The notes below the pieces were generated by a model. The model was given only the letters and a program-made list of their open reading frames with translations. It had not been told where the DNA came from and did not search any database. Shown here piece after piece: positions 1 to 28,949 of a DNA stretch of 28,949 bases; the stretch's first letter is position 1, and each line of letters opens with the position of its first letter. The stretch comes from Candidatus Hodarchaeota archaeon (GTDB lineage Archaea; Asgardarchaeota; Heimdallarchaeia; Hodarchaeales; Hodarchaeaceae): NCBI GenBank assembly GCA_016839785.1, contig JAEOTQ010000237.1, positions 1-28,949 of the forward strand, in the 5' to 3' direction. The translations under genes were made by a program, and so were the position numbers.

Positions 1-229
1 AGCATAACTTCTCGGTCTTAGAGATGCTCTTTCCCAAGCCTATCCCGTTTTGACCTTGTTTTCTTATTCTTCTCTCCAGAAGAATCTCCACTAGAAGCCA
101 CCATGAAGGAGGATCTCTCATTACAATAACTGAGAAACCTCACTAGGTTTCAGCTCCTCTATTTGGAGTTAGCTCGTCATATAGCGTTACGATACAGCTG
201 AGCCGCTAGTTCAGCCACCTACCACTCCA
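1..229 (-). ncRNA. ffs: Archaeal signal recognition particle (7S/SRP) RNA, 3' end cut off by the window edge
   Basis: Minus-strand reading gives the Alu domain: helix 3 GCUGA-ACUAGCGGC-UCAGC (215-197), UGUA turn (196-193), helix 4 UCGU-AACGCUAUAUG-ACGA (192-174), with loop-loop complementarity UAGCG/CGCUA. S domain: helix 6 AUUCUUCU-GGAG-AGAAGAAU (85-66, GNAR loop) and helix 8 GGUC..GGGAU-AGG-CUU-GGGA-AAG-AGC-AUCUC..GACC (55-14) with the SRP54-binding AGG/AGC loop and a GNRA tetraloop. 5' end is approximate. Confidence 0.93.
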
Positions 230-250
230 TCTGTAGATAACAAAGGGATT

Positions 251-266
251 TTTTTAAATCTCTTTA
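251..266 (-). promoter_or_regulatory. BRE/TATA promoter of the SRP RNA
   Basis: Minus strand reads TAAAGAGA-TTTAAAAA; the TATA box lies ~25 nt upstream of the inferred RNA 5' end. Confidence 0.6.
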
Positions 267-350
267 CACTCTATATTTTAAATTCGCACCTAGAAATATT
301 AAAGAAAGATCACTTTAATACGTCATACAGTTGAACAAGGCGAATCACCC

Positions 351-842
351 GTGTCTTTAACCAATGGCAATATAAAACACCCTAAAACAATCAAAGGTGT
401 GTTAACTGATATAGTGAACTCAATTGATGGAATATACTCTGGATTTTGTGTAGATAGTGATGGTTTACTAATCGAAGAAGTTAATTTAGCAGGAACTCTG
501 GGGAAGGAGAGTAGTATTATCTTATGTTCACTTGTCGCTGGTATTCAATCTAATATGGTTGATATTGGTCATGAGATTGGTAGTTCCCCTTGGATTTCAT
601 TCACTTCGGAAAGTAAAGACAATAAACTTGTTCTTAGCGCGGCTGGCGATATTGCTTTTATAGGTGTATTAACAGATCCCTACGTTGATTTAGAATTGTT
701 AAAATTGATATTAGGGCCAGGAGTTGATATGATATATCAGATTTTAAATCAAACACCAACAGCAAAGCCACCAAAAACCGAAATAACTGGATTTACTATT
801 TCAAAAAGGGAAATTGATGATATTCTAACATTAGAGGAATGA
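351..842 (+). CDS. Roadblock/LC7 (MglB-like) domain protein
   Basis: Roadblock pattern: helix, 'IDGIYSGFCVDSDGLLI', long helix, beta strands 'SFTSESKDNKLVLSAAGDIAFIGVLTD', final helix 'VDLELLKLIL'; C-terminal tail 'EIDDILTLEE'. Confidence 0.85.
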   Translation: MSLTNGNIKHPKTIKGVLTDIVNSIDGIYSGFCVDSDGLLIEEVNLAGTLGKESSIILCSLVAGIQSNMVDIGHEIGSSPWISFTSESKDNKLVLSAAGDIAFIGVLTDPYVDLELLKLILGPGVDMIYQILNQTPTAKPPKTEITGFTISKREIDDILTLEE

Positions 843-848
843 CGCTCA

Positions 849-1148
849 TTGGATAAACCTACTGTACGTGATTCACGTATTCCCTGCAGAAATTGTCCCA
901 AAGGGACATTATTCTGGAATCCAGAAGAGAAATTATATGTTTGTACTAATTGTGGAGTACAGGAAGCAGCGTTGAAAACATGGATAGACGCAGCTGAATA
1001 TCGCAAAAAAAAGAAAAAACGTAAACGAGAAAATGAAAGACAATGGGCTTTAGATATTCTAGGTGTGAAAGACAATTTAAAGAAACCCAAGAAATCTAAA
1101 AAAGAAGAAGAGTGGGCTGATATCATCGAAAAAGTAAGCAAAAAATGA
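849..1148 (+). CDS. Small zinc-ribbon protein with basic C-terminal helix
   Basis: CRNC...CTNC pairs, then a polybasic stretch YRKKKKKRKRE; TTG start 6 nt after the previous stop. Confidence 0.7.
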   Translation: MDKPTVRDSRIPCRNCPKGTLFWNPEEKLYVCTNCGVQEAALKTWIDAAEYRKKKKKRKRENERQWALDILGVKDNLKKPKKSKKEEEWADIIEKVSKK

Positions 1149-1203
1149 TCTACGAACGCAGCAGAATGAATATTCCCGAAGTATATGAAGGTGAGTTAAA
1201 ATC

Positions 1204-2520
1204 GTGAAGAAATTAAAGGAATCATCAGCCTACAGCGTACAATTCTTTCTTGCACATATCATCTTCGATGAGGAACATGGTCCAATACTCAAATCATTCA
1301 TGTCTGATAATATTGAGATTCCGAAGATTATTCTTCAAGGAGTTACCACAACTCTCTTCACGATGGCTGTAGGGGTAGGAGAACCAACGGGAGATCCAAA
1401 TACGGCCATTATTCCAATAAATGTCACTGGAATTCAGGGTAGAGTACTTATACATTCGTTTTCCATAGATGATCCAACAGCTCGGGGAAAAAATAGAATT
1501 GAGAGCTTTATGTTGTTTATCCCTCGCTCTCATCAGGATAAATTGTTACAGCACTCCTATGCCTTTACAAATATCCTTCAGAATGCAATTCGTGATATAC
1601 AGATTAATACTGATGAAATCGACAGTAAATTTGATTTAAATGATGTTTTTACAAATATTAAAAAAATTCTTCTGACAAGAATAGACAACGTTGTCCAGGA
1701 TAGAATTAGTGCAATTTGCACTGACAAAGAAACTGTAATTGTTTCCGACGGAACGATTAGAGCGATACACAATATAGTTCTTACACCTGAAATCATTTCA
1801 CTCGTAAATAAACTACCCTATCTTCTGAAAAATTACGGAGAGGAGCTTAAAAAGTATGGAACGTTCTTTGATGCCCTTCCCATTGAAGTTCACGGCAAAA
1901 CACATAGTAAACAACAATTTTACTTAATTACCATTGAAAATAATTTTATTTTAGCTTTCAGTTCTGGGAAAGGACGACTTGGAAGTTTGTTTCGCAGTTT
2001 CCGAGAAATCTTATGGGATCTAGATATCCAAGGCTCCCAACGGACAACTCTACGGATCCCAACTTTTGTTACTCATTATGAGGATAAATCAGGTAATACT
2101 CTCGATAATCAGTTCCTTAATTTAAGCTATGAAATATTGACAAATTTCTCACCAATAATATCAAATGCTTCACTATTGAAGTGTGCGTGCGATTTATCTA
2201 AGATTGAATCAGTAAGATTGAGTGACGCTAATGCAGGCAAAAAACATGCCTTTATCTGTGCAATATTTTCCATCATACATGAAATATGCGAACGCTTGTT
2301 CCGTACCTCCCTTATCGAGCTAGTTCTTTCTCAACATGGTTTTAATTCGATTGCATTGAAGTGGGCGGTAAGTAGTTCAAAAGAAACAGCCTTATTTATG
2401 GTAGGTGATTCTGTACGTGGAGTAGGATTGTTGAAACTTGTCGGTGATCAAATATTAGAGCATAAAGTAGAATCTGGCCCTCCGCTTAATGAAGTACGAT
2501 TGAAACCTGTCAGTGAATGA
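1204..2520 (+). CDS. Longin/uDENN-like N-terminal domain fused to probable tandem Roadblock-like domains
   Basis: N-terminal 'FFLAHIIFDEEHGPIL' matches the FDxxxGP motif of uDENN/longin domains. Two later segments end in Roadblock-like strand-strand-'lG.l' helix patterns (FILAFSSGKGRLGSLFRSFREI; ALFMVGDSVRGVGLLKLVGDQI). Confidence 0.6.
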   Translation: MKKLKESSAYSVQFFLAHIIFDEEHGPILKSFMSDNIEIPKIILQGVTTTLFTMAVGVGEPTGDPNTAIIPINVTGIQGRVLIHSFSIDDPTARGKNRIESFMLFIPRSHQDKLLQHSYAFTNILQNAIRDIQINTDEIDSKFDLNDVFTNIKKILLTRIDNVVQDRISAICTDKETVIVSDGTIRAIHNIVLTPEIISLVNKLPYLLKNYGEELKKYGTFFDALPIEVHGKTHSKQQFYLITIENNFILAFSSGKGRLGSLFRSFREILWDLDIQGSQRTTLRIPTFVTHYEDKSGNTLDNQFLNLSYEILTNFSPIISNASLLKCACDLSKIESVRLSDANAGKKHAFICAIFSIIHEICERLFRTSLIELVLSQHGFNSIALKWAVSSSKETALFMVGDSVRGVGLLKLVGDQILEHKVESGPPLNEVRLKPVSE

Positions 2521-3902
2521 TTATGGAACTTACTGTTGATCTACATGCTCATTCAGTGTTTGCAGGTGGAACTCAAGCGTTAAAACTAACTCCTGAAAAG
2601 TATTCAGAAAATAAGAAAAAGGCTGTTAACCATCTAAAAAAGACCAATGAAACAATGCCCTTGAAAGGGATCGATTTAATTGGAACAGGTGATTGTCAAT
2701 TTACTATTTGGACAGATATTTTAAAAGAAGTAGTTATTGAAGATACACCTGGGATTTTCTATCTTGAAGGGAATTTTCATACACGTTTTATTCTTCAAAC
2801 TGAAATCATATTTACTCTACCGATAAAAAAACACTCCAAAATAGTTCATATAGTCTTTTTGTTTCCGAATTTTACATCTGTTGAGTCTTTCAGAGATTTA
2901 TTGACCTCTTGGGACGTTAAACACGAAAAGATGGCTAGACCTTTTGTGAAGTGCGCATCACAAGCTCAAGTCTCGGATAGGATATTCAGAATTCTTGAGA
3001 TTGATCCCTTTATAGAAATAATACCAGCTCATATTATGACCCCTCAAGGAATTTTCGGGTCAAATATAAAGTTGACAAGACTTTCTGATTTTTTTGGTCC
3101 TGTTACTGACCGAATAAATATTTTAGAAACTGGACTGTCTGCAGATCCCCAATTTTTAGGATTAATTCCCGAGCTTGATACTAAAACGCTGATCTCAAAT
3201 TCTGATGCTCATTCAAGTGCTTTGCATCGTATGGGGCGGGAATTCACTGTTATAAGAGTCTCAAAAATAGAATATTCTCACATAATTCAAAGCTTACGAA
3301 GTAATAAAGTTGAATATACTGTTGAATTTCCCCCAGAAGAAGGAAGGTTCTTTTTAACTGGCCATCGAAGTGGAAGAAAAAAACCTGGAGTTCATGATAA
3401 CTCCCAATATTGCTATTTCTCACCTCAACATGTTCCTGAAGGTGATATTTGCCCTATCTGTCACAAAAATCTCACAATTGGTGTTTTTCAACGGTGTATG
3501 GAAGTCGCGAAAGCTCAAGGGATTAGTAGAAATTTAAACTCCATAATTCCTAAGCAAAAATTTATTCGTATGGTACCATTAATAGATATTCTCTCTAAAG
3601 CAAGAAACGTAAAAACTAGGACGTCTAAATTATTAATCAGGGATTACAAACACATAGTATCAATCATTGGCCCCGAGAACATATTATGGAAAATTACATT
3701 GGATGAAATGGAGGAAAAATTATCAGGTCAAGTTGATGAACCAATCTTAAACGCCCTTAGGCATGTGAAAAAGGGGAATTTTACTTTCTATCCATATGGG
3801 TATGACGGGGAATACGGGACACTTAAATTAGGAGAACAAGGAAATTTCCAAGATATTAAGGTTATTAAGTCCTCAACCCCCCTCCAACAAAAATTGTATT
3901 AA
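2517..3902 (+). CDS. endoQ: Endonuclease Q family (PHP domain plus Zn finger) DNA repair endonuclease
   Basis: DLHAHS, IGTGD, PAHIMTP, ETGLSADP, SNSDAHS, PEEGRFFLTGHR, CPIC..LTIGV, GYDGEYG. ATGA overlap with the upstream gene; the start could be 2523. Confidence 0.88.
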   Translation: MIMELTVDLHAHSVFAGGTQALKLTPEKYSENKKKAVNHLKKTNETMPLKGIDLIGTGDCQFTIWTDILKEVVIEDTPGIFYLEGNFHTRFILQTEIIFTLPIKKHSKIVHIVFLFPNFTSVESFRDLLTSWDVKHEKMARPFVKCASQAQVSDRIFRILEIDPFIEIIPAHIMTPQGIFGSNIKLTRLSDFFGPVTDRINILETGLSADPQFLGLIPELDTKTLISNSDAHSSALHRMGREFTVIRVSKIEYSHIIQSLRSNKVEYTVEFPPEEGRFFLTGHRSGRKKPGVHDNSQYCYFSPQHVPEGDICPICHKNLTIGVFQRCMEVAKAQGISRNLNSIIPKQKFIRMVPLIDILSKARNVKTRTSKLLIRDYKHIVSIIGPENILWKITLDEMEEKLSGQVDEPILNALRHVKKGNFTFYPYGYDGEYGTLKLGEQGNFQDIKVIKSSTPLQQKLY

Positions 3903-3966
3903 TCCATAATTCAACAAAAATCATTAGGACAAAAAGGGAAGAATATGGATTAACAGGAGACATTTT

Positions 3967-5220
3967 ATGGTATCCGTCCCTGCTACTCAAGAAGAGTGTT
4001 TAAGATGTAAAGGGGGTAAGATGTTATGTGGTCTGACATTTTGCCCTATTGTTTTACGATCTCGAGCGCTTATTCCTTTGAGAAAGGCTATCCCGAAATT
4101 GAAAAATGATTATTACGGGCCAAGTCCCCCAAGTATATTTGTTGGTAGATATGGTTATCCCAAAGTAAGAGTAGGACCTATGGCTACCCTTGGATCCGAT
4201 ATTGTTGATATAGTGGATGAACCTGATCATTGGAAAACAAGAATGTCAATGGCAGATATTGTCGGATTTCGTGCAAAACTCTTACGATTCATAGCACCTC
4301 CAATAGAGGTTGAAAATGCCTCAAATCCTACACGGCTAATTGAAATTACTCAAGATCAGGTTCAATCTTCTATCCCAGTCGATTTAGAAATAAAATTCGA
4401 TAAACGACCTCGAATAGGGATGAGTTTTAGTCGATTTAATCAACCAATGGGCGCTCATGTTCAGTTTTCATCAGTTCAATTAGCTTCCACCCCAAAAATT
4501 TCCTATAATACTGATAAGATAGTATCTGATACAGATATGTATTCTAATGAGGCCATATCACAATTATATAAGGGAAAACATACTGTAACTCAAATCACAA
4601 GATTATTTTCATCTGGGCTATTAGGATTGACAAAAAATCGACGTTTCGTGCCCACACGTTGGAGTATTACAGCAGTTGACGATATTATTGGCAAACACCT
4701 CAGAAATCAAATTCGAGATTTCTCAGAGATATCTACTCATCTTGTTTTTCACAATAGCTACCTAGATAATGATTTTTGGATCCTATTCATACCAAAACAT
4801 GAATGGTTCTTTAATTATCATGAAGCATGGAAACAGAAGAGCGCTTGGAATTTAGGAGGAAGAAAACCAACAATTCTGACAGATGTCGAGGGACCAAAGG
4901 GGCGTACATCTTACGCATCTAATACAGTAGGAGGGTATTATGCTGCAAGGTTGGCAATTCAGGAGAAGCTTGTTCAAATGCGAAGGAAAGCTGCCGTACT
5001 TGCTTTTCGTGAAGTAGGTGTTGGATATGCCATACCTCTTGGAGTTTGGCAGGTTCGAGAGAATATGCGTCAAGCTCTCACTCATAAACCGAAGTCCTTT
5101 TCCTCGTTAGAAACTGCTTTACAATTCATTTCAAAGAGATTAACAATCCCAATGAAATACTATCGCCGAAAAAGCCCTTTATTATATAGATCATCACTAG
5201 ATCAATTTTTAGAGTTTTAA
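3967..5220 (+). CDS. nreA: Nre family archaeal DNA repair protein (DUF650/DUF651)
   Basis: CLRCKG..LCG...CP, GPSPPSIFVGRYGYPKV, RRFVPTRWSITAVDD, GGYYAARL, PLGVWQVREN; C-terminal PIP-like RSSLDQFL. Confidence 0.92.
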   Translation: MVSVPATQEECLRCKGGKMLCGLTFCPIVLRSRALIPLRKAIPKLKNDYYGPSPPSIFVGRYGYPKVRVGPMATLGSDIVDIVDEPDHWKTRMSMADIVGFRAKLLRFIAPPIEVENASNPTRLIEITQDQVQSSIPVDLEIKFDKRPRIGMSFSRFNQPMGAHVQFSSVQLASTPKISYNTDKIVSDTDMYSNEAISQLYKGKHTVTQITRLFSSGLLGLTKNRRFVPTRWSITAVDDIIGKHLRNQIRDFSEISTHLVFHNSYLDNDFWILFIPKHEWFFNYHEAWKQKSAWNLGGRKPTILTDVEGPKGRTSYASNTVGGYYAARLAIQEKLVQMRRKAAVLAFREVGVGYAIPLGVWQVRENMRQALTHKPKSFSSLETALQFISKRLTIPMKYYRRKSPLLYRSSLDQFLEF

Positions 5221-5359
5221 AACGAAGTGAAGAACGAATTTAATTTTCCGTAGAAGTAAAATTTAACTAATCATGGACAATATGGATATTCATGAGGATT
5301 TAGCTCTGAGTTTACAACTAAACACCCTTATTATTAATTTCTATAAGAGGAAGATATGA

Positions 5360-5716
5360 ATGGTTTATCGGGAATCAATCACTTCTGCGATTACTCGCTA
5401 CTTCTTATTTAATGGTATGTTTCGTGAGGGAGAGGAAACTATGACTTTTGAATATGCAGACGCGAATCTTGTTGAAGTGGAAGAATCCTTAGAGAAGGAA
5501 TTCACAGGAAGCGCTAGAAAATTTACAGTAGATCTCGATAATTTCGATGAAGAGAACAATTATGCAGAAATCCTAGTCGGATTTACTGTGTGGCCTTACG
5601 AAGATGATGATTCTGAAATTGTCTTGATAGTGAATTCAATCCATGATGAACTGGAAAAAGTGGGTTTTGTTGAAGACGATAGATATTACGTTGGAGATGG
5701 GCCCGATATCCGCTAG
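5360..5716 (+). CDS. Small acidic hypothetical protein
   Basis: 118-aa ORF with AGAGG upstream and natural acidic composition; its stop overlaps the convergent gene's stop in CTAG (5713-5716). Confidence 0.65.
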   Translation: MVYRESITSAITRYFLFNGMFREGEETMTFEYADANLVEVEESLEKEFTGSARKFTVDLDNFDEENNYAEILVGFTVWPYEDDDSEIVLIVNSIHDELEKVGFVEDDRYYVGDGPDIR

Positions 5717-6666
5717 CTCCATAATTGATGAAAATCTTGGATTTGCGATCCGTAGATTCTCCTGAAGGTCTGATGGACAGATTGAGGTGGAACTAAACCT
5801 GCTTCGGTGATATAAGCAGAAATATTACCCCGATCAATGGTTTCAAATGCGGGGTTAAGAACTCTTACTCCTTCAGGACAGTCTTCATCCCAGATTTCGG
5901 TAGGCGAGCGCATCTCTATTTCGCTTAAACGGCCAATACTTGTAGCTTGGTCATATTTCAGAAGAGATGTGCAAATATAAAGCGGAATATGTTCTTCTTC
6001 TGAAGCTAAGGCACATAAACGTGATCCAATTTTATTAAGAGCAACTCCTTCCACTGTAATTGCATCTGCCCCTAGAAATATCATATGAGGATTAAATGAG
6101 TTCATAGCCCATCGCATTGCAGAATCCACGACATGAGTTACTCGAATATTCTTCTCTGCAAGAATTTTTGCCGTTTTTCGACCCTGAAACAGGGGTCTTG
6201 TCTCTGTGTTAATTACGTCAAAGTCTTTTCCTTGTTTTGCGGCCTCTAAGAATATACCAACACTAATTGATGAATGGCAGTGCGTCAGAACCCTAGATCC
6301 ATCCCTAATGCGTTCAGCTCCAATTTTAAATATCCGCTTTTTGGCATCATCAATCAACTTAACGTATTCTTTACCAAGGTTTGATGCAGCCTCTTTTCCT
6401 TCACGTCTTAATCCTGTCATGACATATCGAAGACCATTTCTTAAAGCGGGTTCAGTAACTCTAACAAAGCTTAATTCCTCAACAAGTGATTCAAGGTGGA
6501 TGAAAAGTTCTTCATCTTTCAAGGGAACAGATTCAGCATGTTTAGCGAACGCTTCCACCCCAAAAATCGCTACGTTTGTTGCCCCTTGAATTTTCAGTGT
6601 TTTTATATCATCCATTGTTTGGCGTAGTTGTTTATATTCCGTTGTTTCGTAAATGCGGGAAGACAT
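5713..6666 (-). CDS. Ribose-1,5-bisphosphate isomerase / eIF2B regulatory-subunit family protein
   Basis: IQGAT, LTHCHS (catalytic Cys position), TETRP, VVDSA, LGADAI (catalytic Asp position), NKIGS, NPAFE, YITEAG. Confidence 0.85.
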   Translation of the reverse strand: MSSRIYETTEYKQLRQTMDDIKTLKIQGATNVAIFGVEAFAKHAESVPLKDEELFIHLESLVEELSFVRVTEPALRNGLRYVMTGLRREGKEAASNLGKEYVKLIDDAKKRIFKIGAERIRDGSRVLTHCHSSISVGIFLEAAKQGKDFDVINTETRPLFQGRKTAKILAEKNIRVTHVVDSAMRWAMNSFNPHMIFLGADAITVEGVALNKIGSRLCALASEEEHIPLYICTSLLKYDQATSIGRLSEIEMRSPTEIWDEDCPEGVRVLNPAFETIDRGNISAYITEAGLVPPQSVHQTFRRIYGSQIQDFHQLWS

Positions 6667-6885
6667 CAGTGATTCATCTCAATAACTCTGAAATATTTAC
6701 TAGGTATTCTTTTAAAAATTTAATTATGCTTAGATATTGAATATATTGGAGGCGATCCCATAGGTTTTAGTAAGTAAAAGGTTATCAGTAATTATATAAC
6801 ACCAACGAAGTCGAAAAGAAATTACGAAACATTCGCACCATTTCGCCTCAAGTTGTCCAAAATATCCAAGATTTGTGAAAAAACT

Positions 6886-7821
6886 ATGTCAAGCATCCTC
6901 AGAAGAATATTCAAGGGAAAAGAACAACAGCATCAGATTGTCATTATTGGCCTTGACAGTGCGGGTAAAACAACCATTGTTAATCGACTTTTACGTTCCG
7001 AATTTATACCCACAACGAGAACTCTAGGTGTAAACTATCGAACTGTTAAATATCGTCAAATTATGTTTAGCTTGATTGATCTTGGGGGACAAGAAATTTA
7101 TAGGAACTTGCTTTGGCAACCCTCTCTTGAAAAAGCAGATGCAATTGTATTTGTGCTTGATAGTGCCGATCTTCGTATTAATGAGGCTTCCAAAGCTTTT
7201 TGGGAATCAATCCAACAAAACGAAAATGCACCAGTCTTATTTATAGCAAATAAAATTGATCTTCCTGGTGCTCGTACATTTGATACAATCGTACAAGATT
7301 TGGATTTAACGCGCGCAACTCGTTCATCTCGACCAGTTGGGCTTTTTAGAATATCAGCAAAGACGGGTGAAAATTTCTACGATGCATTTGATTGGTTAGC
7401 TGATGTTGTGGTAGGTTCCGAATCAGTTTTCAAATGTAAATTAAGAGTGGTCATTCTAATCGATTTAGAATCTCTTAAAATTTGGACTACAAAGTTTTCT
7501 CCCCTTAGGAACGAAGTCCTTGACGAATTCAACAAGAGTATATCGGAGACAATGCAAGATCTCATGAAAGAACCAGCAGGGATGGAAGTGATTATTGCCT
7601 CTGACCTGCAATTAGTGGTTGTAAAAAATCACCCTCTTGTAGTAGGATTAATAATTGGTTATTCGGATTCTGTTGTTCGATCTAAATTGATTGCTGACCG
7701 ACTAATGAATACAGCAAGTTCATCTATAGAAATTGGAGAGTTCAGTTCTCCTGTTTTAACTAAGCTTCTTAAACGTCAATGGCCCTTAGATATCTACAAA
7801 CCGAAAGCTCAAGAAGACTAG
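6886..7821 (+). CDS. Arf/Sar-like small GTPase with C-terminal longin/Roadblock-like domain
   Basis: G1 GLDSAGKTT, G2 PTTRTLG, G3 DLGGQ, G4 NKID, G5 SAK. ATG 6886 gives an amphipathic N-helix MSSILRRIF and is preferred over TTG 6853. About 130-aa alpha/beta C-terminal extension. Confidence 0.88.
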   Translation: MSSILRRIFKGKEQQHQIVIIGLDSAGKTTIVNRLLRSEFIPTTRTLGVNYRTVKYRQIMFSLIDLGGQEIYRNLLWQPSLEKADAIVFVLDSADLRINEASKAFWESIQQNENAPVLFIANKIDLPGARTFDTIVQDLDLTRATRSSRPVGLFRISAKTGENFYDAFDWLADVVVGSESVFKCKLRVVILIDLESLKIWTTKFSPLRNEVLDEFNKSISETMQDLMKEPAGMEVIIASDLQLVVVKNHPLVVGLIIGYSDSVVRSKLIADRLMNTASSSIEIGEFSSPVLTKLLKRQWPLDIYKPKAQED

Positions 7822-7850
7822 ATTTTTGGGATATATTCGGCAGAAAAATA

Positions 7851-10157
7851 CTAAAGATACCCTCTGATGTCCAGGATATCTTTCCGAGCAATTTCTGATT
7901 TACCTAGCAATTTTTTCTCGAGTTCCTCAAACTCTCTAACGATATGTTCATTTGCGCTTGGGTGTACAGCCTTTTTTGCTTCAAGAAAATGTTTCATGGA
8001 GATTTCTTTTATTTCCAAATCTTCACGTAGAGCAATCATAACGGCTTCTCGACAAATAGCAGCAATATCTGCTCCAACATACCCCGAAAGATCAGTGGCA
8101 AATTTATTCAAATCGACATCTGCGGCTAAGCTCATTCCCTTTGTATGGATGTCAAAAATTTTCCTACGACTCTCGACTTCAGGTGGTGGAACAAGTAATA
8201 AACGATCAAATCTACCAGAACGTAATAGAGCAGGATCTATCATATCTGGACGATTACTGGCTCCTAAAACTACTACATCCTGTAAACTTTCTAATCCATC
8301 AATAAGAGAGAGAATCTGATTTACAACATTCTCCATAACGTGATCTCCTCCACTAAATGCCCCGCGTCGGGGAGCAATAGCATCCAATTCGTCTAGAAAA
8401 ATTATTGAGGGAGAGGCTTGTTTGGCTTTCCTGAAAATATTACGGACATGTTTTTCACTTTCTCCAACCCATTTAGAAAGTAATTCTGGCCCCCGTATTG
8501 CTATGAAATTCGCTTGGCTCTCCGTTGCCACAGCTTTCGCTAATAAAGTTTTTCCAGTACCTGGTGGGCCATATAGAAGTATCCCGTGAGGTGGACTGAC
8601 TCCATGCCTGTTAAAAATTTCAGGACGATTGATAGGCAATTCCACTGCTTCTATCAATTGTTGCTTGACGTTTTCTAATCCTCCCACATCCTCCCACCGG
8701 GTATTTGGAATCTCCAATAAAACTTCTCTCATTGCAGAGGGTTCAGTAATTTTTAATGCCTCGTCAAAATTCTCTTTGGAAACAACAAGAATAGAGAGAA
8801 TTTCTGGTGTTAAAGGCTTATCAAAATCAATCTGGGGTAGTATTTTCCTAAGTGTGTGCATTGCCGCCTCTTTTGTAAGAGCTGCAATGTCTGCACCAAC
8901 AAAGCCATGAGTTTTTGCTGCATATTTTTTTAAATCTACATCCTGATCAATAGGCATTCCCCGTGTGTGGACAAGTAGAACCTCATATCTACCATTGCGA
9001 TCAGGGACTCCAATTTCGATCTCTCTATCAAATCTTCCTGGACGTCTTAATGCAGGATCAAGGGCGTTCGGTCGATTTGTTGCTCCGATTACAATTACTT
9101 TTCCTCTACTTTTCAAACCATCCATGAGAGCAAGTAGTTGAGCAACTACTCTCCTTTCTACCTCCCCAGTAACTTCCTCACGTTTTACTGCAATAGAATC
9201 AAGTTCATCTATGAAAATAATACTTGGAGCGTCTTTTTCCGCCTGTTGAAATATTTCTCGTATTCGTTGTTCACTTTCTCCATAAAATTTGGACATGATT
9301 TCAGGTCCAGCAATAGAAACAAAGTTTACTCCAGATTCATTTGCGACTGCTTTTGCTAATAACGTTTTCCCTGTGCCAGGTGGCCCATGTAACAAAACAC
9401 CTTTTGGAGGATCAATACCCAATCTCTGGAACAGCTCTGGGTGCTTCATGGGTAGCTCAATCATTTCTCTAACTCGTTTGATTTCTTCAGCAAGTCCTCC
9501 AATGTCTTCATAGGTTACTCTCGATAGCATCCGAAGATCTTTAGGAGCCTCTTCAATAATTTTTACTTCTGTTCCTTCCCCAATTATTATTATTCCTTCA
9601 GGATCCGTGGAAACAACAACTACTTTTATTTCGCCTAAACTAACAGGGCTACTTGTGGTATTAAAGAAACGTGAAATAAAATCATCCATTCCAGCCCCAG
9701 TAGATGCGCCAGATGGTGGAATTTTTCGAATTTGTCCAGTTATGACCAAGAGATCACCGCGTGAAATTGGACGGTTTTGAAGGCGTTCTCGAATTATTTC
9801 GGCGCGTACTAATAACCGAATTCGTTCCTCGGCTGGTGCTATAGTAATTCGCTTTGCAACACGTTTTTCAATTGGTTTAACTGTGACAGTTTCGCCTAAA
9901 CTTGTTCCTACGTTTCCTCGGATCAATCCATCCATTCTAACAATTTTTTTTCCGCGATCCTCACGTCTCCCCGGGATTACCAATGCACCAGTTTTACGTG
10001 CTCCAGCTCTCTCACTGGAAAGCTCAACAATATCCCCAGTTTCTAAACCAAAATCACGCATGATTGCATAATCTATCCGTACCAATCCACGGCCAACATC
10101 ACTTTGATTGGCTTCCGCTACTTTCAATGTCAGAGCTTTGTTATTATTACTTACCAT
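7851..10157 (-). CDS. cdc48: CDC48/VCP/VAT type II AAA+ ATPase
   Basis: N-domain ([10 protein letters not shown]), two AAA modules (GPPGTGKT twice; FIDELD/FLDELD; [15 protein letters not shown]), C-terminal GYL resembling an HbYX motif. Confidence 0.96.
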
Positions 10158-10302
10158 TTATTACCCTCATGTCTGTAAGGACATTTTTCTAATAAGAGTG
10201 AGGTCTGAGATCCTTTAAAAATTTAAATATATTAACACAATAAAAGTTGTCAGATAGAAGAACATCAATTGAATAAAAGTCTCTATGGAAAGAGCTCTAT
10301 GA

Positions 10303-11127
10303 TCAGTTTTCCATGGATTTCTCTTTTGTGATTAACTCAGAAAGATAATCCCGCGCCCTTAATACTAAAGTTTTCGCTTCTTCCTGAGTTTTTCCCTTAC
10401 TTGAAATTATTAGTTGAATATTTTCTTCTTCCTGATAGGATTTTGGTAAAGATTTAATCCATACATCAAATTTTTCTCTTATTTTCATTAAAAAAGGAGC
10501 TAGTAATGATTCATCAGTAAAAAAAGTGATAAATTCAGTTTCAAAGTGAAATGATTCTTCTTGTTCACAAATTCCTCGTAATTCGGGGATAATGATCGAG
10601 AACATAGCTTTCATTTCTTTTGGAACCCCTGGTAAACAAAAGATCGTGGTATTATGGATTGGATCATTATAGACAATACCAGGAGCTGTTCCTACTGGAT
10701 TATAAATGGTATTTGTACCTTCTGGTAGAAAGGCCATTTTTTTTCTTGCAGGTGTTATGTTTGATGTTTCCACTAAACCTTGATCATATAATTCTTTATA
10801 CCGTTTAGTAACAATTTCTAATGCGTTAGAATTTAATTTAGAGGGGACATTTAAAGCCTTAGCTAAGAAATTTGAAGTGGAATCATCCCAAGTTGGGCCT
10901 AAACCCCCTGTAATAATTATAACTCTGTAAGTACCTGCAGATAATGAATTCTTAATTTCTAAGGAGACGATTTTCTCTAGATCTGGAATCGTAATAATTT
11001 TTAAAACTGAAAACCCGATTCGTGTCATTTCCTTAGCAATATAGTTAGCATTGGTATTCACTGTCTGTCCTGAGAGTAATTCATTCCCTAAAGTCATTAT
11101 CAGTGTATTGGCCGTAGTTTTGGTCAA
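10303..11127 (-). CDS. cinA: CinA-like molybdopterin-binding domain protein (N-terminal CinA/MoCF domain only)
   Basis: GNELLSGQTVNTN, ITGGLGPTWDD, NPVGTAPG, LPGVPKEM; no PncC domain. Confidence 0.88.
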   Translation of the reverse strand: MTKTTANTLIMTLGNELLSGQTVNTNANYIAKEMTRIGFSVLKIITIPDLEKIVSLEIKNSLSAGTYRVIIITGGLGPTWDDSTSNFLAKALNVPSKLNSNALEIVTKRYKELYDQGLVETSNITPARKKMAFLPEGTNTIYNPVGTAPGIVYNDPIHNTTIFCLPGVPKEMKAMFSIIIPELRGICEQEESFHFETEFITFFTDESLLAPFLMKIREKFDVWIKSLPKSYQEEENIQLIISSKGKTQEEAKTLVLRARDYLSELITKEKSMEN

Positions 11128-11385
11128 TCTAATTCACCTTTGTACATTTGTCAAACTTTCCTGTAAATACTCGGCTACTTTAAAATTATACTGAATACTA
11201 GAAATCATTATGGAAGAAATAAAAATGGTCTGACAAGTACATCCTTGTTTTCCTTCAGTCCATTCTAACTAGGCATTCTGTTCTTTTTAAATAGAAAGTT
11301 ATATTTTGACAATGTTATTTTATTATTTAAGAACATCCTAGTATAGAATTAATTAAAGGAGACTAGGTTCTAAATTTCTGGAAAG

Positions 11386-14300
11386 TTGAATATCATGTCG
11401 TCGGAAACAACAGAAGATTCTCTTGTCACAAAAAATGATCTTCATGAATTAGGTGTTGTGGCAACAGAATTACGATCAATTGACCCTACAGTGCAGGTAA
11501 TTTCTTCTTTAAATGAATCGCAAAAATTAATTACACAGATTCAAAAAATAGAAAAGGATTTAACGACTGCAGGCTTCTTTAAGAAAAGAGGTCTAAGCAA
11601 ATCTCTTTCTCAGAAGAAAAACCAGTATAACAAAACTACAGAGAAGCTTTTGAATACAGTTCTTGCTGGTTATAGACGAATTTACTTTGATTTAGCTAAA
11701 AATATTAAGGAAATAGCAAAATTCGTGCCCCAAGAGACAGGTAACATTAAGAATATCCAAATTCCAAGTTTAGAAACAACACTTATTCTAAAATTTAGCA
11801 ATGCAGTGTTAAAGATTTATAATAAGGTAGCAGAAGTACTAAAAGGGAAAAATATTTCTACTTTACTATTTAATCGTGAAATTATTGAATTATATGGAAA
11901 GTTTGTAAATTTTGACGAGGAAAAAATACGTATATCAAGCCAGACATCCAAAGCAAGTATACACGTTATGATAATTTCGGATCTATTGGGCCTTTATAAC
12001 AATCTAGAAGCAGAAAATGCATATTTAAAACAGAGAAGAAAGGGAACAGAGGGGAAAATCCAAGCTGAAATTGTTCGTATGGCCTCTACGTTACATCAAC
12101 ATCTTGGTACTATATCTTCGATCGGAATAAAACTTTCAAGCAATATTGAAACTCTTCAAATACATATACAAGAAATTCAAGGTGAGGCGGATACAAGTAC
12201 ATCTGTAGAAAAGCTTATCGAATTGGAGAAAAGGCTTAGCAGTCTAAGAAATGAGTTTATTAATTCGTTAAGAACGTATGAAATTTCATTAAAGACAGAA
12301 ACTGAAGATCAAATCGGGAGGATTATTCAGCTTGTTGGAGATGACGAAATCGACTCTTTTATAGTTTCAGCACCAAGTATTGATGTTTCTGCCTCTGAAA
12401 TTCCTGTAATCATACAAGATATCGAAAAAATACGATCATGGCATGCAAAATTGATCATAGCCCTGAAGAAACTTGTTAGCACGGCTGAACTAATAAATGC
12501 CGGGAAAACACTACAAGTGATGAAATTTCCTGTTCCAGATGATTTCTTCGACGATGTTAAAAGCATTGAGAAAGAAACTGAGAAAACAAGTGAGCTTCAG
12601 CTGTGGGTGGAGTTAGTGAAACGCTACTATGATTTCCGATTCGCACTTGCTGCTGAATGTCAAAATTATTTCTTCCAAATGCTTGAAAACCCACACATTC
12701 AAGAAGCCATTAGCTTAACTGACGGTCCTCCAATTCCTACTGTGAAAGATTTTGAATCACTTTCACCAGGACAATTAGTCACAAAAGCTCGCGAAATTAA
12801 GGATTGGGAAGCACGCCTGGTTGCATATTTCTCGAAACCAGCCCAGCAAAATTTACGACAGAATCTCATAAGTCTTTACGATACTCGTGAAAGTCTAAAA
12901 GACCTATTAGATGATGATTTGGTCGAAGAAATAGAGAATCTTAGAGAATATAAAAGCGAGGATGAAAAAGAAGTTCGTGATCTCGTTAAAGAAATAGATT
13001 ATTTGAATCAGCTATCAGCGAAAATACGACGTGTAATTTGGGTTGCAATTGATAGTGAAATTCATCCTATCGCTAATCAAATTACCACTCTGGAAACTAT
13101 TCCTCCGAAACTTAAAGCACATGTTCCTAACCTAGAATTAGAAGATTTAAAATCGATTAGAGAAGAAATAGAAATCTCCACTCAAGATAAAGTCAAGAAT
13201 TTACTTGATGAATTTGAGAAGATTACTATCTGGAAATATAAGATTTCAACCCGGATTCGCGAGAATATCAAAGGTATTTCATTTCCTTTAATTCCAATCG
13301 AAACACGATTTGATCTAAGAGAAAAACGCACTGAGATTGTGAAGCTAATTGATAGCCATGCTGAGGCTGGAAACATTGAAGCGATCGTACGTGAATACCT
13401 TTCATTTCTAGAAACAATTGAAGATATGAAAACTGAGATTCTAGTGGAGTTAAAGAAGCAAATTGATGGATTAGAAGCTGTTGATAAAAGATTATTCCGA
13501 TTGATGAAATCTGGAACTAGCAGTGTGAGTTATAGCTCAGAAAGTGAACTTGAGAATTTAGATTATTCTGAAGCATTGACGGAATATTGGCAATTGCTGA
13601 CATTTGTAGACAGAAAAATCTCTACTCTTGCTGAGTTGATGAATCGTGAAATATCATCACATATACAAGATTATTCCAAACTTCCTCCTCAATATTCTGC
13701 CTTTTTTGAGGAACCTCTTGCTCTTATGAATAAAAAACTAGCGGAATTTCAGACTCATAAGGATATCGTACGATTAGTGGATAGTTACGAAAGTTACAGC
13801 CTTGAAAGTATGCAATTAGCTAAGGATTCACTCATAAAATTACATCAGAACCTGTATAATTGGCTAAGAGTCAGTCTTCCTCGAATTCATGAAATTTCTC
13901 CTCTTAGTGATAGTGTTTTTGCCGCGGAGCAGAAGATTTACAACTTTCAACCTGAAGAAGTCTCGCATGAGAGATTAGCCCACGATTTAAGGCAATTGAT
14001 TTACTTCTATGATACTGAAATTGTTGCAGTTTTACTTTCCCATGGAGTATCAAAATCACGAGAAGTGCTTAAAGATGTAAATGACCTCAAGGAAGTAGGT
14101 ATAAACATCATTGAGTATGTTGGCTCTTATATAGAATCTTTCTCGGAGGTAATAGTAAAACATCAGGAAGATGTTCATCTAAGAGAGATTACTGAGGTGT
14201 TTGTGGAAATAGATAAATTGCAAAATGATAATAATGCCTGCAATGCAATTCGTACAACTGGAGAGCGCTATATAGCAGAAATCCAAGATACAATTGAATA

Positions 14301-14904
14301 TTTATTTGGTTCTTTTCAGATTGATCTTCGTGCCGAGGATCGAATCGATTTTGCATATTTAAGTGATTTCCAACGAATCGCTACCAATAATAATGTTCAT
14401 CATTTGACTCAGGCAATCATCAAACTGAATCAAATAAGAGCTGTCGTAGTTGAATTAATGAAAGTAATTGAAAAGGATCGTAATGCGAACTTACAGACCA
14501 AATTAGGAACTCTAGATTATTATTCAAACATTCAAGAGGTCTTCAAGCAATATTCCGATGAAGCATCAGAAAAGATATATCCTTTATCAAAATTACTTGA
14601 AGAACGCGCAGAGTTAATGAATACACATGATTTGCGACTTATATTGAATCTATTCCCAAAAATCGAAAGCCAACGAGAGGAGTGGGAAAAAGTATCAATT
14701 CAATTAAATAGATGGCATAGCGCATTTAGGATGTTTCGTGCTCGCTACTTACCTTCAGAAAACATTGAAGAGAATAAGAGACAATTTAAGGAGATAACGA
14801 AGAAAATAACAGAAACTTATCCCCGTAATAAAGTTATTGGAGCATATTTATCATTAGTAATGAAATTATTTATTGAAATTAAATCTGGTATAGAACTAGA
14901 ATAA
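11386..14904 (+). CDS. Large all-helical / coiled-coil repeat protein
   Basis: 1172-aa ORF rich in E/K/L/I with heptad character; no Walker A or TM segment seen. ATG 11395 is an alternative start. Confidence 0.85.
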   Translation: MNIMSSETTEDSLVTKNDLHELGVVATELRSIDPTVQVISSLNESQKLITQIQKIEKDLTTAGFFKKRGLSKSLSQKKNQYNKTTEKLLNTVLAGYRRIYFDLAKNIKEIAKFVPQETGNIKNIQIPSLETTLILKFSNAVLKIYNKVAEVLKGKNISTLLFNREIIELYGKFVNFDEEKIRISSQTSKASIHVMIISDLLGLYNNLEAENAYLKQRRKGTEGKIQAEIVRMASTLHQHLGTISSIGIKLSSNIETLQIHIQEIQGEADTSTSVEKLIELEKRLSSLRNEFINSLRTYEISLKTETEDQIGRIIQLVGDDEIDSFIVSAPSIDVSASEIPVIIQDIEKIRSWHAKLIIALKKLVSTAELINAGKTLQVMKFPVPDDFFDDVKSIEKETEKTSELQLWVELVKRYYDFRFALAAECQNYFFQMLENPHIQEAISLTDGPPIPTVKDFESLSPGQLVTKAREIKDWEARLVAYFSKPAQQNLRQNLISLYDTRESLKDLLDDDLVEEIENLREYKSEDEKEVRDLVKEIDYLNQLSAKIRRVIWVAIDSEIHPIANQITTLETIPPKLKAHVPNLELEDLKSIREEIEISTQDKVKNLLDEFEKITIWKYKISTRIRENIKGISFPLIPIETRFDLREKRTEIVKLIDSHAEAGNIEAIVREYLSFLETIEDMKTEILVELKKQIDGLEAVDKRLFRLMKSGTSSVSYSSESELENLDYSEALTEYWQLLTFVDRKISTLAELMNREISSHIQDYSKLPPQYSAFFEEPLALMNKKLAEFQTHKDIVRLVDSYESYSLESMQLAKDSLIKLHQNLYNWLRVSLPRIHEISPLSDSVFAAEQKIYNFQPEEVSHERLAHDLRQLIYFYDTEIVAVLLSHGVSKSREVLKDVNDLKEVGINIIEYVGSYIESFSEVIVKHQEDVHLREITEVFVEIDKLQNDNNACNAIRTTGERYIAEIQDTIEYLFGSFQIDLRAEDRIDFAYLSDFQRIATNNNVHHLTQAIIKLNQIRAVVVELMKVIEKDRNANLQTKLGTLDYYSNIQEVFKQYSDEASEKIYPLSKLLEERAELMNTHDLRLILNLFPKIESQREEWEKVSIQLNRWHSAFRMFRARYLPSENIEENKRQFKEITKKITETYPRNKVIGAYLSLVMKLFIEIKSGIELE

Positions 14905-14918
14905 AAGGAAGATCAGAT

Positions 14919-14966
14919 ATGACAATGGAAGAAACAGAAAGCGAAATATTTGCACTTGATCCTTAG
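14919..14966 (+). pseudogene. 15-codon stub resembling the N-terminus of the tubulin/FtsZ-like gene
   Basis: AAGGAAG then ATG, 14 nt after the 1172-aa gene stop. MTMEETESEIFALDP* versus MAIDDQESSEIFAIG at 24744; similarity stops just before the first GTP-binding Gly. Confidence 0.55.
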
Positions 14967-15481
14967 AATTCTTCTTTATCAGCGTGTTTTGTATTTTTGG
15001 ATACTACTTTCCTGCTTATTCTCGTGTCGTAAATCTTACCTAAGGACATAGATTTCGAGGAAATCATCACTTGCGAGTCTATTAGCTTGCATAATACAGT
15101 CTTCACACATCTCTTCCTTGAAAAGTCAGCAGTGGTAATATTTCATCACGTAAGTTACGAAAAAACCATTATACAATGCATACTCACCGAAAAGTGATTT
15201 GAACACAAAAGCGAGTGTTCTCATAAGTAGGAAAGTGACTGACTTTCACCAATCTATTTTGAAGGATGGAAAAGACCACCCCAAAACACATTAAGAGTTA
15301 CTACAAGTCTAAACAGGATGATTCGGAGTTGAGGAGAAATACTACTTGCTATGGCCTGAAAATCGACGAGAATCTCTTTGACTTGTAACCGAGAACGAAT
15401 AATATTGCATAGATTGAAATGTTGAGTCCTCTCGTCAGTGAGTCTTGCATAAGTGTCAAAACCTAATTTATTCTTTTTCAT
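14960..15481 (-). pseudogene. Probable decayed gene coupled to the M50-like gene
   Basis: The 75-aa ORF 15481-15254 overlaps the stop of 16346-15468. Downstream, protein-like fragments continue in shifting frames (MRTLAFVFKSLFGEYALY / WFFRNLRDEILPLL / FKEEMCEDCIMQANRLASDDFLEIYVLR*). Confidence 0.35.
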
Positions 15482-16346
15482 TGTAGAAGGAGGGAAAAAA
15501 CCGCGTTTTCTTAAACGATGACTGTTTCTTTTGCTCCCTACTATCTGGAATCTTGAGTAACACTGGATATTTCAGCTTAGTACTTCTCTTGAAAAATCTA
15601 ACAGTCACGAGTAAGAATGAAAGATAAAATAACGAATAAACTAAGGCTGCAATCAGGGCAGCTACTAAATCACCTTTTGATCGTAATGTCACCTCAACAA
15701 ATATTGAGAAAAATACAACATAAAGCCAGTTAACACAGAATTTTGGAACTAAACCCTGTCTTAGCATAGTATAGATGATCATCATCTGATCTGAAGAACT
15801 AGGCATCAAAGCGTGAAAAAGAACCAATGAGGCGTAGATATGTATTAGGAAACCCATCATTCCTCCTACTTCTATTAACGGTAGTAAAGCTAAATAAACG
15901 ATGAAAAAAGTTAGAGTGTGTTTCCAAGGAGCCATTGCTACCTTTATCATGTCGTCTAAGGTCGTACAAGTACAATAAACGTTTGAACCTTCAGCTCGCG
16001 TATCAATTTCAAAGCGATTATATACTCCGAATTCAATTTGTCTCTTGTCCCTGTTGGAAGGCTCTTTTATATGCCCTTGTTTTTCTTGCTCTCTATTTAT
16101 TTGTTCTTCGATTTCACGCGCCACCGTCATGTGTGCATGTAAGTGAATTAGTCTAAAAGGCCAGGTCAGAAAATCAGCGAGAGGATTTAGGAAAGAAAAT
16201 ATTAGTAATATGCATTTTACAAAGAAATAACTGAAAACAATGAACATTATGGCTTTGAATGGGTCAGATAAATCGAGCTGGCCGATATACCAACCAATAA
16301 AGGATTCTCCTAACGGTTGTAGAAAGTTTTCAAGTAAGGAGATCAT
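15468..16346 (-). CDS. Multi-pass membrane protein, degenerate M50-like/zincin metalloprotease
   Basis: Several hydrophobic segments; HLHAH where HExxH is expected, 'KVAMAP', and 'MPSSSD' as the third-ligand motif. Confidence 0.6.
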   Translation of the reverse strand: MISLLENFLQPLGESFIGWYIGQLDLSDPFKAIMFIVFSYFFVKCILLIFSFLNPLADFLTWPFRLIHLHAHMTVAREIEEQINREQEKQGHIKEPSNRDKRQIEFGVYNRFEIDTRAEGSNVYCTCTTLDDMIKVAMAPWKHTLTFFIVYLALLPLIEVGGMMGFLIHIYASLVLFHALMPSSSDQMMIIYTMLRQGLVPKFCVNWLYVVFFSIFVEVTLRSKGDLVAALIAALVYSLFYLSFLLVTVRFFKRSTKLKYPVLLKIPDSREQKKQSSFKKTRFFPSFYNEKE

Positions 16347-16375
16347 ATTTCTTCATAATATAATTCGAATTCTCT

Positions 16376-16424
16376 CTTAAATATTTGAAAATTCGGCTCT
16401 TTTACATAATTTCAAATTTATAAA
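16376..16424. promoter_or_regulatory. Divergent promoter pair with TTTYRARTWTWTAAR motif
   Basis: TTTCAAATTTATAAA (+, 16410-16424) and TTTCAAATATTTAAG (-, 16390-16376) at TATA distance from the two starts. Confidence 0.6.
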
Positions 16425-16442
16425 TAAAAATACGAATCAATA

Positions 16443-17720
16443 GTGATGAAAGCAACAAATATAGTAACAAGGGGTATACTAAATGCTCACAAGAATTATC
16501 TCAATGGAAAATTATTTCTTGAAGAAAAAAAACAAGAAAATGCTCTAGAATGTTTTTTAAAATCAAAAAATCTATTTCAAGAGGAATTAAATAGGTTATG
16601 TACTTTCGATACACGCTTGATGTGGGAACAAGAACTAAAATTAGTAAATCAAGAAATTTTTAAATTAGAAAAGGGAACTAAGCTAAATCTGGACAAGTTT
16701 ACCGAAGATACAGACTCTAGTTCGAGATTTGATAGGTGGATATCACGGATAAGAGAAGTACACCCAAGATCAGGAACAATGGATACAAATGTTATTGGTT
16801 TGGAATTGGTTAAAGGAACATTAGATAAAGTAATATCATTACCCCTAGAAAGACCTGATATTTGGATAATAAGTCCTTCTCCTCCAAGAAGTATTCTACT
16901 TTATGGAGCACCAGGATGCGGAAAAACACTAATTGTCAAGGTAACAGCTCAAAAAGCAGGTCTTCCCATATATAACATCACCTTAGGAGAATTACTAAGT
17001 AAATGGTTTGGAGAAAGTGAGAAAAAGATAGAATATTTATTTGAAGTTGCATATAAAGAACCTGATGGGTGCATTCTATTCTTTGATGAAATTGATGCCT
17101 TAGTTGGCCAAATGAGCAATGATTCTGATGCAATTAATCGAGTACGGAAAGCGTTTTTGACAGCCTTAGATGGTTATAAAGTACCAAAACCAAATAAAGT
17201 GATTGTTATTGGTTTGACCAATAGGCCTGATTTATTAGACGGAGCTACAATGAGACGGTTCGATAGAAGGGTTTATGTACCTCCTCCTAACTACGACGCT
17301 ATTCTGAAATTGATTCAAAATATTGTAAATAAAACTGACATGAATTTAGATCTATTCTCAGACTCATGGCAGAAAGTAATACATTCCATGCTTGGATTAA
17401 CTGCTGATGAGATATGTAAAATTATTCATGGTGCTATTTGGGAAACAGCAGACAGTATTATTAACCGAGAGGAAGAATTAGGGGAGAAATTCCTGAAAAA
17501 AATTAAAGATCTTTTGTTAGACATGACGCCTTATTTTTGTACATTTGAAGCACTGGAACCATCAGTATTTTTGTTCTTGGATAAACAATATGGATTTCCA
17601 AAGACGAAGGAAGAGGCTTATTGTTGGGAACCATCATTTAATAGCCGAAAACACCGTTTAATTCAACTACACCCCGAACCGAAGGTAATACACAAAAGGA
17701 AATTGTCAAGACGGATTTAA
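16443..17720 (+). CDS. Vps4/CdvC/katanin-clade single AAA+ ATPase with N-terminal MIT/TPR-like helices
   Basis: LLYGAPGCGKT, pore loop SKWFGESEK, FFDEID, TNRP..LD, RRFDRRVYVPPP; N-terminal helical hairpin 'AHKNYLNGKLFLEEKKQENALECF'. ATG 16446 is a likely leaderless start. Confidence 0.85.
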   Translation: MMKATNIVTRGILNAHKNYLNGKLFLEEKKQENALECFLKSKNLFQEELNRLCTFDTRLMWEQELKLVNQEIFKLEKGTKLNLDKFTEDTDSSSRFDRWISRIREVHPRSGTMDTNVIGLELVKGTLDKVISLPLERPDIWIISPSPPRSILLYGAPGCGKTLIVKVTAQKAGLPIYNITLGELLSKWFGESEKKIEYLFEVAYKEPDGCILFFDEIDALVGQMSNDSDAINRVRKAFLTALDGYKVPKPNKVIVIGLTNRPDLLDGATMRRFDRRVYVPPPNYDAILKLIQNIVNKTDMNLDLFSDSWQKVIHSMLGLTADEICKIIHGAIWETADSIINREEELGEKFLKKIKDLLLDMTPYFCTFEALEPSVFLFLDKQYGFPKTKEEAYCWEPSFNSRKHRLIQLHPEPKVIHKRKLSRRI

Positions 17721-17758
17721 AATTCCTGTATTACACTCCTAATTTGATGCGGATGATA

Positions 17759-18460
17759 TTATTTTATATTTAACTTATGTAACAGGTTTTTCTTTAGACT
17801 AGGAGATTTTGTATAAGAAAAGGTGCTTTCAGAAGTTTCAGATTGTTTTTTATTTCGACACTGCTTAGGTATTTCAGGGGAAAGAGTAGGATATTTGTGA
17901 AAAGTATTAGTTAATCCACATTCTTCACTTACCTCTGCAATACTAAGCAGGCGCATTTTGAATCCAGGTATCAGTTCATGCAATACCCCTTGGAAATTTT
18001 CTAGATGTTTACAGGTCTGTTTTAAATAATAGGATTGCTGTTCTTCTCCAAGCTTGGTCCATGGTTGAGCCATCAACAACTCGTAAATCACAAGGTAAAC
18101 TGAACCTTGCTGACTTTCAATATGAATTATGGAGAATTGATCTTGGAATCGTAATCTATCTAAATAATCCTCCGTTTCTACTGTTGAGAAGAATAGGATA
18201 CCTGTGACCGCATATAAAGACTGATTGCTATCTATAAGTAACGTATTTGGTATTGCATCAGCACTCATAAGACTAAGTTCAGCAATTGGTTCTCCTCTAA
18301 TAATCTCGTTTCGATTCAAAATTATTAGATAAAACTCTGCTCCAATGTAACCCAAAATACCTAATAACATTCTCATTAGTTTAAATTGAAACAAAAGCAT
18401 CCCTAGTTCATAAAAAGAAATAAAAACAAATAGCTTCAGGAGCATATCTTTTGATATCAT
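17759..18460 (-). CDS. Membrane-anchored protein (two N-terminal TM helices plus soluble domain)
   Basis: Hydrophobic residues ~7-49; starts 3 nt after the upstream gene's stop. Confidence 0.7.
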   Translation of the reverse strand: MISKDMLLKLFVFISFYELGMLLFQFKLMRMLLGILGYIGAEFYLIILNRNEIIRGEPIAELSLMSADAIPNTLLIDSNQSLYAVTGILFFSTVETEDYLDRLRFQDQFSIIHIESQQGSVYLVIYELLMAQPWTKLGEEQQSYYLKQTCKHLENFQGVLHELIPGFKMRLLSIAEVSEECGLTNTFHKYPTLSPEIPKQCRNKKQSETSESTFSYTKSPSLKKNLLHKLNIK

Positions 18461-18463
18461 ACT

Positions 18464-19510
18464 TCATCTATCTCCTAATTTTTTTATTTGTTTTCCCTCA
18501 TTGGTTTCCTGCTCCTTGTAGATTACATAAAGGGGTACTCCGAAGAGAACTCCAGTGAAGAAAATAGCCATTATCTCCTCAGGGATGGGGTGGTCAGGAA
18601 TATCTATTCTAGACCAAAAATTTGGTATATAATTAGTTTGAAAGTCGACTGTGTGAACTGAAATTTTAATCGTGTATTCACCGTTGTCACTTGTTTCACT
18701 GGGGAAAATTTTTATTCCTATTTCTGTGAAATTCTTATCTAGGATTAGTGTGAATCGTATGAGTGGATTTAACTGTGGTATGGTACTCAAAGTGGTACCT
18801 ATCAAAGTCAATGTTTCTATCTCAATATTGGTATTCAGAAGCAATGTTGAATACAACTTAGCATTAATGGGTAGACGCGTTAGAAATATCGAATTCAGAA
18901 CGAATCGTCGTTTTTGAAAAAATGATAAGTCTTTAAGTCGGATTTTGAATGTATCAGGCATAATTAATATATCAGATTCTGCAATTTCCAATATTTCCCT
19001 AATTATTATTTCATTAAAATCGAATTGTGCATTTATTCCGATGATACTCGGAAAATACTCCAGTGTGACATCTATTCGAAGATGCATCGAAGGGACAAAT
19101 GAGGATAGACCCTCTAATGGAAGAATTAGTACATTTTCTAGATTAAAATCATAATAGACATCGTAAATATGCTCTGTGTTACAAAATACACGCTCCCAAC
19201 TATATTCATCAATCTGCACGCAGAGGGTGATCTTTTTCAATTCAGAACCTGCATTTACTACAGTAAATAGTAAAAAGATATCACCACCGTAGAATTCGTA
19301 TTGGAAGGTCAAGGGTTGAATCCTAATACTAGTAATTTGTTGAGTAACATGGACTTGTTGAGATATACCTAGATCTCTATCCATGAACGGAGATTGTGAC
19401 ATCGTGGGAATAGCCGTTACAGTTTTAACTGAGGTAAATGTAAATAATCGAAGATTTATAAAGAGAAAAATAAGTAAAAGGAAAATACTATATGGTTGAT
19501 GTCGACTCAA
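18464..19510 (-). CDS. Predicted surface protein: signal peptide, beta-rich ectodomain, C-terminal TM anchor
   Basis: N-terminal hydrophobic stretch SIFLLLIFLFINL, alternating beta-strand patterns, C-terminal IMAIFFTGVLFGVPLYVIY plus charged tail; ATGA overlap with the hydrolase gene. Confidence 0.75.
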   Translation of the reverse strand: MSRHQPYSIFLLLIFLFINLRLFTFTSVKTVTAIPTMSQSPFMDRDLGISQQVHVTQQITSIRIQPLTFQYEFYGGDIFLLFTVVNAGSELKKITLCVQIDEYSWERVFCNTEHIYDVYYDFNLENVLILPLEGLSSFVPSMHLRIDVTLEYFPSIIGINAQFDFNEIIIREILEIAESDILIMPDTFKIRLKDLSFFQKRRFVLNSIFLTRLPINAKLYSTLLLNTNIEIETLTLIGTTLSTIPQLNPLIRFTLILDKNFTEIGIKIFPSETSDNGEYTIKISVHTVDFQTNYIPNFWSRIDIPDHPIPEEIMAIFFTGVLFGVPLYVIYKEQETNEGKQIKKLGDR

Positions 19511-20151
19511 TTCACTCCTCTCTCCTGAAATACAGATTTTAATAAAATATCAAAATCGTAACCATGGATTTCGTCAATATGTAATGGATCTCTTAAATTA
19601 TCAATAAGAATCAGTAAACAAGCAAGAACTACAACCCCTTTACATAATAGGACAATTCTATGGTTGATTCCACGTTCTTCTCTGCTTAATAAACTACTAT
19701 GAAGACGTAATTTTAATCTTGGTCTCGTATGCTGATTAAATAGATAGTTTTTGCGTCTATCCTGAGAAAATAGAGTGGATGTAAAGCCAATGGGAATTCC
19801 CTCCTCACTGAATATATCAAGAATCAAATGGGATCCAATTGAAAGAAATATCCCTCTTACAAGTAAACAGAATATCTGATTTTCGGTATTGACCCCTAAA
19901 AAGACAAGGAATAGAAATAATAAAATTATAGGGTTATGCGTAAGCGGATGTCTACATCTCTCTGCACAAGTTTTCATTTTTTGATCCGTACAGAAATACT
20001 TGTCCAGAATATTAGGAAAAACGCTAATAAAACTCAGGCCTACAGCAAAGGGGAGAAATAGAATCTGAATCATAGGTTTTTGCATATTGAGGAAAAGAAT
20101 ATCCAGCAAAATGAGTGAGAAAGCAAACCAGAAATGAGTACGATTCTCTAT
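19507..20151 (-). CDS. YdjM-like membrane metal-dependent hydrolase
   Basis: The frame stays open 14 codons upstream of TTG 20109 to ATA-GAG-AAT-CGT-ACT-CAT (xENRTH, the family's N-terminal TH motif), preceded by GAGGT. FPNILD, RHPLTHN, SHLILD..GIP. Confidence 0.75.
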   Translation of the reverse strand: MENRTHFWFAFSLILLDILFLNMQKPMIQILFLPFAVGLSFISVFPNILDKYFCTDQKMKTCAERCRHPLTHNPIILLFLFLVFLGVNTENQIFCLLVRGIFLSIGSHLILDIFSEEGIPIGFTSTLFSQDRRKNYLFNQHTRPRLKLRLHSSLLSREERGINHRIVLLCKGVVVLACLLILIDNLRDPLHIDEIHGYDFDILLKSVFQERGVN

Positions 20152-20161
20152 CGCTACAACC

Positions 20162-20251
20162 TCAATATTGATTGTGTTTGGTCTTTATAAATTCGAAATC
20201 ACAATTCGTGGATTTTGAATATTTAAGGTGGAATTAGGATCAATATTGATC
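20162..20251. promoter_or_regulatory. Symmetric divergent promoter pair with TCAATATTGA palindromes
   Basis: TTTCGAATTTATAAA (-, 20198-20184) and TTTTGAATATTTAAG (+, 20213-20227), each followed after exactly 12 nt by TCAATATTGA (20171-20162; 20240-20249). Confidence 0.65.
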
Positions 20252-20262
20252 AATGGTTTTGA

Positions 20263-21954
20263 GTGAGCGAATTGGGAACTGTAACAACACCTCCAACGAG
20301 AGTAAAGATTTCGTTATACCAAGATGACGTTTTAGTAGTTGAAACCAAGAGGTCTACGAACTTACTAGTAACAGATATCACCTTAGTATCAGTGATAGGA
20401 ATAATAGTTTATAACACAAGCAGTTTTTCATTAATCAGAAAGGTTATTGAAAATAACACCAGAGTCTCAATGTGGAGAGCTAATAGAATCGTACAAAAAA
20501 TTACCAAACATAACAAAATCCCTGTAGAAACATTATACAGTCATAATTTGATGATCATCAAAGAATCAATGTGTGGTTACGGATCGATACCAAAATTTTT
20601 GATGGAAAGAGCATATGATAGCTTAATAGAAAAAAGAACGGCGGTATTGAGCACTCTTTTGAATGGGTTTCAACTTAAAATCCTCTCAAAGAACTTATTG
20701 AAGAGAGCTTTTATTCATAAAAAAACAATCAAAGAATTATGGCAAGAAATTCCATACGATTTGGAGTTCGTCCGATCAGTCGCCGAATTGGAACGGGTAC
20801 CAAAACGAATAGTACCTTCACTGCCATTCAGCAATGGGAACATCAGAATTCCGATTGGTAGGTTATTTCTGAACTCGCAACGAGAAGTTGGATTTAATAT
20901 ACTTCCAAAACTAGTCATAATGGGAGGATCTGACCATAAACTTGCGATAGGAACATTACAGAGCTTCATTAAAACTGTGACGGTGAGAGGAGAAAAAGTT
21001 ATTATCATTGACCTAGGAAATGAGCTGGGTGGATTAAACGAAGCAACGAGTAGTGAGTCCAATCCCAATCTGCAGCTGAAGGAATTTCATATAGGAAGGA
21101 ATTTTCTTCTCAATCTGTTTAAGGTAGATATTCCTACTTCGCAAGAAAATCCGATGAGTAGGATGGTTTTTCAGGCAAATTCCATTGCCAATATTTTAGG
21201 TTATGCAAGTGATTCCACCGAAGTAATGTCCCATCTATCCTTATTGAAAACGAAGGTACTAGATTCGATCCAGAAACATTCGTCAAAGGATTATACACTA
21301 GCTCAATTCGTTGAATCAGAGGTGTTCGCAAAGCCAACATCTGAGTTTGAATTTTCAATTATAGAGCAACTAAGCGCGGAATTGAGTATTTTTGCAGGAT
21401 TTGACCATTTGAATCACATAGAGTTCGATCAAGAATATGATTTCTATCTCGATCCAAGTCCAGGAATAACGCTTTTCCATTTTCCTAACCAAATTTCTCC
21501 AATTAAACGTGTAACATTCGCTTTCCTCCTACAAAAAATCGGAATGAGGTGTGACCCAAAAACAGTAGTTGTCATTACAAATGCATCCCAGATGTTAAAA
21601 AATACTGAAGAAAATTTGCGAAATAGAGGTAATACATTATACGAGGAAACAATAGGGAGATATTGTGAACAGATAACCCGAACAGGATGTTTAACCCTAG
21701 TTACAAGTTCTTTTGCAAAACTTCATCCTGATATCAAAGAAATGAAAAGCAGTGTGATCTCCTTAAAGATGGTAGATCCTCAGGATAGGAAATGGTTAAT
21801 CGAGAGGTTTGCCCTAAATCGATATTTAGATAATCCAAATGATTTCTTGGAGAGTTTGGACGGAGAAGGATTGCTTTTTAGGCATGATATACCGCATACG
21901 GTTGATCATTATATTCCTTATACCCTGGAACCAATATTAGAGCAGATTTATTAA
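20263..21954 (+). CDS. HerA/VirB4/FtsK-superfamily (DUF87-like) protein with inactivated Walker motifs
   Basis: Motif order preserved: IPIG, LVIMGGSDHKL (Walker A site, no GKT), VIIIDLGNE, LNLF, VVVITNASQM (Walker B site, no DE), LTLVTSS (usually TQ), ISLKMVDPQD, L.GEGLL. Confidence 0.7.
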   Translation: MSELGTVTTPPTRVKISLYQDDVLVVETKRSTNLLVTDITLVSVIGIIVYNTSSFSLIRKVIENNTRVSMWRANRIVQKITKHNKIPVETLYSHNLMIIKESMCGYGSIPKFLMERAYDSLIEKRTAVLSTLLNGFQLKILSKNLLKRAFIHKKTIKELWQEIPYDLEFVRSVAELERVPKRIVPSLPFSNGNIRIPIGRLFLNSQREVGFNILPKLVIMGGSDHKLAIGTLQSFIKTVTVRGEKVIIIDLGNELGGLNEATSSESNPNLQLKEFHIGRNFLLNLFKVDIPTSQENPMSRMVFQANSIANILGYASDSTEVMSHLSLLKTKVLDSIQKHSSKDYTLAQFVESEVFAKPTSEFEFSIIEQLSAELSIFAGFDHLNHIEFDQEYDFYLDPSPGITLFHFPNQISPIKRVTFAFLLQKIGMRCDPKTVVVITNASQMLKNTEENLRNRGNTLYEETIGRYCEQITRTGCLTLVTSSFAKLHPDIKEMKSSVISLKMVDPQDRKWLIERFALNRYLDNPNDFLESLDGEGLLFRHDIPHTVDHYIPYTLEPILEQIY

Positions 21955-21989
21955 CATAGGAAGGACTCGCTCTCCTCTAATGAAGAAAA

Positions 21990-22026
21990 TTTTGAGTTTA
22001 TAAGTTTCAATTAGTATTGTTATTGA
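21990..22026 (+). promoter_or_regulatory. Promoter with the same 15-mer motif
   Basis: TTTTGAGTTTATAAG (21990-22004), then TTGTTATTGA after 12 nt; ATG at 22033. Confidence 0.55.
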
Positions 22027-22067
22027 ATATTAATGGAAGATCATGATTCTGAGGGGGAAGAACTTCG

Positions 22068-24389
22068 TTGAATGATGACGAACAAACCCAAACAAAACAA
22101 TTGGAAGATCAGAAAAGGAAGCAAAAAGAAGAGGAAAATGAGGACTCCAGAGAGTCAGAAAAATTAGACATATTGATGGAAGAGTACATGGACCAGATAC
22201 TAATAGAAGAAGAAAGTAAACCTTTACAAATCAGTGAAGAAGAGGATAAAAATGAAGAGACATCAATTGAAGTGGAGAGAAGGGAAAAGGAAGAAGAAAT
22301 AAGCGTAGAACTGATGAGGAGCACAGAAAAGGAGAAAACAGAAGTAAATTTTCAAGAGGAGGTCGAAGAAGTAGAAAGAGAGAAAGAACAAGAGGTGTTA
22401 CGGGAGGAGTACGAAGATCAAATACTGATGAGCAAGGGAAACACCGAAGAAAGTGTTAATGTTTTACAGGAAGAAAAAATTAGTAATCCAGAAGAAGAAG
22501 AGCAGTTAAAGCGTGAAACAGAAAATTTATTGAATGAAAAATATCAAACTCAGTATATTATCAGTGAAGAAGATATTGTTGAAAATCTAGGTGTAAAAAA
22601 GGAAAGCAGGGAGCATGAGATTGAGAAAACAATGGCGCAAAGGGAGAATTTAGAGGAAATCAAATCCGACGTTAAAAATAGTCAAGATATAAATTCGTTA
22701 ATTAAAGAATTAAACACACAACTTGAAACACGAGATCATTTGGACTCTAGTACCTATAGATTACTAACCAACCTTCATGATGAGGGTACCTATCCAAATA
22801 TTGCTTTTGTGTACAAAAGAGATGGGAGGAAAACAGTAGAACAACTCAATAGACACTTATATGATAAGCTCATAGATAATCAGAGATTAGGGAATTTTAG
22901 ATTAGAATGGCAACGATTCTGGTTTGAAGGCCTAGGTCAGATTGAACAGACAGAACATGGAAGAAGGATATTTTTACTGGATTTATCCAAAGAAGAAGAA
23001 CTCCCAACAAGCATGCGTAGAATTTTCTTGGCAAAGAATACGCATACTTGGAATACACTGGTACCAACGAAACGAGAATTACATAGCATGAATATAAGAG
23101 AATTTATCGATATTTTATTTGGAAAACGAGTGTCATCAGCGGATTTCGAAAATGTAAAGGACTTTACTTACCAGAAAAAAATGAATAATGTGTGGAGAGA
23201 GTTCCAGAGGGTATATAAGAAAGATTTCGATCTAAAAACCACGAAAAGACCTGCATTGTTTGCTTTGAAGCCCGAGTACACAAGAGAAAGCATCGAACAT
23301 ACTTTAATAGGAACATTCTGGAAGTATTATCATGGGCTAGACCGAATTGGGAGGCGAAATATGAAACAATGGGGATACAATAACTTACTGCAATTAATGA
23401 AAAATAAAGCCACAGGCGTTTATCCAACTATCGTCGATCCCAATTACATTGGTCAAAAGTTTGTTGTAAGAGTAGTAAACAAGGGGAGGGCATTTAAACG
23501 CTTGTTAGGTGAACTAGATGAGATAAAAGAAACTGACCATGGAAAAGTAATCGATAGAATATATCAGTCTTGGATCATTGACAACGAAATTCTTCACTCC
23601 AAGGTAATTGATGGATTGATGTGGGGCGTAAAAGAGGCACGATCAACTCACTATATTAAATTTGATAGCATTGCTCATTTAATGAATGAAAAAAACACTT
23701 ATGGAATCAATGCCGTACTAGAAGCATTTTTTGAAAATAAGAATGTCCTAGACTCCTTAAATACAGACTTAAACCAAAAATTTCGAGCTAGATCAGTGTG
23801 TACTTCCTCTGGGTATGCTAGAATTAATTCAGGTGCCTTAAGTACTGCGTATCCTGACCTGAAAATTCACACTGAAAAACCAATAAACGTGCAAATCAAG
23901 GATTTAGGTAAGTGTTTTGACCAAAATAAAAAAGAATTAGTTATATATGATCAATTTAAATCGTTTTTCGGGAAGTCAGATAATTTTGAAAACATTACTC
24001 TCCATCTCATTAATGGTGTGGATTTAACAAGTGTGTATGACGTGAAATCTCATCCGAATCTGACACAAAACAATGTAGGAATTATTACTATTGGTATTTG
24101 GGATGATACTGAAGGGATTAATAAGTTTGGAGAACTCTTTAGCGCACTCAGAATAGCTCAGGATTCTGGATATACTGACAAAGAGGCATTTGATACAGTA
24201 GTAAAATACATTGATGGAACAGGCCAGTCCTTTGACAAAACCGATGAGAATACGCTAAGAAAACTTCAAGGATTGTGGTCTAATGATCCTGCAAACCTAA
24301 TACTGAATGTCATTGAAGTATTCGGGGACAATTTTCAAGAGACCTCTGTGAACAGCATTGTTTCAGATACAACAAAAAAAATTATTTGA
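22068..24389 (+). CDS. Large protein with Glu-rich low-complexity N-terminus and globular C-terminal region (possible PD-(D/E)xK nuclease)
   Basis: First ~200 aa are E/K-rich; candidate motifs PDLKIHTEKPINVQIK and VDLTSVYDVK. Start uncertain (out-of-frame ATG at 22033). Confidence 0.75.
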   Translation: MNDDEQTQTKQLEDQKRKQKEEENEDSRESEKLDILMEEYMDQILIEEESKPLQISEEEDKNEETSIEVERREKEEEISVELMRSTEKEKTEVNFQEEVEEVEREKEQEVLREEYEDQILMSKGNTEESVNVLQEEKISNPEEEEQLKRETENLLNEKYQTQYIISEEDIVENLGVKKESREHEIEKTMAQRENLEEIKSDVKNSQDINSLIKELNTQLETRDHLDSSTYRLLTNLHDEGTYPNIAFVYKRDGRKTVEQLNRHLYDKLIDNQRLGNFRLEWQRFWFEGLGQIEQTEHGRRIFLLDLSKEEELPTSMRRIFLAKNTHTWNTLVPTKRELHSMNIREFIDILFGKRVSSADFENVKDFTYQKKMNNVWREFQRVYKKDFDLKTTKRPALFALKPEYTRESIEHTLIGTFWKYYHGLDRIGRRNMKQWGYNNLLQLMKNKATGVYPTIVDPNYIGQKFVVRVVNKGRAFKRLLGELDEIKETDHGKVIDRIYQSWIIDNEILHSKVIDGLMWGVKEARSTHYIKFDSIAHLMNEKNTYGINAVLEAFFENKNVLDSLNTDLNQKFRARSVCTSSGYARINSGALSTAYPDLKIHTEKPINVQIKDLGKCFDQNKKELVIYDQFKSFFGKSDNFENITLHLINGVDLTSVYDVKSHPNLTQNNVGIITIGIWDDTEGINKFGELFSALRIAQDSGYTDKEAFDTVVKYIDGTGQSFDKTDENTLRKLQGLWSNDPANLILNVIEVFGDNFQETSVNSIVSDTTKKII

Positions 24390-24743
24390 CACCTTTTCCA
24401 CTACTCTTATCTTGATAAAAATGTTTCGAAGGAAAGGTAATATTCCATTCTTTCCCCTAAGAGATTTATTAAGGTATTCGGTAAATTGGTAAAAAATCGT
24501 TTCCTCTGATCTTATTCTCATGTTATTAAATCTTATAATGACTGAATGCTTAAAGTAATTGAGAAAAATATTTCAAAACATTTATCTAATTCGGAAATAG
24601 TGTTGAGATTAATGAATTTCTTTGCTTAAAAAAAGAGTTAAAAACCCTCGGCATGCTAATATGCAGGGTTTATTATCATTAATCCTTAAATCGTTGATAA
24701 AGATTAAATTAGAAGTCAGATCAAATCAGTAGGTATAAAGAAA

Positions 24744-26117
24744 ATGGCAATAGACGATCAAGAATCTTCAGAAATCTTTGCGATCGGAATCGGCGAATGT
24801 GGAAGCAATTTAGTAGGGAGCTATTTAGCGAAATCCAAAAAAGGAGAACTTCCAGCACGCATACGTGAATTCTTAGTGATGAATACGGATAGGGGAGATT
24901 TATTAAAAGCACGAAAAAAATACTCAATCTCATCAAAGCGGACCTTACTCTACTCTGATGCAGAAATTGGAGTGGGTGGAAAATTCTCTGCAGGGTATGA
25001 ATCAGTAATTAATTCTGAGGACATTATCTTAAACCAGTTACAGGCTTTGGGATATGAAGGAATCAGTGGTTTTTGCATTTTTACAAGTTTTGGAGGAGGA
25101 ACTGGTTGTGGAGGGACTCCAGCATTAATTCGCTTACTACGAAAGAGGTTTGCAGAACAAGAAAAACGAAAGATATTCATCTACGTATTTGGAGTTCTCC
25201 CATTTGTAAACCAATCATCTGAAGCTGTTAATAGCGTCTGGGCACTGTCAAAACTTCTTCGATTACAATTAGAGGAAGGAAACATGGGTCCTGATCTTAT
25301 TCTTCTTCTTTCAAATAATACTATGCTGAGTCGCGTATTAAGTATGCAAAGAGGAGAAGCAGCTGATTTAATTACACGAGAAAAAGGACTGGATCTCACA
25401 GCTTTAGATAGCAATGTAACTAGACCGAATGTATTAGGTCAAACTGAAGCACCACTTCCTGTTCAAATGGAAGAAGCTTTCGTTGAACTAATTAATCCAT
25501 TAGCACTTGAGTCTATTGCAGAAATGCTTTCACCTGGGGTTCCAGAACTAGGTAAAGAGGTTTTACCTACAACTGATATTGGAGATTTTGCGCTTAAATT
25601 AGATAGTGTAGTAGTTCCAGCTATGTTCGATGATTTATCTATCTTTCCTGAAGTGGGAGATGTAGGAAATCAATTAGGAGCAGCAGTTGAGTATACAGCT
25701 GCACATTGCAGCCTTACTAATATGGGGAACAATCCTGCTGCTTCATCCGTATTTTCCGTATTAAGTGGACCTAAAGAGATTGCTCGAGTTGAATTCGACC
25801 CCTTATTGAAAAAAGCGCTCAGTCCTTTTCTAGCTAAGGGGGCAAGCATTTCTCCCACTTATTGTGCCTATGATGATGAAAAGGCACGAGCTTCTCTATT
25901 GTTATTATTCGGTTTACCACGAGTACCAGAATTATATGATATATTAGAAGAAGCCAAGTCGTTGATTCAATTACATAGTGGGGATTCAGAATTGAAACAG
26001 CACTGGTTTAAGAGATCAAAAGGGACAACAAAACAGGAATTAGAAAATGCTGTCAGTGATCTGGAAAAATTGTTTGGCTATTATATTAAACCAGATCAAG
26101 ACCAGGTAAATAAGTGA
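24744..26117 (+). CDS. Divergent tubulin/FtsZ-superfamily GTPase (CetZ-like grade)
   Basis: T1 GIGECGSNL, T2 MNTD, T3 GVGGKFSAG, signature SFGGGTGCGGTP (GGGTGCGG core at 25092-25115), GVLP, LSNN, T7-like TTDIGDF, C-domain LLLFGLP. Confidence 0.92.
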   Translation: MAIDDQESSEIFAIGIGECGSNLVGSYLAKSKKGELPARIREFLVMNTDRGDLLKARKKYSISSKRTLLYSDAEIGVGGKFSAGYESVINSEDIILNQLQALGYEGISGFCIFTSFGGGTGCGGTPALIRLLRKRFAEQEKRKIFIYVFGVLPFVNQSSEAVNSVWALSKLLRLQLEEGNMGPDLILLLSNNTMLSRVLSMQRGEAADLITREKGLDLTALDSNVTRPNVLGQTEAPLPVQMEEAFVELINPLALESIAEMLSPGVPELGKEVLPTTDIGDFALKLDSVVVPAMFDDLSIFPEVGDVGNQLGAAVEYTAAHCSLTNMGNNPAASSVFSVLSGPKEIARVEFDPLLKKALSPFLAKGASISPTYCAYDDEKARASLLLLFGLPRVPELYDILEEAKSLIQLHSGDSELKQHWFKRSKGTTKQELENAVSDLEKLFGYYIKPDQDQVNK

Positions 26118-26161
26118 TTTAGGTTCATTTAAGTAGATAAGTAAAGAGGTAGTTAATCAGT

Positions 26162-27169
26162 ATGAATTTTAGTGAAGATCAAAATCCCTCAAAAGGTCCT
26201 TCTACCGATCAGAGGCCTCTCGATGTTCTAGAAAACAAAATAGATTTTTTAATAAATTTGAATTTAACTAGTTTAAATTTAATTACTGCTCTGAGTTCAT
26301 GTATTAGTGATAGAGATGGTATTCCTGATGGAGTACGCAAGGAATTAAGATCAATCCATTCAGCTTTACCAAATCTATTAACTTTTGACAATGCAAAGCC
26401 CGTTTTTATGGATCTTGTGGAAAAATTAAACGCCAAGCTAGCTGAAATTATTGGAACACCCGATACTACTAATATTATTGAACAAGCTTATGATACTTCC
26501 ATCCCAGTTACATCAAATAAAGAAATAATGAAAGGTTTCAATAGGTATGAAAGTTTGATTGATAAATGGGGAATAATTGAGTCCATTGAAGGACTCATGA
26601 GTTCATATAGCACCTTATCAAATTTAGCTTTTCCTACATATTATCTTCACGGGTGCAAAGAGATTCAAAGATACACATTAACACAAGAAATTTCGAATCC
26701 CAATTCTCATGAAATTATCCAATTTCCATGTCTAAAACTTAAGGATTTGATCTTTAAGCTATTGCGAGAAGCACCTGCAGCTCGTTTATTACAGAATTTG
26801 AAAAAAATGTTTCCCCTGCAAAGTAAGATAGAATTGGATGCTTCAGAAGAATCAAATATTCAAGAAATTGTGAAAAAATACATTTCAAATATCTCTGATT
26901 TCCTTAATGGAAAAAGAACATTACAGGATACCATACGAATAAGTACATCAGTTCTTCAGCAATATAATCTAGGGTCTGGAGATTTAGAATCTCGGATTCC
27001 GAATGTATCTTTTTCTGTTGTGAAAGATATCCAAAAAGAATTTCAACTTGCTAGAGGAAATGATTTTAAACAATTTGTCTATTCAGAAACTATTGTTCTA
27101 ATTCATCGCTTAAACGATGCTATTCTACGAAATGATAGGTTTATAGTATTACTGCGACGACTTAAGTGA
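26162..27169 (+). CDS. Helical hypothetical protein downstream of the tubulin-like gene
   Basis: 335-aa ORF, GAGGT upstream, 44 nt after the previous stop; no motif recognised. Confidence 0.8.
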   Translation: MNFSEDQNPSKGPSTDQRPLDVLENKIDFLINLNLTSLNLITALSSCISDRDGIPDGVRKELRSIHSALPNLLTFDNAKPVFMDLVEKLNAKLAEIIGTPDTTNIIEQAYDTSIPVTSNKEIMKGFNRYESLIDKWGIIESIEGLMSSYSTLSNLAFPTYYLHGCKEIQRYTLTQEISNPNSHEIIQFPCLKLKDLIFKLLREAPAARLLQNLKKMFPLQSKIELDASEESNIQEIVKKYISNISDFLNGKRTLQDTIRISTSVLQQYNLGSGDLESRIPNVSFSVVKDIQKEFQLARGNDFKQFVYSETIVLIHRLNDAILRNDRFIVLLRRLK

Positions 27170-27326
27170 TATCTACTACAATTTATACGAAATTCTTGAA
27201 TTAGTATAGGTTTATATTATTCACTTATCGCTAACAAAAATAGAAAGCTTCTTGTAGATACACCTTTAGTAAAATTAACACAATCTGTAATTCAACAATA
27301 TTGGAGTAGAAGAGCGAAGTGAGAAC

Positions 27327-28205
27327 TTGGGAATCGAAGAAAGCCTGAAACAAATTATAGATATAAATGTTAAGATCTATCAAATGCTTCAACAGAGCCA
27401 GGATGTTTCACAAATCCGAACAGAGCTCGAAAGCTCTATTCGTAATTTTTCTGATGTGGCCTTGGCGATAGATGTTAAATTCCAAGAAAGCGCTCGCACT
27501 ATTATTCGACATGTGCAAGAATCATATGAAGGACTCAATCCAGAACTTCTCGCCTCTATTGCTCAGCTACCTCCTGTTCTTGCCACATTGGAGTCTTCGT
27601 TGTCCGAAATAGAAACTACTTTCAAAAATACAGAAGTAAAAATTAAAGAAGATTTGAGATCAATACGAGCAGCATATGTTGAAGATGTACTCGGGAGAAT
27701 GAACACATTAGCTGAGAGTATATCAGAATCAGTCAGCGTTTCCACCGAGAAGACAAGTAATCTTTATGAAGCAAGTATTACACAGTTTGTACAGATTTCT
27801 GAAGATTTAAAGACAATGGAAAGTCACCTAAATTCCCTAATAGAGAATCAGACTGATCAACTAGCTACGGTTGCAGAACTTCGAGATCGAGTCAGTGCAA
27901 TTATACAGGTCGAATTGGCATCATTACGTGATCACATAAATATAAATCTAGAAAATTCTGTCAATGAGTTAAAAACCTCTGTTACAGAGCGACTTATGGT
28001 ACAAGATGGAACTATTCAAAGACTATCTCAAACAGTAGAAGGATTAAATCAATCAGTTTCTAATTTACCTGAAGTAATAAAGGGGGAGATTAATTTAGCT
28101 GTAGATACGAAGTTAATTAGCACAATTGAAAAAATGGAGAAGGAGAATAAAAAAACAACCGCTTTAGTTGTGGGTTTAATACGAAAACTACAAGATGGAT
28201 CATGA
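27327..28205 (+). CDS. Long coiled-coil protein
   Basis: 292 aa of near-continuous heptads, no TM segment; TTG start. Confidence 0.8.
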   Translation: MGIEESLKQIIDINVKIYQMLQQSQDVSQIRTELESSIRNFSDVALAIDVKFQESARTIIRHVQESYEGLNPELLASIAQLPPVLATLESSLSEIETTFKNTEVKIKEDLRSIRAAYVEDVLGRMNTLAESISESVSVSTEKTSNLYEASITQFVQISEDLKTMESHLNSLIENQTDQLATVAELRDRVSAIIQVELASLRDHININLENSVNELKTSVTERLMVQDGTIQRLSQTVEGLNQSVSNLPEVIKGEINLAVDTKLISTIEKMEKENKKTTALVVGLIRKLQDGS

Positions 28206-28209
28206 ATGA

Positions 28210-28949
28210 CTACGCTGTTAAACTGATACGTTCGAAATTATATGCCTCAAAAACTCCCTTTCGCGTTAATAATTTCAATAATTCGAGGATTTCGCTACTC
28301 CGATCCGATCCAAAACGATCGATACAGTCCTGAAAAGATATCATACTGCCTCGTTCTTCTATATCCTCAATAAGTTCATCAAATTCTTCAACAGGGATTA
28401 TCTTCATTCTATTCTCAATTTCTTGATAACCTCTATAGAAAGTGTACATTCTTATTCCTCTTGGAGTAAGTTCGAACAAGAGCGATCTAGGATACTTTAA
28501 ATATTCACTTAAACTGGCATACTGATCTTTATAAATACGAGACATCTTATCGCGGAAAAAACGAGTATTTATGAGCGTTTCTAAACCAGAAAAGGCGTTT
28601 TTTCTAAAGATAGGATCTTTCAATTCTTCAGAATATAATTCCTCAACTTCTTTTACAATCTGGAGTAGTTGTTTTCGAAGAGTATATTCCTCACGTTCCG
28701 CATTATCTTTATCTAAAACTACAAAACAAATTGCATTTACTCTATCTCCCTGTTCAAGAATCATACGTGTTCCCTCTGTATCTTTATCCCCATCTTTGAA
28801 CCCAACTGTCTGTAGAACGTTTTCAGACATAACTTCTTTTCCAAAAGTTTGTAAAGCGAGAATTAAACTACTAACCATATCCTGATCTTGGTCTGTAGAT
28901 TCAAAAGATTGATTATAGATATTAAACCCTTCATCAGTAATGAAATATA
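28210..28949 (-). CDS. Longin-domain protein with probable C-terminal winged helix (5' end outside the window)
   Basis: The frame is open to the window edge: YFITDEGFNIYNQSF...DMVSSLILALQTFGKEV is a typical Asgard longin start. C-terminal 'ISFQDCIDRF...ILELLKLLTRKGVF' is wHTH-like. Confidence 0.75.
   Translation of the reverse strand, partial: YFITDEGFNIYNQSFESTDQDQDMVSSLILALQTFGKEVMSENVLQTVGFKDGDKDTEGTRMILEQGDRVNAICFVVLDKDNAEREEYTLRKQLLQIVKEVEELYSEELKDPIFRKNAFSGLETLINTRFFRDKMSRIYKDQYASLSEYLKYPRSLLFELTPRGIRMYTFYRGYQEIENRMKIIPVEEFDELIEDIEERGSMISFQDCIDRFGSDRSSEILELLKLLTRKGVFEAYNFERISLTA

Follow-up and report, generated by a model that had tools for sequence, protein, structure and literature searches.

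The DNA stretch analysed here (the window, 28,949 nucleotides of contig JAEOTQ010000237.1 of a Candidatus Hodarchaeota archaeon) carries a conserved trio of genes, for a giant helical repeat protein, for a GTPase assigned to the Asg.Tub group and for a helical protein of about 335 residues. We consider it fairly probable that the trio is an Asgard-wide tubulin-like module to which one genus has added a fourth gene, and that it is split here by a 9.8-kb mobile element. Once the inserted block is removed, the list of open reading frames gives four co-oriented genes on the plus strand, as the sequence-only reading had proposed. The giant gene may well begin instead at the ATG at position 11395. 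The dN/dS ratios of all four genes against the two closest relatives were 0.03-0.12, indicating purifying selection; these ratios are approximate because dS is about 1.0-1.5.

Features of the trio locus and of the inserted element (window coordinates)
Feature	Position	Strand	Remarks
Giant protein, predicted all-helical, with repeats	11386-14904	+	ORF, 1172 aa as listed; conserved trio gene 1
Left-over original start of the GTPase gene	14919-14966	+	ATG at 14919, 14 nt past the stop of the giant gene; stop at 14966
Inserted element	14954-24781		9,828 bp, seven ORFs; flanked by a direct repeat
Element membrane protein, 292 aa	15468-16346	-	ORF; without a Pfam family
Single-domain AAA ATPase of the element, 425 aa	16443-17720	+	Pfam AAA, E 4.1e-35
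Three element ORFs, 233, 348 and 200 aa	17759-20109	-	Hydrophobic segments in each
Element protein, 563 aa	20263-21954	+	ORF
Orphan protein of the element, 773 aa	22068-24389	+	Acidic N-terminus; conserved core about 205-470
Tubulin-superfamily GTPase, assigned to Asg.Tub	24744-26117	+	ORF, 457 aa; Pfam Tubulin; first 12 codons insert-derived
Helical protein, 335 aa	26162-27169	+	ORF; conserved trio gene 3
Fourth-gene protein, 292 aa, probably helical or coiled coil	27327-28205	+	ORF; genus-restricted

The GTPase matched the Pfam family Tubulin (PF00091) over residues 10-171, with 61.7 bits against a cut-off of 33. In a profile search the top PDB entries were 4b46, 3zid and 4b45, which we take to be CetZ proteins of Euryarchaeota, followed by beta- and gamma-tubulins, OdinTubulin and BtubA; the E-values are modest (1.7e-13 at best, for 4b46) and cover the N-terminal domain only. 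Three motifs are invariant or nearly so across 22 aligned family members: an N-terminal G-x-G-x-x-G, the string GGGTGCG and a T-D-(L/I)-(A/G)-D string. GGGTGCG, at residues 117-123 and invariant in 22 of 22, fits the GGGTG(S/T)G of loop T4, with Cys replacing the usual Ser/Thr. The stretch T-D-I-G-D-F aligns with T-D-L-G-D-F of 3zid, although this second stretch has no significance when taken alone. Residues D278 and D281, likewise invariant in all 22 members, are presumably the acidic residues of the T7 loop; in the tubulin/FtsZ superfamily this pair activates GTP hydrolysis across the polymer interface. Judged by its sequence, the protein is a member of that superfamily with intact GTP-binding and T7-type residues. 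A separate, far stronger Pfam Tubulin match (E 1.1e-45) lies on contig C180 of the same genome.

The sequence-only reading had pointed to the FtsZ-like families FtsZl1 and FtsZl2, but the GTPase is not of that kind. For FtsZl1 (Makarova and Koonin 2010), which we take to correspond to Pfam Tubulin_2 (PF13809), the score was 21.8 bits against a gathering cut-off of 27, over 52 residues only. Canonical FtsZ was also rejected, with 31.1 bits for NCBIfam TIGR00065 and a cut-off of 295.2. The GTPase is assigned instead to Asg.Tub, a CetZ-like, Asgard-only branch of the superfamily named in 2023 as the 'CetZ-like group in Asgardarchaeota' (Santana-Molina, del Saz-Navarro and Devos; PMC9871819). The passages of that paper on the group describe a tubulin/FtsZ paralogue of several Asgard classes that is CetZ-like by indels and structural relatives, and whose C-terminal HMM is reported to match no other group; its position, called unstable, lies outside the supported canonical CetZ node (PMC9871819). 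Our GTPase was compared by eye with positions 95-119 of the published Asg.Tub-C HMM consensus (25 of 237) and matched 12 of them without gaps, among these C-S-L, G, P, A and S-V. Among 125 relatives found in 185,579 species genomes, the best 80 are all titled Asgard or 'uncultured archaeon'. No bench study of Asg.Tub was found in the literature looked through.

The neighbours of the GTPase gene are conserved far beyond the genus. The giant and the 335-aa partner were both present in all 20 distant loci examined. A giant-like ORF, 873 aa or longer, stands directly upstream of the GTPase gene in 19 of them and a homologue of the 335-aa gene directly downstream in 20. Both intergenic gaps in the trio have a median of 14 nt (n = 38 and n = 35). 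Within the genus, 12 of 14 loci have the GTPase gene right behind a full-length giant gene, with gaps of 9-52 nt; of the other two, one carries a different insert at the site used here and the other a truncated giant gene. Among the 400 phylum genomes compared, GTPase relatives occur in 126 and the 335-aa protein in 123, in the same families, and 121 of the 128 genomes with either have both. The GTPase stands without the 335-aa protein in five genomes, four of these cases being fragments or at contig ends, the 335-aa protein stands alone in two, and 272 have neither. Families whose giant proteins share only about 20% identity, and whose flanking genes differ, have the gene order, strand and spacers of about 14 nt in common. 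The reading of the GTPase as a distinct member of the tubulin superfamily, with conserved neighbours of its own, is supported. The linkage expected for its partners across Asgard genomes was found for the giant and the 335-aa genes, but not for the 292-aa gene, which is a single-genus addition: within the genus 20 of 22 genomes have it, in the sister family 0 of 2, and the remaining 376 genomes gave two marginal matches (E about 4e-4). A paralogous pair of giant-like and GTPase genes in the same genus has no 335-aa gene, and the small partner is therefore not obligatory for every member of the GTPase family.

Neither partner in the trio matches a known family or fold. The AlphaFold model of the giant protein (pLDDT 83.9, pTM 0.40) is all-alpha with about 45 helices, and hhalign detected internal repeats of about 100-115 aa, with probabilities of 96.5% for residues 251-365 against 366-640 and 84.5% for 126-250 against 641-770. 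The protein may be a chain of about ten helical-bundle repeats of some 100 residues each. Fold searches with this model returned generic helical bundles only (Z at most 11.1), and neither the giant protein nor two distant homologues matched any Pfam family, EzrA and Spectrin included, at E <= 0.01. The 335-aa protein is also modelled as all-alpha (pLDDT 80.9): its N-terminal part is a helical bundle, and the model is confident for the C-terminal domain at residues of about 125-335; in 20 sequences D134, P158, P205, L209, G271, E276, R278 and K335 are invariant, and searches of PDB, Foldseek and Atlas gave no match. No membrane segment was found in either protein, and neither matched a known tubulin- or FtsZ-binding family. 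For these two and for the 292-aa protein, Pfam and NCBIfam searches yielded no family above cut-off. The 292-aa gene follows the 335-aa gene after a spacer of about 157 nt. Its product, with matches below threshold to the helical families Baculo_PEP_C, EzrA (19.4 bits, cut-off 39.6) and Apolipoprotein, is probably a coiled coil; kinship with the giant or the 335-aa protein was rejected (hhalign probabilities 3.9% and 1.3%). Of the three helical neighbours claimed earlier, two are predicted all-alpha, whereas for the 292-aa protein there are these sub-threshold matches only.

The 9.8-kb block, which had been recognised as an insert from the sequence, is a true insertion after codon 12 of the GTPase gene and supplies a replacement start. 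Its junctions were defined by alignment to the uninterrupted loci of G004 and G014, and the match to the two closest uninterrupted relatives ends at 14953 and restarts at 24771. Besides the 12 uninterrupted loci of the genus, a contig from run X4 represents the empty site, with 14954 joined to 24783 and 9828 bases skipped. Contigs from run X1 span the right junction and contigs from run X2 the left one, so the insert is not an assembly artefact. A resident 35-nt gene start stays at the left junction, where it enters insert DNA after the 11-nt core GAAATATTTGC (14943-14953); the core recurs as GAAATCTTTGC (24771-24781) at the right junction, in a second version of the gene start, a diverged copy of the first 12 codons that belongs to the element itself. 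At the DNA level the replacement starts are strongly diverged from the resident ones, and G002 has the identical crossover point with a different replacement start. The seven insert genes are also found, in the same order, on a separate 9,776-bp contig of G004. Integrative elements of the tRNA-gene type insert at a gene's end and bring with them a substitute for the part that they displace. Our insert resembles them in the direct repeats at its junctions, the displaced original end, the restoring copy borne by the element and the empty sites in relatives, but its target is a protein-coding cytoskeletal gene, entered at the 5' end, and no recombinase was recognised.

Among the products of the element, the AAA ATPase most resembles the D2 domain of Cdc48/VCP, its top PDB matches being a VCP-like ATPase and p97; a CdvC identity was rejected (143 bits for NCBIfam CdvC, cut-off 650). 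The 292-aa membrane protein has 43 windows of 19 residues with a Kyte-Doolittle hydropathy above 1.6, and the sole family match of the three minus-strand ORFs was a sub-threshold one to YdjM, for the 200-aa ORF. Pfam, PHROG and PADLOC gave no match for the 563-aa protein, and its PDB match to HerA was insignificant (E 0.17). The 773-aa protein had no match in Pfam, PHROG, PADLOC, PDB or Atlas, and no viral contig encoded a relative. Similar genes immediately precede the GTPase gene in G000, G002 and G013, and the 773-aa gene is a candidate mobility gene because it is the sole gene common to the same-site inserts of three genomes. It is possible, if doubtful, that the insert is a homing-type selfish gene, the 773-aa protein cutting the empty GTPase allele and repair copying the insert in, with a cleavage-resistant gene start dragged along. 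The insert of G002, whose sole content is one 1,202-aa relative of the 773-aa protein, would fit such a process, as would the divergence between replacement and resident starts and the failure of Pfam, PHROGs and PADLOC to find an integrase, or any tyrosine or serine recombinase, among the seven ORFs. However, two gene-start versions sharing an 11-nt direct-repeat core are the footprint of site-specific recombination, with one site in the element and the other in the chromosome, and not of gap repair, the 9.8-kb form has six further genes and its separate counterpart in G004, and no nuclease motif or fold was identified in the 773-aa protein.

Other readings of the trio were weighed against the filament system. 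The GTPase and its scaffold might form a complex without a cytoskeletal filament, with the giant helical protein as a platform on which Asg.Tub would be a nucleotide-dependent switch or a small oligomer; membrane remodelling and trafficking are examples of where such a complex could work. The locus has trafficking-type neighbours (Roadblock/LC7, a folliculin/longin-like protein, an Arf-family GTPase and Cdc48), although these are conserved within the genus only, and the paralogous GTPase gene adjoins a gene for a Gtr1/RagA-type GTPase. On the other side, the T7-type acidic pair is invariant and, to our knowledge, all characterised relatives of the GTPase polymerise. Even with the unstable placement of Asg.Tub in the published phylogeny (PMC9871819) in its favour, we regard a complex of this kind as unlikely.

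A role in DNA segregation of the TubZ/PhuZ kind, with the GTPase moving DNA and the helical partners as centromere adaptors, appears very unlikely. The TubZRC layout is indeed a small operon of a tubulin-like GTPase gene with adaptor genes, and mobile DNA is present at the locus; but that DNA was inserted into the module and is not its carrier, and the setting of the module in the genus is stable and chromosomal, with MoCF/Cdc48 genes on one side and a 245-aa gene on the other. Moreover, the Pfam search found no DNA-binding domain in the partners, the phage collection gave no match, no viral contig encoded a relative of the 773-aa protein, and the best PDB relatives of the GTPase are 4b46, 3zid and 4b45 rather than TubZ. 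That the linkage is mere inherited synteny, with no functional or physical interplay, could draw on the tolerance of insertions between the module genes, 9.8 kb here and about 8.2 kb in G387. It is nevertheless extremely improbable, as order, strand and spacing outlast the divergence of the giant proteins and the changing flanks, and the presence or absence of the GTPase and of the 335-aa protein agrees in 393 of 400 genomes.

The putative CetZ entries are the closest sequence matches of our GTPase among solved structures; the tubulin-type GGGTG signature is shared, and 3zid also shares the T-D-x-G-D-F string; we know of no conserved giant helical neighbour of CetZ. In the passages of the Asg.Tub paper on gene context, the neighbours are described as unknown genes with coiled-coil regions, as they are here, but the contexts of the CetZ-like groups are called 'unrelated', the trio is not named and no function is given there (PMC9871819). 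EzrA, described as a regulator of FtsZ with five triple-helical-bundle repeats, offers a parallel in the pairing of a tubulin-family polymer with an elongated protein of tandem helical-bundle repeats of about 100 residues, an architecture that the giant protein may have (PMC4243239). The giant protein differs in having no Pfam EzrA match and no membrane anchor, in being twice as long as EzrA and in being encoded immediately upstream of its GTPase; the likeness is best described as architectural resemblance, not homology. In Prosthecobacter, according to the Asg.Tub paper, the tubulin-family genes btubA and btubB are followed by the gene for a filament-stabilising helical-repeat protein, BtubC, which is kinesin-light-chain-like, and BtubAB are true tubulins that form a heterodimer (PMC9871819). 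The Asg.Tub module has, in contrast, a single GTPase and two unrelated partners.

Gene linkage and family membership together give good grounds to regard the trio as probably a filament system with dedicated partners. Its genes would be co-transcribed, as their spacing suggests, and translationally coupled, and by analogy to CetZ, FtsZ and tubulin the GTPase would polymerise with GTP. From their shapes, we would guess that the polymer is scaffolded, measured out or cross-linked by the elongated giant protein, and that the 335-aa protein is an adaptor or regulator. In the present genome, a mobile element has inserted into the GTPase gene behind codon 12, at the 11-nt core, and delivered to it a new ribosome-binding site, start codon and first 12 codons; owing to this replacement start the GTPase gene is intact. 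Now 9.8 kb from the giant gene, it would have to be transcribed from inside the element. As the giant and GTPase genes are separated yet intact, tight coupling can apparently be dispensed with, at least for a limited time. The trio represents a probable, as yet unstudied filament system that is conserved across the Asgard phylum.

All four of the co-oriented genes from which the sequence-only reading had assembled a putative cytoskeletal operon were confirmed as ORFs on the forward strand, and seven ORFs on both strands separate the giant gene from the GTPase gene. The dN/dS values of the four genes, calculated against the two closest relatives, lie between 0.03 and 0.12 (approximate, with dS about 1.0-1.5), and none of the four proteins has a membrane-spanning segment. 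Judged by sequence, the genes upstream of the module are an Asgard-type gene set, and the GTPase relatives at 81-96% identity, among the matches listed, bear names such as Candidatus Hodarchaeota or Heimdallarchaeota archaeon. Eukaryote-like trafficking genes stand in a row near the left end of the window; they encode a Roadblock/LC7-like protein (a sub-threshold match), a 438-aa folliculin/longin-like protein and an Arf-family GTPase of 322 aa whose C-terminal extension is long. At the right end, a gene of no known family is convergent to the module and keeps its position in 14/14 genus loci examined.

Features of the window and of related loci in other contigs and genomes
Feature	Contig or locus	Position	Strand
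Eukaryote-like trafficking genes	window	351-7821	
Genes 5' of the module: Roadblock/LC7, folliculin/longin-like, Nre, IF-2B-family, Arf-family GTPase, Cdc48, MoCF-domain	window		
Chromosomal Cdc48 gene	window	7851-10157	
Giant helical protein, 1172 aa (ORF)	window	11386-14904	+
Insert, 9,828 bp; cargo: membrane protein, single-domain AAA ATPase, three small hydrophobic proteins, 563-aa and 773-aa proteins	window	14954-24781	
AAA ATPase of insert	window	16443-17720	
773-aa protein of insert	window	22068-24389	
GTPase, 457 aa (ORF)	window	24744-26117	+
335-aa protein (ORF)	window	26162-27169	+
292-aa protein (ORF)	window	27327-28205	+
245-aa convergent gene	window	28210-28947	-
Paralogous GTPase	G000 C79 (L040)	4077-5423	-
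Paralogous giant-like protein, 1142 aa	G000 C79 (L040)	5436-8864	-
1,202-aa relative of 773-aa protein	G002 (L076)	355-3963	-
Giant, C-terminal 609 residues	G016 (L025)	12507-14486	
Giant gene in fragments	G368 (L067)	~3950-6445	
DNA between GTPase and 335-aa genes, ~8.2 kb	G387 C69 (L082)	2143-10357	

Relatives of the GTPase were found in 126 of 400 phylum genomes, roughly one Asgard genome in three among those sampled, and their distribution by family is patchy: nearly all members carry one in some families and none in others (0/135 and 0/31). For synteny, 20 loci were taken from seven other families. In 19 of these loci the GTPase gene is immediately preceded by a giant-related ORF of 873-1029 aa, and a relative of the 335-aa protein, 293-412 aa long, lies directly downstream on the same strand in all 20, with a median spacer of 14 nt on each side of the GTPase gene. 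The exception, G368, has only fragments of the giant; the gene is seemingly broken into ORFs of 207, 160 and 287 aa, with no such damage to the GTPase or 335-aa gene. The profile of the 335-aa family detected a relative, always as a single gene, in 123 of the 400 genomes. When the two genome tables were compared by hand, both proteins were present in 121 genomes and both absent in 272; the 335-aa protein occurred without the GTPase in 2, and the GTPase without the 335-aa protein in 5, four of which are fragments or at contig ends. The trio is therefore phylum-wide, tightly packed and co-inherited around an intact tubulin-family GTPase.

The linkage of the partners to the GTPase in other genomes, on which the operon proposal depended, stands for the giant and the 335-aa protein and fails for the 292-aa protein, which is a genus-specific fourth gene. 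It is present in 20/22 genus genomes and 0/2 sister-family genomes, gave two marginal matches among the other 376 genomes, and is preceded by a spacer of about 157 nt. Its origin as a piece of the other partners was rejected with hhalign probabilities of 3.9% and 1.3%. A gene of about 468 aa found 3' of the trio in many distant loci encodes an ADP-forming acyl-CoA-synthetase-like enzyme and was treated as an unrelated neighbour. A second, paralogous pair in the genus consists of a giant-like gene and a gene for a GTPase at 52-54% identity, and lacks the small partner. In the window's own genome the giant-like protein of this pair is about 23% identical and its gene lies 12 nt upstream of the paralogous GTPase; a convergent Gtr1/RagA-type GTPase gene is found next to the pair instead of a 335-aa gene. 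Such pairs were found again in several genomes of the genus.

The GTPase matches the Pfam Tubulin model with 61.7 bits (cut-off 33), and its scores are below the cut-off for Tubulin_2 (21.8 vs 27 bits) and far below it for canonical FtsZ (31.1 vs 295.2 bits), so that the comparison with FtsZl1/FtsZl2 drawn in the sequence-only reading is inapplicable. When the family profile was run against solved structures, 4b46, 3zid and 4b45, which we take to be CetZ proteins, ranked first, followed by beta/gamma-tubulins, OdinTubulin, BtubA and AtubA. All 22 aligned members share the GGGTGCG motif, the N-terminal glycine loop and D278/D281 without change. PMC9871819 (2023) names an Asgard-only group, Asg.Tub, of unstable position between CetZ and the tubulins, and gives its neighbours as unknown genes with coiled-coil regions. 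Positions 95-119 of the C-terminal HMM consensus from that paper match the window protein at 12/25 residues without a gap, and the GTPase is taken as a member of Asg.Tub. Full-text literature searches found no functional or bench study of Asg.Tub, and among the papers listed the 2023 naming paper alone treats the group. Gene maps of the group may already be out in Figure 6 of PMC9871819 and in the supplements of 10.64898/2026.02.15.705738.

Searches of Pfam, NCBIfam and the PDB placed neither partner in a family, and neither matched a specific fold. The giant is predicted to be all-alpha with about 45 helices (pLDDT 83.9); the low pTM of 0.40 is what a string of domains with loose coupling should give. 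Relatedness can be detected among internal segments of about 100-115 residues, and residues ~361-640, an order-specific additional module of some 250-280 residues that other Asgard families lack, derive from the preceding repeat (hhalign probability 96.5%). Conservation is highest in the final 130 residues (about 1040-1172). The profile search of the PDB gave weak apolipoprotein A-I matches alone (E 0.0014) and VIA-align generic bundles and nothing more; the best Foldseek match was a chain of the flagellar doublet-microtubule entry 8glv (E 5.7e-3, probability 0.63). Dynein-arm entries came soon after it, and the matches listed included no EzrA or spectrin entry. In the model of the 335-aa protein the N-terminal helical bundle is less confident and the C-terminal domain (residues about 125-335) confident, and eight residues are invariant in 20 sequences. 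For this protein nothing significant was found in the PDB by profile search, no match at E <= 0.001 by Foldseek, and no usable match in Atlas, while VIA-align returned generic N-terminal helical bundles only (Z <= 8.9) that barely covered the C-terminal domain. Complex prediction of the GTPase with the 335-aa protein, run without controls, scored 0.00 and 0.02 (mark 0.32), values that speak neither for nor against a complex.

The 9.8-kb block between the giant and GTPase genes is an insertion, as had been supposed from the sequence. The window proteins were located in 14 loci belonging to congeneric species, and in 12 of these the order Arf, Cdc48, MoCF, giant, GTPase, 335-aa, 292-aa and convergent 245-aa gene is uninterrupted as far as the contig reaches, with a gap of 9-52 nt between the full-length giant gene and the GTPase gene. 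The two others are G002, with a different, 4.3-kb insert in the same place, and G016, in which the giant gene is reduced to its C-terminal 609 residues. These lie 5' of the GTPase gene, MoCF, Cdc48 and Arf being absent from the 12 kb fetched, and the layout may have arisen by rearrangement or through an assembly join. Against the two closest uninterrupted genomes, DNA homology ends at 14953 and restarts at 24771. Among the metagenome runs, a contig of X4, a run from another study with hardly any depth over the block, connects 14954 to 24783 and skips 9,828 bases; a 100%-identical X1 contig covers 24376-25096 and a diverged X2 contig (73 differences) covers 14489-15301. Since X1-X3 may include the window's own sample, the independent evidence is limited to X4 and the diverged X2 contig. 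In G387, from a distant family, the module is interrupted at a different joint, about 8.2 kb with HEAT-repeat, TPR and esterase-like genes and two unknown ORFs separating the GTPase gene from the 335-aa gene.

The junctions show how the GTPase gene was rebuilt. Its original start codon is retained at 14919, 14 nt 3' of the giant stop at 14904 as in relatives, and reads through GAAATATTTGC (14943-14953) into foreign DNA, with a stop at 14966. From its right end the insert contributes a ribosome-binding site of the AGGT type, a start codon (ATG, 24744) and diverged first codons, which meet the resident sequence at GAAATCTTTGC (24771-24781), and the GTPase protein is thereby complete, its new N-terminus aligning with those of the orthologues. 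In G002 the break follows the same core, and the replacement start codes for a different peptide.

The window's genome carries a gene-specific mobile insert, which we read from its sequence as a site-specific integrative element with an unrecognised enzyme; the main rival is a homing-type mechanism. No insert ORF matched a recombinase, nuclease or virus family in Pfam, PHROG, PADLOC, PDB or phage/viral searches: PHROG and PADLOC gave generic AAA matches only, the phage collection no match, the viral contigs no relative of the 773-aa protein, and the PDB no match to the 773-aa family profile; the 563-aa protein gave an insignificant HerA match and nothing else. Terminal inverted repeats were not found. 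The 773-aa family is a candidate for the mobility enzyme of such an integrative element. Genes like it lie directly 5' of the GTPase gene in G000 (the window's genome), G002 and G013, and occur in 6/22 genomes of the genus; in the G002 insert the 1,202-aa relative is the sole cargo. The family is an orphan one. Its conserved core spans residues ~205-470, with N216, P243, N244, W285, D305 and others invariant in seven sequences, and part of this core is repeated near the C-terminus of the G002 member. The seven insert genes recur in the same order, at 74-76% DNA identity, on a 9,776-bp contig of G004 (C128, L083), whose own module is uninterrupted. This contig, almost insert-sized, holds the whole insert alone and ends inside the element with the flanks unseen, so it could be episomal, stand for a copy sited elsewhere or belong to a variant within the population. 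The AAA ATPase of the insert is nearest to Cdc48/VCP D2 domains (E ~1e-64), weakly resembles the IetA/IteA anti-phage ATPases, and is distinct from the chromosomal Cdc48.

It is inferred that the three genes are co-transcribed, that the GTPase polymerises in a GTP-dependent manner and that the proteins physically associate, the giant serving as a long, extended scaffold and the small protein as adaptor. A wider reading, which we hold possible but rather less than probable, is that of a third Asgard tubulin-family cytoskeleton, in which the Asg.Tub polymer would depend on a giant spectrin-like rod dedicated to it and on a small new-fold adaptor; a mobile-element family would also have specialised on the gene's conserved GTP-loop codons as landing site, by means of a protein outside the known recombinase and nuclease families. 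EzrA, a triple-helix-repeat partner of FtsZ (PMC4243239), and BtubC with BtubAB (PMC9871819) offer the nearest functional analogies to the trio, in layout and not by homology.

With this insert Asgard archaea provide a case of a mobile element that is specific to one gene and rebuilds it, and the insert may serve as a natural marker of the parts of the module that tolerate uncoupling. The GTPase and its two dedicated partner genes without a fold match make up a defined three-protein system, open to expression and reconstitution. Work so far has focused on FtsZ, OdinTubulin and the AtubAB mini-microtubules. If the wider reading is true, there would be a cytoskeleton additional to FtsZ and the true Asgard tubulins, including in a Hodarchaeota-type lineage, that of the window's closest relatives, with the filament and its built-in associated proteins as one coding unit, a prokaryotic counterpart of microtubule-associated scaffolds. 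Asgard tubulin-family polymers bear directly on the origin of the eukaryotic cytoskeleton.

Follow-up and report, generated by a model that had tools for sequence, protein, structure and literature searches.

A six-gene module of Hodarchaeales encodes a Vps4-like AAA+ ATPase and a VirB4/HerA-fold protein that lacks Walker motifs

The window (the whole stretch of DNA that was analysed, 28,949 nucleotides) carries a conserved set of six genes, g12–g17 (15468–21954), which constitutes a compact, diverged copy of a core gene set plus an AAA+ ATPase of probable Vps4 descent and which, within the searches made, was confined to a single order of Asgard archaea. A preliminary description had proposed a module of seven genes. 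The seventh, g18, is excluded from the conserved unit here, being present without the module at the syntenic locus of genome G002, and is considered a candidate associated client. We tentatively read the module as an undescribed envelope machine that handles leader-bearing proteins, which we hold to be quite possible. The combination had been presented as unnamed, and it was indeed unmatched by sequence to conjugation, type VII or defence systems. The features were assigned as follows.

14957–15467, no strand: left junction, start of a 7.1-kb stretch missing at the syntenic locus of G002
15468–16346, minus strand: g12, 292-aa polytopic membrane protein with at least five hydrophobic segments and a conserved proline-containing C-terminal tail
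16376–16424, no strand: divergent promoters of g12 and g13, with TTTYRAWTWTWTAAR at 16376–16390 (minus) and 16410–16424 (plus)
16443–17720, plus strand: g13, 425-aa AAA+ ATPase (PF00004, E 4.1e-35)
17759–18460, minus strand: g14, 233 aa, two N-terminal transmembrane helices followed by a cytoplasmic alpha/beta domain
18464–19510, minus strand: g15, 348-aa single-pass surface protein
19507–20151, minus strand: g16, YdjM-family (PF04307) polytopic membrane protein with four to five hydrophobic segments
20162–20250, no strand: divergent promoters of g16 and g17, with copies of the same word at 20184–20198 (minus) and 20213–20227 (plus)
20263–21954, plus strand: g17, 563 aa, N-terminal alpha/beta domain (1–182) and VirB4/HerA/TrwB-type RecA-like domain (183–563)
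22068–24389, plus strand: g18, 773 aa, of which residues 1–230 form an acidic leader (33% Asp+Glu)

The open frames of the seven genes (15468–24389) and their arrangement in five transcription units (g12; g13; g16-g15-g14; g17; g18) were confirmed, with a 4-nt overlap followed by a 3-nt gap within the three-gene unit. Comparison with the G004 orthologues gave dN/dS values of 0.10–0.37, indicating purifying selection on all seven, with g15 as the fastest evolver of the set (0.37). The left edge, originally placed at 14954, coincides with position 14956, where similarity to the G002 locus (contig C96, L035) breaks off, to return at 22671. The junction that follows contains a single 75-aa ORF (15254–15481, minus strand), and G004 has no counterpart of window positions 14957–15455.

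A promoter motif common to the units, likewise noted at the outset, was identified as the 15-nt word TTTYRAWTWTWTAAR. Four of its 18 copies in the 4.04-Mb genome lie upstream of g12, g13, g16 and g17, and the site upstream of g18 differs from it by one base. A second element, the palindrome ATCAATATTGA, is located 12–13 nt past the TATA box of g13, g16 and g17. It was found at 20162–20172 and 20239–20250 in the g16/g17 promoter region, and a variant, ATCAATAGTGA, overlaps the g13 start at 16436–16446. With at most one mismatch, the window holds eight matches to this palindrome, compared with 2.3 expected, and eight were reached in none of 100 shuffles. The sharing of word and palindrome was counted as evidence for common regulation, which the promoter sequences would thus suggest.

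Neighbourhood conservation, proposed earlier as the check to be made, showed the genes to be a conserved, co-occurring set, so that refutation for want of co-occurrence fails. The unit recurs in six other genomes of the genus, being complete in G003, G004, G013 and G019, with protein identities ranging from 84% down to 30%, and partial at contig ends in G002, G018 and on other contigs of G013. Orthologues of g17 were found in six of the 40 other genomes searched, g14 had strong matches in all six of these, and the C-terminal extension specific to g13 was detected in five of the six and in none of the 34 genomes that lack a g17 orthologue, counts that overstate independence because the genomes are related. 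The flanks of the module vary from genome to genome. Distant paralogues of every component but g13 are encoded by most genomes of the genus, and in the family tree the accessory clade and the core clade are each well supported. The source records of the homologues are labelled Hodarchaeales or Heimdallarchaeota.

The assignment of g13 as a Vps4-like ATPase was upheld by its motifs, by profile alignment to the Vps4 of this genome and by its position in the tree. Walker A, Walker B, sensor 1, the arginine fingers and the pore loop (SKWFGESEK) are intact, and the catalytic motifs are invariant in five of five orthologues. Alignment with hhalign to the genome's own Vps4 gave a probability of 99.9, with 29% identity over 297 columns, and in a tree of 16 AAA domains, all from this genome, g13 was sister to the Vps4 of the ESCRT locus (support 94/97), although on a long stem branch (1.82). 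Its helical N-terminal region aligns partly with the MIT domain of Vps4, and it carries a conserved 90-aa C-terminal extension of its own. No Vps4_C or MIT match was found in Pfam, and the score against the CdvC model was 143 bits, with a cut-off of 650. The sole module component with an intact ATPase site is g13, which favours the earlier suggestion that the AAA ATPase supplies the energy.

The second ATPase-like protein, g17, had been called a dead HerA/VirB4, and both parts of this name held. The AlphaFold2 model (pLDDT 86) has the RecA-like fold with VirB4/HerA/TrwB topology that defines the FtsK/HerA/VirB4 superfamily. Foldseek placed HerA on top (8xav, E 1.9e-13; 4d2i, E 1.0e-12; probability 1.00), with viral HerA-like proteins also matching. 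VIA-align ranked VirB4 best (4ag5, Z 28.2, rmsd 3.0, 331 residues aligned), followed by DndH-C (Z 27.2), HerA 8xav (Z 25.5) and TrwB (Z 21.5), each over approximately 330 residues. Walker A, GxxGxGK(S/T), and Walker B, hhhhDE, were present in none of the 31 rows that cover these sites, core paralogues included, and the corresponding columns in the window protein read GGSDHK and VITNAS. An active FtsK/HerA/VirB4 ATPase was therefore rejected, there being no GK(S/T) and no Asp-Glu pair in any row. With no family member retaining the catalytic motifs, it is reasonable to consider the protein a scaffold, as first suggested, or a receptor. The family is small, with 44 representatives among 1.84 billion proteins. 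The N-terminal domain (1–182) was not aligned in any of the structural matches listed and has no recognisable relatives.

This N-terminal domain is where g14 is predicted to bind. The two proteins are fused in frame, with g14 at the front of g17, in G003 (an ORF of 988–996 aa) and G018, as well as in the database protein P0003 (961 aa), and are encoded separately in the window. Complex prediction gave an ipSAE of 0.75 (0.75, 0.76 and 0.75 in three runs), compared with 0.00 for the best control, with at least 79% of contacts in common between runs and a partner pLDDT of at least 67. In the model, a strand of g14 pairs with a strand of the g17 N-terminal domain. Of 80 solved complexes, 58 attained 0.75, as did 2 of 110 mismatched pairs, counts that hold only roughly here because the alignments were our own. 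Tethering of g17 to the membrane by g14 is thus supported by fusion and modelling, though not proven. No sequence match in the PDB and no recognisable relatives were found for g14.

The count of four membrane or surface proteins was reproduced by a Kyte-Doolittle scan, which located hydrophobic segments in g12, g14, g15 and g16, with one near each terminus of g15. The claim of two degenerate membrane hydrolases was retained only in part. For g16, membership in the hydrolase-annotated YdjM family (PF04307, DUF457) stood: all six orthologues matched, with E-values up to 0.01 (best 2.1e-12), as did the core paralogue (5.4e-6), although the window protein alone scored 19.9 bits, under the gathering score of 29. 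Its degeneracy was not upheld, since the orthologues keep its His, Asp, Glu and Cys residues, and g16, which also has a Cys-rich loop, is therefore not visibly degenerate. TTG at 20109 is the start of the listed ORF (19507–20109); the conserved N-terminal Thr-His segment lies upstream in the same frame, with ATA at 20151 where G004 has ATG. For g12, the assignment was dropped, as no relative was found in Pfam, NCBIfam, PDB or Atlas and hhalign indicated no relation to g16 (probability 0.5%). Profile search collected a g12 family of 31 proteins, all unnamed or "hypothetical" and all from records of Hodarchaeales or Heimdallarchaeia, and in G010 a g12 paralogue (23–25% identity) adjoins the g17 paralogue. 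In the surface protein g15, an orphan without recognisable relatives, an N-terminal segment (signal or anchor) is followed by approximately 280 aa of outside domain and by a C-terminal helix, directly before which stands an invariant HPIP motif (consensus PDHPIP); the protein also has a charged tail.

The acidic leader of g18 proved real. By the criterion applied (ORFs of at least 300 aa whose first 230 residues contain at least 26% Asp+Glu), it is exceptional, being the only one among 1534 ORFs in this genome. The short motif (Y/F)x(D/E)Qx(I/L/V)(I/L/V/M) appears in it twice, at residues 40 and 115. Across the genome's 1.157 million residues this motif was counted 27 times, and of 3133 frames g18 alone has two copies. 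A leader ORF directly follows g17 in five of the seven loci that show this side, namely those of the window, G004, G003 and two contigs of G013. The nearest one in G002 is 4 kb off, and none is in view in G019. The motif is found in the leader of nine of ten leader proteins, with the consensus LLxxAE(E/G)(Y/F)xDQx(I/V)(I/V)x(E/D)(E/D) in one to four copies per protein, and the leader protein of G003 (1088 aa) lacks its strict form. L014 (1172 aa), L015 and L041 (1443 aa) have a motif-bearing leader and bodies outside the g18-family profile. This recurrence of the same leader and motif on unrelated bodies beside other module copies lent unexpected support to the idea that the acidic-leader protein is cargo. 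Nothing marks g18 as an effector, because its body was poorly modelled (pLDDT 61) and no fold match was found for it. Of note, g18-type proteins also occur away from any module, in G002 (at the syntenic locus and on C63) and in G019 (on another contig). As G002 has the order g11-g18-g19 without g12–g17, the adjacency in the window could stem from insertion beside a pre-existing gene.

The role first put forward for the set was export, cell contact or DNA transfer, and it may have such a role; the module yielded no pilin, relaxase, coupling protein or nuclease. In our preferred reading of an envelope machine for leader-bearing proteins, g17 and g14 would assemble into an inactive ring that serves as platform or receptor at the inner membrane face, next to the polytopic g12, and g16 and the single-pass g15 would make up the outward-facing part, with g16 possibly processing g15 at the conserved end where HPIP meets the helix. 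As the sole motor, g13 would engage large clients via their acidic N-terminal leader and either unfold them or pass them on to the membrane complex, so that they are exported or displayed at the surface. Variable bodies with a common leader, a patchy distribution and fast divergence would fit a machine for cell–cell interactions. A more specific proposal, namely that Hodarchaeales possess a translocation machine of their own, in which a VirB4/HerA-type ring gave up catalysis to become a docking platform tethered to the membrane and, in the accessory version, a motor duplicated from the ESCRT ATPase Vps4 reads the repeated leader motif (Y/F)xDQx(I/V)(I/V) to export or display polymorphic large proteins for cell–cell interactions, is possible but not likely. 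We know of no precedent for an inactive VirB4/HerA protein as the core of a translocon, and a translocation channel is conjecture because g12, g14, g15 and the g17 N-terminal domain have no recognisable relatives.

Two further readings appear unlikely, of which the first is defence or conflict. A HerA-type platform with its AAA+ partner would sense DNA or a virus, and the membrane parts would kill or arrest the cell, in the manner of Sir2-HerA, DUF4297-HerA and IetAS. The HerA subunits of anti-phage complexes are indeed the best Foldseek matches of g17, and the PADLOC models of IetA pick up g13 (E 2.6e-34). Distribution and divergence also point this way, as the module is patchy in the genus, lacking in G014, a close relative with 90% identity in Nre, set in different contexts and far more diverged than a housekeeping protein (between G000 and G019, g17 is 39% and Nre 86% identical). 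However, PADLOC 2.0 assigned g13 only to generic AAA models (IetA, TRIP13) and g18 weakly to a 2TM Effector (E 0.0043), with no match for g12 or g14–g17. The known HerA systems depend on HerA activity and on an enzymatic effector such as Sir2 or a nuclease, whereas here HerA is inactive in every member and the module holds no effector of this kind. Moreover, most genomes of the genus have paralogues of five components out of six, which is unusual for defence genes, and the leader proteins are left unexplained.

The second, envelope biogenesis or sorting without cargo export, is equally doubtful. The g16 hydrolase would mature g15 at its HPIP-helix, with g12, g14, g17 and g13 inserting, checking or extracting it and with g18 as a mere neighbour. 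This would account for the adjacency of g15 and g16 at every locus, which is repeated by their paralogues in G000, G010, G012 and G001, for the invariant HPIP before the helix and for the conservation in g16 of residues of the metal-ligand type. In G000, the core pair belongs to one gene run with two large Ig-domain surface proteins. Vps4-type ATPases are established agents of the extraction or disassembly of membrane-bound proteins. On the other hand, we know of no YdjM-family member with a known activity, the canonical start codon of g16 is lost in the window, and the recurrence of genome-unique acidic-leader proteins beside the module is left unexplained.

Lastly, a remnant of a conjugative element or provirus with a decayed VirB4-like ATPase and no working host unit, as might be suggested by the 7.1-kb presence/absence at one chromosomal site between G000 and G002, the patchy distribution, the VirB4/TrwB-type fold typical of conjugation and the viral HerA-like matches, is very unlikely, given that no integrase, transposase, relaxase, capsid or replication gene was found among the seven proteins and 18 flanking ORFs (G019, G003, G002 and G013), that tRNA, Rfam families and convincing flanking repeats are absent around the module, that GC content is uniform with all genes under purifying selection, that no contig joined across the module in three DNA runs, and that the family-wide loss of Walker motifs, core paralogues included, represents an old stable state rather than recent decay.

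Asgard archaea are the group closest to eukaryotes, and it is mainly through conserved gene sets that their cell biology can be approached. The module points to a second, specialised use of an ATPase of the Vps4 type, which remodels membranes, and it defines a whole family with the VirB4/HerA fold that gave up ATP hydrolysis, together with a short motif in the leader that is the mark of a group of large, variable proteins. If the leader is a targeting signal, clients of an uncharacterised archaeal envelope machine could be listed from sequence alone, and if the translocation reading is true, the module would be a new class of protein-translocation system.

Among known systems, the HerA-containing anti-phage complexes (Sir2-HerA/Nezha, DUF4297-HerA) and HerA-NurA come first for g17 in Foldseek, with VIA-align Z scores of 24–25; their HerA is an active ATPase with an effector or nuclease partner, whereas g17 is inactive and without a PADLOC match. 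Type VII secretion employs the AAA+ ATPase EccA and the FtsK-like ATPase EccC, which has degenerate substrate-binding domains. The likeness, by analogy only, lies in the combination of an AAA+ ATPase with an FtsK/HerA-class protein bearing non-catalytic receptor domains, and in substrates with a short signal. Homology is limited to the superfamily, and no relatives of EccB, EccD, EccE or MycP were found. Membership was rejected, as g13 scored 25.6 bits on the EccA model (cut-off 467) and no EccC match was obtained. With Vps4/CdvC, its nearest paralogue in the genome and its sister in the tree, g13 shares the pore-loop context (SKW-hydrophobic-GESEK), intact arginine fingers and a helical N-terminal region that aligns in part with the MIT helices. 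Unlike Vps4/CdvC, with its MIT-AAA-Vps4_C layout, g13 has no Pfam match to the terminal domains, bears its own extension, sits on a long stem branch, lies outside the ESCRT locus and is found only with the module.

VirB3-VirB4 fusions are known in type IV secretion systems. The module resembles these systems in that VirB4 is the best structural match of the g17 C-terminal domain, in that the two-helix g14 is predicted to bind the front of the VirB4-like protein, or is joined to it by fusion, an arrangement and modelled geometry that recall VirB3-VirB4, and in that a polytopic membrane protein (g12) is encoded alongside. To our knowledge, no type IV, Ced or Ted system has a motor of the Vps4 lineage. 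Apart from the N-terminus of g14, no pilin-like small two-helix protein was found among the window ORFs of at least 60 aa. Ced and Ted are described by Beltran et al. (2023; PMC9905601) as archaeal derivatives of the type IV secretion inner-membrane complex, comprising VirB4/CedB/TedB, VirB3, VirB6/CedA/TedA and VirB2/CedA1/TedC. The module is like Ced and Ted in its chromosomal genes and in components without detectable sequence similarity to bacterial ones. It differs from all three in having no recognisable pilin, VirB6/CedA relative, coupling protein or relaxase, in a VirB4-like protein without Walker A or B in any member, and in adding a YdjM-family protein and the acidic-leader proteins.

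The seven open frames g12–g18 (15468–24389) form five transcription units (g12; g13; g16–g15–g14; g17; g18) in a 4.04-Mb genome of 248 contigs, in which the window is contig C230. All seven gave dN/dS values of 0.10–0.37 against their orthologues in genome G004 and are therefore taken as real genes, so that the gene count and unit structure of the preliminary description stand, as do its four membrane or surface proteins, which hydropathy assigned to g12, g14, g15 and g16. No tRNA genes or Rfam families were detected in the window. Typical Asgard genes, encoding a roadblock protein, a folliculin/longin-like protein, an Arf-family GTPase and CDC48, lie 5′ of g12–g17. The surroundings comprise:

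351–7821: eukaryote-signature run of roadblock/LC7 (E 1.3e-4), folliculin/longin-like protein (PF11704, E 2.4e-6) and Arf-family GTPase, the last bearing a 130-residue C-terminal extension
11386–14904 (+): g11, a 1172-residue, largely helical orphan without Pfam family, 88% identical in G002 and with a paralogue at 23% identity on contig C79
24744–26117 (+): 457-residue tubulin/FtsZ-family protein (PF00091, E 1.4e-16) with the GGGTGCGG signature, 3′ of the module
26162–27169, 27327–28205 and 28210–28878: two orphan ORFs followed by a coiled-coil protein; the order of the whole block 24744–28878 is kept in G002 at 78–96% identity

A search with g17 covering 41 genomes yielded orthologue-grade matches (35–73% identity) in six other genomes of the genus (G002, G003, G004, G013, G018 and G019), along with weaker matches (20–28% identity) to a longer protein of ~860–930 residues in nearly all genomes of the genus. 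Either kind was present in 20 of 21 genus genomes and in both sister-family genomes; the 17 genomes representing three further families in the class gave no match. Among 1.84 billion proteins, the g17 family comprised 44 representatives; its tree placed an accessory clade of the window type (15 rows) apart from a core clade of distant paralogues (8 rows), with additional long-branched lineages. The genes g12–g17 are all adjacent in G004, G019, G013 and G003, with protein identities from 84% down to 30% and one rearrangement in G003. Partial copies at the ends of contigs occurred in G002 and G018 and on further contigs of G013. The proposed module is thus conserved as six genes rather than seven, as proteins of the g18 type are also encoded at sites without a module and g18 falls outside the unit. 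Module flanks had nothing in common across genomes, consisting of housekeeping genes (UbiD, GHMP kinase, phosphoglycerate kinase, MFS transporter) and orphans.

Contig C96 of G002 keeps the window order g08–g11 and g19–g22 (protein identity 78–96%), with a g18 homologue directly after g11. Nucleotide similarity to the window ends at 14956 and resumes within g18, and these breakpoints define g12–g17 plus ~0.5 kb on the left as a 7.1-kb difference at a single chromosomal site. A direct repeat of 18 nt (14900 and 22096; 83% identity) was rejected as an attachment site because the similarity to the empty G002 site extends beyond the repeat, to 14956. The module of G002 lies at another site and is of a different type, its g17 being 42% identical to that of the window and 60% to that of G019. 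It is split across contigs C80 and C91, and its g14 orthologue (C80, 1327–2019) contains a single in-frame TGA, which may mark a disrupted gene or an error in sequencing. For the housekeeping protein Nre, identity is 90% in G014, 89% in G004 and 86% in G019. By contrast, a g17 orthologue is missing from G014, and that of G019 shares only 39% identity with the g17 of the window. Divergence or exchange is therefore far faster for the module than for the surrounding genome. Three DNA contig sets from a single study, with fragmentary cover at a depth of 3–6, included no contig joining the two sides of the module; their loose ends (16575, 19549, 20084 and 22015) probably derive from related strains. 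At 22015, a contig in sets X1 and X2 matches rightwards into g18 and carries unrelated sequence leftwards, which may reflect a strain with a different gene before g18.

The AlphaFold2 model of g17, computed from a 32-row alignment, reached a pLDDT of 86, and residues 183–563 of this model superposed onto VirB4 (Z 28.2), the DndH C-domain (27.2), HerA (25.5) and TrwB (21.5). The Walker A and B positions were devoid of the Lys-Ser/Thr or Asp-Glu pair in all 31 covering rows of the family, widespread paralogues included; fold and motifs together uphold the earlier assignment as a dead HerA/VirB4. Residues 1–182 had no match among those listed, and the family profile returned at most weak winged-helix matches against the PDB (E 0.12–0.76). 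Such weak winged-helix-like matches (AspA/PadR) map to a C-terminal extension that every core paralogue and some of the orthologues of g17 have and that the g17 of the window lacks. The partner g14 comprises two N-terminal helices and a soluble domain, and its profile found nothing in the PDB at E <1. In G003 it is fused in frame before g17, giving a single open frame of 988–996 residues, and the fusion recurs in G018 and in the database protein P0003. Complex prediction with user-made alignments scored 0.75 in three g14–g17 runs versus 0.00 in three controls, the mark applied being reached by 58 of 80 solved complexes and 2 of 110 mismatched pairs and only rough for user alignments. At least 79% of contacts were common to the runs, with a partner pLDDT of at least 67, and the predicted interface joins g17 residues 5–19, 66–76 and 173–184 to g14 residues 55–69 and 90–120. 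Sequence searches found no similar solved complex. The models suggest a picture in which the VirB4-like g17 would be kept at the membrane by its small two-helix partner.

The AAA domain of g13 is canonical, with Walker A, Walker B, sensor 1, both arginine fingers and the pore loop SKWFGESEK invariant in five of five orthologues. The genome encodes a true Vps4 (MIT, AAA and Vps4_C) between two Snf7 genes and an ESCRT-II gene. The alignment of g13 to this Vps4 spans 297 columns and takes in part of the MIT region. When 16 AAA domains of the genome were placed in a tree, g13 grouped as sister to Vps4 (94/97), with a long stem branch, in agreement with the Vps4-like ATPase described earlier; the clade assignment is provisional because the tree has no AAA proteins of other organisms. 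A g13-specific C-terminal extension of 90 residues was detected in G002, G003, G004, G019 and, twice, G013; the 34 module-free genomes gave no match to it.

All six g16 orthologues matched the YdjM family and share a Glu, the motif GSHLxLD, a CxxxxxxxCxxxCxH cluster and a Thr-His close to the N-terminus. In the window (g16, 20109–20187, − strand), ATA replaces at 20151 the ATG of G004, so that the listed ORF begins 14 codons later, without the first His; ahead of it, the frame stays open as far as the stop at 20187–20185, with no ATG, GTG or TTG before the conserved Thr-His segment. Either ATA or ATT would initiate translation, or the protein would miss its first conserved His. The polytopic orphan g12, whose homologues bear source names of Hodarchaeales or Heimdallarchaeota, is unrelated to g16 and was rejected as a second YdjM-like hydrolase, so that, of the membrane hydrolases claimed previously, g16 alone belongs to a family annotated as such. 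The single-pass surface protein g15 is the fastest evolving of the set and carries an invariant HPIP motif preceding its C-terminal helix. PDB profile searches with g12, g15 and g16 returned nothing at E <1, and the best ESM Atlas scores for g12 and g15 (0.79 and 0.76) were below the level of meaning.

A paralogous core set was located elsewhere in the same genome:

Contig C19, 7626–26439 (loci L016 and L024): distant paralogues of g14, g17, g16, g15 and g12 within 18 kb

Only g13 among the module genes has no counterpart there. Neighbouring genes encode RadA, an XPD-type helicase abutting the g17 paralogue, a PD-(D/E)XK-like protein, two Ig-domain surface proteins (564 and 1053 residues) and a small KaiC/RadA-like ATPase with intact Walker A. 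The paralogues of g16 and g15 are also adjacent in G010, G012 and G001, and those of g17 and g12 adjoin in G010. RadA and the XPD-type helicase were not taken to indicate a link to DNA because this arrangement is not conserved in G010.

A 15-nt BRE/TATA word has 18 copies in the genome, four of them at the promoters of g12, g13, g16 and g17, and it recurs at orthologous module loci; a further one lies ahead of the operon for the Ig-domain proteins in the core set. The single motif attributed to all units is therefore identical at these four genes, which do not include g18. Three of these promoters additionally carry the palindrome ATCAATATTGA at the expected transcription start. The perfect palindrome TCAATATTGA, of which one copy is a G variant, is a candidate operator and was located as follows:

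16436–16446: predicted start of g13
20162–20172: predicted start of g16
20239–20250: predicted start of g17

The first 230 residues of g18 contain 33% Asp+Glu, and g18 alone among 1534 ORFs of at least 300 residues in the genome has a leader of at least 26%, confirming the acidic leader. A leader ORF directly follows g17 in the window, G004, G003 and two G013 contigs, and lies 4 kb from the module in G002; none was in view in G019. The g18-family profile matched proteins of G013 and G002 (C91) in the leader only, with differing bodies, and gave no match to the G003 leader protein. A HMMER query with the leader of one G013 protein recovered the G013 and G002 copies only, missing that of the window. 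Nine of ten leader proteins carry the motif (Y/F)x(D/E)Qx(I/L/V)(I/L/V/M), in one to four copies per leader, in most cases with LLxxAE(E/G) before it and acidic residues after it. Genome-wide, it had 27 matches in 1.157 million residues, and g18 was the sole protein with two copies (3133 frames). The g18 body was modelled by AlphaFold2 at a mean pLDDT of 61; it had no Foldseek match at E ≤0.001, several weak nucleotidyltransferase-fold rows (E 0.05–0.9) being set aside, and no Z of at least 5 in VIA-align against 48,161 chains. The module-free g18-type proteins fit equally well with several clients of one machine or an independent family.

The gene set g12–g17 is a functional unit. As predicted from sequences and models, its architecture is that of a membrane-tethered, catalytically silent VirB4/HerA platform with a single active Vps4-type motor, accompanied by a polytopic partner and by a surface protein that forms a pair with the YdjM-type membrane protein. 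The large leader-bearing proteins are likely clients of the module, and a client-handling machine is our preferred, still tentative, reading. The top Foldseek matches of the g17 model were HerA proteins from anti-phage complexes; a defence system is considered unlikely, and envelope biogenesis without export is similarly improbable. A decayed mobile element is very doubtful, given that no integrase, transposase or relaxase was found among 18 module-flanking ORFs scanned in other genomes.

Searches of the literature on Asgard HerA, Vps4, VirB4 and YdjM, with passages of PMC9905601 and PMC8812541, gave no description of the gene set, in keeping with the initial view that the combination is not a named system. 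No literature combining Hodarchaeales with VirB4 was found, and a Cap1 preprint retrieved for DUF457 was irrelevant, as DUF4579 merely begins with the same letters. For the gene set, which we continue to read as a client-handling machine, the closest described counterparts are the inner-membrane complex of type IV secretion and its archaeal derivatives Ced and Ted (PMC9905601). The pilin and VirB6-like channel of these systems have no recognisable counterpart in the set, and g17 is not the active VirB4 that defines them.

Follow-up and report, generated by a model that had tools for sequence, protein, structure and literature searches.

Why does a tubulin-like gene in a Hodarchaeota genome have two starts that lie 9.8 kb apart, and what has come between them? 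The window (the whole stretch of DNA that was analyzed: 28,949 nucleotides of Candidatus Hodarchaeota archaeon, GCA_016839785.1 JAEOTQ010000237.1, the genome of which is called G000 here) carries a short stub directly after a 1172-aa gene and an intact tubulin-like gene far downstream. The initial annotation had proposed that a block was inserted at the 5' end of this gene and supplied a replacement start, or that a duplication or recombination left the stub behind. Comparison with relatives shows that the start of the tubulin-like gene has almost certainly been replaced by insertion. The features that bear on this are as follows.

11386..14904, plus strand: rod gene (1172-aa helical partner and original upstream neighbor of the tubulin-like gene), an ORF without a Pfam family
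14919..14966, plus strand: stub ORF, made up of the native tubulin-like start MTMEETESEIFA and, from the insert DNA, the codons for LDP and a stop
14943..14953, plus strand: left 11-nt copy of the junction repeat, GAAATATTTGC, the final native bases before the insert (blastn break-point 14953 against G004 and G014)
14954..24770, no strand: inserted block of 9,817 bp, not present at the empty sites in G004 and G014
24744..24770, plus strand: substitute start MAIDDQESS (ATG and 8 codons), supplied by the insert (blastn break-point 24771)
24771..24781, plus strand: right 11-nt copy of the junction repeat, GAAATCTTTGC (blastn break-point 24771)
24744..26117, plus strand: tubulin-like gene (Tubulin/FtsZ superfamily, PF00091, 457 aa), intact and read from the substitute start
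26162..27169, plus strand: helical gene (335 aa), a conserved downstream partner, syntenic in G004, G014 and G002

The stub ORF (14919-14966) reads ATG ACA ATG GAA GAA ACA GAA AGC GAA ATA TTT GCA CTT GAT CCT TAG, giving a product of 15 codons, MTMEETESEIFALDP, and its ATG lies 14 nt after the stop of the rod gene; as first annotated, it occupies an operon position with its own RBS. The 457-aa protein has the N-terminus MAIDDQESSEIFAIGIGECG and matches the Pfam Tubulin model PF00091 (E 1.4e-16, 61.7 bits, cut-off 33), with a GGGTGCG signature readable in its sequence; excerpts of Santana-Molina et al. 2023 (PMC9871819) describe the 'Asg.Tub' group as an Asgard-only CetZ-like clade. It is 95-96% identical to its counterparts in G004, G014 and G002, and the G000 gene has no excess of lineage-specific amino acid changes (6 over 449 columns, compared to 4 in G004, 6 in G002 and 5 in G014). 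The peptide likeness between stub and gene start exceeds chance inside the window, with a local BLOSUM62 score of 31 against a maximum of 19 for the 489 other ATG-started 13-mers. The DNA likeness, given in the initial annotation as 10/11 nt, is confirmed for the two repeat copies (14943 and 24771), but is by itself not significant: the 11-mer, with at most one mismatch allowed, occurs three times in the window, at the two junction sites and at 8638 on the minus strand. The decisive evidence comes from empty sites.

In 18/21 congeners, the tubulin-like gene directly follows the rod gene, which bears out the claim that the gene has been uncoupled from its upstream partner and refutes the possibility that the two are never adjacent in relatives; over the 22 genomes of the genus, the site is occupied in 3, the two genes adjoin in 18, and 1 genome could not be assessed, and the same adjacency is found in a paralogous pair on contig C79 of the window's own genome. 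In the closest empty-site genomes, G004 and G014, the tubulin-like gene begins MTMEETESEIFAIGIGECG, which is the stub: the stub protein is identical to the native N-terminus of both, and 34/36 nt match G004. The reading ...ESEIFAIGIGECG is shared by all 17 congeners in which a gene of the native type is uninterrupted. Furthermore, window positions 9184-14953 and 24771-28947 align to adjoining stretches of G004 (L005 3-5764 and 5754-9941) that overlap by precisely the 11 repeat nucleotides, and likewise in G014, as expected from the proposal that a block entered the 5' end and supplied a new start.

The insertion point lies twelve codons into the tubulin-like gene, right after the Ala codon of E-I-F-A and within the first strand-coding segment, and the native RBS, ATG and 12 codons were left next to the rod gene as a dead-end stub. 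The right end of the insert brings a diverged homologous start, and thus the tubulin-like gene is whole, yet severed from its old operon partner. The alternative of a local duplication is rejected, because the two starts differ in codons (Ser as AGC in the stub vs TCT/TCA in the substitute start, and a difference of one codon in length) and because nothing in the empty-site genomes corresponds to the substitute start. Both junctions are bridged by independently made Logan contigs, the left by X2 record 10 (14489-15301) and the right by X1 record 8 (24376-25096) and X2 record 15 (24522-25325), which excludes the assembly chimera at ~14958 that had been raised as a concern. These contigs derive from runs of one study (3 runs, ~5x depth) and drop rare variants; they hold no empty-site or circular joints, at a depth too shallow to judge excision.

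The same site is occupied in two other species. G002 is interrupted at the identical nucleotide by 4,257 nt, the sole gene of which encodes a 1202-aa homologue of a 773-aa protein of the window insert, and its substitute start is MSDVKLEGSEASVFA. G013 is also interrupted at this nucleotide, by an insert of >8 kb, with a stub that reads MSIEGGPESEIFA followed by SREIK..., native to G013's own clade, and a substitute start, MSELSEGSSIFC, with 773-aa-type genes upstream of it. Each of these genomes has kept a clade-native stub and has its own, different substitute start. Because related inserts sit at the identical spot in two other species, the block is a mobile insert with a specific site. G000 and G002 have the identical left break-point while the left arms of their inserts are unrelated, as would be expected if the break-point were a cut site. 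The part that the two inserts share is 82.7% identical at the nucleotide level (flanks 80-82%), and the repeat copies in G002 are identical at only ~5/11 positions. In the locus tree, ((G000,G004)0.95,(G002,G014)0.997), occupied G000 and G002 each have an empty sister, and thus the insert was gained or precisely lost at this site at least two times.

The GC content of the block resembles that of its flanks, and we found neither a tRNA gene nor an Rfam match in it. Its cargo is a six-gene membrane/ATPase module:

15468..16346, minus strand: 292-aa multi-pass membrane protein, an ORF without a family, with homologues in the same module at other loci
16443..17720, plus strand: 425-aa classic-clade AAA ATPase (Pfam AAA PF00004, E 4.1e-35)
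17759..18460, minus strand: 233-aa protein with a hydrophobic N-terminus, no family, kept within the module
18464..19510, minus strand: 348-aa protein with hydrophobic N- and C-terminal segments, no family, kept within the module
19507..20109, minus strand: 200-aa membrane protein, weakly YdjM-like (PF04307, E 5.4e-4, under the cut-off), kept within the module
20263..21954, plus strand: 563-aa protein of the HerA/VirB4 fold, its Walker A degenerate (GGSDHK), assigned by AlphaFold model and Foldseek, no Pfam match

The best NCBIfam model for the AAA ATPase is CdvC (E 8.7e-42, far under the cut-off of that model), and PADLOC gave nothing beyond generic AAA matches (IetA; E 2.6e-34 for this protein). 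For the 563-aa protein, the AlphaFold model (pLDDT 68.3) gave 132 PDB matches at E <= 0.001 in Foldseek, the top one being HerA (4d2i, E 1.3e-9), with a TM of 0.64 and an rmsd of 4.8 to VirB4 (4ag5), and the protein atlas lead is likewise DUF87/HerA. The Walker A pattern GxxGxGK[ST] is absent: G222 and S223 are kept in 6 homologues, with no Lys at the motif position. A PDB profile search with this family was empty, and a profile search of viral contigs gave no relative.

The gene nearest to the right junction is of a different kind.

22068..24389, plus strand: orphan 773-aa gene, a candidate mobility nuclease, with homologues that abut the right junction in G002 and G013

It is the only gene common to all three inserts and always adjoins the substitute start. 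Among 5.8 billion proteins six belong to this family, and a search of 1.84 billion gave 30 representatives. The protein has no Pfam (even at E <= 10), PHROG or NCBIfam family, Pfam detects no GIY-YIG or HNH motif in it, and 0 families came up when 12 of the 30 distant representatives were run against Pfam; there was no usable protein atlas match, the best E in a PDB sequence search was ~1, and Foldseek returned no PDB match for the model at E <= 0.001. Model residues 355-491 resemble Hjc-like nucleases weakly, with Z values of 3.1-4.0 over this range (Hjc 1ob9: Z 4.0, rmsd 3.6, 89 of 124 residues; Hjc 2wiw: Z 3.6), where a Z of 4 falls in the range of chance arrangements. The same stretch contains Y-[PS]-D ... 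[VI]-Q-I-K-D, present in 7/9 aligned family members, and the D and K of this motif are retained in 5/5 distant representatives; the acidic or polar residue two before the motif Lys is L or M in distant members. VIA-align against 48,161 chains gave matches to a C-terminal helical bundle alone (491-564, best Z 6.2), which was not used as evidence.

Identity within the 773-aa family is 73% to G002, 66% to G004 and 50% to G013, and the family tree is compatible with the host tree, which it roughly mirrors. G004 carries its copy of the element on contig C128. Solitary chromosomal paralogues also exist without gene-end duplication (contigs G002:C63 and G019:C128); that they replace the start of a downstream AlaRS-like gene was considered and rejected, as no stub was seen. 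A search with window positions 24150-24800 for a second right junction in G004, G014, G019 and G013 found none. Neither the profile search of viral contigs with the 773-aa family nor the scan of metagenome contigs with its C-terminal part and with P0004 gave a relative, and thus neither a free nor a complete copy of the element came to light. The N-terminus shares an acidic motif with unrelated large proteins that follow a HerA-like gene at other loci; these were rejected as family members, having only the acidic N-terminal 50 residues in common, and because of this shared motif the 773-aa protein may belong to the cargo module, as a component or as a substrate, rather than being a mobility enzyme.

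Two further features lie between this gene and the substitute start.

24574..24586, plus strand: 13-nt block CAAAACATTTATC, conserved when the right ends of the three inserts (G000, G002 and G013) are aligned
24642..24671, plus strand: hairpin and, after it, UUUAUUAU, both downstream of the 773-aa gene (fold energy of the hairpin -12.7 kcal/mol, z -2.3)

At a guess, the 13-nt block may be a promoter or a binding site; the hairpin was not called by a simple terminator scan. The best inverted pair near the insert ends (14973-14995 with 24681-24703; 23 nt, 74% complementary, 9-nt perfect core) was set aside as terminal repeats, being weak in AT-rich DNA.

How, then, does the insert move? Scans against Pfam, PHROGs and NCBIfam gave no integrase, transposase or recombinase among the 8 ORFs of the window insert, and no integrase or transposase was found in the scanned insert ORFs of G002 and G013, although such scans could miss a very divergent enzyme; the initial annotation's remark that no recombinase is visible thus extends to all three inserts. 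Just past the junction, G002 differs from its empty sister G014 at 23/150 nt (15.3%), compared to 61/1150 (5.3%) beyond (Fisher p 2.8e-5), while nine comparison pairs (seven empty-empty, two involving G000) show an early divergence excess of at most 1.4-fold, and over the first 250 nt G002 is an outlier against 6/6 outgroups. The left flank remains 94-98% identical as far as the junction. Foreign sequence in G002 thus appears to run ~150-250 nt into the tubulin-like gene. No such tract is resolvable between G000 and G004 (19.3% early vs 15.4%, p 0.23) or in G013. From the apparent reach of the foreign sequence in G002, we infer that a homing-type, recombination-dependent route is favored over att-site integration, and we put at about even the chance that the insert owes its spread, present or past, to a mechanism of the homing type and not to an integrase.

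By this route, a site-specific nuclease would cut the uninterrupted, highly conserved target, which encodes the invariant nucleotide-binding-loop region of the tubulin-like protein; homing nucleases favor conserved targets, according to excerpts of PMC2988022. The orphan 773-aa protein at the right end would be the sole candidate in cis for this nuclease. An occupied allele would then serve as the template for repair of the break; on the right side, homologous recombination would be resolved within the tubulin-like gene, while on the left the break-point would be fixed, and the six-gene module would ride along as cargo. Occupied alleles would be immune to cutting, since the substitute start differs and the target is split. 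In its most specific form, namely that the 773-aa family is a new site-specific homing nuclease with a divergent restriction-endonuclease/Hjc-like core, which targets Asgard tubulin nucleotide-binding-loop DNA and spreads by break repair with its own substitute start and sometimes a six-gene passenger, the proposal is tentative, and possible rather than probable.

The alternative that survives best, which we nevertheless consider unlikely, is integration of the type of SXT/R391 at prfC, in which a circular element, its attP imitating the 5' end of the gene, recombines with attB at the short core ATNTTYGC and the recombinase acts in trans, has been lost, or is too divergent to recognize. The identical left break-point in three genomes with every stub native to its host clade, and the short repeat at both ends (10/11 identical in G000), are in line with this, and excerpts of PMC11529989 describe an Asgard integrative element of 10.9 kb with a tyrosine integrase and an 11-bp motif; the VirB4/HerA-fold and membrane proteins could, moreover, be the remains of a transfer apparatus. 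However, no integrase family occurs in any of the three inserts, the single-gene 4.3-kb one included, the HerA-like protein lacks the Walker A lysine, viral contigs yielded no relatives, and circle or excision joints were not seen in data that are weak and of low depth. In addition, the repeat in G002 is only 5/11 identical, and its raised divergence 150-250 nt past the core is unexpected for a core crossover. Thus, the SXT/prfC comparison drawn in the initial annotation stands for the outcome alone.

Clearly less probable still is a single old insertion in the ancestor of the genus, since inherited vertically and now immobile, with cargo exchanged and precise losses by recombination with empty alleles. 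The 773-aa tree that roughly mirrors the host tree, with divergence that scales with the host, the equal identity of the shared part and the flanks in G000 and G002, and the GC content equal to that of the flanks are all as such descent would leave them. It needs, however, at least two independent base-perfect losses (G004 and G014) as well as losses in all other clades, and it sits poorly with stubs that are intact and clade-native (34/36 nt match to G004 vs a flank average of ~80%) and with unrelated left arms at a common break-point. Because a loss that precise would in turn require a mechanism that is site-specific or recombinational, this explanation overlaps with both homing-type spread and integration. 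To an artifact, whether an assembly chimera or a fortuitous short ORF that resembles a gene start, we give practically no credence: the 11-nt match that is not significant alone and the fragmented metagenome assembly (248 contigs) would allow it, but it is already refuted by the independent contigs across both junctions, the same structure in two other genomes, the identity of the stub to the native start of sister genomes, and a peptide score above that of every control.

Taken together, selfish DNA has a recurrent landing site, precise to the nucleotide, in a cytoskeletal gene of those archaea that stand nearest to eukaryotes; what lets the gene survive is the spare start that comes with the insert. 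Since the insert breaks the conserved rod-tubulin operon, expression studies of the tubulin-like system must account for it. The locus also offers a candidate new nuclease or recombinase family in tractable form, as one orphan protein, one 60-nt target, and natural occupied and empty alleles, and it marks the uncharacterized six-gene AAA/HerA-like/membrane module as mobile cargo. The spare-gene-end pattern itself is already on record, from bacterial ICEs at prfC and from endonuclease ORFs at the 3' ends of fungal mitochondrial genes; in titles, abstract starts and passages of the literature, no such case was found for an archaeal chromosome or for an integrase-less gene start.

Among the mobile elements of Asgard archaea, the aloposons, HeimV/HeimM of Heimdallarchaeum and the Yucahu-i ICE of Atabeyarchaeia are likewise chromosomal inserts. 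Yucahu-i is similar to the present block in its size (10.9 kb) and 11-bp attachment motif but encodes a tyrosine integrase, in the excerpted description of PMC11529989, whereas the insert here has none. Identity with aloposons is rejected, as these have tandem 3,000-6,000-aa genes and integrate at tRNA genes. The insert described here targets a protein-coding start and has no detected protein family in common with the described Asgard elements.

The SXT element, in work by Hochhut and Waldor in 1999, is said to supply a new 5' end to prfC, which stays functional. Like the SXT/R391 elements, the present insert has a conserved chromosomal gene as its target and enters it site-specifically at the 5' end, as seen from empty and occupied sites, but it differs in that no integrase was found, the repeat is short and imperfect, and the foreign sequence of G002 appears to extend beyond the repeat, as well as in its archaeal host and its size (4-10 kb vs about 100 kb). 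For SXT/R391, excerpts of PMC2791158 describe site-specific insertion by the tyrosine recombinase Int at nearly identical attP and attB.

The free-standing homing endonucleases of T4-like phages (seg, mob; 'intronless homing') lie outside introns and inteins, can have a distant cut site, and act through double-strand-break repair with co-conversion of flanks (excerpts of PMC2988022). The divergent tract of G002 resembles such a co-conversion tract; the seg and mob genes, however, sit between genes and neither split nor restart a coding sequence, and the 773-aa protein is a candidate nuclease only.

A further resemblance is to the fungal mitochondrial mORFs, which carry a replacement gene end (Allomyces atp6; Glomus atp6, atp9, cox2 and nad3). 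As set out in excerpts of PMC3630166, a foreign copy of the gene end is joined in phase and a remnant of the native end persists next to it; this remnant groups with the sequences of close relatives, the inserted copy does not and is divergent, and an endonuclease ORF adjoins the inserted gene end, just as the 773-aa gene adjoins the substitute start. The duplicate gene end is found here as well, with a stub that is the G004/G014 start and a substitute that differs, and the same in G013, and close relatives of the genus likewise differ in whether this one fixed site is occupied. The mORFs differ in that they replace the 3' end, whereas the present insert replaces the 5' end, start codon included and presumably a promoter as well; in that they encode LAGLIDADG or GIY-YIG enzymes in place of a weakly Hjc-like orphan candidate; and in that they reside in organelle genomes, not in an archaeal chromosome with several kilobases of cargo. 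If the 773-aa protein is indeed a homing nuclease, the fungal mORF with a replacement gene end would have at this locus its first mirror image on a chromosome and at a 5' end.

When the rod and tubulin-like proteins were searched in 41 genomes, including the window's own (G000, an Asgard archaeon; 4.04 Mb in 248 contigs, with the window as contig C230), both genes turned up in each of the 21 congeners. The relevant features of the window are as follows.

11386–14904, forward strand: rod gene, 1172-aa helical ORF, no Pfam family
14919–14966, forward strand: stub ORF, ATG ACA ATG GAA GAA ACA GAA AGC GAA ATA TTT GCA CTT GAT CCT TAG, encoding MTMEETESEIFALDP and a stop
24744–26117, forward strand: tubulin-like gene, 457 aa, starting MAIDDQESSEIFAIGIGECG; tubulin/FtsZ superfamily (PF00091, E 1.4e-16)

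The tubulin-like gene directly follows the rod gene on one strand in 18 of the 21 congeners (G001, G003–G012 and G014–G018 among them), in line with the original pairing supposed in the initial annotation, and the genes are adjacent in two genomes of the sister family too. The two are interrupted in G002 and G013, while G019 was not assessable, as its rod gene runs off the contig and the orthologous tubulin-like gene was not found. In 17 uninterrupted genomes the tubulin-like gene reads M...ESEIFAIGIGECG, and in the two nearest genomes with such an empty site, G004 and G014, the native start, MTMEETESEIFAIGIGECG, is the sequence of the stub. By blastn, window positions 9184–14953 and 24771–28947 map onto adjacent G004 stretches that overlap by 11 nt (5754–5764 of locus L005), with G014 behaving likewise, and this mapping of the flanks onto empty sites delimits the insert to 14954–24770 (9,817 bp). 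The empty-site comparison thus bears out the proposal of the initial annotation that a block was inserted here, leaving the native start as a stub, and that the replacement start (ATG and eight codons, 24744–24770) came with the insert. The insertion point is residue 12–13, where the Pfam domain (residues 10–171) begins, directly 5' of the invariant GIGECGSN loop.

We note that G000 carries a paralogous rod and tubulin-like pair of 1142 and 448 aa (contig C79, 41126–45808; L004), with identities of 23% and 54% and a 12-nt gap; 8 genomes of the genus have such a pair, uninterrupted in all those seen. In G006 (contig C238, L025), 100 nt separate the adjacent genes and there is no stub; the tubulin-like gene has an aberrant start, METVNSNTSQVFCIGLGECG, whose Cys recurs in the insert-supplied start of G013. 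This junction may be a scar from which an insert was lost while its substitute start stayed behind. The tubulin-like gene of G009 is split over contigs C78 and C282 (L008 and L009), with an overlap of about 46 nt around codons 42–58, which is not the insertion site; this split is probably an assembly-graph break from strain variation.

The concern that the window might be an assembly chimera is removed by Logan contigs from three runs of one study (about 5x depth over the region; the source sample of the genome may be among them), which bridge both junctions. The left junction is covered by record 10 of run X2 (14489–15301), whose 73 differences mark it as a related strain, and the right junction by record 8 of run X1 (24376–25096) and record 15 of X2 (24522–25325), both with zero differences. 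Neither empty-site nor circular joints occur in the Logan contigs of the three runs, contigs being unable to show rare forms. Odd back-joins with 9–12 extra letters (24726 to 18952 in X1; 25064 to 22083 in X3) were not accepted as joints.

The stub ORF begins 14 nt after the stop of the rod gene. The two 11-mers by which the initial annotation had connected the two starts are indeed present and identical at 10 of 11 positions, and since the 11-mer has three occurrences in the window when one mismatch is allowed, this match alone means little. As peptides, stub and substitute start give a score of 31, compared to at most 19 for the 489 other 13-mers of the window that begin with ATG, and their likeness is beyond chance within the window. 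They are homologous as protein but not at the codon level: the Ser codon is AGC in the stub versus TCT or TCA in the substitute start, which also has one extra codon. These codon differences and the extra codon rule out a target-site duplication and indicate that the substitute start is a diverged copy of the start of a tubulin-like gene. The restarted gene is intact, its protein is 95–96% identical to those of the nearest relatives, and over 449 columns there is no excess of lineage-specific amino-acid changes (6 in G000, 4 in G004, 6 in G002 and 5 in G014), so that the gene is either still constrained or the insertion is recent. No longer adjoining the rod gene, it would have to be transcribed from inside the insert.

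In G002, 4,257 nt are inserted at the same nucleotide as in the window (left junction ...GAA ATT TTT GCC/CTC, right junction ...GTA TTC GCA ATC GGA). This insert contains a single long ORF of 1202 aa and supplies MSDVKLEGSEASVFA, and it shares window 22671–24193 (82.7%) and 24491–24634 (72.3%). In G013, a stub directly after the rod gene reads MSIEGGPESEIFA up to the break-point and then SREIKVLLLRERRV to a stop, its first 13 residues being those with which the gene natively begins in G010, G015 and G018. Another contig carries, in this order, the C-terminal end of a gene of the 563-aa type, two genes of the 773-aa type (745 and 511 aa) and the tubulin-like gene, which starts MSELSEGSSIFC. On its left side (L017, contig C361), the G013 insert has at 1420–2768 a Cas5-like ORF with a below-cut-off match to PF09704 (E 4e-4) and an adjoining 255-aa ORF, both co-directional with the rod gene, and by these the cargo is wholly different between inserts. 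All three genomes have the same left break-point, immediately behind GC in the Ala codon, yet on its inner side their DNA is unrelated. At the right ends, a 13-nt block, CAAAACATTTATC (24574–24586 in the window), is kept in all three inserts, and in the window a hairpin followed by a U-rich tail occupies 24642–24671.

A locus tree of 17 genomes, built from their concatenated rod and tubulin-like proteins (leaving aside the incomplete G005, G009, G013, G016 and G019 and the two sister-family genomes), gives ((G000,G004)0.95,(G002,G014)0.997), and thus the occupied G000 and G002 each have an empty sister. Either the site has been filled at least twice, with a third filling in the distant G013 clade, or it has been vacated base-precisely at least twice; whichever applies, the process is site-specific.

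The insert of the window contains eight ORFs:

75 aa: doubtful ORF
292 aa: membrane protein
425 aa: AAA ATPase (PF00004, E 4e-35; best NCBIfam model CdvC, far below cut-off)
233 aa and 348 aa: two proteins with hydrophobic ends
200 aa: membrane protein, weakly YdjM-like
563 aa: protein with a HerA/VirB4 fold in its model, no Pfam match
773 aa: protein at the right end of the insert

The model of the 563-aa protein (pLDDT 68.3) matches HerA and VirB4 (132 PDB chains at E ≤ 0.001; HerA 4d2i, E 1.3e-9), in agreement with a protein atlas lead, and its Walker A motif, GGSDHK, is without the conserved lysine. The six genes from the 292-aa to the 563-aa protein (15468–21954) recur in the same order (292-aa, AAA, 233-aa, 348-aa, 200-aa, 563-aa) at other loci in at least 6 of the 21 congeners, with copies in G004 (contig C128, L019), G019 (C7, L035), G003 (C165, L036) and G013 (C191, L038) and partial ones in G002 (C91) and G018 (C343). 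The G004 copy has 74–76% nucleotide identity and, as far as its 9.8-kb contig shows, lies away from the tubulin site. No integrase was found around the module copies at other congener loci, PADLOC gave only generic AAA matches on the module, and no ORF of the window's insert matches integrase, recombinase or transposase families (Pfam, PHROGs, NCBIfam). The window has no tRNA genes or Rfam matches, and the GC content of the insert (32.5–36.9%) equals that of the flanks. The divergent intergenic regions of the module (16363–16446 and 20162–20249) have palindromic AT-rich motifs in common (inverted repeats I1, I2, I4 and I5), which suggests that its two divergent gene pairs may be under common regulation. 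Upstream of the locus, window 351–7821 holds eukaryote-signature-type genes, namely a Roadblock/LC7-like gene (351–842), a folliculin-like gene (1204–2520; PF11704, E 2.4e-6) and the gene of an Arf-family GTPase of 322 aa that is extended at its C-terminus (6853–7821); other neighbouring genes in the window encode archaeal Nre and CDC48. One homologue of an insert protein is ascribed to a Heimdallarchaeota archaeon.

One gene alone occurs in all three inserts, that of the 773-aa type; it is always at the right end, directly upstream of the restarted gene and co-directional with it. Its family comprises 6 proteins at E ≤ 0.001 in a collection of 5.8 billion proteins and 30 representatives in one of 1.84 billion. 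Pfam returned nothing for the 773-aa protein even at E ≤ 10 and zero families for the 12 of 30 distant representatives scanned, and Foldseek gave no match at E ≤ 0.001 for its model (residues 190–773, pLDDT 75.2). In a second-look structural alignment, archaeal Holliday-junction resolvases (Hjc) fall on model residues 355–491 (1ob9, Z 4.0, rmsd 3.6, 89 of 124 residues; 2wiw, Z 3.6; 1ob8, Z 3.5; 2eo0, Z 3.1), Z values of this size (3.1–4.0) being common by chance. The aligned stretch contains Y-[PS]-D, 13–14 residues and then [VI]-Q-I-K-D in seven of the nine aligned family members that cover it, and five distant representatives keep the Asp and Lys, with Gln replaced by Leu or Met. These likenesses give no more than a hint of a restriction-endonuclease-like core. 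Weighing against a dedicated mobility role, solitary 773-aa paralogues sit amid housekeeping genes without a duplicated gene end. A second point against such a role is an acidic motif at the N-terminus, some 50 residues long (..EEKLLAE.PY.DQ.VIE), which the family, solitary paralogues included, shares with unrelated large proteins encoded after HerA-like genes at other loci (hhalign probability 68%; window 22068–22230, L037:7332–10850, L036:12186–15452 and L014:3149–6691), the bodies of which are otherwise unrelated. Judging from this motif, the 773-aa protein might belong to the module, as one of its components or as its substrate, and the motif may be a recognition tag for the module.

A further observation concerns the tubulin-like gene of G002. 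Relative to the empty sister G014, there are 23 differences in its first 150 nt after the junction (15.3%) versus 61 in the remaining 1150 (5.3%; p 2.8e-5), this being the one pair with enough resolution for a divergence tract; the corresponding ratio is at most 1.4 in nine comparison pairs, seven of them empty–empty and two with the occupied G000 (G000–G004 and G000–G014). Over the first 250 nt, and not beyond, G002 is more distant than G014 from six of six outgroups, and the left flanks of the two are 94–98% identical right to the junction. Between G000 and G004, divergence near the junction is 19.3% versus 15.4% in the rest (p 0.23). From the 150–250-nt divergence and the left flank identity, the foreign piece in G002 probably exceeds the 15 substitute codons and ends inside the gene, and an end of this kind would resemble the outcome seen after recombinational repair.

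Our preferred reading, which we consider about evenly poised between right and wrong, is a homing-type route, in which a nuclease-like gene travelling beside a substitute gene end would target an invariant coding motif, with the left break-point fixed and the right boundary sliding. The integrase model of the SXT/prfC type, to which the initial annotation had likened the locus, would involve a recombinase acting in trans or unrecognised, and the likeness stands insofar as this accounts for the fixed break-point and the native stubs; it leaves unaccounted for both the missing enzyme, no recombinase being found in the three inserts (the single-gene G002 insert included), and the G002 tract, and we hold it to be a doubtful, if serious, alternative. 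That the insert is old and now immobile, with long vertical residence and occasional precise loss, is compatible with the agreement of the 773-aa family tree with the host tree, and seems to us improbable.

SXT/R391 elements supply a new 5' end to prfC. Their Int, which acts at the 5' end of that gene, belongs to the tyrosine recombinases (PMC2791158). For the homing-type route, the features of the insert fit the pattern of fungal mitochondrial mobile endonuclease ORFs with replacement gene ends (PMC3630166), as well as the free-standing homing endonucleases of T4-like phages (PMC2988022). Among described Asgard elements, aloposons differ in their giant genes and tRNA sites (PMC8813620), and Yucahu-i in having a tyrosine integrase (PMC11529989). 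The target gene would belong to the family named Asg.Tub (PMC9871819). The literature search, covering listings and passages, returned nothing on a tubulin-like gene of Asgard archaea being interrupted in this way. As an outcome, the splitting of a gene end by an insert that carries a spare one is of a known kind. As far as that search showed, four things about this variant are new: the replacement of a gene start rather than a gene end; an archaeal chromosome as the site; no integrase or known homing-nuclease family; and a multi-gene cargo, with a tubulin homologue of Asgard archaea as the target.
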